From positions 864,001-928,000 of the forward strand of contig CM000430.1 in the NCBI GenBank assembly GCA_000165345.1: 64,000 nucleotides of DNA, read 5' to 3'. The translations under genes were made by a program, and so were the position numbers. The notes beneath the pieces are model-generated. The model saw only the letters and a list, made by a program, of their open reading frames with translations, made no database searches and was not told the DNA's origin. Of the stretch, positions 1 through 64,000 are shown one piece after another. Numbering within the stretch: the first letter of the stretch is position 1; every line of letters starts with the position of its first letter.

Positions 1-13
1 AAGAACATATGAA

Positions 14-4543
<4,530 letters not shown>

Positions 4544-4577
4544 GTAATATTAGATAAATAGATATTTGTTATTATTA

Positions 4578-6071
4578 TTAAACAAGTACTAATCCATGAA
4601 AATCATCAAATGCAAGATAACTTTTTTGGAGATTATTAATACTAATACATGAGAAATAAGTTGGTATAATACTTGAATTTGGATAATTATGAATTTGATC
4701 AGAAATAGGAAGTGAAGATTTGACAATCCATATAATATTTGTAATACTTTGATAATCTTCAATCTTTAAAATTTTACTCAAAAAATTTGGAAATATCTTT
4801 GTATGTATAATTCTTGGAAATTTTAACATGAGCTTTTCATTATTTATATTGTTATCAATTTTAATTCCATCTTTTTTATTGGAAATATAATTATCATAAT
4901 AATTATCAATATTTTTATCATTTTTCTTATTCTGGAAAAGATTTTCAACTTCAACAAGTTCTTCAGTGAAGTTATTCTTAAATTTATCATTAACACTGTT
5001 ATTGTTATTGTTATTGTTATTATTAATATTATTATTAATATTATTATTATTATTATTATTATATGTAAATTGGATTATAGGCTCTTCGCAAAAGGATAAT
5101 ATTCCAATAAATCCATGAAATTGAACAATTTGTCGAATTAAAGAAAATATGGAGTTAAAAATGGTATTTTTATTTGTAAAGTACCCAAGAATATGGTACT
5201 TATTTATAATTTGTTCATAATAATTATTTATTATTAATGAACTTAAATCTGCATTCCAAAAATTAATAGAATCAATTACCAATAATTTTGCTTTATTATT
5301 ATGATTATGATTAGAATCAAAATCAATGTTGGTATTTGTAATTGTTTTAAAATCACTATTAAAGTAATTAATAGAAGAGTTATTTATCATTTGCTTTAAA
5401 ATGCATAATAAATCTAATAAATCATTTACAAATATAATATTTAAATTACTGAGACTTTTTTTAATTATTTGATTAATAATAATTTGTTCATCTCTCGTTT
5501 TTATTTTAGAAAAATCAAAATCTTTTTGATTAAAATTGGTTTTATTACTTTTACAATTTTCTTCAATTAATTGAAAATAAAAATTTTGATTTAATAATTT
5601 CTTTTCAATAATAGGAATTAAATGTTTTTCAGTAAAAACTTCAATGGAAAATCCTGAATCAGTATCTATATAATACACTTTCTGATCATGACCACCAATT
5701 TCTTCTGGTAAAATACTTATTGCAATAAGATGCATGATTAGTAAACTTTTTCCTGATCCAATAGATCCCATAATTCCTAAAATATCACCTGGTTTAAAAC
5801 TTGTATTTTCTTTTCCTAATATTTCTTTTAAAATTTCATCTTTTATATCCATACTATATAAATTTTTTATTAAAACTCCTCTTAAAGTATCATCCACTTC
5901 TAATAAATTCTTTTCTTGTATATTATAATGATGATTATGATTATTATCATTTTCATTTCCATCTTTTAATTCTATTTTTCCATTTATTTTTTCTGAAAAT
6001 CCATCATTAATCCCTTCTTTTTTTCGAAAATCTAAATCTCCTGATTTAGAAATGAATTTAAGCATTCCCAT
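4578..6071 (-). CDS. RecA/RAD51-family ATPase paralog (XRCC2/RAD51B-D-like), N-rich inserts
   Basis: 497-aa ORF. Walker A GIMGSIGSGKSLL is followed by YYIDTDSGFS, as in RAD51 paralogs (VVYIDTESAFS). A Walker B-like LLVIDSINFW follows. There is a long N/I-rich low-complexity insert. Confidence 0.55.
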   Translation of the reverse strand: MGMLKFISKSGDLDFRKKEGINDGFSEKINGKIELKDGNENDNNHNHHYNIQEKNLLEVDDTLRGVLIKNLYSMDIKDEILKEILGKENTSFKPGDILGIMGSIGSGKSLLIMHLIAISILPEEIGGHDQKVYYIDTDSGFSIEVFTEKHLIPIIEKKLLNQNFYFQLIEENCKSNKTNFNQKDFDFSKIKTRDEQIIINQIIKKSLSNLNIIFVNDLLDLLCILKQMINNSSINYFNSDFKTITNTNIDFDSNHNHNNKAKLLVIDSINFWNADLSSLIINNYYEQIINKYHILGYFTNKNTIFNSIFSLIRQIVQFHGFIGILSFCEEPIIQFTYNNNNNNNINNNINNNNNNNNNSVNDKFKNNFTEELVEVENLFQNKKNDKNIDNYYDNYISNKKDGIKIDNNINNEKLMLKFPRIIHTKIFPNFLSKILKIEDYQSITNIIWIVKSSLPISDQIHNYPNSSIIPTYFSCISINNLQKSYLAFDDFHGLVLV

Positions 6072-6395
6072 TGTTAAAGATATTTCAAGGAGAAAAAAAA
6101 ATGAAGGAAGAAAAGTTTAGAATAAAAATAGTAAATTTAAAGTAAAGCTTTATATACCCCCAATTAATTAAAAAAAAAAAAAAGTCTTTACTCTTTTAAA
6201 TATTACTATTTATTCTTATTTAGTTGCATTTTTTATTTCTTTTCTTTCAGAAAAAAAAAGAAAATAGAAATAAAAATTTTTTATTTGATTATTCTTCAGT
6301 TATTATTATTACTATTTGCTTTATTCTCCTCACACCATTTTATTTATTAATACCGGTACTAATATTCTTTCGGCGCCTGTCCACAAAGTCTTTAA

Positions 6396-6440
6396 TGCAT
6401 GCATGAGTTGCAATTACGTGTAATTTGAGTGCATGCAAGT
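6396..6440. promoter_or_regulatory. TGCATGCA box cluster (TAATGCATGCATGAG ... GAGTGCATGCAAG) with a TTACGTGTAA core
   Basis: It lies in the divergent intergenic region between the RAD51-like gene and the CDK-like kinase gene, about 20 bp downstream of TTTCGGCGCCTG at 6369. Confidence 0.45.
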
Positions 6441-6540
6441 AATAATTTATTTGCAATTATTATATAAATAATGTTATATTAAAAAAATTAAAAGTTTTTA
6501 ATAAATAATAATAATAATTAAAAATGATTTGGAGATAATA

Positions 6541-6573
6541 ATAATCATAATCATAATCATAATCATAATCATC
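6541..6573. repeat. (ATAATC)5 hexanucleotide microsatellite
   Basis: Read directly from the sequence. Confidence 0.9.
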
Positions 6574-6756
6574 ACAAAAATATAATATTTCATTTTCAAG
6601 TTTGGAATATATTTATAATATTAATAATTTTAATAAAAAAAAAATAAGGTAAAAACTGCTACAATACTACCAATAACAGCAATATAGCATTAATAAAAAC
6701 ACAAAACAAGGCAAAAACTGCATTACAATAGTTACAATAAAATATCAACTAATACC

Positions 6757-7953
6757 ATGAGAAAAACAAAACAATCCAATCAAAACCAAAATATACCTGA
6801 AAATCAATATATTCCCATTAATAACTATAAAGTTATTAAAATACTTGGAAAAGGTGCCTACGGAACTGTATATCAAGCTATTAAAAAAGATAATCAAAGT
6901 GATACAGAAATGGCTTTAAATATTAATGAAAATTCTTCTCAAAATTCTCAAGATAAATATAAAACAAAAATAAAAACAAAAACAACAAAAAACTATTATA
7001 ATAATAAAAAGTACTATGCTATTAAAGCTTTTGATAAAGATTTATCTAAAAAAGGTATTCATCCAAGTATACTTAGAGAAATTGGTATTCTTAAAGAATT
7101 ATCTAATCATCATTATTTTAATCAATTATTCATTCAATTAGAAGATGTTATACTTGAAAATGATCGTATATTTGCTATTTATGAATATGGTGGTATATCA
7201 TTATTAACTTTTATTGAAGAAAAATGTTCACATTATAATTATAAAAATAATCAAACTCATCCTCACCCTCACCCAATATTAAATCTACAATTTGGTATTA
7301 ATATATTTTTTCAAATTATTAATTCTATACAATTCTTACATAATCTTGGAATTGTACATCGTGATCTTAAACCTGAAAATATACTTATTAATGAAGATAA
7401 TCTACAAATCAAAATTGCTGATTTTGGACTTGCTAGATCTATTCGAAATCATTCATATACTAATTTTACAAATGATGTTGTTACTATTTATTATAAATCA
7501 CCAGAACTTATTATTTATTCAAATATGGATAATTTTAATAATAAAAATCATTTTATTCCAGAAATCTCTCTTCCTTTTTCAATTGATTCTTGGAGTATTG
7601 GAGTTATTGCTCTTGAATTATTTATTATTATATGTAATCAATATAATAATTCTCAAAATCAAAATTATTCAATATATAATACAAGAAATCATCTTAAAAA
7701 TCAAAAAAATGATTCAATTATTTGGTCACCTTTCTTTTTTGAAGGTAATGAACTTTCTGTATTAGATTCTATTCAGAAAATTCTTCATCCAAGTCAAAAA
7801 ATTAATAATCTCAAAAACTTGCTCTTACCATTATTTCAATCTTATCCACAAATATTTTATCTTATTTCAGAATTACTTGAATTGGATCCTAATAAAAGAT
7901 GTTCCTGTATTCAAGCTTTTCAAATACTTGAAAATTTTAAGTCAAATAATTAA
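6757..7953 (+). CDS. CDK-related Ser/Thr protein kinase (cdc2-like; PSILRE variant of PSTAIRE)
   Basis: 398-aa ORF. Kinase motifs are the glycine loop GKGAYGTV, the catalytic lysine in AIK, HRDLKPENIL and DFGLARS. The cyclin-binding helix reads GIHPSILREIGILKEL. There are N/K-rich inserts. Confidence 0.8.
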   Translation: MRKTKQSNQNQNIPENQYIPINNYKVIKILGKGAYGTVYQAIKKDNQSDTEMALNINENSSQNSQDKYKTKIKTKTTKNYYNNKKYYAIKAFDKDLSKKGIHPSILREIGILKELSNHHYFNQLFIQLEDVILENDRIFAIYEYGGISLLTFIEEKCSHYNYKNNQTHPHPHPILNLQFGINIFFQIINSIQFLHNLGIVHRDLKPENILINEDNLQIKIADFGLARSIRNHSYTNFTNDVVTIYYKSPELIIYSNMDNFNNKNHFIPEISLPFSIDSWSIGVIALELFIIICNQYNNSQNQNYSIYNTRNHLKNQKNDSIIWSPFFFEGNELSVLDSIQKILHPSQKINNLKNLLLPLFQSYPQIFYLISELLELDPNKRCSCIQAFQILENFKSNN

Positions 7954-7969
7954 CTATTCACTACAATTT

Positions 7970-11695
<3,726 letters not shown>

Positions 11696-12338
11696 TTTTT
11701 ACCAAATATTAAAGGGTAAAAAAAAAAAAAAAAGTATGCTTTCTTTCTTTATAATTACAGTTTGTTTTTCATTCCCACGCTTATAATGTAATTATTTTAT
11801 TGAATTCTGTGTCAAAAAAATAGGATAATTATCAAACAGTCTTGACCTGTTGTGCATGTATTTTCTGATCATATGCATTTGCATTACCGCTTCTTGCACC
11901 ATTATAGTTTTTCAATTTTATATTGTAGAATAACCCACAAAGGCGTCAATGTCGTATTTACCATCTTTTAAATTAAATTTTGGATATTTGAGAAGATTGA
12001 AATTATATTTTAATAAATATTAAAGAATTGTTTGAAGTTTGTCTTTTTTTTTAAATAAAAAGTTACCATAAAACTTTCCTTTAATAGTTTTATAATTTAG
12101 TATTTACTAATACTAAATTAAATTTGAAACTATTTCATTTTCTATTCTTTTTTTTCCTTTCTTTTTTTTCTGTTGGTAAAAATCTAAAATAATACTTTTG
12201 ATTTAAAATCTGACCATTCTATATATTTAACTAATATATAATTTTTTTTTTTTTTAAATTAATATTTTCAGATTAATTTTTGTGTAACCGCCCCACACGC
12301 AATTAGTCAAATATATAAATACAGAAAAAAAAAAAAAA

Positions 12339-12419
12339 TGCATTGGCGCCAAGTTGTCATTATATTATTAATTCTTGTAATTAAAAAGAAAAAAATTGAG
12401 AAAATGTGGCGCCAATGCA
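12339..12419. promoter_or_regulatory. Inverted pair of E2F-like sites (TGCATTGGCGCCA ... 55 bp ... TGGCGCCAATGCA)
   Basis: The two 13-nt arms are exact reverse complements. They sit in the divergent intergenic region between the coiled-coil gene (minus strand, ATG at 11695) and ERH (plus strand, ATG at 12880). Confidence 0.55.
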
Positions 12420-12879
12420 ATATTATTAGTTATATGGTCTTCCCACATTATTAAAGTAATATTAACAAATAAATATTATTAATAAGTAAAAAATTGGAGG
12501 AATTAACCGCATATTGTGTTAATGATGGGAAATTTTTAATATAGATAATAATTTAAAAACAATCACAATTTTCATTATCATAAACCAAAGAGGGAAGAAA
12601 TAATATCTTTGAAAAAAAATAATAATAATAAAAAGCCTCTTGGATTATTGTTTTTTTTTTTCTTCTCTTTTTCTTATACATCAAACTAGAAGTCAAAAGA
12701 AAATAAACAAAATTCAAATAATTTACTTGCTTAAATATAAATTAAGTGGAAACCTGTCAGATTAAATAATAATAGTATTCCTCAAAAAATTATTTAAAGT
12801 TATACTATTTCTCAATTTTTTTTTTAATTCTTTCTACATATTAAAGTTGTATATTTTTTTCAATTAAATTATTATAATA

Positions 12880-13338
12880 ATGGCACAAAATCAAGGACTT
12901 CATACTCTTTTATTAATTCAATATTCGAATAATATTAGTACAAGATCTTATATGGATTATGACTCTGTATCTCAAGCTGTTGATGGTAAGATGAATTTCT
13001 TAATTTATAAATAATTTAATTAATACTTAAAAAAAATTTTTTATTTTTCATATATTTTCAGGAGTTTGTCAAATTTATGAACAAAGCATAAAATGTGCAT
13101 TTTCTAATTTAAAAGAAGTTACGTACAGCATTGAAGACTTAGTAAAATACATTAACTCACTTTATGATATATGCATGCTCACGTAAGTTAATAATACCTG
13201 AATTTTTGATTTTATGTATTATATATTACTTGATGAATTTTTAGTCGGGATGGAACAAATCGCAGATATATTCCTCACGATCGCAAGTGGATTATTGACC
13301 AGATTTATTTAAAAATGAAAAGAAGAGCAGCTAACTAG
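12880..13338 (+). CDS. ERH: Enhancer of rudimentary homolog (ERH), 3 exons
   Basis: Exons are 12880..12985, 13062..13182 and 13245..13338. Introns are 76 and 62 nt (GTAAGA..TTTTCAG and GTAAGT..TTTTAG). The spliced protein is MAQNQGLHTLLLIQYSNNISTRSYMDYDSVSQAVDG/VCQIYEQSIKCAFSNLKEVTYSIEDLVKYINSLYDICMLT/RDGTNRRYIPHDRKWIIDQIYLKMKRRAAN, 106 aa. It aligns along its whole length with ERH (TILLVQP..YADYESV..GVCKMYEEHLK..YDISQLFDFIDDLADLSCLVY..YNKDWIKEKIYVLLRRQA). Confidence 0.8.
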
Positions 13339-14101
13339 AAATTTAGATAGGAAATCAGAATAATAAATATTAGTATTTTCAATATATTATATATATATTC
13401 TATATTTTGCACATACTGAGTCTCTACAACCTTATAATAGTAATAGTAATAATATTAAAAATAATTATTATTATTATCATTATTGGCCTATTAAAATTCG
13501 GATTAATTAAATAATAAAACTTTATTGGTCATGAAAAATAAGATTATATTGATAACTAATATTAAAAAACAATTTACTCTTGCCATTATGCCTAATATTT
13601 CTAAATATACTTAATTTTTTCCATATTTATTATTATCATCTTTGCATGCATTCATTATTGTTATTATTTAATAATTTTCATGTGGATAAATTTTATTAAT
13701 TTCTGTACCGGCATAATAGTAATTACGTAATACCGGAGTGATAGTAAATTAATTGCATGCATTAAAAAAAAATTTTTTTGATTGCATGTGGATTTGAATT
13801 AAAAAAAATCATATCAAATATTAATAATAATAATAAATTATAAGTAATTGAAATGTCAAATTGATATAAAGCTGATTAAAGAGGGGCAAGAAAAGACTGA
13901 AATTTATTAAACAAATTTCAATATATATAAGAGAAAGATAAATTAGAGATAGAAAAGGAAAGAGGAGAGAAAAAAAACAAATTAAAGACTTGATTTTAGT
14001 AATAATACTATTATTGAAATAAAGAAAAACGTCTAATTTTTAAATAATAATATTTACATACAAATATATATAATATTTATTTATAATATAAATTTAATTT
14101 A

Positions 14102-14813
14102 ATGAAAATGAAGGTAACACTTTTATTTGGATTACTTGGATTATTTAGTGCAGTGAAAGGTGAAATGCAACAAATTAGAAAATATAATTATGGCAAAGAT
14201 TTATGTGAATTTGATATGAATAGTGTATTAAAAAGAATTCCATCATTAACAGATTTATCAACTGGAGATATTGTTCAAACACATTTATCTAATGAAGAAT
14301 TTGAAATTTCAAGTAATGGTGTAAGTTTTTTCATTCTTTCTTTATTTAATAAAATTTTCTAATAATTTTTGTTTTTTATTGAATAAATTTTAGAAACAAA
14401 TTAAATCCATTTCATTAGATGAAATAATAACTCCATTAGAAACTACTCCAAGTACTGATCAATGTTTTACAATCACATATGGAAGTAATGGAGATATTGA
14501 GACTTTATGTTCAGATTCTATTGGTGCTAGAAATTATATAATGAAGAAAATTACAATGAGTGTAAGTTTTTAATAATTATAAAAAAAAAAAAAAAGAAAG
14601 AAATAATTAATTCATTTTCTTTATTAATCTTAGATTCTTTGTTTACATTTGGGGAAAATGAGAACTGAGATTTCTGGAATTTCTCCATTAGAACAGCAAG
14701 CAAGTATGGAATTACAAGGAAATATTCCTGAAGAAGGTACTATTACTGTTCGTTTGGAAGGTATTGATGAAATTCCTAATATTGAAGTTGTAACAAATGA
14801 TGTCAAAAAATAA
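14102..14813 (+). CDS. Secreted protein of unknown function, 3 exons
   Basis: Exons are 14102..14320, 14394..14561 and 14634..14813. Introns are 73 and 72 nt (GTAAGT..TTTTAG and GTAAGT..TCTTAG). The N-terminal signal peptide is MKMKVTLLFGLLGLFSAVKG. The three pieces join in frame to a 188-aa product. Confidence 0.5.
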
Positions 14814-15267
14814 TAAATTTTAATATATAATGTGTATATAAACAAGAATAAAAAGTAAAAAGGGCATAATAATTACATTAAGAAAAAATAAATAAATACA
14901 ATAATCATAAATTTTCTTAAATTTATATTTAAAATATAATAATTAATAGAAATCTTCTTTGTTAATATTAAGTCCCTGTATATTTATATACAAAATATCA
15001 ATTTCTAAACAATGTATTTTTTTGAATTCTCTTTCATTCTCTACAAATAAAGAATTAATATTAATTTCACAAATTCAGTAAATATATTTAATATTCGTTA
15101 TGTTAAACAAAAGCTACAGTAATAACTAGAGGGTTTAAATGAGGGGAAAATAACTGGAATAAATAATTAATATAAATCAGAAATATTGAAATGTATCATC
15201 TGAGGATGATTTTTTTTTTTCTTCTTTTGTACCAATATTATTAAATTAGTACTGTGATTAATGCTGC

Positions 15268-18200
15268 TTATTGTTTTTGCAAGCTCTTTTGTTTTGAAAT
15301 GTAAAGCTCTTCCTGAGAAGTCATATAGTTATAATAAGCAGAATTCCCAACGAGGTTGGATCTTTCTCCAACAACTACAACTGAGCCATACTGTGCAGCA
15401 ATTGCTGCTCCACCTAGAACATCCTCCACATCAATATCCTTCAAAATATCTGCTAGTGCTTTGGCTTTTTGTTTATGAACTTTTTTGACCCACTTATGCT
15501 TTCGAAGGTCAAAAACATCTTGGATTAAACAATTCAATCTTGTTGAAATAGATGTATTCTGTAATTCTCTTAGTCTTCCAAACCATTGATCCACAATCAT
15601 CTGTGATTTCTCATTAGAATCCAAGTAATATCCTGTAGTCATAATTAATTGGCAAAGACATTCTACAGCATATTCATCAGGATTCTCTTGTATCATTACT
15701 AGATCAAATACTAGTTCATTCAAACTTCTCATTGGGAACATCTTTCTAATGAAGAGTTCTCCAATCAGTCGGATTATCCCCAAAACATGTAACTTTCGCT
15801 TCCTATACAATATTGCCAGCTCCTCTGAATCGTATTTCTCACGCTCTTCATCTGTTGGAGTCATATTTCGAGGCATATTCTTAAACTCTTGTTCACATCT
15901 TGCCAACAGGGCTTTACTAAAAGCAATTGTTGACTTTCCATCTTTATTCACAAGAACTGGACTCCTCCATTTAAGTATCTGACATAAATCTGCATACATC
16001 TCCGAGAAATCAGGCTCTGTTATTGCTTTATCCAATACTTGCTTCACTAATTCCTCTAGTTCATCCACATTCTTAATCTCATCAATACATACAGCGAGCT
16101 TCTCTGCTATTACTGTAAACTTCTCCACAGTTATTTTATTCAGTAGACTCTTCACAGCTCTCCTTACCGTTTCTAAGGAGTCAACAGTCTGGCCTCCATG
16201 TAAACTTCGTCTCCACGGTCCAACTACTCCGCTGGTACCGCTGCTGCTGCTACTACTACTACTAGTACTGTTGCTATTACTATTACTATTGCTACTACTA
16301 CTGCTGCTAGTAGGAGTTATATTATTACCATTGCCACTACCACCAGTATTATTAGAACTTCCCTCTTTATTATCTGAAGCTGGAATTGACGATTCTAATT
16401 TCTCTCTTCCTTCAATATCTCTGTTTGTTTTTAGGTCGTTCTTCTCTGCAACGATAGAGCTTTCATTAATATTGGTATTGATATTAAAGTCAGCGGATTT
16501 GTTATTTCCATCCAAGTATTCAGAACCCTTGCAAGATAACTTATTACTCATAGAATCTGATCCAGTTGTCACTTTTGCAGAACCAGTATTCTCCGATTCA
16601 TTTGAAGCTGTGGATAACTTCTTTCTAGAATCAACTGATTTCCCTTTCTCTAAACTCATTTCTATATTTGAGGGGTGCTGAGTAACTCCACTTTGGGCCT
16701 TATTTGATATGTTCTTGGACTCATTTTCATTTGGTGAAGCTGATGAAAATACATCTCCGTTATGTGTCTTCTGTTGATCCCCAGTTACATATTTAGGTCT
16801 TTCTTTGGGATGCCCGCCAACTTGGTGACCAGTGGACATTTGACCTCCATTAGTCCCTCCTGATGGGTTGTTGATATTCCTCAAATTCTTATTAAACCTC
16901 TTCTTGTTCTTTTTTTTTTTTAGATCTTCCGAAGTTGTACCACCTACTGCATTCTGCCCATACATATGACCTCCGCTACCCTCTGTTGAATGTTTTGGAT
17001 GAACAAAATTCTGGTTTGGCCCGCCATTGCATGCGTTTGTACCCTTTCCCACATTCTTTGGTCCAGAATATCTTCCATGGCGCCCATATGTGTGATCCCC
17101 GCCATTTTGATTTTTCCATGAACCACCAGTATTATTAGAGAAGTTGTGATTATGACTGTATTGGTTGTGATTATTTGAAGGAATATTTGATCTCAAATTA
17201 TGATCAGTATTGGATTTTTGAGTATTAGAGTAGTCATCTTTAGTCATATCCTTATGTTCTGCAGCAAAATCAGAATTATTGCTCTGTTGTGAATGGGATG
17301 GTTTTTGTGATTGAGCCTGAGGCTGTTGTTGAGTTATGGGCTGGTTCTTTTGTCTTTGTTCAACATTAGCTGTAAGATTATGTTCAGATTCGGAACCTAT
17401 TATTGTTGTCGTTGTCGTTGTTGTCGTTGCTGCTGCTCCAGACCCTGGCTTCCCATTTGAAAAATTCTTGTGTAAAACTGTTCTTGATTCCTTGAGAGAT
17501 GCGTCATTATTGTCTTTTTGGTTAACTCCATGTGATCCTCCTTTACCAATACTGTCCTTGTGCTGATGGTAGTTTGAGTGCTCTCGAGCGCCATGCTGCC
17601 TGCCATACCCATAGTAGTGAGAATCCCCTCCTCCTCTTCTATTTGGAGTTGCATGAAAATCCTTTCTAGAGGTGCTAATACCATTGTTGTTTTGAGAAGA
17701 ATAGTGTTTTCCTCCTTCCTCTTTTGTTGTGGTAGTATGAGGCGTAACATTAGTAATATTGGAAGTATTCGTTGTTGATGATATTACAGTAGTATTTGCG
17801 GGTTTAGATGAGGTAGATGTCGCTACTACTTCTGAGCTAATACTAGTGGTATTTTCAATAGCAGTATTATTGGAAGGGCCATTTTGGAATTGCTGCTGAG
17901 ATTTGTTGTGCTGGTTAAGTTTAGATTGAGAGTTATGCAAAGTCCCTCCTGCACCTCCACCCGAGTTAGAGGATGGGGGAGGTTGTTTTCTATTCAGATC
18001 GTATCCGCCTCCGGAAGAACTTCCATGATTATGTTGTCTATTTCCTGAGTATCCGTATCCTCTTCCTCTTCTATCTTGGTTGTATCTACCCTCATGGTGG
18101 CTGTTATGGCTCGATGACGAGTATGTCTGGTGCTTTTGTTGGAAGTTAGATGATATCTGTCTCTGACTAACTTGTTTGGGATGTTGGGTAGTATTTTGGC

Positions 18201-18975
18201 CTTGGTGTTGTTGCTGGTGTTGTTGTTGCTGCTGGTGTTGGTGTTGTTGCTGGTGTTGGTGTTGTTGTTGCTGGTGATGTTGTTGATGATGTTGCTGATG
18301 ATGTTGTTGTTGATGATGTTGTTGATGATGTTGTTGTTGTTGGTGTTGGTGGTGTTGTTGTTGTTGGTGTTGTTGGTGTTGTTGTTGTTGTTGTTGGTGT
18401 TGTTGCTGATGATGTTGTTGTTGCTGACGTTGTTGTTGGTGATTCTGTTGTTGATGATGGCTTGGCTGTATCTTTTCTGGTTTATTATTCTTTGCATGGC
18501 TGGGTTTAGAATTGTCATCATTTCCTGTAATATAAGTGCTATTATTATTAGTAACATTAGAGTGTTGTCCCTTATCGGAGTTGTCTCTATGAGTACTATA
18601 ATATTGGTCTTTAACACCTCCATTGTTAACAGAGAAGTTTTTGTTAGAACTACTAACATTATTTACATGTTTATTGCTATTTAGACGTGGTTCGTTGTTA
18701 CTCATGTGTTCTTTATTTCCATTGTGATTGCTTACAATCTCATGAGAACTTTCACTCACATCCTTAGAACTCCTACTTATATTGCCATTCACGTGATTAT
18801 CATGCAAACCTCCGCCAGTACTTGCATTTGTGGATACATATCTGTTGTGTATTTTATCCTTTTCTTTGCCTATACTGCTCTTTTGAGCTCCATTCGTTGG
18901 TGACCTTTGAAAGGGACGCCTGAACTTTCGCTTCTTATCATTAGTATGACGCTCCTGTTGTTTCTCTGCCACCAT
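15268..18975 (-). CDS. MIF4G-domain protein (eIF4G-like) with a ~950-aa low-complexity N-terminal region
   Basis: 1235-aa ORF. The C-terminal ~250 aa carry a MIF4G-type HEAT-repeat motif (ELVKQVLDKAITEPDFSEMYADLCQILKWRSP...LHVLGIIRLIGELF...DPDEYAVECLCQLIMTTGYYLD). The N-terminus is S/N/G/H-rich, with a ~100-aa Q/H tract encoded by CAA/CAC/CAG repeats. Confidence 0.7.
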   Translation of the reverse strand: MVAEKQQERHTNDKKRKFRRPFQRSPTNGAQKSSIGKEKDKIHNRYVSTNASTGGGLHDNHVNGNISRSSKDVSESSHEIVSNHNGNKEHMSNNEPRLNSNKHVNNVSSSNKNFSVNNGGVKDQYYSTHRDNSDKGQHSNVTNNNSTYITGNDDNSKPSHAKNNKPEKIQPSHHQQQNHQQQRQQQQHHQQQHQQQQQQHQQHQQQQHHQHQQQQHHQQHHQQQHHQQHHQQHHQQQQHQHQQQHQHQQQQQHQQQHQGQNTTQHPKQVSQRQISSNFQQKHQTYSSSSHNSHHEGRYNQDRRGRGYGYSGNRQHNHGSSSGGGYDLNRKQPPPSSNSGGGAGGTLHNSQSKLNQHNKSQQQFQNGPSNNTAIENTTSISSEVVATSTSSKPANTTVISSTTNTSNITNVTPHTTTTKEEGGKHYSSQNNNGISTSRKDFHATPNRRGGGDSHYYGYGRQHGAREHSNYHQHKDSIGKGGSHGVNQKDNNDASLKESRTVLHKNFSNGKPGSGAAATTTTTTTTIIGSESEHNLTANVEQRQKNQPITQQQPQAQSQKPSHSQQSNNSDFAAEHKDMTKDDYSNTQKSNTDHNLRSNIPSNNHNQYSHNHNFSNNTGGSWKNQNGGDHTYGRHGRYSGPKNVGKGTNACNGGPNQNFVHPKHSTEGSGGHMYGQNAVGGTTSEDLKKKKNKKRFNKNLRNINNPSGGTNGGQMSTGHQVGGHPKERPKYVTGDQQKTHNGDVFSSASPNENESKNISNKAQSGVTQHPSNIEMSLEKGKSVDSRKKLSTASNESENTGSAKVTTGSDSMSNKLSCKGSEYLDGNNKSADFNINTNINESSIVAEKNDLKTNRDIEGREKLESSIPASDNKEGSSNNTGGSGNGNNITPTSSSSSSNSNSNSNSTSSSSSSSSGTSGVVGPWRRSLHGGQTVDSLETVRRAVKSLLNKITVEKFTVIAEKLAVCIDEIKNVDELEELVKQVLDKAITEPDFSEMYADLCQILKWRSPVLVNKDGKSTIAFSKALLARCEQEFKNMPRNMTPTDEEREKYDSEELAILYRKRKLHVLGIIRLIGELFIRKMFPMRSLNELVFDLVMIQENPDEYAVECLCQLIMTTGYYLDSNEKSQMIVDQWFGRLRELQNTSISTRLNCLIQDVFDLRKHKWVKKVHKQKAKALADILKDIDVEDVLGGAAIAAQYGSVVVVGERSNLVGNSAYYNYMTSQEELYISKQKSLQKQ
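18190..18470 (-). repeat. Imperfect (CAA/CAC/CAG)n coding trinucleotide repeat (poly-Q/H)
   Basis: The plus strand reads as tandem TTG/GTG/CTG triplets. These are the reverse complement of CAA/CAC/CAG and lie inside the MIF4G gene. Confidence 0.8.
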
Positions 18976-19970
18976 ATATCAATAAAAATCTGGGACAAAT
19001 TAATTTAAAAGGAATCAACACCCTTGTCAAATACGGGCATACAACACATACATTATTTATTAATTGCGTATGCTTACACCTTTTACCGTGGGGGGAGGAA
19101 TTTATAAATCTTCTAAAATTCCTAATGGGGGGCAGTCATAGGTACCTGTAATAATCAGATTAGACTTCACTTATTAATTCCAATTATTATAATATACGTA
19201 AAATTTCAATTTTTATTACTTATTTAATATATACGTATTTAATATATTTTTCTAATTATTTATTTATTAATTTATTACTATTTATTAATAAATTGAGCAA
19301 AATTCCCGCCCAAAGTAATATATTACGTGTATTTAAAAATATAATAAAATTAATAGTCCATATAAATTAAAAAAAAATTAATTAATAATATACAAGAACT
19401 CCCCTCAATTTTGTAGTGGTACTTTCCGCCAAATTTTGCGTGATCACAAGTCTACATTTGAATGACAGTACTATTACTAATTATATATTATCTTATTTTA
19501 ATAAGAACATAAGTACTATGATGAATTTATTTTATAAGAAGTTTGTGTTATTCAAAATTCTTTCTTTTTTCTTTCTCTCGATTTAAGTGGTACTTACTCC
19601 TCCCATAGATTTTTCAGTAAATCAACATTTTCCGAGTTTTTGCTGTATAATCTCTAAAAGTTATCAATAGTAATTCAGCCATTCTATTTTTAAACTTTTT
19701 TTTTAACATTCATTTCTACCAGTGATAAATTTAATACCCAATTAAAAATACCCGCCAAAGTTTTTGTCAATATTAATCAGATAACGATGGAATACTAGAA
19801 TTGAAGTATATTAAATGATAGTGGGAATTTTTGGCTATAGTTGTAATGATTAACTTCAACGATTTTATATTTTTAGAATTATTTATTTATATTTATCTAA
19901 CTCTAGTATTCAATAACCTATACTAAAAGATTCTTTACAATATATATCTTTGCTATAGCTAATGTATGTA

Positions 19971-20025
<55 letters not shown>

Positions 20026-20247
20026 CTAGTCAAATTCTTTCGAACTAGCTCAATTTAAACCTTTTTTGTACGAAAAAATAGTTCATTTTAATTTCAATTA
20101 TATTCATTGAAATATTTAAAACTAGACAGATAAGTGTTAGACGTAAATTTTGACAAAATTAGGTCAAACAGAGAAGTTTGACGAGAAAACTTAGATTGTC
20201 AGAAAATTAAAAAAAATAGGAAGAATAGTCAAATAATTAGTATTGAA

Positions 20248-21399
20248 ATGCATTCTTTAGGGAATTCTGGAGATATTCCAGATATGGCTAAAAATAGCGT
20301 GCTATTACATAGCGAACCAATTGATGATAATAGTAGGAAAGTGTTGGGTCCGTCTAAAAATAAATTTACAGATATTACAATCAAAGAATACTGTAAGGAT
20401 ATTAAAAAGATGGGATTTCAAGCTACAAATATTGGAAGAGCAATTGATGAGATTAATAAAATGTTAAGTTGGCGTTTATCAGATGAAAATATTGAACCAG
20501 ATGAAGTAGAACCATATAATGATTTAGAATATAGAAAAAATGTGAAATGTACAATTTGGTTAAGTTTTACATCAAATATGATTTCATCAGGACTTCGTGA
20601 GATATTTGTATATTTAGCAAAGAATAAGTTGATTGATGTAATTGTGACATCAGCTGGTGGCATTGAGGAGGATTTTATTAAGGTTTTAGGGAGTACATTT
20701 CTTGGTGAATTTAATCTTAAAGGTAGTGAACTTAGAAATAAAGGTTGGAATCGAATTGGAAATCTACTAGTTCCAAATCAAAATTATGTAGATTTTGAGG
20801 AATGGATCCAGCCTCTATTTGATGAAATGCTTGAAATGCAAAATAAAGATTCCATAAACTGGACACCTTCAAAAATGATCCATTTTCTGGGTGAGAAAAT
20901 TAATCATGATGAATCACTCTATTATTGGTGCTACAAAAATAATATACCAGTTTTCTGTCCAGGAATTACTGATGGATCATTAGGTGATAACTTATTTTTC
21001 CACTCATATAGGAACCCAGTAAGTTGATTTTGTTCATTTAGAACTAAATTATATATAAATATTCATTTTATTGCTATTTAGGGTCTCAAAGTTGATGTTG
21101 TTGAAGATATTAGAAGAATTAATGATATCGCTCTTAATATTAAAAAGAGTGGAATCATTATTCTTGGAGGAGGAATTCCTAAACACCATACTTGTAATGC
21201 AAATTTAATGAGAAATGGGGCTGACTATGCTGTTTACATATCAAGTGCAACTGAATTTGATGGTTCTGATTCTGGAGCTTCTCCTGATGAAGCTGTCAGC
21301 TGGGGAAAAATCAAAGCTGAAAGCACACCTGTAAAGGTTTTCGGAGATGCAACAATTATTTTCCCGCTTATTTTTTATTCTACTTTTCTTGATACATAG
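20248..21399 (+). CDS. DHS: Deoxyhypusine synthase, 2 exons
   Basis: Exons are 20248..21018 and 21082..21399. The 63-nt intron is GTAAGT..ATTTAG in phase 0. Exon 2 encodes [96 protein letters not shown]. This matches the conserved DHS C-terminus (GGGxxKHH...DEAVSWGKI...PVKVxxDAxxxFPL). Confidence 0.85.
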
Positions 21400-21675
21400 A
21401 TTTTTATATACTTATAAATAAATAAATTTTTTTTTTTAAGTTATTTGGGCTTAAATGCTCTAAATACGTCAATTGTACATTTTCCAAATTCGTCAATAAA
21501 TCTATAAATAATTATTTTATATATTTATGTATGTATAAATATATATTGAAATAAAAACAAGTGTTATGAAATTTTAACAAAATTGTATATGCAAAAATAA
21601 GTGGCCTGAATTGCATGTAATTTATTACACAAATAGGCGGGAAATCCCAAATAATTGCATATATGTTATTACAAC

Positions 21676-22614
21676 TTACCTGTATCTAATAAACTTAATT
21701 TTAGTATTTTCATCCCCAGGTTGTGTCCATCTTGTTTCAATAACTTTACCAGGTAGATTTTCACTTTCACGAGTCATACAAATTGCAGTAACAAGTTGAT
21801 TATTGGTTTTTTCATGTTTAAATTCAATAAACTCAACTCTATTTCTCCATATTCCCACCTCAGGGTTCTTTTCTATAAAAATTTCACCTGACAAATCCCA
21901 GTTCAGAATTTGTGTAGGTCCAAAAAATGGCTCTATCTTAATAACAAGTAATTTTTCATTAGATATTTCAACTTTTAAGGTGTAGCTGCCTTTATTAATT
22001 ACTTTTCTTTTTAACATTCCAACACCAATTTTCTGTAAGAACTGCTCCATATTATCAGATTCCTCACTAATAATCTGCCAGCTTCCAACTAAATCCTGAA
22101 TACATTCTATTTTATTTGATTTTTTTTTTTAAAGTGTTATAAAAAATTGGATTTTTTTATTTTTAACTTACTTTGATTCTTTTCATTTCTTTTCTTTAAG
22201 TCATCTAACTTTTCTATTACATTTTGATTATTTTTTTTGTAATTTATAAAATTTTCTTTAAATCCTACATTACTGAGTAATTTGGGAAGCTCCTCTTTAA
22301 CTAAGACTAAATTAATAATATAATATTCAATAATTTCTCTAATAAGCTTGGAGGATAAGAATTAGATGTATAAGAAACTTACAATTTGGATTTCCTTCGA
22401 TAGGTACATACAAATTATAATCGTCATTCTCCAATAGCTGGGAATAACAAAACATAATTTCATCATATAGTGTACTAGTACCATCCAAACTAATTTGGCC
22501 ATCTCCAGGAGATTCAACTGATGTAATACTTATCTCAAAATGTTCTCCAAAGTCATAGGTCCTAAACTCGCTATAATCCTCCTTCTGTTTTAAAAATGTA
22601 AAGCAATCACACAT
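21676..22614 (-). CDS. Protein with a C-terminal FABP/calycin-like lipid-binding beta-barrel domain and a ~125-aa N-terminal extension, 3 exons
   Basis: Exons on the minus strand are 22412..22614, 22172..22338 and 21676..22106. Introns are 73 nt (GTATGT..TTATTAG) and 65 nt (GTAAGT..AAAATAG). The frame is continuous across both junctions. The domain sequence is KCIQDLVGSWQIISEESDNMEQFLQKIGVGMLKRKVINKGSYTLKVEI...VTAICMTRE...IKFIRYR. It aligns with cytosolic FABPs ([27 protein letters not shown]...). Confidence 0.6.
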
Positions 22615-23257
22615 GTATCTCTATTAATAAATTTATTCCAGAATAATCAGTGGTATAGGCTTATTTTAAAGTATTTGTTGTCATTACTCAGTATGGCAAT
22701 TAAAATTAGCCTGAATAAAAGGTATATATATCTGACACTTATAAATTTATTTTCTTTTTTTTAAGAAAAAAAAAAAGATGCCTGTTTTCTACCTATTTAT
22801 TCCAATTTTATAGATTGCATGAACTTTCCTTTTTCTAAAAAGCCGTTTGGCGCCTAAAGTGCATTATTTTTTATATTATTTTCTTTTATAAAGTTTGAAC
22901 TCGAGAATATGGGAAAAAAGAGGGAAGGAGGGGGGTGAGAAAAATATATATAAATATTAGAGAATAGAGATGAGAAAGGATAAAGAGCAATGACGTGAAA
23001 TTAGGTCAGCACTCATCAAGTACAAAAAAAATGAAATGAAGATTTATAACTTTCTAATTAAAAAAAAAAAATTTAAAATCAACTTTATATACAATTATTT
23101 TTTGACCAGTTTTTAAAATAATTTTAGACTTCCGCCGCCCCCCAATTAAAAAAATTACATGTAATTTAGTATGCCGCCTAATTTATTTTATATACAATAT
23201 TATTTATTTTATTAATGCCGGTACTCGTGTCTCTTTGTCTAAATTTTTAAAAACGGG

Positions 23258-23287
23258 TGGCGCCAACCATCTTTTTGGCGGCAACTG
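23258..23287. promoter_or_regulatory. E2F-like double site GGGTGGCGCCAACC ... TTTTTGGCGGCAA
   Basis: It lies 275 bp upstream of the EF-1beta ATG. Further CCGCC and GCCGG motifs sit at 23131-23226 in the same divergent promoter. Confidence 0.5.
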
Positions 23288-23561
23288 TAAACATATATTA
23301 AAAGAGTAATAAATTAGTAATAACAAAAGTAAATAAAATAGTAAATGAGGGGAAATTTTTATTAATGTATATAATTAATTTAATTAAAAATAGGGTAAAT
23401 GGAAGAAACATAGTTAAATTGAAAATATAATAACCAATATATTGTGAATATTAATTGTTAAAAAAAATTACCTTTAATTCACATTTTGTATTAATTAGAA
23501 TTAATTGAGCAAAATTTCATATAGCAGTTTTTTTATTGTTTCTAGTTAAATTAAGGATAAA

Positions 23562-24305
23562 ATGGATAAATTCGGAGACATCTCAACTGATGCAGGAAGA
23601 AAGAAGCTTAATGACTATCTTTCAACAAGATCTTATATGAATGGAGTTTCACCAACACAAGATGATGTAGAAGCATTATATATGATAATGAAGGCTGGTG
23701 GATTCTGTGATTTCCAACACATTTGCAGATATGTATCTCATATTCAAAGCTTTAGTGCTATGGAAAGAGATGCATTCCCAGGTGAATCATTCAAAAATAA
23801 ACTAAAGAATAAGGGATGTACTAAGGAAAAGAAGTCAAACGATGATGACTTTGACTTATTTGGAGATGATGATGAAGATATGGAAGCAGCCAAGAAAGCT
23901 ATGGAAGCAAAGAAGAAGGCATTACAAGATAAGAAAGCAAAAGAAAAACCAGCAAGCAAATCTTCTCTTGTTTTGGATATCAAGCCATCATCATTAGATG
24001 TTGACTTAGATGCTGTGGCTAAAATGATCAGAGCATTAAAAATTGAAGGTGTTGAATTCTCAGAGGGTGAAAAGAAAGTTCCTGTAGCTTTTGGTCTTTT
24101 CAAATTACAAATGGGTGCAACTATTATTGATGATTTAGTCAATACTCAAGACATTGTTGATTCAATTGAGACTCTCGGTATGACTGATGAACAAAAGAAG
24201 AAGTTCTCTGAGAAGGATGATGCATGTGGTGATGATGATGAAGAAGAAGAGGAAGAGTATGGACTTGTCCAATCTTGTGAGATTGTCAGTTTCAATAAGC
24301 TTTAA
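23562..24305 (+). CDS. EF1B: Translation elongation factor 1-beta (EF-1B guanine-nucleotide exchange subunit)
   Basis: 247-aa ORF. It has an N-terminal GST-like region and an acidic linker (DDDFDLFGDDDEDMEAAKKAMEAKK). The conserved C-terminal exchange domain reads LVLDIKPSSLDVDLDAVAKMIRALKIEGVEFSEGEKKVPVAFGLFKLQMGATIIDDLVNTQDIVDSIETL...VQSCEIVSFNKL. GC and codon bias are higher than in neighbouring genes. Confidence 0.9.
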   Translation: MDKFGDISTDAGRKKLNDYLSTRSYMNGVSPTQDDVEALYMIMKAGGFCDFQHICRYVSHIQSFSAMERDAFPGESFKNKLKNKGCTKEKKSNDDDFDLFGDDDEDMEAAKKAMEAKKKALQDKKAKEKPASKSSLVLDIKPSSLDVDLDAVAKMIRALKIEGVEFSEGEKKVPVAFGLFKLQMGATIIDDLVNTQDIVDSIETLGMTDEQKKKFSEKDDACGDDDEEEEEEYGLVQSCEIVSFNKL

Positions 24306-24796
24306 GAGTTTTGAGATTTAATTCAGCTAAAATAGCTAGCTAGTATTTAACCTAATACACGACTCCTTTCTAGTAATTTTTTTTTCTTTGACATTTTCAA
24401 TCTGTATTACTTATTCTGATAACTTCTCGTCTTGAATATAATAAAGAATAACATTAATATCTTCCAATTTGGAATTTTAATTTAATTAATTATCTTCAAT
24501 TTGTGCTCAATCAGTGATTCTTATACTTCTTTTTCATTTGCTCCCCCAATTTTGCATGGCTTGATAATATTATTAATGAGAATAATTGGCGCCATCAACG
24601 AATGCCGGCAATAATATTCCTTAAAAGAGTTGTCTTGAATCATTCCCGCCAAAGTAAAGCCAATAAATATTATTCGATTATTGACTAAATAAAAGAAAAT
24701 TATTAATAAGGAATTGGATCGAGCAGGATAGTCAACATAATTAGTCAGGAGAGAAAGAGATTTAGTAGAAACGGGTATTTTTTTGACTTTGGAGAG

Positions 24797-26278
24797 ATGA
24801 GGTCTACAGAGCAAGTTAAGCTCATAGGTAAATTAGCATCTTCTGAGCATACCTCAACAGCAGAGAAACGATCTAGGATATTGAGTCATGCACCACACTG
24901 GAAAAAGTATGAATTAGCTGGCGCACTTCCTGTTGGTTCTTCAGTAAAATTAATGGCATTACATAATCAATCGCTTTTGGTAAGAAGCCAGTTATTAAGC
25001 TCAGACAAACAATTGCGCCAATTAGTTTTGAATTGTTTAGGCATTACGCCAGATTTAGAACCAGCTCAGTATATTCTTACTATGATTTATGAGCTTGTAA
25101 GAGATGATGCTGGGCAATATCACGGTTTTGTGGAAACTACCAAAGGAATTCCAATTTTTGAAAAGTTTATGCAATTTTTAGAACGTCCCAAAGTTGATAG
25201 TTACCTTTCTGATAAACTCTTATTCTTCTTGTCTGGCTTAATTAGTCATTCCAATGATGGGGCTTACACAAAAGAGAACATTACAGAACTTATTGATCAT
25301 TTATTTAAAACACCAGAAAATAGAAGAAGTCTTTCAGGAGCCAGTCAAGATGATTCTTCATCATCCTCTATAGCATCAAGTTCTAATGTTAACAGAATGG
25401 AAAGTTCTTATTCTACTTTAAATGGAGGCTACTGTTCTGTTATAGGTGCATTGGATGTTCTTGGAAATTTAGTAAAAGTTGACGCTTATAGAATGCTTGT
25501 TTTATCTCATCCAAATGTTGTTGAATTCATTTCCTCAAATCTATCATCAAGCTCACCTACATCCCATATATACAAAGCATGTGTTATTGTATGGTTACTT
25601 TCTTTTAATGAAGAAACTGTTCCTATTCTAGTTTCAAGAGACCTTATTAGACAGATTGCTAATACTATTATTGATTGTAGATCTGAAAAAGTTGTTAGAG
25701 TTACTCTTAATCTACTTAAGAATGTTATGAACAATGATGCAGCTATTGAAAGTATAATTGATTTGGGATTATTACAATATCTTACTATTTTAGAATATGA
25801 AAAATGGCTAGACCCTGAAATCTACGAAGAAATTCGTCAAGGACAAATCATGATCGACCAAAAACTCAAACAGTTCTCAAATTTTGACAGATACTGCATT
25901 GAACTTGAAAAGAAAAAATTCAAGTGGTCATTTTTACATACAGAGAAGTTCTGGCTTGAAAATGTTATGAATTTTGAATCTGATGAATTTGCTGCCATTA
26001 AAAAGCTTGCACATTTATTGAAGACTTCTGATGATCCTGTTACTCTTGCTGTTGCATGTTTTGATATTGGTGAATTTGCCAGACTTTATCCAATGGGTAA
26101 ACAAATTCTTGGAAAGTTAAATGTTAAAGAGGTATTAATGACTCTTATGACTTCTCCAAATCGTGAAATTTCTAAAGAGGCTTTATTATCAATACAGAAG
26201 CTTATGCTTAATAAATGGAACCGAGCCAATATTGGCAGTAATTCTGGGTCTAATACAACAACCACAGTCAAATCCTAG
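24797..26278 (+). CDS. V-type H+-ATPase subunit H (VMA13-like)
   Basis: 493-aa ORF. QYILTMIYELVRDD matches the V1H N-terminal motif QYILTMVDDML. The C-terminal block EKFWLENVMNF...LLKTSDDPVTLAVACFDIGEFARLYPMGKQILGKLNVKEVLMTLM...ALLSIQKLML matches EKFWRENA...[42 protein letters not shown]...ALLAVQKLMV. Confidence 0.9.
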   Translation: MRSTEQVKLIGKLASSEHTSTAEKRSRILSHAPHWKKYELAGALPVGSSVKLMALHNQSLLVRSQLLSSDKQLRQLVLNCLGITPDLEPAQYILTMIYELVRDDAGQYHGFVETTKGIPIFEKFMQFLERPKVDSYLSDKLLFFLSGLISHSNDGAYTKENITELIDHLFKTPENRRSLSGASQDDSSSSSIASSSNVNRMESSYSTLNGGYCSVIGALDVLGNLVKVDAYRMLVLSHPNVVEFISSNLSSSSPTSHIYKACVIVWLLSFNEETVPILVSRDLIRQIANTIIDCRSEKVVRVTLNLLKNVMNNDAAIESIIDLGLLQYLTILEYEKWLDPEIYEEIRQGQIMIDQKLKQFSNFDRYCIELEKKKFKWSFLHTEKFWLENVMNFESDEFAAIKKLAHLLKTSDDPVTLAVACFDIGEFARLYPMGKQILGKLNVKEVLMTLMTSPNREISKEALLSIQKLMLNKWNRANIGSNSGSNTTTTVKS

Positions 26279-27197
26279 ATTAATAAGGAGTGGAAATAAA
26301 GATTAGAAATGCAAACTAAATTTAAAGAACAGAGATAACAAAACTATTTTGAAACATGTTTCCCCCCTCATCCTCCCTAAGAATATAATCACTAATACTT
26401 GTATGAACGAATTTTAATTTGCGGAAATCATATTTATTTCCCAAAATATTATTTTAATAAACAAACCTTCATTTTACTAAAAACTTGACTTTTTAGTCTA
26501 GAATTATTTTAATTTTTATTTACTTACAATTTGTGTTACCGCCAAAAACCTCCTAATATTTTAATGCATGTCCACATGCAAAGTATACTTCTAATATTAT
26601 GCCAAATGGGAATAATTGTTTGATATTACATGCATGTATGCATGCAGGCTCATGTGGATTCGAGTAGAAAATCACATGACATGACAATATAGGGCAAGGA
26701 ATGACAGAAAAAAGTATTAACAAAGGAAAAATTAATAATAAAAATAAGAAAATGTCATGAAGAAATTATAAATTTGCATGAATTAATGAAAATTTGGGAG
26801 AAAAAAAAATGCAAGAATGTGATTGGAATAAAGTGACAGTATGTCGATTAAAACTATTAGAGAACCCACAAAAACAAAAAAAAATGCACTTAAATAGTTG
26901 CGAGTCATATTGACAGATTACAAAGTTAATTCTGAGGAAAATAAATATTAATAAAAATATTATTATATTTTTGTTATTATTAAATTTAAAGTAATATTAC
27001 TTAAAAGATTAAAAGTTATTAGGAAATACATAATTACACAAGATATTACTAATTCCTCTAATTGTGTATGTAAAGAATTTCACAATTACTAACATTAATT
27101 AGAATTTATTTGAGTAATCAAAGAATAAATAAATATATTTATTTAATATAATATATATTATATAAGGATATTAAATCGTTCAAAATAAAGATAAAAG

Positions 27198-27988
27198 ATG
27201 GCTAAAGGAATGCAAAGTATTTCAAATAAAATCCTTGTAGATGGTTTAAATGAACAAATTACTAAAGGTATGTTAATTTCAAACATATAACATTAAATAA
27301 TATTATTTATTAATTTTATTATTCTTAAAAGACCAACTTATAAGGCACTTTGAAAAATTTGGAAATGTTGAGAATTGCCAATATATTCAAGTAATGAACT
27401 TTGCTATTATTACTTTTTCAGAAAAAGGTGTTACAGATAATGCATTAAGATCACCACACGTTATTATGGGAAGAGAGGTTAATTGCAGATTATATTGTGA
27501 TAAATTGGAAGACCTTGCAGGTGAGAATTCTCAAGGTACAATGTTCAGAACTGAAAAAATATTTGTTGGAAATCTTCCTACAACTTGTTCACAAGATATT
27601 CTTAGGAAATATTTTGAACAATTTGGGCAAATAAGTGATTGTGTAATGATGTGTGATAAAAAGAGTGGTATTGGAAGAGGTAAGTTAAAACTATTCTTAT
27701 TCAAATATTTATTTTTATTTATAAAACCTTAATATATTCTTTCAATTATTAGGATTCGGATTTGTTACATTTACTAGCACAAGTGTAGTAGATGAAATAA
27801 TTAGAGCTTATGATGAACACTATATAGATGGACAATGGGTTGAAGTTAAAAGAGCAAGCCCAGAAAATGCTTTAAGAGGTGGTAATATGTCTTGCAATGG
27901 TATAAGTTCTCTTAATGCTACAAATTTATCAACTAGAGAAAAAAATAATACAAGTCTTTTGATCAAAAGTTTTAATTCAAATTTGTAA
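27198..27988 (+). CDS. Two-RRM RNA-binding protein (hnRNP A/B or Musashi type), 3 exons
   Basis: Exons are 27198..27267, 27332..27679 and 27753..27988. Introns are 64 nt (GTATGT..CTTAAAAG) and 73 nt (GTAAGT..ATTATTAG). RRM1 reads KILVDGLNEQITKDQLIRHFEKFGNVENC...NFAIITF. RRM2 reads KIFVGNLPTTCSQDILRKYFEQFGQISDCVMMCDKKSGIGRG/FGFVTFTSTSVVDEII, and its RNP1 motif spans the last splice junction. Confidence 0.7.
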
Positions 27989-29751
27989 AGATTTTAAATA
28001 AAAAAAAAATTACAGTTCAACAAGGAATTGTTATTCTTTTATTTGAGAAAAAAACTTTTTATTCAATGATTGAAAACAGCTTTTAAATCCAAAATAGAAT
28101 AGAAATACTTATTGGAAATGGATAACACTTTTTATCTAAAAAAAAATTCTACCTTTAAAAAAAAATAATAAACCAATAAGTTACAATTTTAATAGCACTC
28201 ACTCTTATGGTATTCTTAATTTATTATTCAGTATTCTGAGTGATAGTGTATCAGTTTTAGGAAATAATAAAGTATTCATTCATTATTAAAGAAAAAAAAA
28301 GTCTGAACATTAGTAAAACAAGATGATAATTTTCTAAAATTTATCAACAAAGTATTAATCAACCCATTGTTTTACATTATATTGATTTAACAAAAGCACC
28401 ATAATAAATTATAATCAAACTGTAAACTATTTACTTAATTGCATGCTTTTTTTTTCTATTGAAATAAAAATCACATATTATTTATTTTCACTTATACTTT
28501 ACCGCCAAAACCCCATTTTATTATTTATATATATTACCCATTCAACAAAAATTAAAACGAACCCGCCATAGTAGGCAAGACGCGGTACGCAGGGAAATTA
28601 TTAAATAATAAAGGTATCGGGTACTTATAACATGTATTGGTAAATTAATTATATGTATTAAAAAACAAATATATATTTTCATTTATTTTTGCAAATATAT
28701 TATATATTCGCAAATAGTAACCTATCATATACATTAATTCTTTATTTATTTAATAAAATCAAATCATATAATCTAAATTTTTGGCTATACATTAATTTAA
28801 CTAAATAATAACTTTACGTCTGGCGTCTATCAATTAAATTGTTTATTAAATAAATTGGTATTTAAAACTAAAAGAAATAAACGTATACGTGGAAATATAT
28901 TAAACAATAAGTTAATTTAAATAGTAAATTAATTTGCGAGGCAAATAATATATGTACGTGCACCAGTCAATAGCCTACAAAATATAAGAGCTAAGTACAT
29001 GGTACTTTGCAGTGCGCATATGTATATCCATGTAAACTAAATTTTATATTATATGTTTGGAAATTTGTCTGTTTTTTTTTTTTTTGTAATTTAGAGAATA
29101 AGTTTTAGAAGACTATTTATTATATATAAACAACAAGAGGCGAGAATCGAAGTATTTTGTAAGAAAACTATTACAGAAAATATTAAGGTACCTAGCAAAG
29201 TAAAAAGGTTATAAATTATTCAAGTTTTTCATACAAATTACTGCCTATATACATATATATTTTTATTATTTTTATTAATTTACCATATATTATTATATAA
29301 ACTTGAAGGTATATTCTCAAATAGTAAGCTCGCAAATCCATATTAAGAAATACATTTCAAAATTGATGTATATATTTTGAATATTAATAAAATAGGTAAC
29401 ATATAATAATATTTGGATATATTTTCTTAATCACAAGTTTTTTTGGTCCATTAACAAAAGTTTAATTAGTATTACAAACACTAATCCTAATTTATAAGGG
29501 AAAATCAGAGCAAAAGAACATACTACAGGAATTGTATACTTTGTATATTTGTATTTAACAATCAACAAATTTATGTGTTTATAAAGTTTATAAATATATA
29601 TATAATATATATATATTTATATATATATATATATATTATATATATGCTATAATTACATTTATATATTATAATTTATATTCTAAAGCTACTTATAAACTAT
29701 TTCACTAGTTATTTATATATTGGAAAGTTAATATAAAACAAATAAGTAAGA

Positions 29752-29794
<43 letters not shown>

Positions 29795-29939
29795 CTATTA
29801 AGAAGGAACTAAATATACTTTAACGCTAAGAATATTATTAATAACTAGCATTTGGATCTAAAGCTAGGGGATCTGTTGTTAGGCCAGATACTATATAATC
29901 TTTCATTTATTGCTTTATTATTAATTATTGGAAAAGGTA

Positions 29940-31697
<1,758 letters not shown>

Positions 31698-32404
31698 ATG
31701 ATAATTTCAATAAAAATTATTAAAAGGGTAAATATGTGGCTTTATTTTTATGGCTTCAAACAACTATTGGCTAAAAAGTGAAACCTCTACTTTAGAACTA
31801 TTTTATTATAATTGCCTCAGATTGTTGGGATGTATAGTATTATTAGTTATTTACAAAAGAGTTAGGTGTTTTACTTTGCAAGTTGCTTTTGAGATAAAAC
31901 TCAAACAATATGAACATCTCAGGGCTTCTTTAATTTTTTTTTAAATTGTTTTGGGATTTTTTTTGTTTTAATTATTTACTTTCTCCATTAACTTTTCTTG
32001 GTTTCTGTTTTTTTGTGCCTATATTGTATTTACATGCGCATGCAATTTCATTGTTTGCTTGTTTTTAAAATTAAATTACGTGTTCGGGCGCCATACCCAG
32101 GAATTTATAAAGTAATTGCTTGTGGAAGGTTGGGTACAATATTGCCAAATAGAGGGGTTAAATTGTGAAAGAAAAAGATAAAAGAAAATGGGGTTCAGAA
32201 ATTTGATTTTTTGTTTCTAAACTTTGGAAAATTAGATAACAAAAAAAATAGTAAATTTTGAGCTACAAAATAAGAGTTTTTTTTCAAGTTGGAAGGAATT
32301 AACTTTTAGCCAACAGTAGAAAATAAGATTTAAAATTTGAAAGAAGATATTGAACAGAAGATAAATAAAGTTAATTTTAGTGAAGAAAAAATTAAGAAAA
32401 AAAT

Positions 32405-33754
32405 ATGAAGTCTTTAAAATTAGTATTAACAACATTTTTAGTGTTAACATTATCTCTCCTTGCAGGGTTCGTATTTGGGACTAATGAAAACCCTAATTTT
32501 TTGAGGCTTGTTTCAGATAAAAAGATGTATGATGAATGGCTCAAAACAATGACAGTAAGCGAGGAGATAATTTTGGAAAGATTTGGAAGCCTTCTTGAGA
32601 TTATTGACTTAGACAAAAATGGGCTTTTAGAAAAGGATGAACTGATTAAGTGGATAAAATTTGTATCAGAAAGATCAAGTTTAAAAGAAGTTGAAGCAGA
32701 ATTTAGAATTTTGGACAAGAATAAAGATGGTAAATTATCAAATGAAGAATTTATCAACCATTTTGTGTCTGAGAAAGATGAAAGTTCGAATAAAGAAATA
32801 ACAGAGCTGAATAACTTTTACCGTGAATTATTCAAGGAAGTAGATACTGATAAAGATGGATATTTAACAGTTGGAGAATATTACTATTTGACAAATTACT
32901 ATAGCTTATCAAAGGAATTATTTGTTAAGATAAATAGCTTTTTATCTCAGAATGATAAGAATGGTGATGGAATTATTGATATTGAAGAAATTAAACAGAT
33001 TCAAAAGGATAATGCTGAAGTTATTACAAATGACTCTGGTAAACTTGTTGTCTTTGGAGTTGATGTGTCTGGTGAGAAAGAGCTTTCTGTTAAGAAGATT
33101 ATCTTTTTATTAAGATCCCAAGAGATACAAGATGCAATCACAGAAGCATATAACCAGTTGATAGATGTATATAATACTAGAAAAGATGCAAAACCAGAGG
33201 ATTCTAAGTCTTCTTCAATCCCTATAGATTTTGTAAGATCCAATTACGTCATTTATATTCAATCAATATTAACAGATTATGGAGATGTTTTCAAATATCC
33301 ACACGATATTTTTGTTGGGGTTGATAACAAGGATTATGACTTATCAAAAGAAAAATGCACAGAATTATTTGGTGAAAATGAGAAATTTTCTGAAAAGTCC
33401 GATGAAGAAAATGAATTCGACACTGATGAATTTGACACTGATGATAATAATCCTAATGACGATGTTGAGATCTCAGATGATATGATTCAAAAGCTTATTT
33501 CTTTAATGGGCAATTCTGGACTTGGTGATATGGATGATAAAGGTGGTAGTATGTTTGATGTATTTGCTAGTAAGGCAGAAGGAGCAGAAGGTGGTGATCT
33601 AGCAGGTATGGAGGAGATTCTTAAAATGTTACAATCACTTATCGGCTCGAAAATGGGAGAGAATGACCATATTCCTGATGAAAATGAAACTTTAATTCCA
33701 GATCATGAAGATAATCAAGAATTTCCTTCGTTAGAAGCTAGAGATGAGTTATAA
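32405..33754 (+). CDS. ER-lumenal multi-EF-hand Ca2+-binding protein (CREC/reticulocalbin-like)
   Basis: The signal peptide is [25 protein letters not shown]. At least four canonical EF-hand loops are present: DLDKNGLLEKDEL, DKNKDGKLSNEEF, DTDKDGYLTVGEY and DKNGDGIIDIEEI. The acidic C-terminus ends in the KDEL-type retrieval signal ARDEL. Confidence 0.75.
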   Translation: MKSLKLVLTTFLVLTLSLLAGFVFGTNENPNFLRLVSDKKMYDEWLKTMTVSEEIILERFGSLLEIIDLDKNGLLEKDELIKWIKFVSERSSLKEVEAEFRILDKNKDGKLSNEEFINHFVSEKDESSNKEITELNNFYRELFKEVDTDKDGYLTVGEYYYLTNYYSLSKELFVKINSFLSQNDKNGDGIIDIEEIKQIQKDNAEVITNDSGKLVVFGVDVSGEKELSVKKIIFLLRSQEIQDAITEAYNQLIDVYNTRKDAKPEDSKSSSIPIDFVRSNYVIYIQSILTDYGDVFKYPHDIFVGVDNKDYDLSKEKCTELFGENEKFSEKSDEENEFDTDEFDTDDNNPNDDVEISDDMIQKLISLMGNSGLGDMDDKGGSMFDVFASKAEGAEGGDLAGMEEILKMLQSLIGSKMGENDHIPDENETLIPDHEDNQEFPSLEARDEL

Positions 33755-33999
33755 TTTGTTATTATAATTGTAGGGAAATGTGAATTTAGGTTTAGACTTT
33801 AAATTAATTACATATTTATTATTAGAACACTTAATTACTCAAAAATGCCTTGAAAATTTTCTTTATAGATTTTTACAAAGTAAACCTAATAATAGTAATT
33901 AATAGACCTATTCGCTCTAATTTGTATTACTAACTACCAAAATAAGTAATTTGGTAGGTATTTGAAGGATTGATTAGTTGCTACACAGGTTAATTACTA

Positions 34000-34404
34000 C
34001 TAGTAATTGTTATAAACGATTACCTGGTTTGAAGCAAAACCTGTTCCTCCTTTTAGAATAAACAAAGTAATAAACTTTAAAAATAAGTTTATAACTGCAA
34101 TTGTAATTATTAGTATGTGACTTCCAAAAGTTGAAGATTCATTGGTTTTCCATTGCATAGAAAACCACATTGGAGACCAATAGAGTACAAAAATAATATC
34201 TTGCAAACATGAAAGTAGAATAAACCTACGAAGAAACCTTTGCTGGCGTGACTTCTGATTCTCAGAAAGGTTAAAATAACTCCACCAAATAAATGCAAAT
34301 AAAGGAAGATTATAATCTGAACGGCATACGCTGGATATTCCTCCCAGGCTTGCTATTATTAAAAAGAGGAAGTTAGCTTTAGTTTGATCTACAATAACCA
34401 CCAT
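34000..34404 (-). CDS. Small multi-pass membrane protein, unknown function
   Basis: 134-aa ORF starting at the ATG MVVIVDQTK. It has 3-4 hydrophobic segments and sits between a promoter-like motif region and a flanking gene. Function is unknown. Confidence 0.4.
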   Translation of the reverse strand: MVVIVDQTKANFLFLIIASLGGISSVCRSDYNLPLFAFIWWSYFNLSENQKSRQQRFLRRFILLSCLQDIIFVLYWSPMWFSMQWKTNESSTFGSHILIITIAVINLFLKFITLFILKGGTGFASNQVIVYNNY

Positions 34405-34793
34405 TTTCTCCCTCAAGAATAGTCAATTTCTTAATACTAAACTCAATTAACTATTCTGATCTTGGCTACTTTATATTTATTTTTTCTTTTATAATTACTA
34501 TGGTTTTTCCATTTTTTTTCCCTTGAAATATTACTACATCTAGCCATAAAAGTTCCCGCCAAAACATGCAAAATTAATCATAGAATAATATAAATTATAA
34601 TAAAAGAAATTATATATTGAAAGGGAAGAAAAAAAGTGAATAGAAATAAAATAAATTTATTAGTATATTAGAACATTGGTAGTAGAAGAATATTAGTAAT
34701 TAATTAAATAATATAAATAAATATTTGTAAACAAGTAATATATATTCAATAGTAATAATGTATAATATAATAGAAAATAAAGAAAATAAAATA

Positions 34794-35642
34794 TCAGAAT
34801 TTTGTAATGCTTGATGTGGCAAGTTGAATCCTATTAAGAGATTCTTCAAGAAGTTTAAGCAATGTATCTTCAGAGTTTTGTCTCTCAGATCGTTCATTTC
34901 TGGTATCAATAGTAATTTGTTGTACCAAATTTTCCATAAGGTCTAATAAGGTATCAATAGACTGTTGCCTTGTATTAACTTCATCATTAATCAAGTAGCT
35001 GAGTTTTTCAATTTCTTCTTTGAGTTGAGACAATATATTATTTTCAATAGCTTGACACTTATCAACTTCACTTTTTATTGCGTTACCAAGACGAACAATA
35101 TCTACTTCTACAAATCTTTTAACACAGGAATCTAATTCTTCTCTTTCTACATCCTTTTTGGAGATTTCATTTCTAAGACGATCCATTCTTTCATCAATTA
35201 TTTCAATCAGTCTTTGCTCCATAGACTTTCTACTAAATATCTCGCTTTGAAGTAGTTCATTAAGTCGCCTTTCTGCTTGTAAAATGTCACTTTTTGGGTT
35301 CAAGTAATTTTGATTTTCAATAGAATTAGCTTTAGTTTCATGATCCATACAATAGGACGAGTATATCTCTCTATTTTCTGATTTTAGGCTCATTAAAGTA
35401 CTTTTTAACTCATTTACCTTTTTCATTCCTTCATCATACTTTCTATTCATATCATCTTCAAACTTTTTCATATTAGCTTCCATTTCTGCTAATTTATCAT
35501 AATGTTTTGTAGATCTGTCTAAATCTAATCCATTATGAATACTATTTAGTCTTTGACTTAATCTATTGATTCTATCATCATGATAGACATTTGCTCCTGA
35601 ACCAGAAGTCAACTTTTTTGAATAGCTTAAAGTATTGTGCAT
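34794..35642 (-). CDS. Coiled-coil protein, SF-assemblin/beta-giardin-like (striated fibre component)
   Basis: 282 aa. A short non-helical head (MHNTLSYSKKLTSGSGANVYHDD) is followed by a continuous heptad/29-residue-type rod. The C-terminal ERSERQNSEDTLLKLLEESLNRIQ resembles the conserved tail of SF-assemblin family proteins. This identification is made from memory of the family and is unverified. Confidence 0.4.
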   Translation of the reverse strand: MHNTLSYSKKLTSGSGANVYHDDRINRLSQRLNSIHNGLDLDRSTKHYDKLAEMEANMKKFEDDMNRKYDEGMKKVNELKSTLMSLKSENREIYSSYCMDHETKANSIENQNYLNPKSDILQAERRLNELLQSEIFSRKSMEQRLIEIIDERMDRLRNEISKKDVEREELDSCVKRFVEVDIVRLGNAIKSEVDKCQAIENNILSQLKEEIEKLSYLINDEVNTRQQSIDTLLDLMENLVQQITIDTRNERSERQNSEDTLLKLLEESLNRIQLATSSITKF

Positions 35643-35940
35643 ATTCGGATTTCTTATAAATGCTAGTTTGTTCTTTTTTTAATCATATTTCATTTATTCT
35701 ATAATTATTTGCAATCCCTTTTTCTTCCACCTATACTTGCCGAATTAAGTCTCAAATTTTCTTCACACTAACAAATTAATTTCAAATACTAGTATAGACT
35801 CAATCAATCGCAAAAGGAATTAATATTAATCTTTACCACTCACTTAGCTTCAATTTTTTAATTTTTTGCTTGCAAATTTGATTCCTTTCTTTTGCCTCTA
35901 TAATTTACCGTGGCTATTTCAAAATTTATTATAATAAAAT

Positions 35941-35974
35941 ATGGCGCCATCAAATCCGGTACCTAATACCGGTA
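35941..35974. promoter_or_regulatory. Composite ATGGCGCCAT, TCCGGTACC and TACCGGTA palindromes
   Basis: Three palindromic GC-containing motifs fall within 34 bp. They sit in the divergent promoter between the SF-assemblin-like gene and the 36220 gene. Confidence 0.45.
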
Positions 35975-36219
35975 TTAATATCAATGGAAATTAAAATTGA
36001 TAAATTGAAATTAATTTGCTGTATTGACCCAATCTTTTTTTAACTAAAGTTTAATTGGTTCTTAGGTACGGGTAATTGAAGAACAACGTTTATATTCAAT
36101 CTTAGTATACGATAAAAGAATTTTAAAGTGATAATATATTAAGAAAATAGTGAATTATTGTAACTATTTTTATTTCTTGATTAATATATTTTTAAAGAAA
36201 GAGGTCGTTATGAGAACAA

Positions 36220-36948
36220 ATGAAATTTAAACAAAGAATTTTATTTATATTTGTTTATTTATTTGTAATTCTTCAGATTTACATTAAATTCGAATTTGCC
36301 GGTGCTAATTCTGTTGGAAAGCTTGGATACTATGATTACAATGATTCTAATACTTCTGATAAAAAACTACAAGGAAAGTTCAGAAAAGATTCTAGTCAAA
36401 TTAGATTAAACTTTATGAAATATTTTTTGAATGTAAATAAAGAAATAGAATTAACAAAAAAACAAAACAATACTTCAATAAATACTCCTTTTATGGACTT
36501 TCTACATGCTCCCTTATCTCTGAGAACTATTCCGAAATCTGAAGAAGTTTGCTCTTCTATTCAATTGATGTCATTCTGGAAGCTTTATAATGATGTTTTT
36601 GATTTGGTTGAATCAGAGTTTAATAGTATATTAGACTTGGATCTAGTTCAAAAGAAAGCCTCAGAAGAATTATATGAAAACAGCTTAATATTAACTCAAT
36701 CTGACGAAATTAAACAAGATATTTCCGAAGAATTAAAAAATATTAAAAATGAGACTTCATCTACTAACATCAATAAACACAGAAATCTTATAGAAGATCA
36801 TGTAAAACCACAAAAAAATGCTACCAAAACTAACAAAAAACCAAATAAATCCAAGAACAGTTATATAAACAAAAAAAAACAAACAAAAAAACATAAAAAG
36901 ATAAAAACTTTTGAATTTGGCTTTCACAGGTATTTTAACTTGAATTAA
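36220..36948 (+). CDS. Hypothetical secreted or type-II membrane protein with a Lys-rich C-terminus
   Basis: 242-aa ORF with an N-terminal hydrophobic segment ILFIFVYLFVILQIYIKFEFAGA. The tail is K-rich. There is no recognisable domain. Confidence 0.45.
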   Translation: MKFKQRILFIFVYLFVILQIYIKFEFAGANSVGKLGYYDYNDSNTSDKKLQGKFRKDSSQIRLNFMKYFLNVNKEIELTKKQNNTSINTPFMDFLHAPLSLRTIPKSEEVCSSIQLMSFWKLYNDVFDLVESEFNSILDLDLVQKKASEELYENSLILTQSDEIKQDISEELKNIKNETSSTNINKHRNLIEDHVKPQKNATKTNKKPNKSKNSYINKKKQTKKHKKIKTFEFGFHRYFNLN

Positions 36949-37319
36949 TCCAAGGTTCTATGTTTAATCTTCCATTATAAATTATTTAATTAAAATAAAC
37001 TTCCACAATTATCACCGCATATTACTGGGTTTATAATAATATTTCTATGACTGTATATTGTTTTAACTTTATAGCATTTAAACTTTTTTTTTGAATTGCG
37101 TTTTATTTACTTGTTTCTTTTTAAATTTTTCTTCAATGTCTTTTTGAACATTATCTGCATTATATCGCTTAACAAATCGACTATTTTCCTTTGAAAGCAA
37201 AAATTATTTTTATTGCATTTTGAAACAATTAACTTTTCTCTTTTCCCTTAATCATAGAACCCAATTCTAATTGCACATGGCTTTGCATGCAATTATATTC
37301 AAAAAATGACACGTAAGAG

Positions 37320-37344
37320 GCGGCGCGCGCGCCACTATAAATAG
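37320..37344 (+). promoter_or_regulatory. 17-nt all-GC palindromic element (GGCGGCGCGCGCGCCAC) immediately followed by TATAAATA
   Basis: It lies 340 bp upstream of the ATG of the 800-aa gene at 37684. It is the only pure GC block in the window. It overlaps E2F-like GGCGCC/GCGCGC cores and is followed by a TATA box. Confidence 0.5.
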
Positions 37345-37683
37345 ATTTTGTCATGTCAAAGAATGGTTTGTGGGCGAAAAGAAAAAAAAATCATAAATTA
37401 CATTTTGCAGTAAGAGGTTATGTAGATAGCAGTTTTCCCAAAACTAAAGTATATTCTGTAGGATTTATGATTGAATAATGGATACGATATGTAAAAAAAA
37501 GAACAGAAACACAAAATTCTTCAAGTTTGTGTGAAAGTAATCAATTGGAAATAAAAAACTAAGAATTCTAATAGAAAAAGGTGGAATTACTGCTTGAGCC
37601 CAAAGTCTTGCATGCAGTTGAGTGGTAGATGATAAAAAAAATTATTATATAATTAAAATTTTTAATAAATTGTTGTAAAAAAA

Positions 37684-40086
37684 ATGTCAGCAGATAAAGA
37701 ATTATTTACCCTTGAGGGGTTTCAAAAAATGAAGTTAGCAACACAGAATAGAATAAATAAAGCAATAAATTCTTCGACTAACATTTTGGAATCTGTTAAA
37801 AGCTCATTTCATAAAGCTCCGAAGTCATATAAATTATTAGAATTAGTACCAGGTGCAATTGAAGCTCCAAAACGTGAAAGAGTCACAACAGAAGATTTAA
37901 CTATCGTAATTAGTGAAAAGTATTCATCTAGAGTAAATTCTAAACAGAATAACAAAAAGAAAGATTTAAAAATTAAGAGAGGAATAAATGGAATGATTAA
38001 GGATTGGAATATTATAGAAGGAAATGCAAATACTGAAATAAATAATGGAGATTCTGGATTTAAAGATTTTGTAACAGAAGCAAAAGCTGCAGAATTTGTG
38101 ATAAAATTTTTAGATAGAATGCAATCCAAAAAATATGCAATGAATTATGATAATGTTTCAATGCATGTAAAAGGTGAAACTCAATTAGACAGACAGTTAT
38201 CAGCATATCCACTATTTGTTTCTACAATTTCTCATGCTTCAATGGGTTTGTCAAATACCAGAAGAGATGGATCATTATATGATATTGTAGGTGGAGTTGA
38301 TCCAGGCTTGGGAACATTGATTGGTAATTTTAAAAATAATAAACAAATCTTTGATAGAAGCCCTCTTGTTCAATTATCTCAAGAATTAGAAAGAGATACT
38401 TTATTAGAAAAAGCACCATCTTGGTCATCAAAGTTATTACCAAGTATTGGAACAAAATTAGATTACCAAACTTTTGATGAAGAAAAAGCTCTTGGAGTAT
38501 ACAGTAAAGATAAAATTAATAAAGAATCTATAATGTTTAGACAATTTAGACAAAATCCATCAGCTGGAAGAATGGGTAAAAGATTTACAAGTTTAGAAGG
38601 TTCAAATACATTAATATTACAAAAAGATGATGTTTCCAATTTTGATGATACTCCAAATAATTCAAAAAACAAGAAATCTCAAGGGAATTTAAATTCATCA
38701 CTTCAAATTTTGACAGATTTGAATAAAATACCAACAAGATTTCCGTGGATATTAGAAGAATTACCTATAGCTCAATCTTTTAAGAATCAGTTTCTATTAT
38801 TTAATGAAAATTCATCTTTAAATAAAAGTGAATCAAAGGAGGAAAATGTTAAGAAAACATTTTATCAAAAAGCTAAGGGATTATCTAATTCTACTTTAAG
38901 GCAAGAAAATATAGTTAAAGCGATTGTTAGTAATAGAGGAATTGCAATGGTAAGAAATATTACAAATGTACCAGCAGATTCTAATCTGGAAGCATATTTT
39001 GATGAATTGGATGATAATAGTGATAATGATGAACGTTATTTATGGGAAGATGATCGAGAGAGAAAAAATCAACAAACAAAAGAAATTGGAGTACAAAAAT
39101 ATATGGAAGAAACATCTTTTGATACGGATTTTCAAAATAACGAACCAGATTTGGAATCATTAATGAAAGATTTGGAGATTCATTATAATCAAATAAAAAG
39201 TGAAAGGAATGAAAATAATTCACCAAAACAAGGAAATAACTGTCAATCTCCTCAAAATTTCCAATTCTCTTCTTCATTAGAAAATGATTCAAAAGATTTT
39301 AAAGATTTACATCATCCAGAAAATATACAAAAATCAAGTGGATCTGTAAATAATATTAAAGATAATGAATTAAATATAATGTTATTACAAGGTATGAATC
39401 CTTATTCAGGTCCAGAAATCAAGATTGAATATGATTTAAGCGAATTATATAATTCTGAGAGAAATTTATATAGAGGAGAAGGAATTGAAAAGACATGGAA
39501 AAGTTATTATGATTCATTAAAGAATTACCAAGATGCTGTTAATCAAAAGAAAGAATATATGGAAATGATTCATTATAACATGAGTCCATCAAGAAAGATT
39601 TTAAATGGATCTCAATCTAGAAAATCAAAAATTCCTAAATCATTTTTACCAATACATGAAAGTTTACAACAAGAAGATGATCCTCAAGAAGAATATTATA
39701 GTTTTGTTCAAGGACAGAGGATGATTAAAGAAAGTATTAATCAATTTCCAATACAAAGTCACACATCAGCTTATAAGACTGTTGGTGAGGACAATATTCA
39801 TCTTGTTGGTCCAAAATCTAGAGGTTATATTAGGGGATTAGCAGCCGTACGTGGAGGAAGAAGAATAAAACAAAGATTAATAGGTGATAGGAGTAATTAT
39901 GAAAATCAATTAAGATCAAGAAAAGAAGATCTTGGTTTTCTTAAATATACAGAAAAAGACCGTGAAGAATTTTTGGAACATGTTAGATATAATAATAAAA
40001 AGATTCAAGAAATGTATGAAATGGAAGATAAGTTTAATACAAAAGTAAGAATAGCATCCAGAGGTAGATTTAAGAAAATAAGATGA
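37684..40086 (+). CDS. Hypothetical protein, 800 aa, hydrophilic
   Basis: Uninterrupted 2.4-kb ORF. No motif recognised. The C-terminus is basic. Confidence 0.6.
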   Translation: MSADKELFTLEGFQKMKLATQNRINKAINSSTNILESVKSSFHKAPKSYKLLELVPGAIEAPKRERVTTEDLTIVISEKYSSRVNSKQNNKKKDLKIKRGINGMIKDWNIIEGNANTEINNGDSGFKDFVTEAKAAEFVIKFLDRMQSKKYAMNYDNVSMHVKGETQLDRQLSAYPLFVSTISHASMGLSNTRRDGSLYDIVGGVDPGLGTLIGNFKNNKQIFDRSPLVQLSQELERDTLLEKAPSWSSKLLPSIGTKLDYQTFDEEKALGVYSKDKINKESIMFRQFRQNPSAGRMGKRFTSLEGSNTLILQKDDVSNFDDTPNNSKNKKSQGNLNSSLQILTDLNKIPTRFPWILEELPIAQSFKNQFLLFNENSSLNKSESKEENVKKTFYQKAKGLSNSTLRQENIVKAIVSNRGIAMVRNITNVPADSNLEAYFDELDDNSDNDERYLWEDDRERKNQQTKEIGVQKYMEETSFDTDFQNNEPDLESLMKDLEIHYNQIKSERNENNSPKQGNNCQSPQNFQFSSSLENDSKDFKDLHHPENIQKSSGSVNNIKDNELNIMLLQGMNPYSGPEIKIEYDLSELYNSERNLYRGEGIEKTWKSYYDSLKNYQDAVNQKKEYMEMIHYNMSPSRKILNGSQSRKSKIPKSFLPIHESLQQEDDPQEEYYSFVQGQRMIKESINQFPIQSHTSAYKTVGEDNIHLVGPKSRGYIRGLAAVRGGRRIKQRLIGDRSNYENQLRSRKEDLGFLKYTEKDREEFLEHVRYNNKKIQEMYEMEDKFNTKVRIASRGRFKKIR

Positions 40087-40102
40087 AGATCAATATCTTA
40101 TA

Positions 40103-43100
40103 TTATTTTAAAAAGATTCTAAGTAATAATTGTGTGGGATCAAGATCTAAAAAATTGGATTCTTGTGTATTAATTATATGATTTGGAATTAAATTTGAAT
40201 CCAAATTATTATTAATTATAATATTGGAATCTAAATTCATATTTTTTCTAATATGAGAGTTACCACCATAAGAAGATGAAGATGATGATGATGATATTGA
40301 GCTTCTCTTCCTTCTTTTATTGGATCTTTTTACTTTATCAAGATCATCTTCTTTTAAAAAATTATTTAATGATGATGTTTTTGAATTATTATTTTGAAAA
40401 ATAAATCTCTTATATTGAATATAATCATAAAGTATATCTTCAAAAGTATCTTGAATTAAACAATATTTAACTTTAACAAATGAAGAAGATGTAATATTAT
40501 TGGATCTTATTCTATATGCTCTGGAAATTGTCTGATTTTCAATTGATTCATCTGAAATTGGATCTAAAATATATATATTAGAAACACAAGATAAATCAAG
40601 ACCATGAGATCCAATATCAATACTTAATAACAAAACAGGAAATTTATTATTAATTTCTTGAATATTATTACTATCATCTTTCTTAAAATTTGAAATGGAT
40701 CTTTGTAATTCTGATTTAGGTATATGTGGATAATATCTACAAGTTCCTATATTAAATAATATAGTTAAAGTATAATATAAAAAATCTAATTGTTGCCATA
40801 AACTTGAAACAATCATTATTTTAATCTTTGGATTCTCTTCAATATCTTTTAAAATACAATGAAGAATATATCTTAATTTTGAACTTGATAAAGAAATTAA
40901 TCCTATTGAAATTAATGGAATATTTTGATAAATATCAATAAAAGGTAATAATGAATTTCCAAAAGAATGAATATAATTATAGAGGTAATTATTAATATTA
41001 TTAACAGTAATATCTGTAAATTTCTGATATAATTCCAATATATTTTTTTCAATTTCATTGGATTTATAATTTTTTGTTAATAAAATTTTTAATTGAGTTA
41101 TTAATGGGAAATTAAATAATGGAATAATATTATTATATTCTTTATAGTTTGATATTAAACAAGAATTTGGAATTGAACTTGAACTTGAACTTGAGCTTGA
41201 ACTTGAACCTGAATTTGAAATAGAATTATCATTCTTTAATTCAATATGAGAAATTTGAATTGGTACTTGAAGTCTATCAAAAAAATCAGAATTTATTTGT
41301 ATATTTTCTCCACAAACAATACAGAATTTTATAGGTCCTCTTTTAGTCCAATATAATTTCTTTTTTGAATTATTACAATTTTTTGAAATATTAAGATTAA
41401 CATGTATTGGAATATATCCATGTTTTTCCATTATACAATATGTACAAACCAAATGTAATTTAGGGCATGGAATAATTAAAGGAAATAAAAGTATTTCATT
41501 ACACGAATCACAATTATAATAATTAAAAGAATTTGAAGATTGTGGTGATGATAATTTTATATTAGTAAAGTAATCCAATACAAATTCCATTCTTAAAGTT
41601 GATTCTATTTGATAAAAATGATCATTTTCATAATTTGGATGTTTATTTTCAAACATCAATCTTAATTCTTGTATATCTTTCATTGATACTGAAATATATG
41701 GAATTGATAAATTCATATTTTTTATTAATTGTAATTTATTATCATCCAAAATAAAATCTTTAATATTCATAGTAAATCCAAGTATTGAAGCAAATCTAAA
41801 ATTCCAAATAACTTCTTGACGATAATTAAGATTACAAGGATGTAATAAAGAATCAATATTATCTTGGCTGAAATATGTACAAAATAAATTTCTTTGAGTT
41901 AATTCACATATTATATTATATATATAAAATTCATTATCAATAAAAGGCTGAATAACTTTTTTAATAGGTCCAATTAAATTAGGAAGATAATTACGTAAAC
42001 ATTGATTTTTTTGATTTAATACAATAATTGAAGCAATTTGAGTAAATATTGTAAAAATTCCAATAGGAGAAAGTTTCCCATTAATGGATGATTTACTAAT
42101 AAGTTTTAAAATTGAATAATTATTTGAATTATTACAATAATTAATTTGGGATGATTCTTGTATTGATTTTAAATTTGTATTATTATCATCATTGTTATAA
42201 GATCTTCTGGAATTTCTTATAGATTCTTGTTCATAATTACGTGTTTTATCACAAATTATGGGTAATTGTAAGAATTTGAGAATATTTGGAATATTTGTGT
42301 TAATTGATTTTATTATAGAAATTGGTAAAGGTGTGCCAGACATAATCCATTTAAATTCAGATTTTATTTTGAATATGAATTGTTGATAAAGAGTTGAGGA
42401 TATTTCAGAATTTCCGATATTATGTCCTTCATCAATAATTAGTCTAAGCCATTTAATTCTTAGAATTGGGCTCATTTCTTGTCTAAAAAATGGATCTTTC
42501 AAATCTTGTTTAATATCTTTATTGTTTTGATTTTTTCCTTTAGTATTTGTAAGAAAAGCTCTCTTATATTTTTGTTTAACTTTACATAGCTGAAATTGTT
42601 TAGTAAGCATTCTATAAGATAATATTACAGCTTTAGCTTGAGCCAAAATATATGGTTCAATTATTTCATCCTTGGATGGATCATCAAATAAATAGATTAG
42701 AATATCATGGTTAGAATCATGACTTTTATAATTATGTGGGTATATTCTTTTATTGGTTGATATAGATTTTTTAGAATGATTATTACTATTATAAGTAACA
42801 ATAACATCAGTTTTGTACCACTTTTTAATTTCTTCAATCCAATGTTGAATAAGATGATTTGGTACAATAATTAAAGTAGCTCCAGTTGGAATAAGATCGG
42901 AATTTTTGTTTATAACATTATTTTGATATAAATATTGTGAATTACTTTCATCTTGTGTAGAGATATTAACTAGTTTAATAGGAGAAGTTTTATGACTAAT
43001 CATAAAGTTAATTCCCAATTCTGGTTGGTTAATTTTATAAAGCAAATCTTTGACTCCAAATGGATATTCAAAATAAGAAGTTCCATCATCTTTATGTATA

Positions 43101-44533
43101 TTAGAAACTTTATTGGAAGTCTTACTTATAAGTGATAATACTGTAAGAGTTTTTCCAAGTCCTGGTTCATCACAGAAGATTCCTCCTTTTGTTTGAGAAT
43201 ATTCTTGTTCTCTAAATTCATTTCGTGATTTTGGACAAAATCCTAAATGGATTATTTTATTTGTATGGTTTATATATAAAGCAATACTAGATTTTCTTTG
43301 AAAAACTTGATAAGAAATATTAGAGGCCAGAAATTTGGGGTGAATTTTAATACCCATTAGATAATTTTGATTATTATCCCATATAATCTTTTCCAAATGT
43401 TGAGAATTGACTATTTGAGAAACATCACTTATTCTTAAATAGTGCCATATTGATAGATACTTAAATATATCTTCAGAAGAAGTTAAATATCTAATTGGAT
43501 TTTCAAATAACCAATGACCTTCTCCAGAATGTGATTCACGTTCTAATAGCCAAGTTACTGATCTTCTTTGATGAGGAAGTAAGTTATTTCTGTGGTATAT
43601 TAGCCAAATATATTTGAATGATTTGTTTAATATAGAAACCTGAGAGAGAGAATTATTATCTAGAAAATCAAAAATCTTCCACCAAATTTCGATTGGAATT
43701 TTAATATTCAAATATTGATGGATATATCCTTCACTTCTTAAAACTGATGCAATAACATCAGTTTTTTCATTTTCATGTTGATTTTCGTCAAAATTACTTA
43801 TGGAAAGTAATTCTTTACTCAAATAATTCATGACATTTCTGATAGATAACCCATTTATCAATTCTGAAGTAAATTCTAAATGTTCAACACAATTAAGTAC
43901 TTTGCATGTTGAATAGCAAAAACTCTCTATTACTTTATTCTCAATTGGAGCTTCTTCAATTCTTGATTGATTCTGAGAATCCAAAGATATTGATGAAGTT
44001 AGATCTGAAAATAAGTCTCCTTGAATCACTAATTTTTTGAATAAATCCAAAAGTAATTTTCTTTTTTCATCAAATTCTAAAGAAAATGTACTTTTTAAAT
44101 GGGATATAACTTCGCAAGTTATTCCACTATTACTTAAAGTAAAAATCCCTCTTTTACAATTATAACTTGTAATAAAATTTACTCCAAAATTATACCATAC
44201 ATATATCTTTACTCTCTTTACTTTATTTATCTCTTTTTCTTCTTCAAATTCTATTTGTGGAAACAAATTTTTCAGCTCTTGAGTGAATTCACTTTCAGCT
44301 TCAACAAAAGAGTCGAATTTAATTCCATCACAAATTCTTAATAAGTTTGACCAAATACTTTCTTTAAAAGAATATAATTCACTTTCAGAATCATTTTCTT
44401 TTCCAGCTTTATATAATAAATCATTTAAATCACTAATCCAAAATGAATATCCAATTTTATTCAACAAAAGCTCATTGCATTTTGAACCTAATCCTCCAAG
44501 CAAAACCCACCTATCTTTTGAATCAACATTCAT
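40103..44533 (-). CDS. SNF2-family DNA-dependent ATPase with an N-terminal F-box-like motif and a RING-like Cys cluster inserted between the helicase lobes (RAD5/RAD16/SHPRH-like)
   Basis: 1476 aa. The F-box-like motif is IPIEIWWKIFDFLDNNSLSQVSILNKSFKYIW. SNF2 motif I is CDEPGLGKTLTVLSLI and motif II is LIIDEGHNIGN. The Cys cluster is CDSCNEILLFPLIIPCPKLHLVCTYCIMEKHG...CIVCGENIQ. The C-terminal helicase lobe reads LLLSIDIGSHGLDLSCVSNIYILDP...QTISRAYRIRS. Confidence 0.75.
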   Translation of the reverse strand: MNVDSKDRWVLLGGLGSKCNELLLNKIGYSFWISDLNDLLYKAGKENDSESELYSFKESIWSNLLRICDGIKFDSFVEAESEFTQELKNLFPQIEFEEEKEINKVKRVKIYVWYNFGVNFITSYNCKRGIFTLSNSGITCEVISHLKSTFSLEFDEKRKLLLDLFKKLVIQGDLFSDLTSSISLDSQNQSRIEEAPIENKVIESFCYSTCKVLNCVEHLEFTSELINGLSIRNVMNYLSKELLSISNFDENQHENEKTDVIASVLRSEGYIHQYLNIKIPIEIWWKIFDFLDNNSLSQVSILNKSFKYIWLIYHRNNLLPHQRRSVTWLLERESHSGEGHWLFENPIRYLTSSEDIFKYLSIWHYLRISDVSQIVNSQHLEKIIWDNNQNYLMGIKIHPKFLASNISYQVFQRKSSIALYINHTNKIIHLGFCPKSRNEFREQEYSQTKGGIFCDEPGLGKTLTVLSLISKTSNKVSNIHKDDGTSYFEYPFGVKDLLYKINQPELGINFMISHKTSPIKLVNISTQDESNSQYLYQNNVINKNSDLIPTGATLIIVPNHLIQHWIEEIKKWYKTDVIVTYNSNNHSKKSISTNKRIYPHNYKSHDSNHDILIYLFDDPSKDEIIEPYILAQAKAVILSYRMLTKQFQLCKVKQKYKRAFLTNTKGKNQNNKDIKQDLKDPFFRQEMSPILRIKWLRLIIDEGHNIGNSEISSTLYQQFIFKIKSEFKWIMSGTPLPISIIKSINTNIPNILKFLQLPIICDKTRNYEQESIRNSRRSYNNDDNNTNLKSIQESSQINYCNNSNNYSILKLISKSSINGKLSPIGIFTIFTQIASIIVLNQKNQCLRNYLPNLIGPIKKVIQPFIDNEFYIYNIICELTQRNLFCTYFSQDNIDSLLHPCNLNYRQEVIWNFRFASILGFTMNIKDFILDDNKLQLIKNMNLSIPYISVSMKDIQELRLMFENKHPNYENDHFYQIESTLRMEFVLDYFTNIKLSSPQSSNSFNYYNCDSCNEILLFPLIIPCPKLHLVCTYCIMEKHGYIPIHVNLNISKNCNNSKKKLYWTKRGPIKFCIVCGENIQINSDFFDRLQVPIQISHIELKNDNSISNSGSSSSSSSSSSSIPNSCLISNYKEYNNIIPLFNFPLITQLKILLTKNYKSNEIEKNILELYQKFTDITVNNINNYLYNYIHSFGNSLLPFIDIYQNIPLISIGLISLSSSKLRYILHCILKDIEENPKIKIMIVSSLWQQLDFLYYTLTILFNIGTCRYYPHIPKSELQRSISNFKKDDSNNIQEINNKFPVLLLSIDIGSHGLDLSCVSNIYILDPISDESIENQTISRAYRIRSNNITSSSFVKVKYCLIQDTFEDILYDYIQYKRFIFQNNNSKTSSLNNFLKEDDLDKVKRSNKRRKRSSISSSSSSSSYGGNSHIRKNMNLDSNIIINNNLDSNLIPNHIINTQESNFLDLDPTQLLLRIFLK

Positions 44534-45510
44534 TTCTCATGTTAACTGCTTCTATTTGTTTAAATCTGCTTAAATAATAACTTTAAGTCTTTTAATCTGT
44601 GAATTCTAGATACCTGTAATTCACGACCAATACATTGAATTTCATCAAAAACAAAATTATGAAAATAAACTTTAAAAAAACCCGTGTTTCTTTCTCTATA
44701 AATATCTTTGCCTTTTACTATACTGCCTTTCTGAATTATAATAACAATAAGTAATAATTCCAGAATTCTTTTGACTCAATTTGAAATATTAACCTTTAAA
44801 TGTTTTGGCGCCATGTCATTTTGACATTAACATTTGTAAGAATTACTATAAATATTGTTAGTATTATTATTGTTACAATTAATTCATTATTCCAACTTTT
44901 AATTCGTGAATTCAAATAAATTTCTTTAATTTAGTTGATTGAATGTCTTTTTAACTTTGTTATATTATTTTCAAAATGTTCTTAAACTTTTCCTTAACAT
45001 GTAACAATTTTGTTATAACTTTAAAATTAATTTAATAATTTAATTAAATGAAATTAACTCATTAATGTATTTTTATTTGTAATTGAAATTATAAATGAAG
45101 AATAGTATTGCTTGCAAAAATTGATTATTTATTGCTTCACGAACTTTCAACATAAAATTCAAGATTATTCACTATGTCAAATCAATAAAAAGTAGAAAAA
45201 GCTTCTCTCTTGAATTTTGTTCATATCTCCATTTATTAAATAATAATAACAATAATATTAATAGGAATCATATATAACTATTGAATACAATTTTTAAAAA
45301 AATTATATATATAATAAACCAAAATTATAATACTAAAACTAATAGAATATTTATGTACACAAAATTTGCATGCAACCCTATCTCTCTAATGTAACATTGC
45401 ATGCAAATTTCGATTTTTTGTTAATAATGACACGTAATCAATTATAATGACCTCCCCACACTTGGCGCCCAATGAATTATTCGGGTAATTTTAATATTGC
45501 AATAATTATT

Positions 45511-45552
45511 ATCAAAATCTTATAATAGTGATCACTATTATAAGATTTTGAT
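45511..45552. repeat. Perfect 42-bp palindrome (ATCAAAATCTTATAATAGTGATCACTATTATAAGATTTTGAT)
   Basis: The sequence equals its own reverse complement. It sits about 50 nt downstream of the stop codon of the minus-strand lipase gene. Confidence 0.95.
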
Positions 45553-45603
45553 GAAAAATGATTGTATTTTTGTAAAAAGAAAGTATAAGTATTCACTCAA
45601 AAA

Positions 45604-48069
45604 TTATTTTCTCCTGGATCCATACTTGATATTACGAATAGTATCCTTGATAGCTTTTTCTAGAAAATTCATATGCTTAATTCTCATAACATGTGGCCAT
45701 GTTCTCCTTTCACCTTCAGTTATAAAGTGAAGCATATCATCATATGACGGATGATTAATACACCTATACCAATCAAAAAGGGATACTCTTGGAGTAATAG
45801 TAACATGACCTTCAATTTCTTGTAACATCCAAAAATTGCTAACATCTTTTCCAAATAACTTTGGAATTAATTTCAGTTTTGCTAATTTAGTATACCTATA
45901 TTTAATATCTAAAGTTAACCAATTTAAAACATTATGTAAAAATGTTCGCTCTGGGTGAATTATGCTTGTATTTATTGGATTTACTGAAACAAAAGGTACA
46001 TGATGTGGGTTTACTTGTGATACAATAAATTGTCGTACATTAAATAATGTTGATAACTCTTTATGTGGTATATCTTGAGAAATTGATCCATCCATCCATT
46101 TCATTCCTGGTGGAAAATATCGGATTATTTTATTGGTATGATTTTCTTTTGCAAATAATTCTGCTACTGGCATTAATCCTGGTAATGCACAAGAAGCTGA
46201 AACTGCACTCCAAAGTAAAATATCTGGAGTAGTAATACAATTTAAAACTAATGGTTCAGTAAATTCTGGAGTTACATAAGTTGGACTCACTGTTATTGTT
46301 ACTATTCTTCCTGTTAATTTATATGCTTCATAGAATGTATAATTCTTAAAGTAAGTCTGACAAGTCTTAATAAATTCTTTTGGATCTATCATATAACCTT
46401 TTACTAGGAAATGACGGATCTGATCTAATAATGGAGGAAACCAACGATGACCATGCATATTTGAAACTGTTGGTTTAATATATTCGTTTAAAATCTCTTC
46501 ATTACTTTTTGTTGCAAGTATTGCTGCAACAATTGAACCTCCACTTGTGCCATTGATTATTTTTGGCATTATATCTTGTTCTAATAAAACTTTAACAACA
46601 CCCAAATGATACATTGCTAAAGCTCCTCCTCCACTTAAGCATAAAGCAGTTTTGCCTGTTGAATGCCCTAAAAGTTCTAAATAATGAATTAAGCTATTAC
46701 TTGCTAACGAGCCTTCACTTTTTGAAAATGTTAGAACTGATCCAGTACCTGTTTCAAAGCTAAATTGGCTCATATAATTCTTTCTTACTTTATTTTCATA
46801 GTAATAACCCCAATCAGAATTCCATCTATCACTACCATCCTTTGAAATATTAAACCCACTATCGATCGCTTGTAAATCATTATCATACTCCTTACAATGA
46901 CATTCTTTATTAATACCGGAATTTAATTCGTCTTTATTTACTTTATTTTCTTCATTATTTGCCAAACATTTTTCACATGTTTGAATAGAAACATTCTTTG
47001 ACATATTCTCCATTCTAAACTCTGATAAAGAAGAAATTGAAGTATTCATTAAATCTCTATTTTTTAAAGATATTCTACCAGATGAACTTTTATTATTCAT
47101 TCTTCCTGTGCTTGAAAGCTCTTGCTCATTACTAGTCAAGTAAAGATTTTTTGTCTCTTCTTTAATTGAATCACTATTCGAGTTTTCCTTTTCTTCCTCT
47201 AAAAGCCTTTCTATATCATCAAAATCAAAACCTTCATCGCCATCTTCCATACTGAAATTCATTGAATTTTCTTCTATTTCCTTATTGAATAATGAACTAC
47301 TTGAATAAATACTTGATTGTTTTGAGAAGCTTATCAATCTTTCTATTGAATTTGATCTTGAATCCTGATCAGAAGAAAGTTTATATGTATTTCTATCACT
47401 TAAAGCATTCTCAAGTTCTATTGAAAGTTCTGGAGATTTTGAACACATTGTCAAAAACTTTAATACATTCTCAATCTCATCCTCAAATTCATCTATTAGA
47501 ATCTTTGTACCAGAAAACGCTTTGTTATATAATGCTTGTTTTGATATTGACGCAAAATTCCTATCGCAACACCATCTTAATAGAAATACCAATTTCTTCA
47601 AATTATTGTTCTTTCTTGCTTCTTTCAACCTAGTTATATACTCCTTTAAATAAATCCATTGATAATCATCAGTCTCCTCAACTGATCTCCATTCATATCC
47701 ACCACAAATCTCATCCAATTTAGTACCAATATTAAACCATTCATCATAACTATTTGATTGTTCTAATCTGTAATATAGTTCATCTCTTGCTGTATGGAAA
47801 CTTCTAATCCATAAACTTAATCTTAATAATAAACTTGACCATATAAATAGTATAATATTTATTGATATTCTAAATATATGATATAATCCCAGCATTACCC
47901 TCCCAAACGAAAATAGAAATGAGCCCAATAACCATAAGCACCATGTCATCCATATTAATGCATATTGTCTAATTCTTGCATTAATTAAAATCAATAATGC
48001 AAATGTTGTTAAAAAAGTTGTTGAAAATATCAAATGGACCAAAAATATTACCAACCATGTACTAATCAT
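45604..48069 (-). CDS. Patatin-like triacylglycerol lipase (SDP1/TGL4 family)
   Basis: The N-terminus has transmembrane helices. A DUF3336-like region follows (YDEWFNIGTKLDEICGGYEWR). The patatin domain carries the oxyanion motif LCLSGGGALAMYHLGVVKVL and the GxSxG motif INGTSGGSIVAA. The first ATG on the minus strand is at 48069; the ORF track extends to a TTG at 48090. Confidence 0.8.
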   Translation of the reverse strand: MISTWLVIFLVHLIFSTTFLTTFALLILINARIRQYALIWMTWCLWLLGSFLFSFGRVMLGLYHIFRISINIILFIWSSLLLRLSLWIRSFHTARDELYYRLEQSNSYDEWFNIGTKLDEICGGYEWRSVEETDDYQWIYLKEYITRLKEARKNNNLKKLVFLLRWCCDRNFASISKQALYNKAFSGTKILIDEFEDEIENVLKFLTMCSKSPELSIELENALSDRNTYKLSSDQDSRSNSIERLISFSKQSSIYSSSSLFNKEIEENSMNFSMEDGDEGFDFDDIERLLEEEKENSNSDSIKEETKNLYLTSNEQELSSTGRMNNKSSSGRISLKNRDLMNTSISSLSEFRMENMSKNVSIQTCEKCLANNEENKVNKDELNSGINKECHCKEYDNDLQAIDSGFNISKDGSDRWNSDWGYYYENKVRKNYMSQFSFETGTGSVLTFSKSEGSLASNSLIHYLELLGHSTGKTALCLSGGGALAMYHLGVVKVLLEQDIMPKIINGTSGGSIVAAILATKSNEEILNEYIKPTVSNMHGHRWFPPLLDQIRHFLVKGYMIDPKEFIKTCQTYFKNYTFYEAYKLTGRIVTITVSPTYVTPEFTEPLVLNCITTPDILLWSAVSASCALPGLMPVAELFAKENHTNKIIRYFPPGMKWMDGSISQDIPHKELSTLFNVRQFIVSQVNPHHVPFVSVNPINTSIIHPERTFLHNVLNWLTLDIKYRYTKLAKLKLIPKLFGKDVSNFWMLQEIEGHVTITPRVSLFDWYRCINHPSYDDMLHFITEGERRTWPHVMRIKHMNFLEKAIKDTIRNIKYGSRRK

Positions 48070-48915
48070 TGTCAGATGTATTACATGCAAACAATATTAC
48101 ATGCTTACATGCATGTGGATAAAATTAATATTTATATATAATATATAATAATAATAATATAACCAGCTTCTTCAATTAATTTTCCACACCTTTTATACAA
48201 TACTTGGATCTGAGTTAAGGATTTGAAGTTATTTCACAAAGCTTGTAAAAGTAATAGAAATAATTTAATTATTTTTATTATTTTGTTTTTTTTTTACCAT
48301 TTTACTTAATAAATTTATATATACAATTTAATGTATAGCTCCAAACTCATTAATTTAGTATTTTAGGGAGTACTTGTTTTACCAATTCTTAGATTAGCAA
48401 ATATAGGAAAATATAACTACCCTTAATCAAGTTATTTTGGGGAAAAATAAAAAGAAAAAACTGATTATAATTTTTTTTTTTAAATTTTTAATTTAATTTT
48501 TGTGTCAATTTTTAAATGCAATTTCCCCACATGCCATTTATTTTTCTTCCTCGCTTACGTGAAAAAAAAAATTCATTGCACATGTACCGCGCAAACTACT
48601 AAATAAGCCAAAGAATTAATTAAAATAATTAATACGTGTAATATTATATTTATTTATTTATAATTGGAACAAATTTCAGTCAAATACCTAGTAAATCCAG
48701 ATTTAATTCAATATTTCTATGACCCACAGGTTAATGGAAGCTTGAATCTATTTGGATTTGTTGGAAAGGACATTTTGAGGGAATATTGTATTAAATCTAG
48801 AAATCCACTTGAGGAAATTAGAATTAAAAAATAAAATAAAATAATAATATCAATAATAATAAATCAAGAGAATCAAATTTCCTTGGTCACCAAATTATCA
48901 AATTATTTTTTGTTG

Positions 48916-51144
48916 ATGAACAACTTTAAAGATTTAGGTGCAAATGCATCCAAGGAAGATGTATTATTTTTTCGCTTTATAAAACTTTTTCAATCAATTA
49001 AACAAGTATCAGAAATTCTTATCGAACTTTCCGTAAATTTTATTCTATTCTTAACTTCATTATTGGCCTGGATCTTTCAATTTAATTCGTATTTGATTTT
49101 CTTTTTCAAGAATGCATACAAATTCATATGTAGAATTACTGATTTGGTTACTTTACAACAAAAGATATATATTCTAATAACAATAATCATTTTATATATA
49201 TTAATATATATAATTAACAAGTTATATAGGTCAATAAAAAGGTTGAGAAGGCATTACCACATGAAATGGTCAGTTCTAATAAATCATTTACTTTATATTT
49301 TATCTCCATATTTGATTTTTATCTTTACAATTTACTTGCCTTTATGTATTGTTGTCCCAAAATTTTACTTTGAAGCCATTATAATACGTACTTGGATTCT
49401 TTGGATACCTATAATTAAATCCATTACTTTAGTCTACAATTCTTTATATGGAAATTATTGTCATGAAAATACACCAATTTATAAAGTTATTTCAATACTT
49501 GAGAAATATAATAATACTGACATTATTTTGAATTTATTAGAGACAATTTCCTGTAGAATTGGAAATAAATATAAAATATCACTCCAACCAGGAAAATCTA
49601 ATAGTTCACTAACATTATTAAATTCAAAAAGTACAATGGTAAAGGAAATCGTACAAATTAAGGCAATTCAATGTTGGGTTGACTACTTTAATTTGTGGCT
49701 TATTTACTTTTTTCTAAAGAATTACATCCTTGGAAGTAGTATTAAATATATTTCAAGCATTATAATAAAATATTTTAAAGTAGTAAACATATTAATATTG
49801 GATACTATTAATAACTTTTCAAGTTCAAATTTAAAACTAATCTTTCTTGCAAGTAAATATAAACCTGTATCTTTTATAATACAGCCTATTGGATTTATTC
49901 TCAAATTTCCAACTAATATAATAAAGTACATTCTCTTATTAACAATTAATATGAACTGGAAGTATTTGCTCATTTCAATTGTTGTACTGAATGTATTACT
50001 CCAGATAAAATTCATTCAGGATCATGACAGTTGCTTCTCAATATTATTCAAAGATTCCAGAATAAAAATTGGTATTGGTTCTAGTAGCTGTTTTCAGAAA
50101 ATTGATAATGATGATGAAGATTGTAATAAAGATGATGATATTGATGAAGATAATGAATTGGAAGATGATGATCAAGATGAAAGAATTAATAACCAATCAG
50201 ACGAAAGTAATGACGAAAATTTTAGTAATAAGAATCATTTAGTTAAGGAATTTGAATCTTCTGGTAAGAATCTAATAATTTATGAATACCCATCACTTTC
50301 AATGTTATCAAGAAATTATTTAATAGCAATAATTGACTGGATCTCAAATAATTTGTTTGGAATATCTTTATTCAGCAATTTTAATATTCAAAATGATACT
50401 CCAAATAGCTCCCCGAACTTATTTATAAGCTTAAATCCCAAGAATATCACAAAGTCTCTTCCATCAATTGGTGATGAATTAGAAGAGACCACTACAGTGA
50501 GTGATAAAAAGTTAAGAAGAAGATCTTCTGTTAAGCCAGAGTTATTACATAGTAACACAATGCCACATCTTTCATTGAGTTCTGGTAATAATGTTAATTT
50601 AGAGAAAGAGGGTGAAGGAAAGTCTTCAAGCCAACTTAAAATAATTGCGAATTTATTAGAAAATAACGCAATAATTGGTTGGCTTCCAGAAAGTTGGAGA
50701 GCTTACTGTTTATTCATTGGAGAAAATATGATGAATAAATCAAGTAAATTTAAATATTGGATTTTGGTTGCAATTATTCTGATAGGTCAAGTTCCACAAT
50801 GGATTATTTTGTTATTTCCTTCTTTTATAGTAAACTTGATTGGATGTATGATATTTGGATATATTTATCCATTGATAATGAGTTTAAGAACAAGCAGTAA
50901 TATTGGAATTAGCTATTATTCTCTAAACACCAAAATGGGTGAAAAGTTACAAACATGGATAATTTACTTGATTATCTTCAATGTTTTGAATGAGATATTC
51001 TCCATGAATAGTTTTCATATGTTTGGAATAATTGCTTGGATACCTTTCAAAATTCACATATATTATCTGATTATCCTTCTTCTTCAACTCACTTCTTCTA
51101 TAATTCCAATTCTTACCAAGCAAGTCAAGTTTAAGAAAAAATGA
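48916..51144 (+). CDS. Polytopic membrane protein of unknown function with a central acidic loop
   Basis: About 742 aa from the first ATG. There are at least 10 hydrophobic helices. A D/E-rich loop (DDEDCNKDDDIDEDNELEDDDQDE) is present. Confidence 0.55.
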   Translation: MNNFKDLGANASKEDVLFFRFIKLFQSIKQVSEILIELSVNFILFLTSLLAWIFQFNSYLIFFFKNAYKFICRITDLVTLQQKIYILITIIILYILIYIINKLYRSIKRLRRHYHMKWSVLINHLLYILSPYLIFIFTIYLPLCIVVPKFYFEAIIIRTWILWIPIIKSITLVYNSLYGNYCHENTPIYKVISILEKYNNTDIILNLLETISCRIGNKYKISLQPGKSNSSLTLLNSKSTMVKEIVQIKAIQCWVDYFNLWLIYFFLKNYILGSSIKYISSIIIKYFKVVNILILDTINNFSSSNLKLIFLASKYKPVSFIIQPIGFILKFPTNIIKYILLLTINMNWKYLLISIVVLNVLLQIKFIQDHDSCFSILFKDSRIKIGIGSSSCFQKIDNDDEDCNKDDDIDEDNELEDDDQDERINNQSDESNDENFSNKNHLVKEFESSGKNLIIYEYPSLSMLSRNYLIAIIDWISNNLFGISLFSNFNIQNDTPNSSPNLFISLNPKNITKSLPSIGDELEETTTVSDKKLRRRSSVKPELLHSNTMPHLSLSSGNNVNLEKEGEGKSSSQLKIIANLLENNAIIGWLPESWRAYCLFIGENMMNKSSKFKYWILVAIILIGQVPQWIILLFPSFIVNLIGCMIFGYIYPLIMSLRTSSNIGISYYSLNTKMGEKLQTWIIYLIIFNVLNEIFSMNSFHMFGIIAWIPFKIHIYYLIILLLQLTSSIIPILTKQVKFKKK

Positions 51145-51335
51145 ATAGTTATTTAATCACCAAGTTATTAGTTATCCATTTCTATATCGGTGATTCCTCT
51201 CTTTTGAATACAAAAAGGTAGTCTGTTTAAGTAGGTATATAAATTAGTTAATTAGTTAAGAATTATCGGTGTCTTTTTTTTTAATTATTTATTTAATTAC
51301 ATTATTATATGTAATATAGAGAGATACTATTCAAC

Positions 51336-52324
51336 TTACTTAATTTTTGGGATCTCAGATGAAAGCTCAACTCTTAATTCTCTATATGATATATTTAAAT
51401 CTTTCTCAAAAGAAGGGGATATACTTTTTGAAAGAAAAATTCTCCAATTAATAGAATTGGACCAAATAAGTCCTAAACTTGGCTTTTGTTTGTTTCCAAA
51501 TATATTACTCCCAGGTATATGAAATTCATTAAGTTCTGTTGTAGTTTGGTTAGTTACAATCAGCCAGGAATCTTGGTCTACAGAAATTCTCTTGAATACA
51601 TTTGAAAATTGTATCAGGCTTGTAGATGCTGAACTATTTTCTGAAAAAGAAACTTTTGAACGGTATAAGTTTGTAATCGAGTCAATGAAGATCGCATCAA
51701 TTTTGTGATTCAAACAAATACCAGGTATAACTCTTTGTAGAAAAATATTCAAATCTTCCAAAGTATTAATTTTGTAGACCTTAACATAATTCATCAATTT
51801 ATTATGCAAAATATTGAGAAGATCGTCTTCATTATTATCTAATTTTTCTTTTGAATTTGCTTTTAAATACTCAAATTCTAATTTTGATTTGAGAATTTCA
51901 GACAATCTTCCATTGGAAAATACTCCATTTTCTGTATATAATACACAAACAATCCCAATATCACTATTAAGCTCGCCCATAACTTTGGAAAAATCCAAAT
52001 TCCTTAACAATACTGAGGTTATCAGAGTTAAACACCATTGAGTTTTTCCAGTCCCTGCTTCTCCCTATAGACGGTTAAAATATTGTAAATTAACTAATAG
52101 GTTATTGGGAATAAAAGGCACACTCAGAAATCACTCACCGTTATCTCAAACAATATTCTTTTTGGAATCCCTCCATTAAAAGCTTTATCTACAACATTTG
52201 ATCCCGTTGATAGCCTTGTATCATCCATTAGCATTTGTTCTGAGGTTGAGATGATTTCTTCTGCTCCTCTGGATCTCCACCATGTTAATTCAAAACCACC
52301 CCCCTTCCCTGATTCTTTTTTCAT
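51336..52324 (-). CDS. RAD51 paralog (XRCC3/RAD51C-like RecA-fold ATPase), 2 exons
   Basis: Exons on the minus strand are 52139..52324 and 51336..52064. The 74-nt intron is GTGAGT..CTATAG. The spliced sequence LSTGSNVVDKAFNGGIPKRILFEIT/GEAGTGKTQWCLTLI places the Walker A motif across the junction. A Walker B-like AIFIDSITNLYR follows. Confidence 0.65.
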
Positions 52325-52745
52325 TGAATTTGAATCTTAATGTTTTTGTTGATACTCGTTTTCTGCATTTTACCAAAATAACAGCCAGCAATACTTTCTT
52401 TCTTAAAAGTTAACTTTAATTGAGCGCAAGAATATGCCCGATAACTATGAAATTGAGGGGGCGGGGAGAGAATTAAATATTCATGCATTAATTGGACTTT
52501 AGGTAATGAAAATACAATGAATAACTTTAAAATTGTTTCAATTTAATATTCTTCCACTCTTAAGCCTCTATTTGTATTAAGAATAATAAGTTAGCATAAA
52601 ATTACTTTATTATTAATGTATATGAAAATATTTCGATGTTAGTTGTAATTTTAGCCATTTTCTTTATTTCGTTCATATAATTTCCTGATTATCTAATTCC
52701 TGAGTTATTTGAGAATTCTTGTAATTAAATACATTAATATATATT

Positions 52746-53834
52746 TTAATATCCAGTAGCTCTCCAAGTATGAGGATTGGTCTGATAAACTTTTGCTTCT
52801 CCAACCAAATTCTTAAGCTGATTCCTAATATCATCATGTGTGGCATGAACATCTCTTGTTAATAAAGAGTCAAAGATTCCATCAATAGTCATTTCTGGGT
52901 TACCTTCATTTGATGCTTGGTCTAATACAGAGGAAATGATTTCTCTTAACTTTAGAGGGTTACTTTGAACTCCAGCTCCTGAATTGAATTGATTAGACTT
53001 TGGTGCAATAGCTGAAACTACCCTGATTGGTGGTTTATTCATCGAGATATTCTGTTCATTACCAAAGTTGTTATTACCTCCATAATTATTAAAGTTACCT
53101 TCATTTTTGTTATTCGTATTATTGTTGTTATTACTTCCAAATTGTCCGCTTAAGTTAAACATTGAAGATACAATACTTTGATTTGAATCCTTTACAGAAT
53201 CTCCTGCACCTCCGTAATTCATTGATCCTTGTTTGTTAATTATTACGTTAGAGTCAGAAAGTTGTACTTTCCCTGAATCATAAGTATTGCCATACATACT
53301 TCTTACTATATAGCTTGCAACATCAATATCGTGTAATGAAATCTCATCAGTACATACTAATGGGCGCACTACAAAAGCTCTTACTGATGGTTCCGAAACC
53401 ATTAAAGTCAATTCTCCAAATATCTTTACAAAGCATCCTTCGTGTATAGAATTTACCAAATCCTGCTTGTACTTTGTTCCTGTATTATCTACTAGCCAGT
53501 CTATTAGGATTAATCCTGATCCATCATCTAAATAAAAACGTAGTCTTTGTGGATAATCATCATGCTCAACATTTCTAACAAATCCTACTAACTTGAACAA
53601 GTTAATATCTTTGTCAAAAAGTTGAAATCTGCTTAATGTTACAAAATTGCTATATGATCGAAGAATCATACCAACTTTTAATGGTGCTAATTTCTGTTCG
53701 TTTCCTACACTTTGTTTTCTTTCATTTCCATTTTGCATGGAACTATCATTCCCATCAATCATAAACCCACCAGATTCATTCAAATCGTCCATTCCAAATC
53801 CTCCAAAAGGTTTATTATTTCCACCAAAATTCAT
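52746..53834 (-). CDS. Replication protein A 32-kDa subunit (RPA2)-like
   Basis: The G/S/N-rich N-terminus (MNFGGNNKPFGGFGMDD) is followed by an OB fold (LKVGMILRSYSNFVTLSRFQLFDKDINLFKLVGFVRNVEH...CFVKIFGELTLM...VRAFVVRPLVCTDEISLH). A C-terminal winged-helix-like segment follows. The layout matches RPA2. An Stn1-like assignment is not excluded. Confidence 0.55.
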   Translation of the reverse strand: MNFGGNNKPFGGFGMDDLNESGGFMIDGNDSSMQNGNERKQSVGNEQKLAPLKVGMILRSYSNFVTLSRFQLFDKDINLFKLVGFVRNVEHDDYPQRLRFYLDDGSGLILIDWLVDNTGTKYKQDLVNSIHEGCFVKIFGELTLMVSEPSVRAFVVRPLVCTDEISLHDIDVASYIVRSMYGNTYDSGKVQLSDSNVIINKQGSMNYGGAGDSVKDSNQSIVSSMFNLSGQFGSNNNNNTNNKNEGNFNNYGGNNNFGNEQNISMNKPPIRVVSAIAPKSNQFNSGAGVQSNPLKLREIISSVLDQASNEGNPEMTIDGIFDSLLTRDVHATHDDIRNQLKNLVGEAKVYQTNPHTWRATGY

Positions 53835-54975
53835 TATGAAATTCTACACTTTTGTTAATATAATCTAACTTTGATAATAGAGTTTCTTGGCTTTTTGTTT
53901 TTATATTTAAGCTTCTTTCTTAAATATTACTTTTTCCACTTTATTCTTTCTTTTTTGGTCTTTAAACCCGTATATTGAATTAAAATTCCGACTATAAAGG
54001 TACCTAAATCTTAAAAAATTTACCGACCTTTATAATTCGCTATTTTTTTTTCGTTTTCCCTCTTTATTTCCTTTTATATTACTATGCAAACAATTTTCCG
54101 ATTATGAGGGGTAAATTTTTAATTACACTTTTTGGCACCAATTACCATATTTATCACTTTAAAAATAAAATTGAAAGTAAAAAAAGAGAGAAGAATTTAT
54201 TATTCCACTTTATTAACACTCAAATTATCCAGTCCTCACTATTTTGTATATTGCTAAAAGAAATATCATTTTCCTCTTAATACTGCATTTACCCGCTACT
54301 CTTTTCATGTCAAATTTTCTGCAAACGATTTTTGTCAATCTGCATGCACAGTTGTCCACATTAACTTGTATTGAATAATCTTTTTATTTGATTAGGTGAA
54401 ATTTTGAATTATAATTTGTTTTTTTTAATTATTTTTAAATTTAGATAACAAATAAATATCCAAGTGTTAATTCATTTCTAATTATTTATTTTATTAAAAA
54501 ACTACAAACAATTACTTTAACTTTTTTTTTTAATACAGACTAATTACATAATTATTTATATGCATGCAAATTTATATACTTGGAAAAATTTGCATTATTA
54601 GTGTTCATGCAATGAAAGTAATTAAGTACTGGAGCCATATTACATGTAAAACAATTGATGTGGTAGTATTAGAAAGGGGGCAAAATAAAGTATTTAAAAA
54701 GAACAAAATCGTATGTATGAGATACTGTTAAGTTAGTTGTTTAAATAAATATTTGAATCTGTAAATTAGAATTATAAAATAGTTATGTAATTTTTTAATA
54801 TATTTTATTAGAAATTTTGTAATTGGCGGCACATTAATTGATAAAGGTCATTTCTTTACAATTGACGATATATCTGAAAAAAAAAAAATTAGGAATTAGA
54901 AATAGGGAGTTTTATTATTAACTAATAGGAAACAAATAAGACGTGGAATATAAAACATTATAGATTTTGGAAAAT

Positions 54976-56964
54976 ATGGGTGGTGGTGGAAAAAAGTTCA
55001 TTTCAAAAAAGAAGGGGATAAACCAGGGTCAACTAGGTAAGGCAATATGGAACTCTTCTCAGAAAAAGTTTGAAAGCGCATCTAATGATAAAGAACACTT
55101 GTTGGATGTTATTTGTGATAACTATAATAAGCTGAATAATAAAAGTATTATAGAAATGACAGATTTAGATGAATATTTATCAACATCTCTGAGAGCACAA
55201 GAAAATTTTGAAGAAGAAAAGGTAATAAAAATTATATCTTCACATGGAGTAAATACATCCAACATGAATTTACTTTTAAGGAAAGAAAAAATTCTTGATG
55301 GAAAAGTAATTAATTTACCAATACCTAGACGTCCAATGATATTAGTAGGACCAAATTGCAAAACTAAAAAAGCTCCCAATATGGAGTATTTGGATAACTT
55401 GGAAAAGGAAGCTTTTCTAACTTGGAGAAAGTCAATAGCAGATGAAGAGGAATTAACAGGGTTATTTGTGACTCCATTTGAAAAGAATTTAGAGTTCTGG
55501 AGACAACTATGGAGAACAATTGAAAGAAGCCACGTAGTTGTTGAGATTATTGATAGTAGAGACCCTTTATTTTTCAGAAATGTTGATTTGGAAAGATACA
55601 TTAATGAAATAGATCCTTTGAAGAAAGTAGTTTTACTTTTCAATAAGGCTGATTTCCTTACTTTGGAACTGAGAAAGCAATGGATTCAATACTTTAAAGA
55701 CAATGCTCCAAATCTAAAAGTTTACTTTTTCTCTGCTTTAAATGAAATTAATAAAAGAGAACATCTTGAATCTTACATACCTGAGGACTTTAATTTGAAA
55801 AATATTAATGATACTGATGTACTTTCAACTCATCAATTAATGTATAAACTTTATGAGCTTGCATCAGAAGTTTTCCAAGCCTCCAAACAAAGATACCTAG
55901 ACCAAAAAGAGTACAATAGTGAAGAAACTAATGAAACCACTATATCCAGCATTCGAAACGATGATACGAAAAATGGTCAAAACTCCAATAGCAGCGATGA
56001 AGAAGTAGACAGTGGGAAAAAAGATGATGATGAAGAAGAAGAGGATGACTTTGATGATGAGGAAAGTGATGAAAATGAAGAATTCAAAGAAGATGAAGAT
56101 TTTGAAGAAAATGAGAATATTCCAAATAGTATTTTAGAGAATAAATCAAAAGCTAAAACTGACTCTGAAATTTTCAACCATGTAAAATTAGACCCACTGA
56201 ATCCAGGAGAGTTGACGATAGGCATGGTTGGATTCCCAAATGTTGGAAAATCTTCAATTGTTAATGCTCTTTTTGGAAGCCAAAAGTCTTCAATAAGCAG
56301 AACTCCAGGTAAAACTAAACATTTACAAACTCTTAGATTAAAGCCTCCTCATTTAAATGATAAAGAGGAAGATCAAGATTTTATTACCTTATGTGATTGT
56401 CCAGGTCTAGTCATGCCTTCTTTTACAAGTACAAAAGAGCATCTTCTAATTAATGGTGTTACGCCTATTGATCACTTTAGAGGTAATTTTCTAGATACAA
56501 TTCAACTAATTGGAGAAAGAATAACTGCTCAACTTTATAAAACTTATTTTGATGGAATTGACTATCAAGTGCCAAGAATATTTAATTCAACTCAATTTCT
56601 AAATAAGCTTTGTGAAACTAGGCATCTGTTTCAACAAGGTAAAGGAGCAATTCCAGACTGGAGTAAGGCTGGTAGAATGATTCTAAGAGATTACTGGTCT
56701 GGAAAATTGTTATATTGTCATACTCCACCTTCTAATACTAAGAATACAATAGGCTCAGATCCTATTAAATTAACTGAATCACTGGACAAAGTTAGTATTC
56801 ATGATAATGATGAAGATTCTGATGATGATATTGCAATGCTAAAATCATCAGTATTAAATAATGACATTATTAATCCATCTGACAAAGAGAAAAAGAAAAC
56901 TAAAAGACAAATCAGAATGGAAAATAAAAAACTTATTAAAGGAAGAACTGTATGTTACTCATAG
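54976..56964 (+). CDS. LSG1: LSG1-type circularly permuted GTPase (large ribosomal subunit export/maturation)
   Basis: The G4 motif LFNKADFL precedes G1 GMVGFPNVGKSSIVNAL and G3 DCPGLV, which is the circular permutation. An acidic D/E insert is present, as is typical for LSG1. The first ATG is at 54976. Confidence 0.8.
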   Translation: MGGGGKKFISKKKGINQGQLGKAIWNSSQKKFESASNDKEHLLDVICDNYNKLNNKSIIEMTDLDEYLSTSLRAQENFEEEKVIKIISSHGVNTSNMNLLLRKEKILDGKVINLPIPRRPMILVGPNCKTKKAPNMEYLDNLEKEAFLTWRKSIADEEELTGLFVTPFEKNLEFWRQLWRTIERSHVVVEIIDSRDPLFFRNVDLERYINEIDPLKKVVLLFNKADFLTLELRKQWIQYFKDNAPNLKVYFFSALNEINKREHLESYIPEDFNLKNINDTDVLSTHQLMYKLYELASEVFQASKQRYLDQKEYNSEETNETTISSIRNDDTKNGQNSNSSDEEVDSGKKDDDEEEEDDFDDEESDENEEFKEDEDFEENENIPNSILENKSKAKTDSEIFNHVKLDPLNPGELTIGMVGFPNVGKSSIVNALFGSQKSSISRTPGKTKHLQTLRLKPPHLNDKEEDQDFITLCDCPGLVMPSFTSTKEHLLINGVTPIDHFRGNFLDTIQLIGERITAQLYKTYFDGIDYQVPRIFNSTQFLNKLCETRHLFQQGKGAIPDWSKAGRMILRDYWSGKLLYCHTPPSNTKNTIGSDPIKLTESLDKVSIHDNDEDSDDDIAMLKSSVLNNDIINPSDKEKKKTKRQIRMENKKLIKGRTVCYS

Positions 56965-57192
56965 GTTCTTCTTCTCTATAATTCTTAAGATCAAATTAGT
57001 ATTTAGAAACAATTAGAATAAATATTAGGTAATTAATCTTTGAGTATTCACTCGAGGGTGGAAAAAGAGAGAAAAAAGACCTTCACATTTCTATAAGTTA
57101 CACAAATATGATTTTTTAATATATGCCTATCAATTAAATAAAGAAAAAATAAAAATATGAATATAGTAATCTAGTTATTTCCACTAAGATAA

Positions 57193-57540
57193 CTATGCCG
57201 AGCTCGAGATGACTACACCCTCGTTGTTGCCCGTAATGTAGTTATAACCGTTTTCTTGATTTCCTTGTGCATTAGCTACTTTTTTAGCAGCCGATTTTGC
57301 TCTATATGATCTATAAATAAGAGCTAGAATTAGAATCACCAAAAAGCTAGCTCCTGCTATCAATGATGCTAGTGTAGAATCTGAATAATTCTCTGATCCT
57401 ACAGGAATTCCTTCTATAATCAATGTAGACCTGAGCATTAAAATTCCCATCAATATAAAGAAAATCGCTCCAAAAGGAGAAACTACAATTATTAACTTGG
57501 CATAAATATCCAAAATCTGCAATTTTAATGAATCCTCCAT
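57193..57540 (-). CDS. Small two-TM membrane protein, unknown function
   Basis: 115-aa ORF with two hydrophobic helices and a hydrophilic C-tail. It is flanked by promoter-like motif clusters. Confidence 0.45.
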   Translation of the reverse strand: MEDSLKLQILDIYAKLIIVVSPFGAIFFILMGILMLRSTLIIEGIPVGSENYSDSTLASLIAGASFLVILILALIYRSYRAKSAAKKVANAQGNQENGYNYITGNNEGVVISSSA

Positions 57541-57766
57541 TTTAATTTATTGAGACTCGACCCGAATTAAGCCCTTTATTAAAACTCTCACAAGAATTCT
57601 TGCCTCAGGTACGCCTAAAGGTACATACCAGTCTTGGTCCTAATCTTTACTCAGTCTTTACAAGTACTTTTTCAGAGAAAAAAAAAAGTGAAATATTCCG
57701 TCTTTCTCTTAATTTCCTCTAATAACCACTAATTCTTTTTCTTTAATCAAAACGTTTGCAAGTGTT

Positions 57767-57879
57767 TTGGCGGTCAACTGTGCTAAATTGCTAAGTTGGT
57801 GGCGGTAAAACCGCTTCATGGCGGCACCACATAGACAAAATTCCGAGGTTGAAAAAATTGTAAATTGCTGCCCGCCCTA
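57767..57879. promoter_or_regulatory. Cluster of four E2F-like GGCGG/GGCGGC motifs (TTTTGGCGGTC, TTGGTGGCGGTAAAACCGC, ATGGCGGCACC, TGCCCGCCCTA)
   Basis: Read directly from the sequence. It lies between the minus-strand small-TM gene (ATG at 57540) and the plus-strand coiled-coil gene (ATG at 58457). Confidence 0.5.
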
Positions 57880-58456
57880 AAGCTGTTATTATTACTATTA
57901 ATTCAAATAAGCCTATAGAGATGTAATCAAAATATAGAAATGTGGGGAAAATGCAAATTCGAATTTTTAAAATCAATAAAACCCTAATTATTTTAATGTT
58001 TTAAAACACCCAACTCTTATTTTTACCTTTAATTAAATTGCAGAAAGAAATACTAAAGAATTTCTGGGATATTAAAAAAAAAAAGGTTGACTATTAATAA
58101 AATGAATATTTTGCATGCAAAATGCAAGTAAAACAAATTTATCATATATTGCCTACTTTTCTTTATTTCTGAACTTTTTGTATGTTTACTATTTTTTTAA
58201 TTTATTGTAAAGTTTGTTTACATAGTCATTTACTAAAGTTTACAGTTTTCTGTTATATTGGACTAATTTCATTCTGAAACCTAAGCTATTGTAAATTTTT
58301 TTATTTCCTTTTTTTCGAGCTAATATTAAATTGAATAAATTTTTGATTTATTAATTAAGTTCCATTTTATTAATATTAATGCCAACTGTAAACTAATAGA
58401 GAACTCAGCGTTATATATATACCTATTTATATCTTTGAAATACCTGGTATAAAAAG

Positions 58457-59052
58457 ATGGATGAATCGTCTATACATTTACCTGTAATAAATACATGGAA
58501 TAAACAAATGGAGAAAGTTAAACTATTCATGAAGCAAAATTCTAACATAGACTTTGATGATATAGAAAGAAAATTTCTTATTTTACAAAAGGAAATGACT
58601 GATGAAATTAAAGGAATGCTCTTTGCAAACTATAAAAACATTGATTTTGCTCAACAAAAAGTAAGTCCATCCAATTTTTTCTTATTAGATTAAAAAATCC
58701 ACAAACTTTACTTTAATATACTTTTATTCTAATATTTATTATTAATTAACCATCTCTCTTTCAGGATTGCCCTAAAATGAATAGACTAATAACAGAGAAC
58801 AAATTATTACTTAATCAACTTAAAGAAATTGGTAAGGAATTGTTATTAAAGAGTGAACAAATTCAAGAAAAAAACGCAATGATAGACAAATATCAGAAAG
58901 AAATAAGGAAACTTGAGTTAGAGCAAACTGTGAATAAAATCCAAGAAAACATGGACAAAGATCAAAACTTGGAGCTTGTATCCAAACTCGAAAATCAAGT
59001 TTTTGCACTTAATCAGAAATTAAATATTATTAGGGATACAGTTAACAATTAG
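58457..59052 (+). CDS. Small coiled-coil protein, 2 exons
   Basis: Exons are 58457..58660 and 58765..59052. The 104-nt intron is GTAAGT..CTTTCAG in phase 0. The 163-aa product is ...FAQQK/DCPKMNRLITENKLLLNQLKEIGKELL... Confidence 0.5.
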
Positions 59053-59530
59053 ACATAAGTTGAGGTAAATTGTGACTATTTTTCAGCTTTTATTTTTTTT
59101 CTCTCTATTCTTTGTCAATCCATTTTATTGCGTTATTAATACCTCACATAAAACCACTAACTTCCAATCGTCACTCCTCTCTATAATATCTTAAGTTTTC
59201 AAAAAACTCAAACAATTTAAATCATATCTTACCCTTGTGAACAAATAACTAACTATTGTTTAGCATCTAATTCACTTGCGTTTATAACTTTAGTCAATTA
59301 AAAAGTTTCCTTCAGTTTGGCGCCAACATGGTCCATGCAGTTTATGATGAGGAGAAAAAACGCGAAAACTGAATAATAAAATTTAAGTTAACAAGTAAAA
59401 AAAATTTGTGGGTAGAATTGAAACTTTTCATGATAAGAACTAAGCCATTAGACTAATAACTAACCATTCTTGTAGTTCAACTGAGATACTTTGCTCATTT
59501 TGATCAAATTAGTGATTAGTGAAATCAGAA

Positions 59531-61825
59531 ATGATTAATGGCTTATATGGATTAATTAACACTGGTACTTCTATATTGAAAGGAGGTAGGAATCCAGAAA
59601 TTGGATTGGATGACATTCACAAAAATCGAATTAAAAATGAAATAGAACAACTTAAATTAAACCAATGCAAATTGGAAAAATGCAGGGACAATCTGACATT
59701 CGAAAATAACCGTTACCATACGCAATATTGTCATTTTCACGTCAATAATGTAACTATGTATGATAAGGAAAGTAGGAAGAATTATGTTCTAATTGATATT
59801 TCAATTATGATAGAAGATGTAGATACTTTTCTTAATAATGAAATCCCTGTACAAATAATACTATATAAAGACTTTCCATTTAGCCCTCCAGATATTACTT
59901 TTCCAAGTACATTTTGTTTCCCAAGTCTAAGTGATGGTCGCAGTTTTACAGCAGAAATCCTTCATGAATGGTCACCAAGTATCAATTTATTGACTACTGT
60001 TGATTCAATTATAAAGTTTTTAAAAAGTTATAGTACTCATATTGCAGTTGTAGGCCCTTCTGATATGTTTATAGGAAGCTATAGAAACCCCATATCATTT
60101 AACTACCAATGCTATAACTCTTTGGTATACCCAATTCTGGGTACCAAAATTATCTTTGAAGATGACGTTTTTAAACACATTTTTGAAAATAACTCTATTA
60201 AAGAACAAAATGTGATATCCCAAAGAGGAAGAAATCTGGTTTCATCATTCATTCCAATCCCCTTAAATACTAGAGGGCTTAGACGAGAAACTATGAATTG
60301 GAGAATTGAAAAGCCATGTATTAATATTGATTTTGTATTCAACAATACAAATGTGATGTTATTCGATTCCACTATGCTTGTTTTAGAAGTTTGTCAAAAA
60401 ACCAAGCAAAATGGGATATTTCAAGCAAGCAATCCCTCCAAAACCTCTTCATCTTCTGATGAAATCATATCAGACTCCACTTTGCAAGGTAATGTAGCAT
60501 ATTGGCTATATATGCCTGCAATAAGTCACATTATCGACTGTCATGGCAAGCTTATTTTTGGAAACCAAGGTACTCTCCCAGAATATATTTCAAATAAACT
60601 AAGTAAACTCGAATATTCAGAATGCCTAGTTATAATCTTAGGTTATGACTTCCTTTTTGAGAAATCTCCTATATTGTTTTATCAAAATGAAGAGTTAATC
60701 CAAACTCCTAAAGATTCAACTAGACCTATCATCATTGAACTAAAGTTTCATACTACCAAAGCTAATCATGAAAGCTCTTGTTGCCACTCTTTTGCCACAA
60801 ACTTAAGAGAGAAAGTTGCCAAATTAGATTCTAATTTCCCAAAAAACTGTCATAATCCAAAATGGAACTCCTACTTCGAGTTTGATTGTCTTTCTAACTT
60901 GAATAAGAAATATCAACAAGCAATCACTGGAAATCATATATATCTTTCATCTGAAATTATACAGAGATGGGTTGTTATATGTTCTAAGCTTATTGAACAA
61001 TCTTCCCTTCTTTCTGAAACAGACGAAAAATACATACAAGAATCATCTTCATTGGTAAAGCAGATGCAAGACATTCTAGTTAGCCCTGTTGTAAAACACA
61101 TTCTAAACTCGAATACAAGTAAGCCAAGCAAGGTCAGTAGCATTGATGAAGACCTTCAAAATGATACCTTTTATAAGCATCTCGAGGAATACTCTCCTGA
61201 GAACCCCACCAAACATGAATTATCTCAACAAGAGTCTCAAAAAGCGGAAACCCCACGCCAACAGGATGTCCAAGAAAACCAAATTCTCCACCCCATTCAT
61301 GAAATTCAGCCAATACAAAATAATCCGAATTCTATGAAAGTCACACACAAAGATGGAACTTCACCAACTCCAGAAATTCTACACATTGAAGGTACCACAC
61401 ACACTCAAGAAATTCCTTTATCACATGAAATTCTAACCATCCAAGAAACTTCTCCAATACAAGAAATTCCACCCATCCAAGAAGCTTCTCCAATACAAGA
61501 AACTCCACCCATCCAAGAAACTTCTCCAATACAAGAAATCCCAACCATCAATGAACCTTCTCATACCCATCCACAACTAATTAACCTCGACATTTCCTCA
61601 GAAACTGAAAATGATAATCATCTTGATGAATCTACCAACAACTATGGTGAAATATCAAAATCATGTGACCAAAATATGCAGATCATCCAACCATCCAATT
61701 ATACTAGTTCCCTACAAAGTGATCATCCCACATCTACAGATCCAAACCAAACATATGCTAATCAAAACTACATAAGTCTCTATGAATCTAGTAGTGATGA
61801 ATTCAGTGTTCGTGAATTTGACTAA
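59531..61825 (+). CDS. UBC-fold (UEV-like, probably catalytically inactive) domain protein with C-terminal P/Q/E-rich tandem repeats
   Basis: YKDFPFSPPDITFPSTFCFPSLSDGRSFTAEILHEWSPSINLLTTVDSIIKFL follows the E2/UEV core pattern (YPFxPPxVxF...HPN..G.ICL..L...WSP...I..VL.SI.SLL). A Ser sits in the active-site position. The C-terminus carries PIQE(T/A)(S/P) repeats. Confidence 0.5.
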   Translation: MINGLYGLINTGTSILKGGRNPEIGLDDIHKNRIKNEIEQLKLNQCKLEKCRDNLTFENNRYHTQYCHFHVNNVTMYDKESRKNYVLIDISIMIEDVDTFLNNEIPVQIILYKDFPFSPPDITFPSTFCFPSLSDGRSFTAEILHEWSPSINLLTTVDSIIKFLKSYSTHIAVVGPSDMFIGSYRNPISFNYQCYNSLVYPILGTKIIFEDDVFKHIFENNSIKEQNVISQRGRNLVSSFIPIPLNTRGLRRETMNWRIEKPCINIDFVFNNTNVMLFDSTMLVLEVCQKTKQNGIFQASNPSKTSSSSDEIISDSTLQGNVAYWLYMPAISHIIDCHGKLIFGNQGTLPEYISNKLSKLEYSECLVIILGYDFLFEKSPILFYQNEELIQTPKDSTRPIIIELKFHTTKANHESSCCHSFATNLREKVAKLDSNFPKNCHNPKWNSYFEFDCLSNLNKKYQQAITGNHIYLSSEIIQRWVVICSKLIEQSSLLSETDEKYIQESSSLVKQMQDILVSPVVKHILNSNTSKPSKVSSIDEDLQNDTFYKHLEEYSPENPTKHELSQQESQKAETPRQQDVQENQILHPIHEIQPIQNNPNSMKVTHKDGTSPTPEILHIEGTTHTQEIPLSHEILTIQETSPIQEIPPIQEASPIQETPPIQETSPIQEIPTINEPSHTHPQLINLDISSETENDNHLDESTNNYGEISKSCDQNMQIIQPSNYTSSLQSDHPTSTDPNQTYANQNYISLYESSSDEFSVREFD
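61400..61556 (+). repeat. 18-bp coding tandem repeat (CCAATACAAGAAAYTCCA / CCATCCAAGAARCTTCTC, ~8 copies)
   Basis: Alternating 18-nt units encode PIQE(I/T)P and PIQE(T/A)S. The antisense ORF 61341..61544 is an artefact of this repeat. Confidence 0.85.
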
Positions 61826-62201
61826 CTTTCTGTCAAATCCTCTTAATTCCAATCATTTTTATTTAATATTTAAAATCTCATAAAGCAACATGCAAAATTA
61901 AATATCAACTAGGCGCCCTATTCTTAGCGCTCATTGGGGCGTCAGATTACGTATAGTGGGGGGTAGAACTTTTTATATATTACAAAGTTTGAATTAGTAA
62001 AAACTAAAGTGCGTTAGAGGTGGAGGCTGTTGCGGTAGTAGTAGTGTAGTATTACTACTATAAATTGTACTATTAGAAACAAATACACAAACAAATAAAC
62101 TCAATTCATGTCTCGCTATAATTTTTAGTTATTCTATTTTTTATAAAAAACTAATTCTTGTCAGATTTTTTTATACAATTTCTTTTTCTTAATTTTCAAG
62201 G

Positions 62202-62720
62202 ATGCCAAACCCAGTTGTATACTTTGATATCTCAATCGGCCAAACTCCAGCCGGTCGTATCACTATGGAGTTGTTTGCAGATAAAGTACCAATAACAGCC
62301 GAAAACTTCAGAGCACTCTGCACTGGAGAAAAGGGAATGGGACAGTCAGGAAAGCCCCTTTGCTACACTGGATCATTCTTCCATCGTATCATTCCACAAT
62401 TCATGATCCAAGGTGGTGATTTTACTCGTGGTGATGGTACTGGTGGTGAGTCAATCTATGGCTCCAAGTTCAGAGATGAAAACTTCGTCTACACTCATGA
62501 CGCCCCATTCCTTCTCTCTATGGCTAATGCTGGTCCAAACACTAATGGATCCCAATTCTTCATTACAACTGTTCCATGCCCATGGTTGGACGGAAAGCAT
62601 GTTGTATTTGGAAAGGTTTTGGAAGGAATGGAAGTAGTAAAGAGCATTGAGAAGTGTGGTTCTCAAAATGGAAAGCCAACCAAGTCTGTATGCATCACTG
62701 CTTCTGGAGTTCTCTCTTAA
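62202..62720 (+). CDS. Cyclophilin-type peptidyl-prolyl cis-trans isomerase (CypA-like, with the [12 protein letters not shown] loop insertion)
   Basis: The 172-aa product matches cyclophilin A along its whole length ([40 protein letters not shown]...[28 protein letters not shown]...[35 protein letters not shown]). GC content is markedly higher than in flanking DNA. Confidence 0.95.
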
Positions 62721-62805
62721 GTAATTAAGGGTTTTTATGTAACCTCCATCTCTTTTTGAAGATTATGTATCCTAGGACATTAATTTTTAAGTTATTTTGA
62801 CTTCG

Positions 62806-62829
62806 TTTTATTTTTTTTTTTTTTTTTTT
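62806..62829. repeat. Poly(dT) run of about 22 nt
   Basis: Read directly from the sequence. It lies 90 bp downstream of the cyclophilin stop codon. Confidence 0.9.
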
Positions 62830-63066
62830 GCTAAGCTATTAGGACTCCTTATTCCCTGCCTCATTCTGCTGCTTTATGGGACAGCTTCTGATGAATCATA
62901 TAGAAAATATCTTTTCTAAACTTGTTTCCTTCAAACTTGTACTCCCTTCTGGAGCCGAGGTATGTCATTATAGGCACCCTTGCTGGTTTGTTTACGTAGA
63001 TCTCTAAAAGCCGTTAGTATTTCTACATCCATTCAACCAAGTTAAGTTAGCAATGTAAGAATGGTA

Positions 63067-64000
63067 TTATTCTCCTTGAAAAGAGATAATTGATTGAATC
63101 AAATCTGATTTTCTTGCCCTCTGGCTGATCTCCAATTGAAGTTTACTACAAACATCCTTTAACTCAATAACCTTCATAGAATTTAATATATTCTCATCAT
63201 AATGAGGAATCTTAGCAATTTTTGCTACTTTGCTCGTCTTTTTACCTGATTTCTTTGATTCTACGGATGATGATTTACTAGACCTTCCTGACCCTGACTT
63301 TTCTTTCTCAATAGTCTTCAATTCAGGAGCATTCTCAACTTCCGGATTTGCAGCTTCTGCTGCTTTCACAACACGATTCCTAAGTAAAGGAGCTCTTAGT
63401 CTACCCAAATTAGTCTTTCCTAACACACTTTTCAAAGGATTTTCCTCCTTTTCCAACTTCTCTTCTTGAATAATAGGCTCAGTATCCTTGCTAATACTCT
63501 TTTTAGATTCTGAACTATCTTCATTTTGTGGACGCCTTAAACGACTCTTTTTTAAAGTGGGAGCCTCTTTAGAAACTTTATTCGTTGAATTATTTTCATC
63601 TGCATGTTCTTCCTGTGTTCTTTTCTTAGACTTGATTTTGGATGCAATTTGCTTTTCATCATTACCTTGAACTACTTTTTCAGAGGTAATCTTTTCATTC
63701 AGTAACTTTTCAATCTGAGCATTCATCTCATTTAACTGAGTCTTTAAACTGTTCTTTTCCTCGGTGAGCTCGCTCAACTTCTTTTCATAATCTTTATTCA
63801 TCTGTTGAAAATCTTTTGAAGATTTTTCAAGTTCAAAAATCTTCTTTTCCTTGGATTCCATATCTAATTCTCTCAAGCTTAATTGTTCAGTAATTCTCGC
63901 AACCTCCCCTTGCAAGATCTCATTTTCATGTTCCAATTCACCCATACCCATCATCTGATCCCTTAATATATCAATATATGCTTCAAATTTTCGAGTTTCA
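63067..64000 (-). CDS. SAP-domain coiled-coil protein (5' end beyond the window)
   Basis: The C-terminal SAP motif is LNSMKVIELKDVCSKLQLEISQRARKSDLIQSIISF, preceded by a K/E-rich coiled coil. The frame stays open from 63954 to the window edge, so the CDS continues upstream on the minus strand. Confidence 0.6.
   Translation of the reverse strand, partial: ETRKFEAYIDILRDQMMGMGELEHENEILQGEVARITEQLSLRELDMESKEKKIFELEKSSKDFQQMNKDYEKKLSELTEEKNSLKTQLNEMNAQIEKLLNEKITSEKVVQGNDEKQIASKIKSKKRTQEEHADENNSTNKVSKEAPTLKKSRLRRPQNEDSSESKKSISKDTEPIIQEEKLEKEENPLKSVLGKTNLGRLRAPLLRNRVVKAAEAANPEVENAPELKTIEKEKSGSGRSSKSSSVESKKSGKKTSKVAKIAKIPHYDENILNSMKVIELKDVCSKLQLEISQRARKSDLIQSIISFQGE

Follow-up and report, generated by a model that had tools for sequence, protein, structure and literature searches.

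Described E2F/DP sites and the Cryptosporidium motif

The canonical E2F/DP sites of animals and plants read TTTSSCGC, with TTTCCCGCC and TTTGGCGGG in Arabidopsis. These sites mark an Rb-controlled cell-cycle and DNA-replication regulon, whereas those of Cryptosporidium precede almost every gene. The E2F/DP site has been described as a 6-bp [C/G]GCGC[G/C] core between T-rich and A-rich sequence, and the Cryptosporidium sites share with their animal and plant counterparts a pseudo-palindromic CG core with T on one side and A on the other, a promoter-proximal location and the capacity to work in either orientation (PMC3734150). No Rb orthologue has been reported for the genus (PMC3734150), which is reported as the only apicomplexan genus to retain E2F/DP (PMC12246861). 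The parasite is reported to have two or three genes for E2F and two for DP (PMC4117751, PMC12246861).

Bankier et al. 2003 are credited with first noting the motif (by PMC3734150 and PMC12246861). A GGCG-core motif was reported in 2007, without a positional pattern in a small gene set (PMC1779779). Later, E2F (TGGCGCCA) was listed among the most over-represented C. parvum upstream motifs, and the parasite was considered perhaps 'unusually reliant' on E2F (PMC3734150). Of 200 co-expression clusters, 161 had the motif upstream (PMC4117751), and it also dominated ATAC-seq peaks, over half of which were at bidirectional promoters (bioRxiv 10.1101/2025.01.17.633476). The E2F-dominated promoter code that the first-pass annotation proposed had thus already been described for Cryptosporidium (PMC3734150, PMC4117751, bioRxiv 10.1101/2025.01.17.633476). 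The E2F-like promoter motif in the window, i.e., the whole 64-kb stretch of DNA analysed here, is a correct finding and a known one, since such an upstream motif has been reported for C. parvum since 2003-2013. Compared with the C. parvum 'E2F' family (TGGCGCCA, [C/G]GCGC[G/C], GGCGGG; PMC3734150), the organism, the words, the restriction to upstream non-coding DNA and the general use are all alike. Nothing essential differs, and the window is a 64-kb sample of the known pattern.

Motif words and their distribution in the window

The assignment of the window to Cryptosporidium proved right: 21.5 kb were 100% identical to C. parvum assembly GCA_015245375.1 CP044421.1, and the encoded V-ATPase subunit H matched the C. 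parvum Iowa II / CPATCC_000512 protein (EAK88638.1) exactly. The deposited annotation was mapped onto the window and provided the gene models.

Sites were counted with the core patterns SGCGCS, GGCGG and CCGCC, which gave 38 site clusters, close to the 'about 40' occurrences first estimated, and a GC core lay 0-8 bp from all 30 positions originally listed. Dinucleotide shuffles predicted 0.28 copies of GGCGCC, but 13 were present, 12 of them outside genes. The other all-GC palindromic hexamers were rare (GGGCCC, CCGCGG, CGGCCG, CCCGGG and GCCGGC 0-1 each; GCGCGC 3). SGCGCS was present 17 times and GGCGGG/CCCGCC 11 times. An unbiased k-mer scan singled out no specific word families other than TGGCGCCA/CCGCCAAA and TGCATGCA. 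In promoter-side DNA, the 8-mers GGCGCCAA (10 observed, 0.05 expected), TGGCGCCA (7 observed, 0.02 expected) and CCGCCAAA (8 observed, 0.13 expected) were strongly enriched, each with no genic copy. The site consensus was (T)(T)T-GGCGCC-A(A)(A) and TTn-CCGCC-AAA, which appears to fit the described E2F/DP site. With respect to the 12-bp E2F/DP architecture, the 6-bp core was present and the T/A flanks were biased at 46-71% over three positions. However, the exact 12-mer TTTGGCGCCAAA, which headed the first-pass annotation, was absent from the window, where TTGGCGCCAA occurred twice and TGGCGCCA seven times instead. TTTCCCGCC/GGCGGGAAA occurred once, at an intronic site, and strict TTTSSCGC matched only six times in 64 kb (three intergenic, three in genes). 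The T-tract is therefore shorter than in animal and plant sites, with TGGCGCCA as the preferred word. To describe these sites as canonical TTTSSCGC is an overstatement, given how degenerate their T-tract is.

Promoter-side DNA was defined as divergent or tandem intergenic regions (n = 19, 16.4 kb in total). It held 31 of the 38 sites (1.89 per kb), whereas 300 dinucleotide shuffles averaged 2.2 and reached 8 at most, and 17 of the 19 regions had at least one site, which bears out the view that the motif occurs in almost every 5' intergenic region. Gene spans (46 kb) held 7 sites, or 0.15 per kb, where shuffling gave a mean of 3.4. Six of these 7 sites were coding and all lay within the GC-rich eIF4G-like gene 15268-18975, while the remaining one (21636) was intronic. 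Site density in promoter-side DNA was thus 12-fold that of genes (binomial P = 8e-13 for the split), and the enrichment persisted despite a lower GC content of intergenic (~24%) than of coding DNA (~29%; crude ORF model). No core-pattern site was found in the nine convergent intergenic regions, which is weak evidence alone because these regions total only 1.57 kb. The statement that all but one or two motifs are intergenic holds for GGCGCC but not for the looser cores (7 of 38 in gene spans), and their placement as 'usually divergent' was overstated, with 18 divergent and 13 tandem sites.

Chance clusters of rare GC words or mis-called genes could in principle yield such a contrast, given that the mapped gene models have no UTRs and the convergent regions are short. 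Nevertheless, this compositional or annotation artefact is practically untenable and has already been refuted by the shuffles, by the binomial split and by the recurrence of the same pattern in six other species with independent annotations.

Position and conservation of the sites

The nearest distance from a site to an ATG was 138 bp and the median approximately 300 bp. Bases up to 137 bp from an ATG make up 22.6% of promoter-side DNA, yet none of the 31 promoter-side sites fell there (P = 4e-4 per site, 0.013 per region), and 25 of the 31 were 138-500 bp upstream (P = 0.002). The single sites of divergent regions at 6372 and 35943 were near the centre of the spacer. Taken together, the density split and this bias relative to start codons leave the finding standing against both an equal frequency in coding and intergenic DNA and a placement indifferent to the ATG. 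The sites and their orthologous counterparts are listed in Table 1.

Table 1. E2F-like sites in the window, with their context and orthologous sites.
Site	Position	Strand	Context	Orthologous regions
Single GGCGCC	6372..6377		Near centre of divergent 6072-6756 (Rad51-like gene / kinase); 303 and 382 bp from ATGs	
Three sites: CCGCCCC 12288, TTGGCGCCAA 12343, TGGCGCCA 12407	12288..12413		Divergent 11696-12879; spacings 57 and 63 bp	
Three CCCGCC/CCGCCAAA sites	19306..19760		Divergent 18976-20247 (eIF4G / deoxyhypusine synthase)	Three sites also in C. meleagridis and C. ryanae
Intronic TTTCCCGCC	21636..21644	-	Annotated intron of gene 21441-22614; only non-coding site outside intergenic DNA	Conserved in C. 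meleagridis, annotated intergenic there
Five sites	22849..23281		Divergent 22615-23561 (hypothetical 276-aa gene / EF-1 beta)	4, 3, 2 and 1 sites in C. meleagridis, C. felis, C. ryanae and C. muris
ATTGGCGCCATC + TTCCCGCCAAAG	24588..24654		Tandem region; 209 and 151 bp upstream of V-ATPase H ATG	
CCGCCAAA	26539..26546		Tandem region V-ATPase H / RRM gene	C. meleagridis site at about equal distance
Pair CCGCCAAAA / CCCGCCATA	28502..28568		~1.4 kb upstream of Myb ATG	Conserved as pair in C. meleagridis; C. felis sites at similar distance
GGGCGCCAT	32087..32092		Upstream of EF-hand gene	
CCCGCCAAAA	34556..34563		154 bp upstream of 134-aa gene (- strand)	
Single TGGCGCCA	35943..35948		Centre of divergent 35643-36219; 274 and 303 bp from ATGs	Single site in C. 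meleagridis, C. felis and C. muris
Compound GGCGGCGCGCGCGCC	37319..37333		Upstream of 800-aa gene	
TTTTGGCGCCAT	44807..44812		276 bp upstream of SNF2 gene (- strand)	
TTGGCGCCCAA	45464..45469		Same tandem region as 44807 site; 138 bp 3' of patatin stop codon	
Weak variant CCGCGCAAA	48588..48595		Only GC core in divergent 47950-49260; fails strict pattern	
GGGGGCGGGG	52460..52465		Upstream of Rad51; equally readable as G-box	
TTGGCGGC	54825..54829		148 bp upstream of Lsg1-like GTPase	C. felis region with TTTGGCGGCAAC
Four sites	57769..57877		Divergent 57541-58456	Four sites in C. felis, one in C. andersoni
TTTGGCGCCAA	59319..59324		209 bp upstream of UBC gene	TTACCGCCAAAA/TTACCGCCAATA at -117/-116 in C. 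andersoni and C. serpentis
AGGCGCCC	61912..61917		Upstream of cyclophilin	Sites in C. felis, C. andersoni and C. serpentis

Orthologous intergenic regions with sites were found in C. meleagridis, C. felis, C. ryanae, C. muris, C. andersoni and C. serpentis. In an alignment of the DNA upstream of V-ATPase H from C. parvum, C. meleagridis and C. felis (mean column identity 44%), both sites and a TTTGCATG formed conserved islands, with the motif words kept while the surrounding spacer diverges. The retention in six species and these islands constitute a phylogenetic footprint and, at the level of sequence, indicate purifying selection on the sites. At three gastric-clade loci, 17 sites were located in 13.3 kb of promoter-side DNA versus 1 in 46 kb of genes, and sites lay 72-191 bp from the nearest ATG.

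These data also bear on whether the GC cores act chiefly at the level of DNA structure or chromatin, by positioning or excluding nucleosomes or by marking transcript boundaries, with no sequence-specific activator involved. The location of sites within open-chromatin peaks (10.1101/2025.01.17.633476), their mid-spacer placement in tandem regions (mean relative position 0.47) and the site at 45464, so close 3' of a stop codon, would suit such a role. Yet the enrichment is specific to a word rather than an effect of GC (13 GGCGCC against 0-3 for the other all-GC palindromic hexamers), the flanks are constrained, the exact word is retained amid diverging spacer, and convergent regions, which have 3' ends only, contain no site. 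We therefore regard a mainly structural role as very unlikely.

Candidate binding factors and promoter organisation

The sites correspond to the published Cryptosporidium 'E2F' promoter cis-element, and we consider it probable that they are bound by E2F/DP and mark the open promoters of most genes. According to this proposal, the element would consist of a short GC core, (T)GGCGCC(A) or the half-variant TTnCCGCCAAA, embedded in very AT-rich spacer some hundreds of bp before the start codon. The putative binders are most likely the winged-helix E2F/DP heterodimers of the parasite, and the element would most likely mark the open-chromatin promoters of the majority of genes. A single element, being palindromic or orientation-free, may often serve both genes of a divergent pair. 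The enrichment confined to promoter-side DNA, the avoidance of ATG-proximal DNA and the conservation across the genus were observed here; the genome-wide over-representation, the location in ATAC-seq peaks and the existence of E2F and DP genes come from the literature. Binding of E2F/DP to the element and transcription driven by it are what we infer from the two together. No experiment on E2F/DP occupancy in vivo or binding in vitro at such sites was found in the literature searched, and a 2025 review noted that most regulatory components lack functional validation (PMC12246861).

The same review treats E2F/DP as the binding factor by inference (PMC12246861), which leaves room for real promoter elements that have another reader, such as an ApiAP2, zinc-finger or Myb-type protein, and only a superficial likeness to E2F sites. 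The degenerate T-tract and the overlap of several sites with G-box-like runs would agree with this. However, C. parvum AP2 domains selected TGCAT, CACACA and the G-box on protein-binding microarrays and the E2F motif was treated as non-AP2 (PMC4117751), the palindromic [C/G]GCGC[G/C] core, flanked by T and A, agrees with the E2F/DP site as described (PMC3734150), and Cryptosporidium alone among Apicomplexa is reported to have kept E2F/DP (PMC12246861). In addition, Toxoplasma orthologues did not show the C. parvum motifs in their upstream DNA (PMC1779779). Another reader thus seems unlikely, and binding by E2F/DP is preferred. Some individual sites (52460, GGGGGCGGGG; 23132, CCGCCGCCCCCC) are equally readable as a G-box, and the G-box has been reported as ApiAP2-bound (PMC4117751).

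The second word family, TGCATGCA (ApiAP2 motif AP2_1), occurred 12 times in promoter-side DNA against 0.13 expected, with no genic copy. It resembles the E2F-like word in being equally enriched, equally excluded from genes, palindromic and conserved across species, but differs in having a demonstrated binder, namely AP2 domains on protein-binding microarrays (PMC3734150, PMC4117751). It adjoins the E2F-like site rather than replacing it: in 11 of the 15 regions holding both, the two motifs were ≤65 bp apart (null mean 5.6 regions, P = 0.003). A tentative and rather doubtful extension is that the E2F-like core forms half of a positioned composite core promoter, together with a TGCATG (ApiAP2) word within ~65 bp, which would set the start site or sites of one or both flanking genes throughout the genus. 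Its distance upstream of the ATG would be at least ~140 bp for C. parvum and 72-191 bp for gastric species. The proposal is based on one 64-kb window and a few orthologous loci. Sites are absent from the ATG-adjacent zone. Open chromatin yielded no AP2 motifs in the ATAC-seq study (bioRxiv 10.1101/2025.01.17.633476), and neither the co-localisation of the E2F-like and TGCATG words nor the ATG-proximal gap was found stated in the motif literature searched.

Genes behind site-bearing regions encode a kinase, eIF4G, deoxyhypusine synthase, EF-1 beta, V-ATPase H, an RRM protein, a Myb protein, Rad51, a GTPase, a UBC enzyme and cyclophilin. These diverse functions and the 17 of 19 promoter-side regions with sites support the earlier claim of general rather than cell-cycle use. 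Unlike in a cell-cycle-restricted E2F regulon of the animal or plant type, the sites were not confined to cell-cycle and DNA-replication genes, as those 17 regions include translation, V-ATPase, cytoskeleton and ubiquitin genes. To this known promoter organisation of Cryptosporidium, our analysis makes small additions, namely the gap of ~138 bp before the ATG, the distances of 72-191 bp at three gastric-clade loci and the closeness to TGCATG motifs.

E2F-like sites on the gene map

The window has a GC content of 27% and carries closely packed eukaryotic genes, mostly without introns, including those for an ABC transporter, a kinase, eIF4G, deoxyhypusine synthase, EF-1 beta, V-ATPase subunit H, a Myb protein, SNF2, patatin, Rad51, an Lsg1-like GTPase and cyclophilin. 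The first-pass annotation had correctly assigned it to Cryptosporidium: its V-ATPase H is identical to the C. parvum Iowa II / CPATCC_000512 protein (97% identity to the C. meleagridis cluster representative), and the DNA is 100% identical to GCA_015245375.1 CP044421.1 over 21.5 kb. Introns or later start codons occur in several genes; a crude ORF-based model was therefore set aside in favour of the gene calls deposited for matching C. parvum assemblies, mapped onto the window. This gave 29 genes, with 8 divergent and 11 tandem intergenic regions (together termed promoter-side) and 9 convergent ones, in which only 3' ends meet.

Sites had been described as canonical TTTSSCGC, but this strict pattern has only six matches in the window, half of them genic, and the 12-mer in the title of the first-pass annotation has no occurrence there. 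A GC core was found within 0-8 bp of all 30 positions that it listed. As the strict pattern is too stringent for C. parvum, we used the core pattern SGCGCS, GGCGG or CCGCC instead, which under the deposited gene model yields 38 site clusters in the window. The 19 promoter-side regions hold 31 of these (1.89 per kb), while 300 dinucleotide shuffles of these regions averaged 2.2 sites, with at most 8. Gene spans hold seven (0.15 per kb; shuffle mean 3.4), six of them in the eIF4G-like gene and one (21636) in an intron, and no E2F-like core was present in the 9 convergent regions of the window. The claimed excess of GGCGCC-type motifs in intergenic over coding DNA thus stands.

The palindromic core GGCGCC itself occurs 13 times in the window against 0.28 expected. 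Intergenic GC is lower than coding GC, and composition therefore opposes the enrichment rather than causing it. A general GC-island effect was rejected, given that the remaining all-GC palindromic hexamers are rare or absent (0-3 occurrences each in the window), and the possibility that the pattern is an artefact is excluded. At least one site was present in 17 of the 19 promoter-side regions, close to the original statement that almost every 5' intergenic region has one; the exceptions are listed in the table, together with other features of interest.

Features of the window (window coordinates)
Feature	Coordinates	Remarks
Promoter-side exception	13339-14164	Only promoter-side region without any E2F-like core; three TGCATG words, one G-box
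167-aa gene	14165-14813	Downstream of 13339-14164
Promoter-side exception	47950-49260	Only CCGCGCAAA
eIF4G-like gene	15268-18975	38.8% GC vs 20-35% in neighbours; all 6 coding E2F-like cores of the window
Single palindromes	6372, 35943	At the centre of two divergent regions; 35943 lies in the 577-bp spacer 35643-36219
Neighbouring sites	12288/12345/12408	Spacings 57 and 63 bp
Neighbouring sites	24588/24646	Spacing 58 bp
Neighbouring sites	28502/28563	Spacing 61 bp
Neighbouring sites	19306/19426	Spacing 120 bp
E2F-like pair	28502-28568	In region 27989-29939; ~1.4 kb before the Myb ATG, ~0.5 kb past the RRM stop
TTTCCCGCC	21636-21644 (- strand)	Best match to the canonical plant/animal E2F word anywhere in the window; within an annotated intron of gene 21441-22614
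Compound run GGCGGCGCGCGCGCC	37319-37333	Includes the window's only (GC)n stretch; could comprise two or three overlapping E2F-type cores
TGCATG words TGCATGCA/GCATGCAA	e.g. 6396, 24553, 26565, 34565, 59334, 61889	Promoter-side
Perfect 42-bp palindrome ATCAAAATCTTATAATAGTGA/TCACTATTATAAGATTTTGAT	45511-45552	Begins 52 nt past the patatin stop codon; ~45 bp from E2F-like site 45464
Long (AT)n microsatellites	19962-20024, 29594-29645, 29745-29796	In promoter-side spacers

Anatomy and placement of the sites

When all 6-8-mers of promoter-side DNA were scanned without bias, only two specific word families emerged apart from low-complexity runs of (AT)n and poly(A), namely an E2F-like family (TGGCGCCA/GGCGCCAA/CCGCCAAA) and a TGCATG family (TGCATGCA/GCATGCAA), the latter being the ApiAP2 motif AP2_1. 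The 8-mers of both have zero or one genic copy, and both are general upstream words previously described for C. parvum (PMC3734150; PMC12246861 Table 3). Sites of the GGCGCC/CCGCCAAA type lie, for instance, at 24588, 24646, 35943 and 59319. At the half-sites of the 12 intergenic GGCGCC sites, T makes up 71% at -1, 58% at -2 and 46% at -3, with A mirrored on the opposite side. The 20 asymmetric sites have the consensus TTn-CCGCC-AAA, and the best-conserved half, CGCCAAA, has 11 intergenic and no genic copies. In its core and in the bias of its flanks towards T and A, the consensus resembles the E2F/DP site that PMC3734150 describes. The minus-strand TTTCCCGCC site is kept in C. meleagridis, where it is intergenic under a shorter gene model.

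The proposed bias relative to start codons also holds. Sites are a median of about 300 bp from the nearest ATG, and 25 of the 31 promoter-side ones fall 138-500 bp upstream (P = 0.002); none is nearer than 138 bp, a zone that takes in 22.6% of promoter-side bases. In tandem regions sites sit mid-spacer (relative position 0.47) without skew towards stop codons. This placement, together with the site-free convergent regions, led us to reject a role in 3'-end formation or termination. A fixed distance was suggested by the five C. muris sites, 126-142 bp upstream of the ATG to which they were measured, and was dropped when C. andersoni and C. serpentis extended the range to 72-191 bp; we therefore report only a proximal preference. 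Apart from the spacings in the table, adjacent sites are 18-85 bp or >280 bp apart, with few pairs in all.

Neighbouring words and other spacer features

The TGCATG family shows an enrichment equal to that of the E2F-like word, TGCATGCA occurring 12 times against 0.13 expected with no genic copy. In 11 of the 15 regions with both words they lie <=65 bp apart (null mean 5.6, P = 0.003). Adjoining the V-ATPase H sites, TTTGCATG is kept in C. meleagridis and C. felis. The 167-aa gene downstream of the site-free promoter-side region may have an AP2-only promoter, or may share a transcript with the enhancer-of-rudimentary gene that precedes it.

C. meleagridis and C. felis also keep the E2F-like pair found between the RRM and Myb genes, at comparable distances. 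From the pair to the Myb gene there is no ORF of at least 90 aa, tRNA or Rfam match, which suggests that the 5' UTR is very long or that a transcript, perhaps non-coding, is missing from the annotation. Structured RNAs and tRNAs were sought as an explanation of the long spacers, and none were found. The 42-bp palindrome is the only one other than (AT)n among the best 25 by length in the inverted-repeat scan, and ATATATAT is about 15-fold above expectation in promoter-side spacers.

Conservation, predicted binder and significance

Syntenic loci of C. meleagridis, C. felis, C. ryanae, C. muris, C. andersoni and C. serpentis were compared, and orthologous regions carry like sites, often at equal distances. 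For example, the sites upstream of V-ATPase H are at -209 and -151 in C. parvum and at -199 and -143 in C. felis. The alignment of the EF-1 beta/V-ATPase H spacer has a mean column identity of 44%, with conserved islands (ATTGGCGCCAT, TTCCCGCCA and TTTGCATG) common to C. parvum, C. meleagridis and C. felis. The three gastric-clade loci hold 17 sites in 13.3 kb of promoter-side DNA versus 1 in 46 kb of genes. The two C. felis loci (L010 and L014) have a GC content of 42-47% versus 26-34% in other species; motif enrichment in their promoter-side DNA persists (3.9 vs 1.4 per kb, L014), with a weaker contrast.

According to the published reading, such sites would be bound by the parasite's E2F/DP heterodimers and would serve as a general promoter element. 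The E2F proteins are cgd1_1560 and cgd6_1430, and the DP proteins cgd7_3650 and cgd8_1850. Of 200 co-expression clusters, 161 have the motif upstream (PMC4117751), and it is dominant in ATAC-seq peaks of sporozoites, over half of these peaks being at bidirectional promoters (10.1101/2025.01.17.633476); E2F/DP is reportedly retained by Cryptosporidium alone among apicomplexans (PMC12246861). We infer that E2F/DP is probably the binder here as well. Our literature search turned up no work on it by ChIP, DAP-seq or EMSA, and a 2025 review describes most components as without validation (PMC12246861). That another sequence-specific factor reads the sites is unlikely, and that they act mainly through structure or chromatin is very improbable.

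The promoter motif is already known: Bankier et al. 2003 are credited in PMC3734150 and PMC12246861 with first noting the word, a GGCG-core motif was found in 2007 (PMC1779779), and the name E2F, with the proposal of an unusual reliance on it, comes from PMC3734150. In the literature searched we did not find stated the site-free ATG-adjacent zone, the E2F-like/TGCATG proximity or the 72-191 bp nearest-ATG range of the three gastric-clade loci, all three observed in one window plus a few loci. The window brings no new principle; it is a clean, fully quantified local example, covering site-bearing regions, start-codon distances and conservation over seven species, and could be used to test direct E2F/DP occupancy and the effect of promoter mutations. 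Cryptosporidium ranks among the major causes of diarrhoea in children, and little is understood of how its genes are regulated. The E2F-like word, close to universal at promoters, lends support to the published view of a parasite dependent on an ancient E2F/DP system, unlike other apicomplexans with their reliance on ApiAP2 factors.

Follow-up and report, generated by a model that had tools for sequence, protein, structure and literature searches.

Two conserved E2F-like sites with outer ApiAP2-type boxes between the divergent ERH and coiled-coil genes of Cryptosporidium parvum

In metazoans and plants, canonical E2F sites are of the type TTTSSCGC or, in their palindromic form, TTTGGCGCCAAA, and the adenovirus E2 promoter provides an example of paired, inverted E2F sites. 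Head-to-head gene pairs in mammals are served by bidirectional promoters with symmetric E2F and NF-Y/CCAAT sites.

In Cryptosporidium, E2F-type motifs are regarded as the dominant elements of promoter control, and the motifs most over-represented upstream of C. parvum genes are the E2F motif 5'-TGGCGCCA-3', the G-box, and the ApiAP2 motif 5'-TGCAT-3' (Oberstaller 2013, PMC3734150). A 2025 review gives the E2F motif as [A/T][C/G]GCGC[G/C][A/T], and states that almost no such site has been tested, most of the regulatory components of Cryptosporidium, E2F sites included, being without experimental validation (PMC12246861). The pentamer TGCAT was bound by four C. parvum AP2 domains in protein-binding microarrays (PMC4117751), and the AP2_1 motif, TGCAT or TGCATGCA, is bound in vitro by cgd2_3490, cgd1_3520, cgd8_3230, and cgd5_4250. 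The E2F proteins of C. parvum are cgd1_1560 and cgd6_1430, and its DP proteins are cgd7_3650 and cgd8_1850. [quoted passage not shown] The intergenic spaces of C. parvum are of around 0.5 kb (PMC1779779), and the genus is without an Rb-family partner (PMC3734150).

The pair of sites considered here lies in the 64-kb stretch of C. parvum DNA that was analysed (hereafter, the window), between a coiled-coil gene and the gene of the enhancer of rudimentary homologue (ERH), which are divergently oriented, as an initial, sequence-only reading of this DNA had proposed (Table 1). Their start codons are 1184 bp apart, the pair corresponds to about 882,390-882,470 of CP141119.1, and the nearby kinase ORF has exact matches in three assemblies, in one of which (CP029781.1) the 1184-bp intergenic sequence is matched exactly as well. 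The ERH protein spliced from the window is identical to the C. parvum Iowa II entries (cluster: EAZ51413.1, CPATCC_000519). Among the hits obtained for the coiled-coil protein, the matches are confined to Cryptosporidium, with the C. hominis orthologue being named “C2 NT-type domain-containing” in one source, and a Pfam search of the N-terminus of this protein returned nothing significant.

Table 1. Positions, in the window, of the paired sites, the motifs found around them, and the flanking genes.
Feature	Position	Strand	Description
Arm 1	12339-12351		TGCAT 12339-12343 (ApiAP2 AP2_1-type pentamer) and E2F-like TGGCGCCA 12344-12351
Extended palindrome TTGGCGCCAA	12343-12352		At arm 1
ATTGG (reverse CCAAT)	12342-12346		Inside arm 1
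Spacer	12352-12406		55 bp, A+T-rich; A5GA7 tract 12383-12395
Arm 2	12407-12419		E2F-like TGGCGCCA 12407-12414 and ATGCA 12415-12419 (reverse complement of TGCAT)
CCAAT	12412-12416		Inside arm 2
A14 tract	12325-12338		Adjoins arm 1
T14 tract	12242-12255		Matches the A14 tract
CCCCACAC	12291-12298	+	41 bp left of arm 1; CACA core in all seven aligned species
CCCACA	12442-12447	+	23 bp right of arm 2
Kinase ORF	6757-7953		
Coiled-coil gene	7970-11695	-	1241 aa; gene calls on C. parvum assemblies
ERH (PF01133)	12880-13338	+	106 aa; gene calls on C. parvum assemblies
ERH exons	12880-12985, 13062-13182, 13245-13338	+	Spliced protein

The two arms, TGCATTGGCGCCA and its exact reverse complement TGGCGCCAATGCA, form a perfect inverted repeat, in which the pairing stops at 13 nt, given that the next bases, a/a on the outer side and a/g on the inner side, are unpaired. 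When every perfect inverted repeat with arms of 13 nt or more and no more than 100 nt between them was listed for the whole window, this pair was the only one with at least six G/C per arm, the remainder being poly-A/T, (TA)n, or A+T-rich repeats with no more than four. No such G/C-bearing repeat arose in any of 100 dinucleotide-preserving shuffles of the window, and the 13-mer of the arm, with up to two mismatches allowed, occurs three times, where 0.2 occurrences are expected. A chance origin of the pair is thus excluded, and the perfect 13-nt repeat and its 55-bp spacing, as originally described, are borne out.

The symmetry of the pair has a more restricted meaning, however, as the 8-nt core TGGCGCCA is palindromic in its own right, and the two arms are therefore “inverted” through the outer TGCAT and ATGCA only; when viewed on the + strand, the two sites also form a direct repeat of 9 nt, TGGCGCCAA. 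The intergenic region (11696-12879) has its midpoint at 12287, and the centre of the pair, at around 12379, is displaced by some 90 bp to the ERH side, which means that its description as lying midway between the two genes is roughly right, although not exact. The cores are 650 and 713 bp from the annotated ATG of the coiled-coil gene, and 466 and 529 bp from that of ERH.

Each arm had been read as a GCAT-type box fused to an E2F core, and this composition matches the motifs published for C. parvum, given that both cores are exact matches to the E2F-like motif, and the five bases at the outer end of each arm match TGCAT, or its complement, exactly. In the window, where the G+C content is 27%, TGGCGCCA occurs seven times, in comparison with 0.02 occurrences expected from shuffles, and GGCGCC occurs 13 times, whereas the other palindromic hexamers made up of G and C only are found between zero and three times each. 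All but one of these 13 sites are outside the long ORFs, which account for 65% of the window. Eight GGCGCC sites elsewhere in the window are clearly upstream, at approximately 200-310 bp before the start of an ORF, and the pair is farther from the start codons (ca. 467 bp for ERH and 650 bp for the coiled-coil gene) than any of them. Given this greater distance, the pair may serve only one of the genes, an unannotated 5' exon, or some other transcript. Neither the recurrence of the motif across the window nor the CCAAT pentamer found in each arm had been mentioned in the sequence-only reading.

As for the outer boxes, the arms read TGCATTGG and CCAATGCA, and the full AP2_1 palindrome TGCATGCA is not found at the pair, which thus carries the 5-mer only. 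The non-coding density of TGCAT in the window is 1.9 per kb per orientation, and at such a low density, two abutting, mirror-image copies would be unlikely to arise by chance. TGCA is not a general flank of the GGCGCC sites of the window, so that the fusion is specific to the ERH/coiled-coil locus.

The locus was compared with its counterparts in C. hominis, C. meleagridis, chipmunk genotype I, C. ubiquitum, C. canis, C. felis, C. bovis, C. serpentis, C. muris, and the Cryptosporidium sp. from run SRR31860986. The order of the MIF4G gene, a 186-aa gene, ERH, and the divergent coiled-coil gene is the same in nine full-length loci, with ERH not being called in the C. muris locus, and a tenth locus being short and covering the coiled-coil and kinase genes only. 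Exactly two GGCGCC cores are present in C. parvum, C. hominis, C. meleagridis, chipmunk genotype I, C. ubiquitum, C. canis, C. felis, and the SRR31860986 species, and at least two cores were found in no more than 0.1% of the composition-matched shuffles of the intergenic region of each species. The core-to-core distances in these eight species are 63, 65, 65, 53, 56, 47, 32, and 49 bp, and neither the length nor the sequence of the spacer is conserved.

When seven species were aligned with MAFFT, the only runs of at least 7 nt without variation in the whole region were TGGCGCCAA (12344-12352) and TGGCGCC (12407-12413), i.e., one in each arm. The most conserved 12-mers of the 1184 bp, scored with C. 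hominis left out, are CATTGGCGCCAA in arm 1 (0.99) and GGCGCCAATGCA in arm 2 (0.96), and an alignment-free comparison of the seven intestinal-clade intergenic regions recovered TTGGCGCCA and TGGCGCCAA as the only 9-mers common to all of them. As the background identity of the intergenic region to C. parvum is only 0.48-0.49 in C. felis and C. canis, the invariant cores represent a genuine footprint. On this comparison of sequences, both cores are clearly under purifying selection in the eight species, across the intestinal clade. Loss at the orthologous loci had been named in the sequence-only reading as grounds for giving it up; instead, eight species have retained both cores, and motif identity and conservation agree on the E2F-like nature of the pair with its GCAT-type flank. 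In the literature found, site-level conservation of the E2F motif down to C. felis and C. canis is not reported, the comparison of PMC1779779 being limited to C. hominis.

The pair is absent from the C. bovis, C. muris, and C. serpentis loci. In C. bovis, there is a single degenerate site, TTTAGCGCCAAA, adjoining ATGCAT (ATGCATCTTTAGCGCCAAA), and in C. muris and C. serpentis there is none at this locus, so the pair is not required throughout the genus.

The outer parts of the arms vary among species. The perfect repeat has 13 nt in C. parvum, C. hominis, and C. meleagridis, 15 nt in C. ubiquitum, and 7-10 nt in chipmunk genotype I, C. canis, C. felis, and the SRR31860986 species. At site 1, an adjoining TGCA is found in seven of the eight species, with a displacement of 3 nt outward in C. 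felis, and it is changed in the remaining one, chipmunk genotype I, while at site 2 it is found in six, displaced by 1 nt in chipmunk genotype I and lost in C. felis and the SRR31860986 species. Both boxes are kept in C. parvum, C. hominis, C. meleagridis, C. ubiquitum, and C. canis, and the distance between TGCA and the core varies from 0 to 3 nt among species. Given this variability, and given that TGCA is not a general flank of GGCGCC, the AP2 part is the weaker half of the explanation.

Further motifs are found around the arms. An A-rich run precedes arm 1 in all eight species with the pair, and the CCCACA box on the right is kept in C. parvum, C. hominis, C. meleagridis, chipmunk genotype I, C. 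ubiquitum, and C. canis, but not in C. felis; CCCACA and TCCCAC are among the 6-mers common to all seven intergenic regions. As for CCCCACAC, its reverse complement, GTGGGG, fits the G-box and its CACAC fits the AP2 CACACA class, according to the classes of PMC4117751. These two boxes may be parts of the same module.

When set against the described systems, the locus is closest to the E2F-like motif of Cryptosporidium (Bankier 2003, Oberstaller 2013, Xiao 2025), with which it shares the same core, a non-coding upstream position, and over-representation, and from which it differs in the mirror-image fusion of both copies to TGCAT boxes. Its A/T-rich flanks and poly-A/T tracts are also like those of the open-chromatin peaks of C. 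parvum, many of them bidirectional promoters, although, according to the abstract of that preprint, a peak has one E2F motif, located at the 5' ends of polycistronic transcripts, and the ERH locus has two copies 63 bp apart. With the canonical E2F sites, the pair shares the symmetric GGCGCC core, the 5' T and 3' A flanks, the presence of two close sites, and the promoter location, whereas its T-run is shorter (ATT and TGT, rather than TTT) and the distance between the sites varies from one species to another. Against the canonical TTTSSCGC, ATTGGCGC agrees at seven of the eight positions and TGTGGCGC at six, and the opposite strand of arm 2 also reads ATTGGCGC. Exact copies of TTTGGCGC are found at three other sites of the window. 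As in the bidirectional promoters of mammals, the genes are divergent, the intergenic region is shared and short, and sites that are independent of orientation are found near its centre, although a distance of 1184 bp from one start codon to the other is long by the standards of C. parvum, and the shared use of the region by both genes is putative.

The arms are probably two E2F-type cis-regulatory sites with outer TGCA(T) ApiAP2 half-sites, in the centre, rich in A/T tracts, of what would be the common promoter region of the two genes. Under this interpretation, E2F/DP heterodimers would bind each palindromic GGCGCC core, which reads identically towards either gene because of its palindromic nature. 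The cores, together with the flanking poly(dA:dT) tracts, would hold the promoter free of nucleosomes, and one or both of the genes would be transcribed from this open region. The TGCA(T) boxes, and possibly the CCCACA and CCCCACAC boxes, may then be contacted by ApiAP2 proteins of the TGCAT- or CACACA-binding type, which would modulate transcription according to the stage of the life cycle. The binding of E2F/DP, the open chromatin, the positions of the start sites, and the dependence of both genes on the sites are what the literature would lead one to expect, and the region is a candidate bidirectional promoter, as suggested by the divergent orientation of the coding sequences.

The variable spacing favours two independently bound sites over a rigid symmetric complex. 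Helical phasing was considered and rejected, given that the distances between the cores in the eight species lack a fixed phase, and a rigid, cooperative dimer of dimers is therefore unlikely. The symmetry had also been taken to suggest one element serving both directions of transcription; what is conserved, however, is two separate sites, 32-65 bp apart, and not a rigid, symmetric 81-bp unit. A more elaborate version of the same idea is that the mirror cassette TGCA(T)-TGGCGCC...GGCGCC-(A)TGCA is a composite element, on which a TGCAT-binding ApiAP2 protein and E2F/DP would bind side by side and cooperate, which has a small, though appreciable, chance of being right. The cassette, with both of its boxes, is counted in six of the eight species if chipmunk genotype I, with its shift of 1 nt in the right arm, is included. 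If the idea is true, a conserved element would connect the ancestral E2F system with the apicomplexan AP2 system at a bidirectional promoter, and the grammar of the cassette might recur genome-wide.

Other interpretations of the two arms have to be weighed against that of E2F-type sites. The cores may be functional and yet be read by a GC-box binder other than E2F/DP, or form a general nucleosome-excluding or boundary element, with only a superficial likeness to E2F sites, which is rather improbable. The binding of E2F/DP to the motif in Cryptosporidium is without experimental demonstration (PMC12246861, with a caveat in PMC3734150), and the canonical T-run is present only in part; in addition, the motif is found upstream of 161 of 200 expression clusters, which peak at all time points, as would fit a general promoter element (PMC4117751). 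Nevertheless, the symmetric [C/G]GCGC[G/C] core and its T/A flanks are the contacts of the E2F-DP heterodimer (Zheng 1999, via PMC3734150), and Cryptosporidium is both the sole apicomplexan genus to have retained E2F/DP and the sole one reported to have this motif dominating its upstream regions (PMC3734150, PMC12246861). It is very unlikely, in turn, that the arms are head-to-head CCAAT boxes for NF-Y-type proteins, as in many bidirectional promoters. The pentamer is found in both arms, C. parvum has three CCAAT-binding proteins, and the CAAT-box-like motif GGCCAATCT is over-represented upstream of its genes (PMC3734150, PMC12246861), although the flanks of the arms differ from this published motif. 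The pentamer is broken, moreover, in C. canis (AGTGG, CCATT) and C. felis (TTTGG, CCCTA), as well as in arm 2 of chipmunk genotype I (CCTAAT) and the SRR31860986 species (CCAAA), and as GGCGCC is invariant in all eight species, CCAAT was rejected as the constrained element.

A functional RNA stem-loop of around 80 nt, which had been offered as an alternative if the region is transcribed, or a DNA cruciform, would account for the perfect pairing in C. parvum, where the sequence folds with a 13-bp stem on either strand (-27.5 and -24.9 kcal/mol, with z scores of -5.6 and -5.9), and yet a strong fold is the automatic outcome of any perfect, G+C-rich repeat. The outer arms differ among species by changes that disrupt the pairing and are not compensated, with the exception of a single G-U case in C. 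canis, i.e., a change from U-A to a G-U wobble, which is the only change on both sides, and the covariation term of RNAalifold is +1.29. The loop, for its part, varies from 24 to 57 nt among species, and what is conserved in both arms is their sequence, as would be expected of DNA bound by proteins. In the intergenic region, Rfam returned one unrelated match only, below the threshold, and ARAGORN returned no tRNA. With the asymmetry of the outer arms and no real covariation, the hairpin is unsupported and its function extremely unlikely. As for the mobile elements, short terminal inverted repeats around an A+T-rich interior resemble a miniature inverted-repeat element, and the 81-bp unit might be read as a small remnant with 13-nt terminal inverted repeats, or else as a functionless chance repeat, both of which can practically be discarded. 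The arms are found at the same syntenic position in eight species, with an interior that has diverged freely, and chance is ruled out by the enrichment, the inverted-repeat shuffles, and the per-species shuffles of the cores. The mobile element was also rejected on the grounds that the unit is single-copy in the 64 kb and has no target-site duplication, its flanks being AAAAA and ATATT.

The E2F-type motif class has already been described for C. parvum, and the pair is an ordinary, well-supported instance of it, to which the present comparison adds a doubled, AP2-flanked version at one locus and the clear purifying selection on both cores in the intestinal clade. The current picture is unchanged by it, although the comparison of species now resolves single regulatory sites in Cryptosporidium. 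The locus also provides a clean test case, with two invariant sites in a fast-diverging 1.2-kb spacer and two readable flanking genes, and the adjoining AP2-type boxes permit a direct test of the interplay between E2F and AP2.

Some further observations were made on the same motifs. In the 13-kb syntenic blocks of C. bovis, C. serpentis, and C. muris, there is no GGCGCC, GCGCGC, or CGCGCG, and the intestinal-clade loci have between two and five GGCGCC each; in this small sample, the GGCGCC-free bovis and gastric loci may reflect a loss local to the promoter or a different usage of motifs. The neighbouring divergent promoter (6072-6756), between a 497-aa gene and the kinase gene, has a single GGCGCC, at 6372, with two TGCATGCA boxes 20-60 bp away (6396 and 6430). 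This site is kept in C. parvum, C. hominis, C. meleagridis, and chipmunk genotype I only, which indicates a faster turnover than that of the ERH pair.

The full palindrome TGCATGCA has 12 copies in the window, none of them inside a long ORF (0.54 per kb in non-coding and 0.00 in coding sequence). Two of them, with symmetric flanks, make up a second mirror-image pair at 45362-45410, AAATTTGCATGCAA and TTGCATGCAAATTT, with 21 nt between them and a GGCGCC at 45464, some 55 bp away. In addition, TTGCATGCATT is found twice between ERH and the next gene of the + strand, at 13642-13652 and 13753-13763, 111 bp apart.

Upstream of the coiled-coil gene, at 150-280 bp from its annotated ATG, there is a strongly conserved block (11846-11975), which contains TCTGATCA (11864-11871), the sole 8-mer other than those of the E2F sites that is common to all seven intestinal-clade species, and CCCACAAAGSCGTC (11934-11947), the conservation of which extends to C. 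bovis, C. serpentis, and C. muris. The gene model of C. canis starts within this block (MGKYDIDAFV...), and the frame of C. parvum is off by 1 nt. The block may represent a 5' exon missing from the annotation, a uORF, or a promoter element, and a six-frame tblastn search of the sequence upstream of the ATG gave matches in all the frames, owing to the conservation of the DNA as such.

Elsewhere in the window, the - strand gene at 15268-18975 has a G+C content of approximately 39-40%, in comparison with 27% for the window, together with a long His/Gln repeat and orthologues with a MIF4G domain. Most of the perfect inverted repeats of the window are long intergenic (TA)n microsatellites (19975-20022 and 29755-29792). 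Finally, a perfect inverted repeat of 19 nt with a 4-nt loop, ATCAAAATCTTATAATAGT / ACTATTATAAGATTTTGAT, is located at 45511-45552, just downstream of the stop codon of the - strand ORF at 45604-48090, and may be a hairpin of its 3' end.

What the first reader, a model, noticed from the sequence alone, without database searches (positions are those of the whole stretch)
21676..22614. FABP/calycin-like beta-barrel domain fused to a novel N-terminal extension in a protist gene
The C-terminal ~140 aa (KCIQDLVGSWQIISEESDNMEQFLQKIGVGMLKRKV...) carry the FABP N-terminal G-x-W motif and the helix-turn-helix GVG-x-x-x-RK signature. Cytosolic FABPs are mainly a metazoan family. Here the domain is the third exon of a 266-aa protein. 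The first two exons (MCDCFTFLKQKEDYSEF... and ...EIIEYYIINLVLVKEELPKLL...) have no recognisable fold. The first exon begins MCD-F, reminiscent of FABP N-termini. This may be a lipid chaperone with a regulatory N-terminal extension, or a degenerate tandem duplication.
Basis: partly seen in the sequence, partly recalled or inferred. Interest (0 to 1): 0.6.

Follow-up and report, generated by a model that had tools for sequence, protein, structure and literature searches.

The report
Cryptosporidium parvum FABP-like gene, mis-spliced

Summary

It is not new. The window is Cryptosporidium parvum, and the correctly spliced 284-aa product is identical to GenBank QOY42834.1, "fatty acid binding protein". 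The barrel part has been annotated under that name as XP_626576.1.

- "EIIEYYIINLVLV" is intron sequence.
- Exon 1 runs on through the conserved YVPIEGNPN.
- The "stop" after IRYR is an AG|GTAAGT donor.
- A fourth exon (21441-21501, FIDEFGKCTIDVFRAFKPK) is conserved in seven Cryptosporidium species. It supplies strand βJ with a family-conserved Arg.

The N-terminal ~108 aa are confined to Cryptosporidium. They show no detectable similarity to FABPs, so a tandem duplication is not supported.

The nearest relatives are in chromerids and gregarines, not animals, so host-to-parasite transfer is unlikely. The clade falls below the Pfam cut-off and lacks the PROSITE FABP signature.

The function (carrier for salvaged fatty acids, perhaps membrane-tethered through N-terminal cysteines) is inferred, not shown.

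The parts
22383..22614 (-). Exon 1 (ATG at 22614-22612). Encodes aa 1-77 plus 1 nt: MCDCF...NDDYNLYVPIEGNPN.
   Evidence: The translation is identical to P0010. A donor GT at this position is present in all five aligned species. The exon tail is 79-83% identical to C. canis and C. felis with no gaps.
22307..22382 (-). Intron 1 (76 nt, GTAAGT...TTTAG). A second AG 6 nt downstream (22301) gives the 282-aa models.
   Evidence: Indels are not multiples of three: 1 nt against C. hominis, 7 against C. canis, 28 against C. felis. Only the first acceptor exists in C. felis.
22172..22306 (-). Exon 2: (F)LVKEELPKLLSNVGF...KRNEKNQ. It holds the invariant LPKLLSN motif and the start of helix α0, which leads into the barrel.
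   Evidence: The helix at residues 109-126 has pLDDT about 87.
22107..22171 (-).
   Evidence: Donor and acceptor are conserved. The alternative acceptor used in the 276-aa public models is absent in C. felis and out of phase in C. canis.
21680..22106 (-). Exon 3: KCIQDLVGSW...KIKFIRY(R). Encodes strands βA to βI and the helix-turn-helix lid of the FABP-like barrel.
   Evidence: Gap-free in all five species, 68-98% identity. AF2 pLDDT about 90.
21502..21679 (-). Intron 3 (178 nt, AG|GTAAGT...TTATAG). The intron contains a GGCGGGAAA motif at 21636-21644.
   Evidence: Length and sequence vary widely between species: 24 gap columns against the chipmunk genotype, 29 against C. canis and 119 against C. 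felis. The donor is invariant.
21441..21501 (-). Exon 4: (R)FIDEFGKCTIDVFRAFKPK plus the TAA stop (21441-21443). Encodes the end of βI and all of βJ, including the conserved Arg (R279 in 284-aa numbering).
   Evidence: Conserved in frame in seven Cryptosporidium species. Aligns with the ..DRILKY.. C-terminus of chromerid and gregarine homologues. Predicted strand 271-281 has pLDDT about 90.
21444..22208 (-). Genomic span of the FABP-like (iLBP-fold) domain including helix α0. This is aa ~111-284 of the 284-aa protein, interrupted by introns 2 and 3.
22848..22854 (+). TGGCGCC motif 235 nt upstream of the ATG. A second, palindromic copy lies at 23258-23265. Possible promoter element.
   Evidence: The motif occurs 18 times in the window against 0.12 expected. 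Assigning it to this gene is inference.

Best explanation
**What it is.** The locus is the four-exon Cryptosporidium parvum gene for a 284-aa 'fatty acid binding protein' (identical to GenBank QOY42834.1). Residues ~111-284 are predicted to fold as an intracellular lipid-binding-protein barrel. The order of elements is a lead-in helix α0, strand βA with G-x-W, a helix-turn-helix lid (..FLQKIGVGMLKRKV..), and nine further strands. The last strand is encoded by exon 4.

**Most likely function (inferred).** The barrel encloses a hydrophobic ligand that carries a carboxylate. Long-chain fatty acid is the most probable ligand. It would be held by the family-conserved arginines in βG, βH and βJ (MTR, ETR and FRAF). 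The protein would carry that ligand through the parasite cytosol. C. parvum cannot make fatty acids de novo, and its megasynthases CpFAS1 and CpPKS1 use long-chain fatty acids as starter units.

**The N-terminal part (more weakly inferred).** The ~108-aa N-terminal part is confined to Cryptosporidium and is not FABP-derived. I propose that it positions the barrel. Its cysteines next to Met1 (MCDCF) are candidates for S-acylation, which would tether the carrier to a membrane.

**Shown:** gene structure, predicted fold, family relationship and phylogenetic distribution. **Inferred:** ligand, salvage role and acylation.
For: **Identity.** The spliced product equals P0010/QOY42834.1. Cluster members are named 'fatty acid binding protein' in C. 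parvum, C. hominis and C. tyzzeri.

**Gene model.** Exons are gap-free or carry 3n gaps, and introns do not. Exon 4 is conserved in seven species.

**Fold.**
- AF2 with a 16-sequence alignment gives pLDDT about 90 for residues 110-282, with 10 strands and two lid helices.
- The top 11 Foldseek PDB hits are all iLBP-fold proteins (10 with E<=0.001), with target-normalised TM 0.56-0.76.

**Sequence.**
- phmmer gives E=3.4e-4.
- The family profile hits 143 PDB sequences; all 60 listed are iLBPs, best E=7.5e-7.
- HHalign against five FABP/CRABP sequences gives 96.5% probability.
- Global HHalign places FRAF on FABP4 R126-V-Y128.
- G, W, K-R, R(βG), E-T and a nearly invariant R(βH) and R(βJ) are conserved across 14 family members.

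**Distribution.** Only 21 hits at E<=1e-3 among 1.84 billion representative proteins. Those that could be assigned come from Cryptosporidium spp., Vitrella, Chromera, Siedleckia and Trichotokara.

**Context.** C. parvum lacks de novo fatty-acid synthesis, and CpFAS1/CpPKS1 prefer long-chain fatty-acid starters (PMC6568194).

**N-terminal cysteines.** A cysteine lies within residues 2-6 in all Cryptosporidium species and in Vitrella, Siedleckia, P0037 (MLCCGF) and P0038 (MCPFFC).
Against: - No ligand, localisation or expression data were found. No paper on the parasite protein exists in the held library.
- The fold does not fix the ligand. Close structural neighbours bind retinoids, bilirubin (UnaG) and bile acids, and one (the Oplophorus luciferase subunit) is an enzyme.
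- The match of conserved arginines to FABP R106/R126 rests on strand position and a low-confidence global alignment. Model coordinates could not be inspected.
- The domain scores below Pfam's gathering cut-off (17.9 against 23). Only 2 of 14 family members hit PF00061 at all. None matches the PROSITE FABP signature.
- The N-terminal region is modelled with pLDDT below 50, so nothing structural supports a tethering role. Several relatives lack an N-terminal cysteine, although their start codons may be mis-called.
- The splice junctions rest on comparative evidence and public models. I could not examine RNA reads.
Confidence: 0.6

Rival explanations
1. One reading: a 266-aa, three-exon protein in which the FABP domain is exon 3 alone. 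The N-terminal exons would be a regulatory extension or a degenerate second FABP copy (tandem duplication).
For: The reading frame closes with the stated junctions. The protein starts MCD-F, like FABP4's MCDAF. A TAA follows IRYR, and several public models (C. meleagridis, C. canis, C. felis, C. serpentis) also stop there.
Against: - The skipped YVPIEGNPN is conserved.
- Exon 4 is conserved in seven species and in distant homologues.
- Without exon 4 the barrel lacks βJ and the conserved Arg.
- The N-terminal profile against FABP profiles gives 0.2-0.3% probability.
Confidence: 0.03
2. The barrel is a real iLBP-fold domain, but its physiological ligand is not a fatty acid. It could be another hydrophobic carboxylate or lipid (bile acid, retinoid-like isoprenoid, haem or bilin, lysolipid, acyl-CoA). 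Alternatively it could act as a sensor or enzyme rather than a carrier.
Against: - Fatty acid is the commonest ligand in this fold.
- The parasite has a documented need for exogenous long-chain fatty acids.
- The conserved Arg cluster fits a carboxylate, although that is also true of bile acids and tetrapyrroles.
Confidence: 0.3
3. The FABP domain was acquired by Cryptosporidium from an animal host by horizontal gene transfer and then fused to a parasite-specific N-terminus.
For: Canonical iLBPs are essentially an animal family (established view). Cryptosporidium lives inside FABP-rich enterocytes. The literature says Toxoplasma has no FABP (PMC8929637).
Against: - The closest homologues are free-living chromerids (Vitrella, Chromera) and gregarines (Siedleckia, Trichotokara). 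They have the same layout, with the barrel at the C-terminus behind an extension.
- Metazoan FABPs are far more distant, with E about 1e-4 against 1e-8 or better and at most 20% identity.
- The gene has three spliceosomal introns and conserved synteny (V-ATPase H, EF-1β, FABP, DHS) across the genus, including the gastric species C. serpentis.
Confidence: 0.04

Closest known systems
Public annotation of the same gene: C. parvum 'fatty acid binding protein' QOY42834.1 / WRK31187.1 (284 aa), XP_626576.1 / EAK88640.1 (124 aa, Iowa II), and C. hominis PPS94421.1 (282 aa)
   Same: The 284-aa product of the window is identical to QOY42834.1. The name, the barrel assignment and the four-exon structure are already in GenBank.
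   Different: Nothing differs for C. parvum. Public models disagree with one another (124, 259, 276, 282 and 284 aa). Models for C. meleagridis, C. canis, C. felis, C. ryanae and C. serpentis omit exon 4. I found no experimental paper.
Metazoan intracellular lipid-binding proteins (iLBPs): FABP1-9, CRABP1/2, CRBPs, C. elegans LBP-8 (PDB 6c1z)
   Different: - 10-20% identity.
- A 2-residue insertion after βA breaks the PROSITE signature.
- Below the Pfam PF00061 cut-off.
- Barrel of about 165 aa with longer strands, against about 130 aa.
- An extra lead-in helix α0 and a 108-aa N-terminal extension.
- Phe in place of Tyr128.
- Found in apicomplexans and chromerids, not animals.
Uncharacterised chromerid and gregarine proteins: Vitrella CEM33100.1, Chromera Cvel_8142, and Siedleckia and Trichotokara transcripts
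   Same: The same divergent barrel family, with shared G.W, S, G, KR, N, G, G.W, R, ETR and R(βJ). The barrel is always C-terminal behind a non-homologous extension. An N-terminal cysteine is frequent.
   Different: 22-26% identity to the C. parvum barrel. The extensions are unrelated to the Cryptosporidium N-terminus. The gregarine-like members carry a C-x-C..H..P-x-FPL-x-T-x-PG motif that is absent in Cryptosporidium.
C. parvum acyl-CoA-binding protein CpACBP1 (Zeng, Cai & Zhu 2006, cited in PMC7029560)
   Same: A small lipid-carrier module in the same parasite. It has been proposed to act in lipid trafficking at the parasitophorous vacuole. This is a functional analogue.
   Different: An unrelated all-helical fold. 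It binds acyl-CoA esters rather than free fatty acids, and it has been characterised experimentally.

Membership tests
iLBP / cytosolic FABP family (fold level) | 10-stranded antiparallel β-barrel with a helix-turn-helix lid inserted between βA and βB | tested here: met
   [not shown]
iLBP / cytosolic FABP family (sequence level) | Statistically significant sequence similarity to known iLBPs | tested here: met
   phmmer against the PDB gives E=3.4e-4, with only iLBPs among the hits shown. The family profile gives E=7.5e-7. HHalign gives probability 96.5%, E=1e-9, over the first 82 columns.
iLBP / cytosolic FABP family (Pfam PF00061) | Score at or above Pfam's gathering threshold (23 bits) | tested here: not met
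   17.9-18.2 bits, matching only profile positions 1-42. Only 2 of 14 family members hit at E<=1.
iLBP / cytosolic FABP family (PROSITE FABP signature, pattern recalled from memory) | [GSAIVK]-{FE}-[FYW]-x-[LIVMF]-x-x-{K}-x-[NHG]-[FY]-[DE]-x-[LIVMFY]-[LIVM]-{N}-{G}-[LIVMAKR] at the N-terminus | tested here: not met
   A regex of the pattern matches 5 of 5 metazoan control sequences and 0 of 14 members of this clade. A 2-residue insertion (..SEESDNME..) shifts the register.
iLBP / cytosolic FABP family | Carboxylate-binding residues: Arg in βH and the R-x-Y in βJ (FABP4 R106, R126, Y128) | tested here: inconclusive
   Conserved R in βG (MTR), βH (ETR) and βJ (FRAF). Global HHalign puts FRAF on R126-V-Y128, with Y replaced by F, at low confidence.
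iLBP / cytosolic FABP family | Single-domain protein of about 14-15 kDa (127-140 aa) | tested here: not met
   284 aa: a 108-aa genus-specific extension, helix α0 and a barrel of about 165 aa.
iLBP / cytosolic FABP family | Binds one or two fatty acids or another lipid inside the barrel | not testable with these tools
   Needs recombinant protein and binding assays.
Lipocalins (8-strand calycins) | 8-stranded barrel with a C-terminal helix and the lipocalin SCR motifs | tested here: not met
   [not shown]
Nitrobindin / THAP4 / Rv0813-type FABP-like barrels | 10-strand barrel without the iLBP lid signature; closest structural match expected to these proteins | tested here: not met
   [not shown]
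N-terminally S-acylated (palmitoylated) membrane-tethered proteins | Cysteine(s) next to the initiator Met that are acylated, with membrane association dependent on them | not testable with these tools
   Only the sequence prerequisite is seen: C2/C4 in C. parvum, and a cysteine within residues 2-6 in 9 of 15 family N-termini.

The most novel reading that the evidence does not exclude
The Cryptosporidium protein would represent an ancient, non-metazoan branch of the iLBP/FABP fold, shared by apicomplexans and chromerids. The branch was kept in Cryptosporidium and gregarines and is not detected in Toxoplasma or Plasmodium. Its members would be membrane-tethered through N-terminal S-acylation rather than freely soluble. 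In Cryptosporidium it would work at the host-parasite interface as a dedicated acceptor for salvaged host fatty acids. That would make it a parasite-specific, druggable lipid-uptake step. It would also show that FABP-type carriers predate animals.
Probability: 0.2. Interest if true: 0.55.

Novelty: already known. Interest (0 to 1): 0.27.

Why it matters
C. parvum cannot synthesise fatty acids and must take them from the host. A parasite-specific carrier that differs from host FABPs (at most 20% identity, with extra elements) is therefore a reasonable but untested drug or knockout target.

For annotation, the practical gain is the comparative proof that exon 4 belongs to the gene. The public models of C. 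meleagridis, C. canis, C. felis, C. ryanae and C. serpentis all omit exon 4 and so lack the last barrel strand; some also differ at other junctions or lack the N-terminal exons.

For evolution, the apicomplexan/chromerid clade shows that iLBP-like barrels are not confined to animals. Pfam and PROSITE miss this clade.

None of this changes the fact that the gene and its FABP assignment are already public.

Tried and rejected
1. AF2 on a four-sequence Cryptosporidium-only alignment gave pLDDT 35.8 and was unusable. It was rescued by adding chromerid and gregarine homologues.
I used an alignment of database orthologues instead.
3. Tandem duplication was tested with profile-profile comparisons and rejected. 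The N-terminal profile against the PDB found nothing (E=1.9).
4. Host-derived HGT was rejected on the distribution of homologues.
5. The alternative intron-2 acceptor of the 276-aa public models was rejected. It is not conserved in C. canis or C. felis.
6. I searched JGI metagenome contigs for a spliced exon3-exon4 junction as a proxy for transcript evidence and found 0 hits.
7. The Foldseek afdb50 library was unavailable.
8. Literature searches for a characterised Cryptosporidium FABP found only host FABP biomarker papers. Zhu 2004 and Zeng 2006 are not held. The 2026 sporozoite proteome has no held supplements.
9. Local HHalign did not extend into the second half of the barrel. The global alignment of that half has low confidence.

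Full report
**1. What is in the sequence**

The window is AT-rich (20-40% GC). The feature lies on the minus strand.

The C-terminal part alone hits only intracellular lipid-binding proteins in the PDB. These include C. elegans LBP-8, FABP4, myelin P2 and CRABP2, with best E=3.4e-4 over residues 126-190. Pfam PF00061 is hit at 18.2 bits, below its 23-bit cut-off. The resemblance is therefore real but weak at the single-sequence level.

**2. Identity of the gene**

A database search returned five proteins, all from Cryptosporidium and mostly named 'fatty acid binding protein'. The 90% cluster holds nine public models from C. parvum, C. hominis, C. tyzzeri and C. meleagridis. Their lengths are 124, 259, 276, 282 and 284 aa.

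The window is 100% identical to the C. parvum members wherever they align. My final spliced product is identical to P0010, which is QOY42834.1/WRK31187.1, 'fatty acid binding protein [Cryptosporidium parvum]'. The barrel part has been in GenBank under that name as XP_626576.1/EAK88640.1. The finding is therefore already annotated.

**3. Gene model**

I fetched the orthologous loci of C. hominis, the chipmunk genotype, C. canis, C. felis, C. ryanae and C. serpentis. All sit in the same neighbourhood, between the EF-1β and deoxyhypusine synthase genes; V-ATPase subunit H lies beyond EF-1β in the four loci fetched with wide flanks. I aligned five of them and scored each segment.

| Segment | Result |
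|---|---|
| Exons | Gap-free or with 3n gaps |
| The three introns | Indels of 1-119 nt, not multiples of three, and lower identity |

Three corrections or confirmations follow.

- **(a) Intron 1.** The donor is the GT after CCAAAT+1 nt (GTAAGT, GTATGT or GTGAGT in the different species; window 22382). The acceptor TTTAG (22307) is the only one available in C. felis. A second AG 6 nt downstream explains the 282-aa models.
- **(b) Intron 2.** The alternative acceptor of the 276-aa models is not conserved.
- **(c) The 'stop' after IRYR.** It is the TAA inside an invariant AG|GTAAG donor. After an intron of very variable length lies a 61-nt exon (21501-21441) encoding (R)FIDEFGKCTIDVFRAFKPK*.

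The exon-4 equivalents in other species, all in frame, are:

| Species | Exon-4 peptide |
|---|---|
| C. canis | FIDEGGRCTMDIFRAFKPKLS |
| C. felis | LIDNDEKCKIEVFRAFKPK |
| C. ryanae | LFNIDEKCTIDIFRAFKRK |
| C. serpentis | LFENGQQIMDIFRAFKPQK |

Chromerid and gregarine homologues continue past the IRYR position with a segment that aligns to this exon, including a conserved Arg.

The gene therefore spans 21441-22614 and has four exons: 22614-22383, 22306-22172, 22106-21680 and 21501-21441.

I could not look at RNA reads. A search for the spliced junction in metagenome contigs found nothing.

**4. The C-terminal domain**

A profile of four Cryptosporidium orthologues, searched against 1.84 billion representative proteins, found only 21 hits at E<=1e-3. 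Besides Cryptosporidium these are:
- Vitrella brassicaformis and Chromera velia (chromerids);
- Siedleckia nematoides and Trichotokara eunicae (gregarines);
- several unnamed environmental or SRA-derived proteins;
- one foraminiferan FABP-like protein.

In every full-length relative apart from the foraminiferan one, the domain is C-terminal behind an unrelated extension.

With only four sequences AlphaFold2 failed (pLDDT 35.8). With the 16-sequence alignment it gave pLDDT about 90 for residues 110-282. The predicted elements, in 282-aa numbering, are:
- helix 109-126;
- βA 128-132;
- helices 141-146 and 151-159;
- nine more strands, ending at 271-281.

Structure and profile comparisons agree:
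- The top 11 Foldseek PDB hits are all iLBP-fold proteins: CRABP2, Echinococcus FABP1, UnaG, locust FABP, NanoLuc and LBP-3. Ten have E<=0.001, and target-normalised TM is 0.56-0.76.
- The 14-member domain profile hits 143 PDB sequences; all 60 listed are iLBPs, best E=7.5e-7.

At the level of curated signatures the clade fails. Pfam gives 17.9 bits against a cut-off of 23, and only 2 of 14 members hit. The PROSITE FABP pattern, recalled from memory, matched all five controls and none of the 14 members. The cause is a 2-residue insertion after βA.

Residues conserved across the clade are G-x-W (βA), S, G, K-R (lid), N, G, G-x-W, R (βG, MTR), E-T-R (βH) and R (βJ, FRAF). A global HHalign places FRAF on FABP4 R126-V-Y128 at low confidence. 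This suggests a carboxylate-binding site like that of FABPs, but I could not inspect side-chain geometry.

**5. The N-terminal extension**

Residues 1-108 have homologues only in Cryptosporidium. Conserved blocks are MCDCF, FEISITSVESPGDG, LYDEIMFCY..LLENDDYNLYIPIEGNPN and LPKLLSN.

They match nothing in Pfam or the PDB. They are modelled with pLDDT below 50, apart from a helix at 48-60. They show no similarity to the barrel profile or to metazoan FABPs (probabilities 0.2-0.3%). The tandem-duplication idea is not supported, and 'MCD-F' is best treated as coincidence.

What does recur is a cysteine within residues 2-6. It is present in all Cryptosporidium species and in Vitrella (MAPCD), Siedleckia (MLCM), P0037 (MLCCGF) and P0038 (MCPFFC). 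N-terminal cysteines of this kind are classical S-acylation sites (general knowledge, for example GAP-43 and PSD-95). I therefore propose membrane tethering as a hypothesis. It is inference only.

**6. Mechanism**

- Shown: a conserved, spliced gene under purifying selection that encodes a domain predicted with high confidence to have the iLBP fold.
- Inferred: the barrel binds a hydrophobic carboxylate, most likely a long-chain fatty acid, and carries it within the parasite.

C. parvum lacks de novo fatty-acid synthesis, and its CpFAS1 and CpPKS1 megasynthases prefer long-chain fatty acids as starters (PMC6568194). A review states that Toxoplasma has no FABP (PMC8929637). This agrees with the absence of any hit assignable to coccidia or haemosporidia.

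I found no experimental study of the parasite protein in the held literature.

**7. Rivals**

- A non-fatty-acid ligand or another role cannot be excluded. Close structural neighbours bind retinol, bilirubin and bile acids or are luciferase subunits.
- Host-to-parasite gene transfer is unlikely. The nearest relatives are chromerids and gregarines, the gene has three introns, and synteny holds across the genus.

**8. Verdict**

The gene model needs two corrections, and the duplication idea is not supported. The gene with its FABP label is already public, so novelty is low.

The remaining points of modest interest are these. The protein belongs to an apicomplexan/chromerid iLBP-like clade that I did not find described in the held literature and that Pfam and PROSITE miss. 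Several public orthologue models lack the last barrel strand. The N-terminal cysteine motif suggests a tethered rather than a soluble carrier.

Noticed in passing
window 22848-22854, 23258-23265, and 16 further matches across the window: The motif TGGCGCC (mostly as the palindrome TGGCGCCA) occurs 18 times in the window against 0.12 expected from shuffles. Two copies lie in the intergenic region upstream of the FABP-like gene. It resembles the E2F-type upstream motif reported for Cryptosporidium (from memory).
   Followed up: partly
window 21636-21644 (inside intron 3): The only GGCGGGAAA (E2F-like) site in the window lies inside intron 3. The core CCCGCC is kept in C. hominis and the chipmunk genotype, and partly in C. 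canis, although the rest of the intron is poorly conserved.
   Followed up: no
window 21397-21443: The stop codons of the convergent deoxyhypusine synthase gene (TAG 21397-21399, + strand) and the FABP-like gene (TAA 21441-21443, - strand) are only 41 nt apart. Their 3' UTRs must overlap or be extremely short.
   Followed up: no
window 21676-21684; L002, L003, L007, L008: The intron-3 donor AG|GTAAGT contains an in-frame TAA, so intron retention would yield a protein without strand βJ. Public models of C. meleagridis, C. canis, C. felis and C. serpentis stop there, and the C. ryanae model runs into the intron. Exon 4 is nevertheless conserved in the six other species whose loci I examined; the C. 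meleagridis locus was not fetched. These look like mis-annotations.
   Followed up: yes
window 22301-22311: Tandem acceptors TTTAG and TCTTAG lie 6 nt apart at the end of intron 1. This explains the coexisting 284-aa (..NFLVKEE..) and 282-aa (..NFKEE..) public models. Only the upstream one exists in C. felis.
   Followed up: partly
proteins P0018, P0019, P0026, P0028, P0031, P0033, P0038 (relatives, not in the window): Gregarine-like relatives share a motif C-x-C..H..(D/N)P-x-FPL(I/V)T-x-PG immediately upstream of the barrel. It is absent from Cryptosporidium and the chromerids, and its function is unknown.
   Followed up: no
[not shown]
   Followed up: no
window 16001-18000: A 2-kb stretch with 39.6% GC stands out from the 20-30% background of its neighbours. 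It was not examined.
   Followed up: no

Follow-up and report, generated by a model that had tools for sequence, protein, structure and literature searches.

Introduction

In plants, fungi and animals, the bZIP elements with an ACGT core include the G-box CACGTG, the G/A hybrid CACGTA, the C-box/CRE TGACGTCA and the PAR/Yap-type TTACGTAA. At the loci described here, the half-sites around this core vary among CAC-GTAA, CAC-GTCA, CAC-GTGG and TTAC-GTAA, much as they do at ACGT-core bZIP sites. The Cryptosporidium sequences considered below resemble these elements in having an invariant ACGT centre, variable half-site flanks, independence of orientation and a location in promoter clusters. The resemblance has limits, however: the 8-mer on which this study centres, TGACACGT, does not qualify as a CRE, since TGAC and GT are parted by two additional bases.

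Few cis-elements are catalogued for Cryptosporidium (AP2_1, AP2_2, the G-box, E2F, GAGA, CAAT and a small number of unknowns). Gene regulation is poorly understood, and the majority of predicted DNA-binding proteins have yet to be assigned a site. Upstream motifs of the E2F/DP type were reported as motifs 3 and 4 of Oberstaller 2013, DTTGSCGCCH and TTTGGCGGGAAV, and in Bankier 2003. The AP2_1 sequence TGCATGCA is bound by cgd2_3490, cgd1_3520, cgd8_3230 and cgd5_4250, the G-box G.GGGG by cgd8_810 and cgd2_2990, and CACACA by four C. parvum AP2 domains (PMC4117751). For C. parvum, a text search in 2013 listed a single non-CCAAT bZIP (PMC3734150).

An ACGT core does not figure among these motifs. 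None of the 25 consensus motifs (11 families) of Oberstaller 2013 contains ACGT or matches TGACACGT or the related form ACACGTAA (PMC3734150), and the text of PMC4117751 names no ApiAP2 domain with ACGT-core binding. The table of a 2025 review and the text of Mullapudi 2007 hold no ACGT-core motif; a 2025 ATAC-seq/polycistron preprint gives only E2F and poly-T motifs; and the strings ACACGT, CACGT and ACGTG lead to nothing relevant in the searchable text of Oberstaller 2014 or Campbell 2010, and to primers only elsewhere. In the text and tables covered here, the motif is absent from C. parvum catalogues, and a prior description is possible.

Here, we analyze a 64,000-nucleotide stretch of C. 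parvum chromosome 2 (the window; GC 27%), for which a preliminary description had pointed to a 12-mer, AATGACACGTAA, present in two copies and paired each time with an E2F-like core. The reading that we prefer, to which we give a probability of roughly 0.68, is that the 12-mer marks a candidate ACGT-core binding site within multi-motif upstream modules, as part of a flexible promoter that would also engage E2F/DP and ApiAP2 factors.

Results

Two exact copies of a 12-mer

Exact-sequence look-up returned C. parvum proteins for the kinase ORF, for the 800-aa ORF (cgd2_4030) and for the 1476-aa ORF of the SNF2 gene (cgd2_4040). The 2025 review places the Myb gene cgd2_3980 in its table, which fixes the identities of cgd2_3990 (EF-hand), cgd2_4040 and cgd2_4050 (patatin). 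Coordinates of the genes and of all sequence features are collected in Table 1, where the module containing the first copy of the 12-mer is called site B and that containing the second, site C. Both copies are exact, as first described, and both read on the + strand. Copy 1 does lie upstream of the 800-aa gene, ending 367 nt before its ATG. Copy 2 had been assigned to the upstream region of the SNF2 gene, which is true, but it is 893 bp from the SNF2 ATG and only 166 bp past the patatin stop, and its orientation toward its gene is opposite to that of copy 1.

The immediate surroundings of the two copies needed some correction. The GC block that was said to follow the 12-mer at site B is present, but the order there is 12-mer, GA, GGCGGCGCGCGCGCC, AC, TATAAATAG; the run of pure GC is 15 nt rather than 17, the longer string having taken in the trailing AC. 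Its uniqueness is borne out, with GCGCGC found nowhere else in the window. At site C, a GGCGCC partner indeed follows, but CTTGGCGCC begins at 45461, not 45462, and starts 23 nt after the 12-mer instead of 25 bp.

A third copy with one mismatch, AATTACACGTAA, occurs on the - strand (site A), so that at up to one mismatch three copies are observed versus 0.22 expected from shuffles. Exact repetition is nonetheless common: counting 12-mers with four or more G/C (strand-collapsed), 379 are repeated in the window, versus 163 ± 19 in first-order Markov simulations. As a post hoc find, the exact repeat of one 12-mer is unremarkable; the idea that it stood above chance did not survive these counts, and its exactness was dropped as evidence. 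We also considered that the two copies, which are identical and have TGCATGCA nearby in common, could be remnants of a duplicated segment or of a mobile element that carried the 12-mer. This is exceedingly improbable, because local alignment of the ±150 bp flanks scores 18, no better than shuffles (13.1 ± 1.9, maximum 20), and each site is orthologously conserved in place across species.

Table 1. Genes and sequence features of the window, by position in the 64,000-nucleotide stretch
Site	Feature	Position	Strand	Remark
A	TACCGGTA	6351		
A	GGCGCC	6372		
A	TGCATGCA, two sites flanking the core	6396 and 6430		
A	AATTACACGTAA	6414-6425	-	core 6416; TACACGTAATTGCA invariant in five species
	kinase ORF	6757-7953		
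	1241-aa protein	7970-11695		
	TGCATGCA, two sites flanking the palindromic variant	13643 and 13754		
	palindromic variant TTACGTAA, then TACCGG	13723-13736	.	TTACGTAATACCGG conserved in four of five species
	CACGTG, the one copy in the window	18790		coding
E	TACACGTAAT with E2F-like GGGCGGGAA	19303-19331	-	core 19325; ACACGTAATA conserved in four of five species
E	GC partner TTCCCGCCC	19303		
	cgd2_3980 (Myb)	29928-31697		
D	ATTACGTGTT (ACACGTAAT on the - strand)	32075-32093	-	core 32078; 2 nt from GGCGCCA
D	GC partner GGCGCCA	32087		
	cgd2_3990 (EF-hand)	32405-33754		
B	AP2_1-type ApiAP2 site TGCATGCA	37284-37291	.	TGCATG conserved in four species; motif family in PMC3734150
B	12-mer AATGACACGTAA, copy 1	37305-37316	+	exact
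B	ACGT-core element TGACACGT	37307-37314	+	within the 12-mer; invariant in four species, flanks variable
B	GC block GGCGGCGCGCGCGCC, overlapping E2F-like cores	37319-37333	.	GCGCGCGCG invariant in four species
B	TATA-like TATAAATAG	37336-37344	+	AAAATAGATTTT conserved in four species
B	G-box-like GTTTGTGGGCG	37366-37376	+	GTTTGTGGG invariant in four species; TGTGGG among the top conserved hexamers
B	conserved block AAATTACATTTTG	37395-37407	+	invariant in four species
	cgd2_4030 (800 aa)	37684-40086	+	ATG at 37684
	cgd2_4040 (SNF2, 1476 aa)	40103-44533	-	ATG at 44533
	palindrome TTTGGCGCCATGTCATTTTGAC, E2F type	44804-44815		271 bp upstream of the SNF2 ATG
C	pair of TGCATGCA	45367-45374 and 45398-45405	.	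both largely conserved in four species; TGCATGC twice invariant
C	12-mer AATGACACGTAA, copy 2	45426-45437	+	exact
C	ACGT-core element TGACACGT	45428-45435	+	within the 12-mer; invariant in four species
C	G-box CCCCACA (TGTGGGG on the - strand)	45454-45460	-	CCCACA invariant in four species
C	GC partner cTTGGCGCCcaa	45461-45472		
C	E2F-like GGCGCC	45464-45469	.	CGCC alone invariant
	cgd2_4050 (patatin)	45604-48090	-	
F	TTTCCCCACA (G-box), CTTACGTG (CACGTAAG on the - strand), E2F-like CCGCGCAAA	48522-48595	.	TCCTCGCTTACGTG invariant in four species
F	CTTACGTG	48554-48561		core 48556; between the G-box and CCGCGCAAA

The conserved unit within the 12-mer

Orthologues were found for the SNF2 protein and for the 1241-aa protein, and syntenic loci (±10 kb) were fetched from about ten other Cryptosporidium (C. 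meleagridis, C. ubiquitum, C. canis, C. xiaoi, C. ryanae, chipmunk genotype I, C. muris, C. bovis, C. felis), and gene order was kept throughout the loci fetched. At sites B and C, which were compared in C. parvum, C. meleagridis, C. ubiquitum and C. canis, the alignments reveal discrete footprints within otherwise diverged, indel-rich intergenic DNA. The 12-mer itself is not kept. Its counterpart at site B is ATTGACACGTAA in C. ubiquitum and ACTGACACGTGG / TGACACGTGG in C. canis, and at site C it is TGACACGTCAT in all three other species. As the flanks vary across species, the conserved unit is the 8-mer TGACACGT, and the exact identity of the 12-mer between the two sites is, judging from these alignments, a coincidence of A/T flanks specific to C. 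parvum. The signal that exceeds chance is cross-species conservation together with placement, not 12-mer identity.

The same flanks bear on a different explanation, in which A-ATG-ACA-C followed by GTAAG would combine a start codon, an initial exon of 7 nt and an intron donor, an arrangement common to two genes. Site B does have an ATG and then a canonical GTAAG, with TTTTGCAG about 95 nt downstream. In C. ubiquitum, however, that ATG is replaced by TTG, and in C. canis by CTG; at site C, all three other species have TTG in the equivalent place. GTAAG, for its part, turns into GTGGT in C. canis and into GTCAT at site C, a site that moreover faces away from the SNF2 gene. No ATG is present at sites A, D or E. 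With neither the ATG nor GTAAG conserved, we discarded a mini-exon with a 5' splice site as very improbable.

Further footprints accompany the 8-mer at both sites. At site B, the GC block fits the E2F consensus [A/T][C/G]GCGC[G/C][A/T], and TTGGCGCGCGCGCGCC occurs in the same intergenic region of C. xiaoi; the TATA-like stretch TATAAATAG that follows may have a TATA or start-site role. At site C, C. ubiquitum keeps the GGCGCC partner intact, whereas C. meleagridis and C. canis have altered forms of it. The palindrome TTTGGCGCCATGTCATTTTGAC, which is conserved as far as C. xiaoi and C. ryanae, is more likely than site C to be the proximal SNF2 promoter. According to PMC7840661, antisense lncRNAs of C. 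parvum typically begin near gene 3' ends, behind E2F and AP2_1 motifs. Since site C is found just past the 3' end of the patatin gene, it could be a distal, bidirectional or antisense promoter, and its target is uncertain.

Further ACGT cores in the window

The window contains at least six modules. In each, an ACGT core and an E2F-like site are 3-38 bp apart, TGCATGCA or a G-box is usually an additional partner, and the core may point either way. Site A is in the intergenic region of two divergent genes, with each ATG about 345 bp away, and its core is flanked by TGCATGCA on both sides, with GGCGCC and TACCGGTA beyond. Site D, 327 bp upstream of the cgd2_3990 ATG, has its core inverted relative to site B, and ATTACGTGTT with GGCGCCA is invariant in four species. 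At site E, an invariant GGCGGGAA stands about 12 bp from TACACGTAATA, in place of which C. canis has TACGTGT, at a distance of about 75 bp. Site F has ACACGTAAGCGAG with a G-box and GCATGCA in C. xiaoi and C. ryanae.

The ACGT centre is kept at every conserved site and in every variant. The half-sites, which resemble halves of G-, A-, C- and PAR-boxes, vary by site: TTACGTAA is palindromic, ACACGTAA is a hybrid, and TGACACGTCA, from other species, is palindromic only with a 2-nt centre. The likeness to a bZIP/bHLH-like site that had been proposed holds as a resemblance, but the bHLH E-box CACGTG is absent from the module sites of C. parvum, which read CACGTA; the single CACGTG in the window is coding, and C. 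canis site B alone reads CACGTG.

The GC partners GGCGGCGCGCGCGCC, cTTGGCGCCcaa, GGCGCCA and TTCCCGCCC match the E2F consensus, with the core [C/G]GCGC[G/C]. They fit as putative E2F/DP sites, being upstream and under evolutionary constraint. Similarly, TTGGCGCC, GGGCGGGAA and CCGCGCAAA fit the described E2F/DP motif, and the hexamers of these partners are among the most conserved. By contrast, the 12-mer and the ACGT core are not E2F sites, and the (GC)n palindrome of site B is longer than the usual 8-mer. The E2F-like partners were correctly recognized in the preliminary description, which missed TGCATGCA (AP2_1) and the G-box (TGTGGGG/CCCCACA). The modules contain both as conserved footprints that are separate from the ACGT core and 15-60 bp away from it; the 12-mer contains no TGCAT, and the AP2_1 sites are neighbouring footprints. 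The window has 12 TGCATGCA and 13 GGCGCC sites, nearly all intergenic, as is usual for the genus.

Compared with positions drawn at random from the same intergenic DNA, ACGT cores are nearer to E2F-like sites (Fisher combined p = 0.0013), which upholds the proposed association. What was called a composite cis-module therefore stands as a conserved ACGT core beside E2F-like GC sites upstream of genes, although the exact 12-mer is not its unit. A fixed two-part site of ACGT plus E2F does not describe it: orientation is variable, and the distance to the E2F-like site, which also varies, speaks against a rigid bipartite arrangement.

Sites A, B, D and E are located 327-375 bp upstream of a start codon, with similar distances in orthologues, so that four of the six modules fall at about 330-375 bp. 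At this distance, and with no map of C. parvum transcription start sites, the conserved blocks could belong to long 5' UTRs or non-coding RNAs and act through structure, a uORF or a protein site. C. parvum has many annotated ncRNAs, and the location of site C just beyond the patatin stop would suit an antisense lncRNA starting near a gene 3' end. Yet the core is forward at B and inverted at D, both in tandem-gene contexts and in the same place between AP2_1 and E2F, which argues that DNA, not RNA, is recognized. The neighbouring footprints are palindromic DNA-binding motifs with a TATA-like stretch after them, and the available portion of the PMC7840661 supplement holds no matching lncRNA sequence. 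A structured RNA was rejected after RNAalifold gave no supported structure for the site B block (-8.3 kcal/mol over 146 columns, covariation -0.19) and Rfam gave zero hits in the whole window and in 18800-19400. Overall, we regard an RNA-level element as improbable.

Conservation across Cryptosporidium

In an unbiased scan, two syntenic blocks of about 24 kb each (about 46 kb) were aligned, covering 12.9 kb of C. parvum non-coding DNA, and 1601 hexamers were scored for being invariant in all aligned species, with a background of 3.7%. The two top ranks are E2F sequences, TGGCGC (8 of 11 copies invariant) and GGCGCC (5 of 7), followed by GTAAGT (4 of 5), which reflects intron donors within the "non-coding" set. 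ACACGT ranks fourth (4/6, p = 2.7e-5), ahead of TGTGGG of the G-box (4/7) and TGCATG of AP2_1 (6/30). After Bonferroni correction over 1601 hexamers, the value for ACACGT is p ~0.04, from a small sample of six copies; as ACACGT was a prior hypothesis, the correction is not needed.

Enrichment is milder than conservation. In the non-coding DNA of the window, ACACGT occurs seven times versus 4.5 expected (1.6x, p = 0.17) and CACGTAA seven times versus 1.7 expected (4.1x, p = 0.002), and both are strongly depleted in its coding DNA. ACACGT is also 2-40x denser in non-coding than in coding DNA of C. meleagridis, C. ubiquitum, chipmunk genotype I and C. canis. With only mild enrichment, though strong conservation, motif finders based on over-representation would have missed such a motif.

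Alternatively, the 12-mer could be coincidental and ACACGT conserved only through its position in promoter blocks, in which case the core would bind nothing. The frequency of exact 12-mer repeats and the 1.6x enrichment would fit this explanation, as would the location of each conserved copy within 40 bp of a known motif and the silence of published motif finders. Some hitch-hiking of the core in promoter blocks that were already conserved may indeed have occurred. As the whole explanation it is unlikely, however, because the core at sites B and C forms a conservation island of its own, with columns that vary or hold gaps between it and its neighbours; the invariance of four of six copies stands against the 3.7% background; the same core recurs at independent extra sites (E, F and 13723); and it is kept in C. 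canis despite a shift of that locus to 44% GC.

In more distant species, ACACGT/CACGTAA is mostly lost at sites A, B, C and E, with site F as an exception. At site A, the corresponding DNA of C. felis, C. bovis and C. muris does not have the element; it is likewise absent at site E from C. bovis and C. muris, and at sites B and C from C. xiaoi; site C of C. ryanae retains TGCACGTAAAA alone, beside GCATGC. Such a pattern is consistent with turnover of binding sites or with a lineage-restricted element.

Discussion

The analysis shows the presence of an ACGT-core element that is conserved, clusters with other upstream motifs and is independent of orientation. The recognition element would be a short double-stranded DNA sequence, TGACACGT at the two sites first reported and more broadly (A)CACGT(AA), with ACACGTAA as a second form. 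The module around it may be described as a series of separate conserved footprints grouped within 60-130 bp: TGCATGCA, once or twice, presumably bound by ApiAP2 factors; the ACGT-core element, often with a G-box (TGTGGGG); a GC site of the E2F/DP type (GGCGCC, GCGCGCGCGCC, GGCGGGAA or CCGCGCAAA); and, in some cases, an A/T-rich TAAATAG-like stretch. As the most likely mechanism, we infer a sequence-specific transcription factor that would bind at the ACGT core and affect transcription, probably acting with E2F/DP and ApiAP2 in a billboard-type promoter, where spacing and orientation would be unfixed.

As to which factor this might be, analogy offers a lead. From the variation of the half-sites around a constant centre, a bZIP-type factor for the ACGT core is plausible. 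A dimeric ACGT-core factor, for example the lone non-CCAAT bZIP, and an ApiAP2 domain whose specificity has not been captured each receive about a third of our weight, and the rest goes to other factors. With respect to ApiAP2 proteins, TGACACGT has an ACAC run in common with the CACACA sites and with AP2_2, GCACAC; but the conserved CGT is missing from those, and the variants TTACGTAA and TCACGTAAG have no ACAC. A stronger version of the preferred reading, in which (A)CACGT(AA) would be a genuine, uncatalogued cis-regulatory motif of the intestinal Cryptosporidium clade, read together with E2F/DP and ApiAP2 by an orphan factor (the single non-CCAAT bZIP or an ApiAP2 domain without assigned specificity), is one that we hold only tentatively from the sequence comparisons.

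The preliminary description had raised the question whether the downstream genes are co-expressed. In the part of the published expression clusters available for these genes, cgd2_4030 is in cluster 44 and cgd2_3990 in cluster 119, so that simple co-expression is not indicated.

The finding is incremental: it offers a candidate additional cis-regulatory motif and is not paradigm-changing. Phylogenetic footprinting across Cryptosporidium genomes can reveal elements that escape methods based on expression clusters or over-representation, and the compact conserved promoter cores, of about 100 bp, have a possible use in transgene design. If the preferred reading is true, the promoter grammar of Cryptosporidium would gain a component, an ACGT core acting alongside E2F and ApiAP2 sites, which would also provide a concrete target for de-orphaning a transcription factor.

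Candidate promoter palindromes and the SNF2–patatin interval

The element TTTGGCGCCATGTCATTTTGAC, which lies upstream of the SNF2 gene (cgd2_4040), was kept in all of the species compared over this upstream stretch, among them the distant C. xiaoi and C. ryanae, and is probably the proximal SNF2 promoter. A perfect 42-nt palindrome, located between site C (the ACGT-core module between the SNF2 and patatin genes) and the patatin stop codon, may form a 3'-end hairpin; it was partly retained in C. meleagridis and absent from C. ubiquitum and C. canis.

Elsewhere in the window, the palindrome TACCGGTA and TACCGG half-copies of it were found repeatedly in promoter modules. At 6351, AGTACCGGTA is unchanged in five species, and the 12-mer TACCGGTATTAA is common to positions 6347 and 35967, the latter copy adjoining TGGCGCCA at 35942. 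When hexamers were ranked by conservation in aligned non-coding C. parvum DNA, where the background was 3.7%, three of the seven TACCGG occurrences were conserved. The TACCGG-type palindrome may be another uncatalogued motif. Twin copies of the palindrome TGGCGCCA, each flanked by ATGCA(T/A), were also conserved in five species.

Coordinates of the features noted in the window
Feature	Position	Strand	Context
TACCGGTA or TACCGG half-copies	6351-6358, 35967-35978, 13706-13711, 13731-13736		
Twin TGGCGCCA	12344-12351, 12407-12414		spacing 63 bp
GTAAGT, fully conserved	13183, 14321, 14562, 21674		DNA classed as non-coding in the analysis
Nearly identical stretch	18976-19167	-	directly upstream of ATG (18975), MIF4G/eIF4G-like gene
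Long (TA)n microsatellite	~19900-19980	- (region E)	DS/MIF4G intergenic region
TTTGGCGCCATGTCATTTTGAC	44804-44825		E2F-like palindrome + TGTCA..TGACA; SNF2 ATG 271 bp downstream
42-nt palindrome, ATCAAAATCTTATAATAGTGA|TCACTATTATAAGATTTTGAT	45511-45552		between site C and patatin stop codon (45604)

A candidate leader and signs of spliced small genes

Immediately upstream of the eIF4G-like gene, a stretch of about 190 nt is nearly 100% identical among C. parvum, C. meleagridis, chipmunk genotype I, C. ubiquitum and the GC-rich C. canis, a conservation across five species or genotypes that far exceeds that of typical coding DNA. This stretch contains a short uORF-like ATG as well as a hairpin, GGAATTT...AAATTCC, with C-runs on its flanks. 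RNAalifold found a few compensatory changes in the hairpin, in an alignment with very little variation, and Rfam gave no match for the stretch. Candidate roles for the stretch in the eIF4G-like gene are those of a structured 5' leader, a uORF or an intron signal.

The fully conserved GTAAGT hexamers point to intron donors in small, spliced genes that do not show up as long ORFs; such small genes are seen in orthologous loci, for example the ER (PF01133) and 186-aa genes.

Divergence and base composition of syntenic loci

The long microsatellite in region E (the intergenic DNA that holds an ACGT-core and E2F-like site) is found only in C. parvum; a different (TA)n run lies farther along in C. 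ubiquitum. The GC content of the syntenic loci is 26-29% in C. parvum, C. meleagridis, C. ubiquitum, C. xiaoi and C. muris, far below that of C. canis (44%; L003/L008) and C. felis (46%; L012). Despite its GC-rich locus, C. canis keeps the short promoter motifs, and is therefore a useful partner for footprinting.
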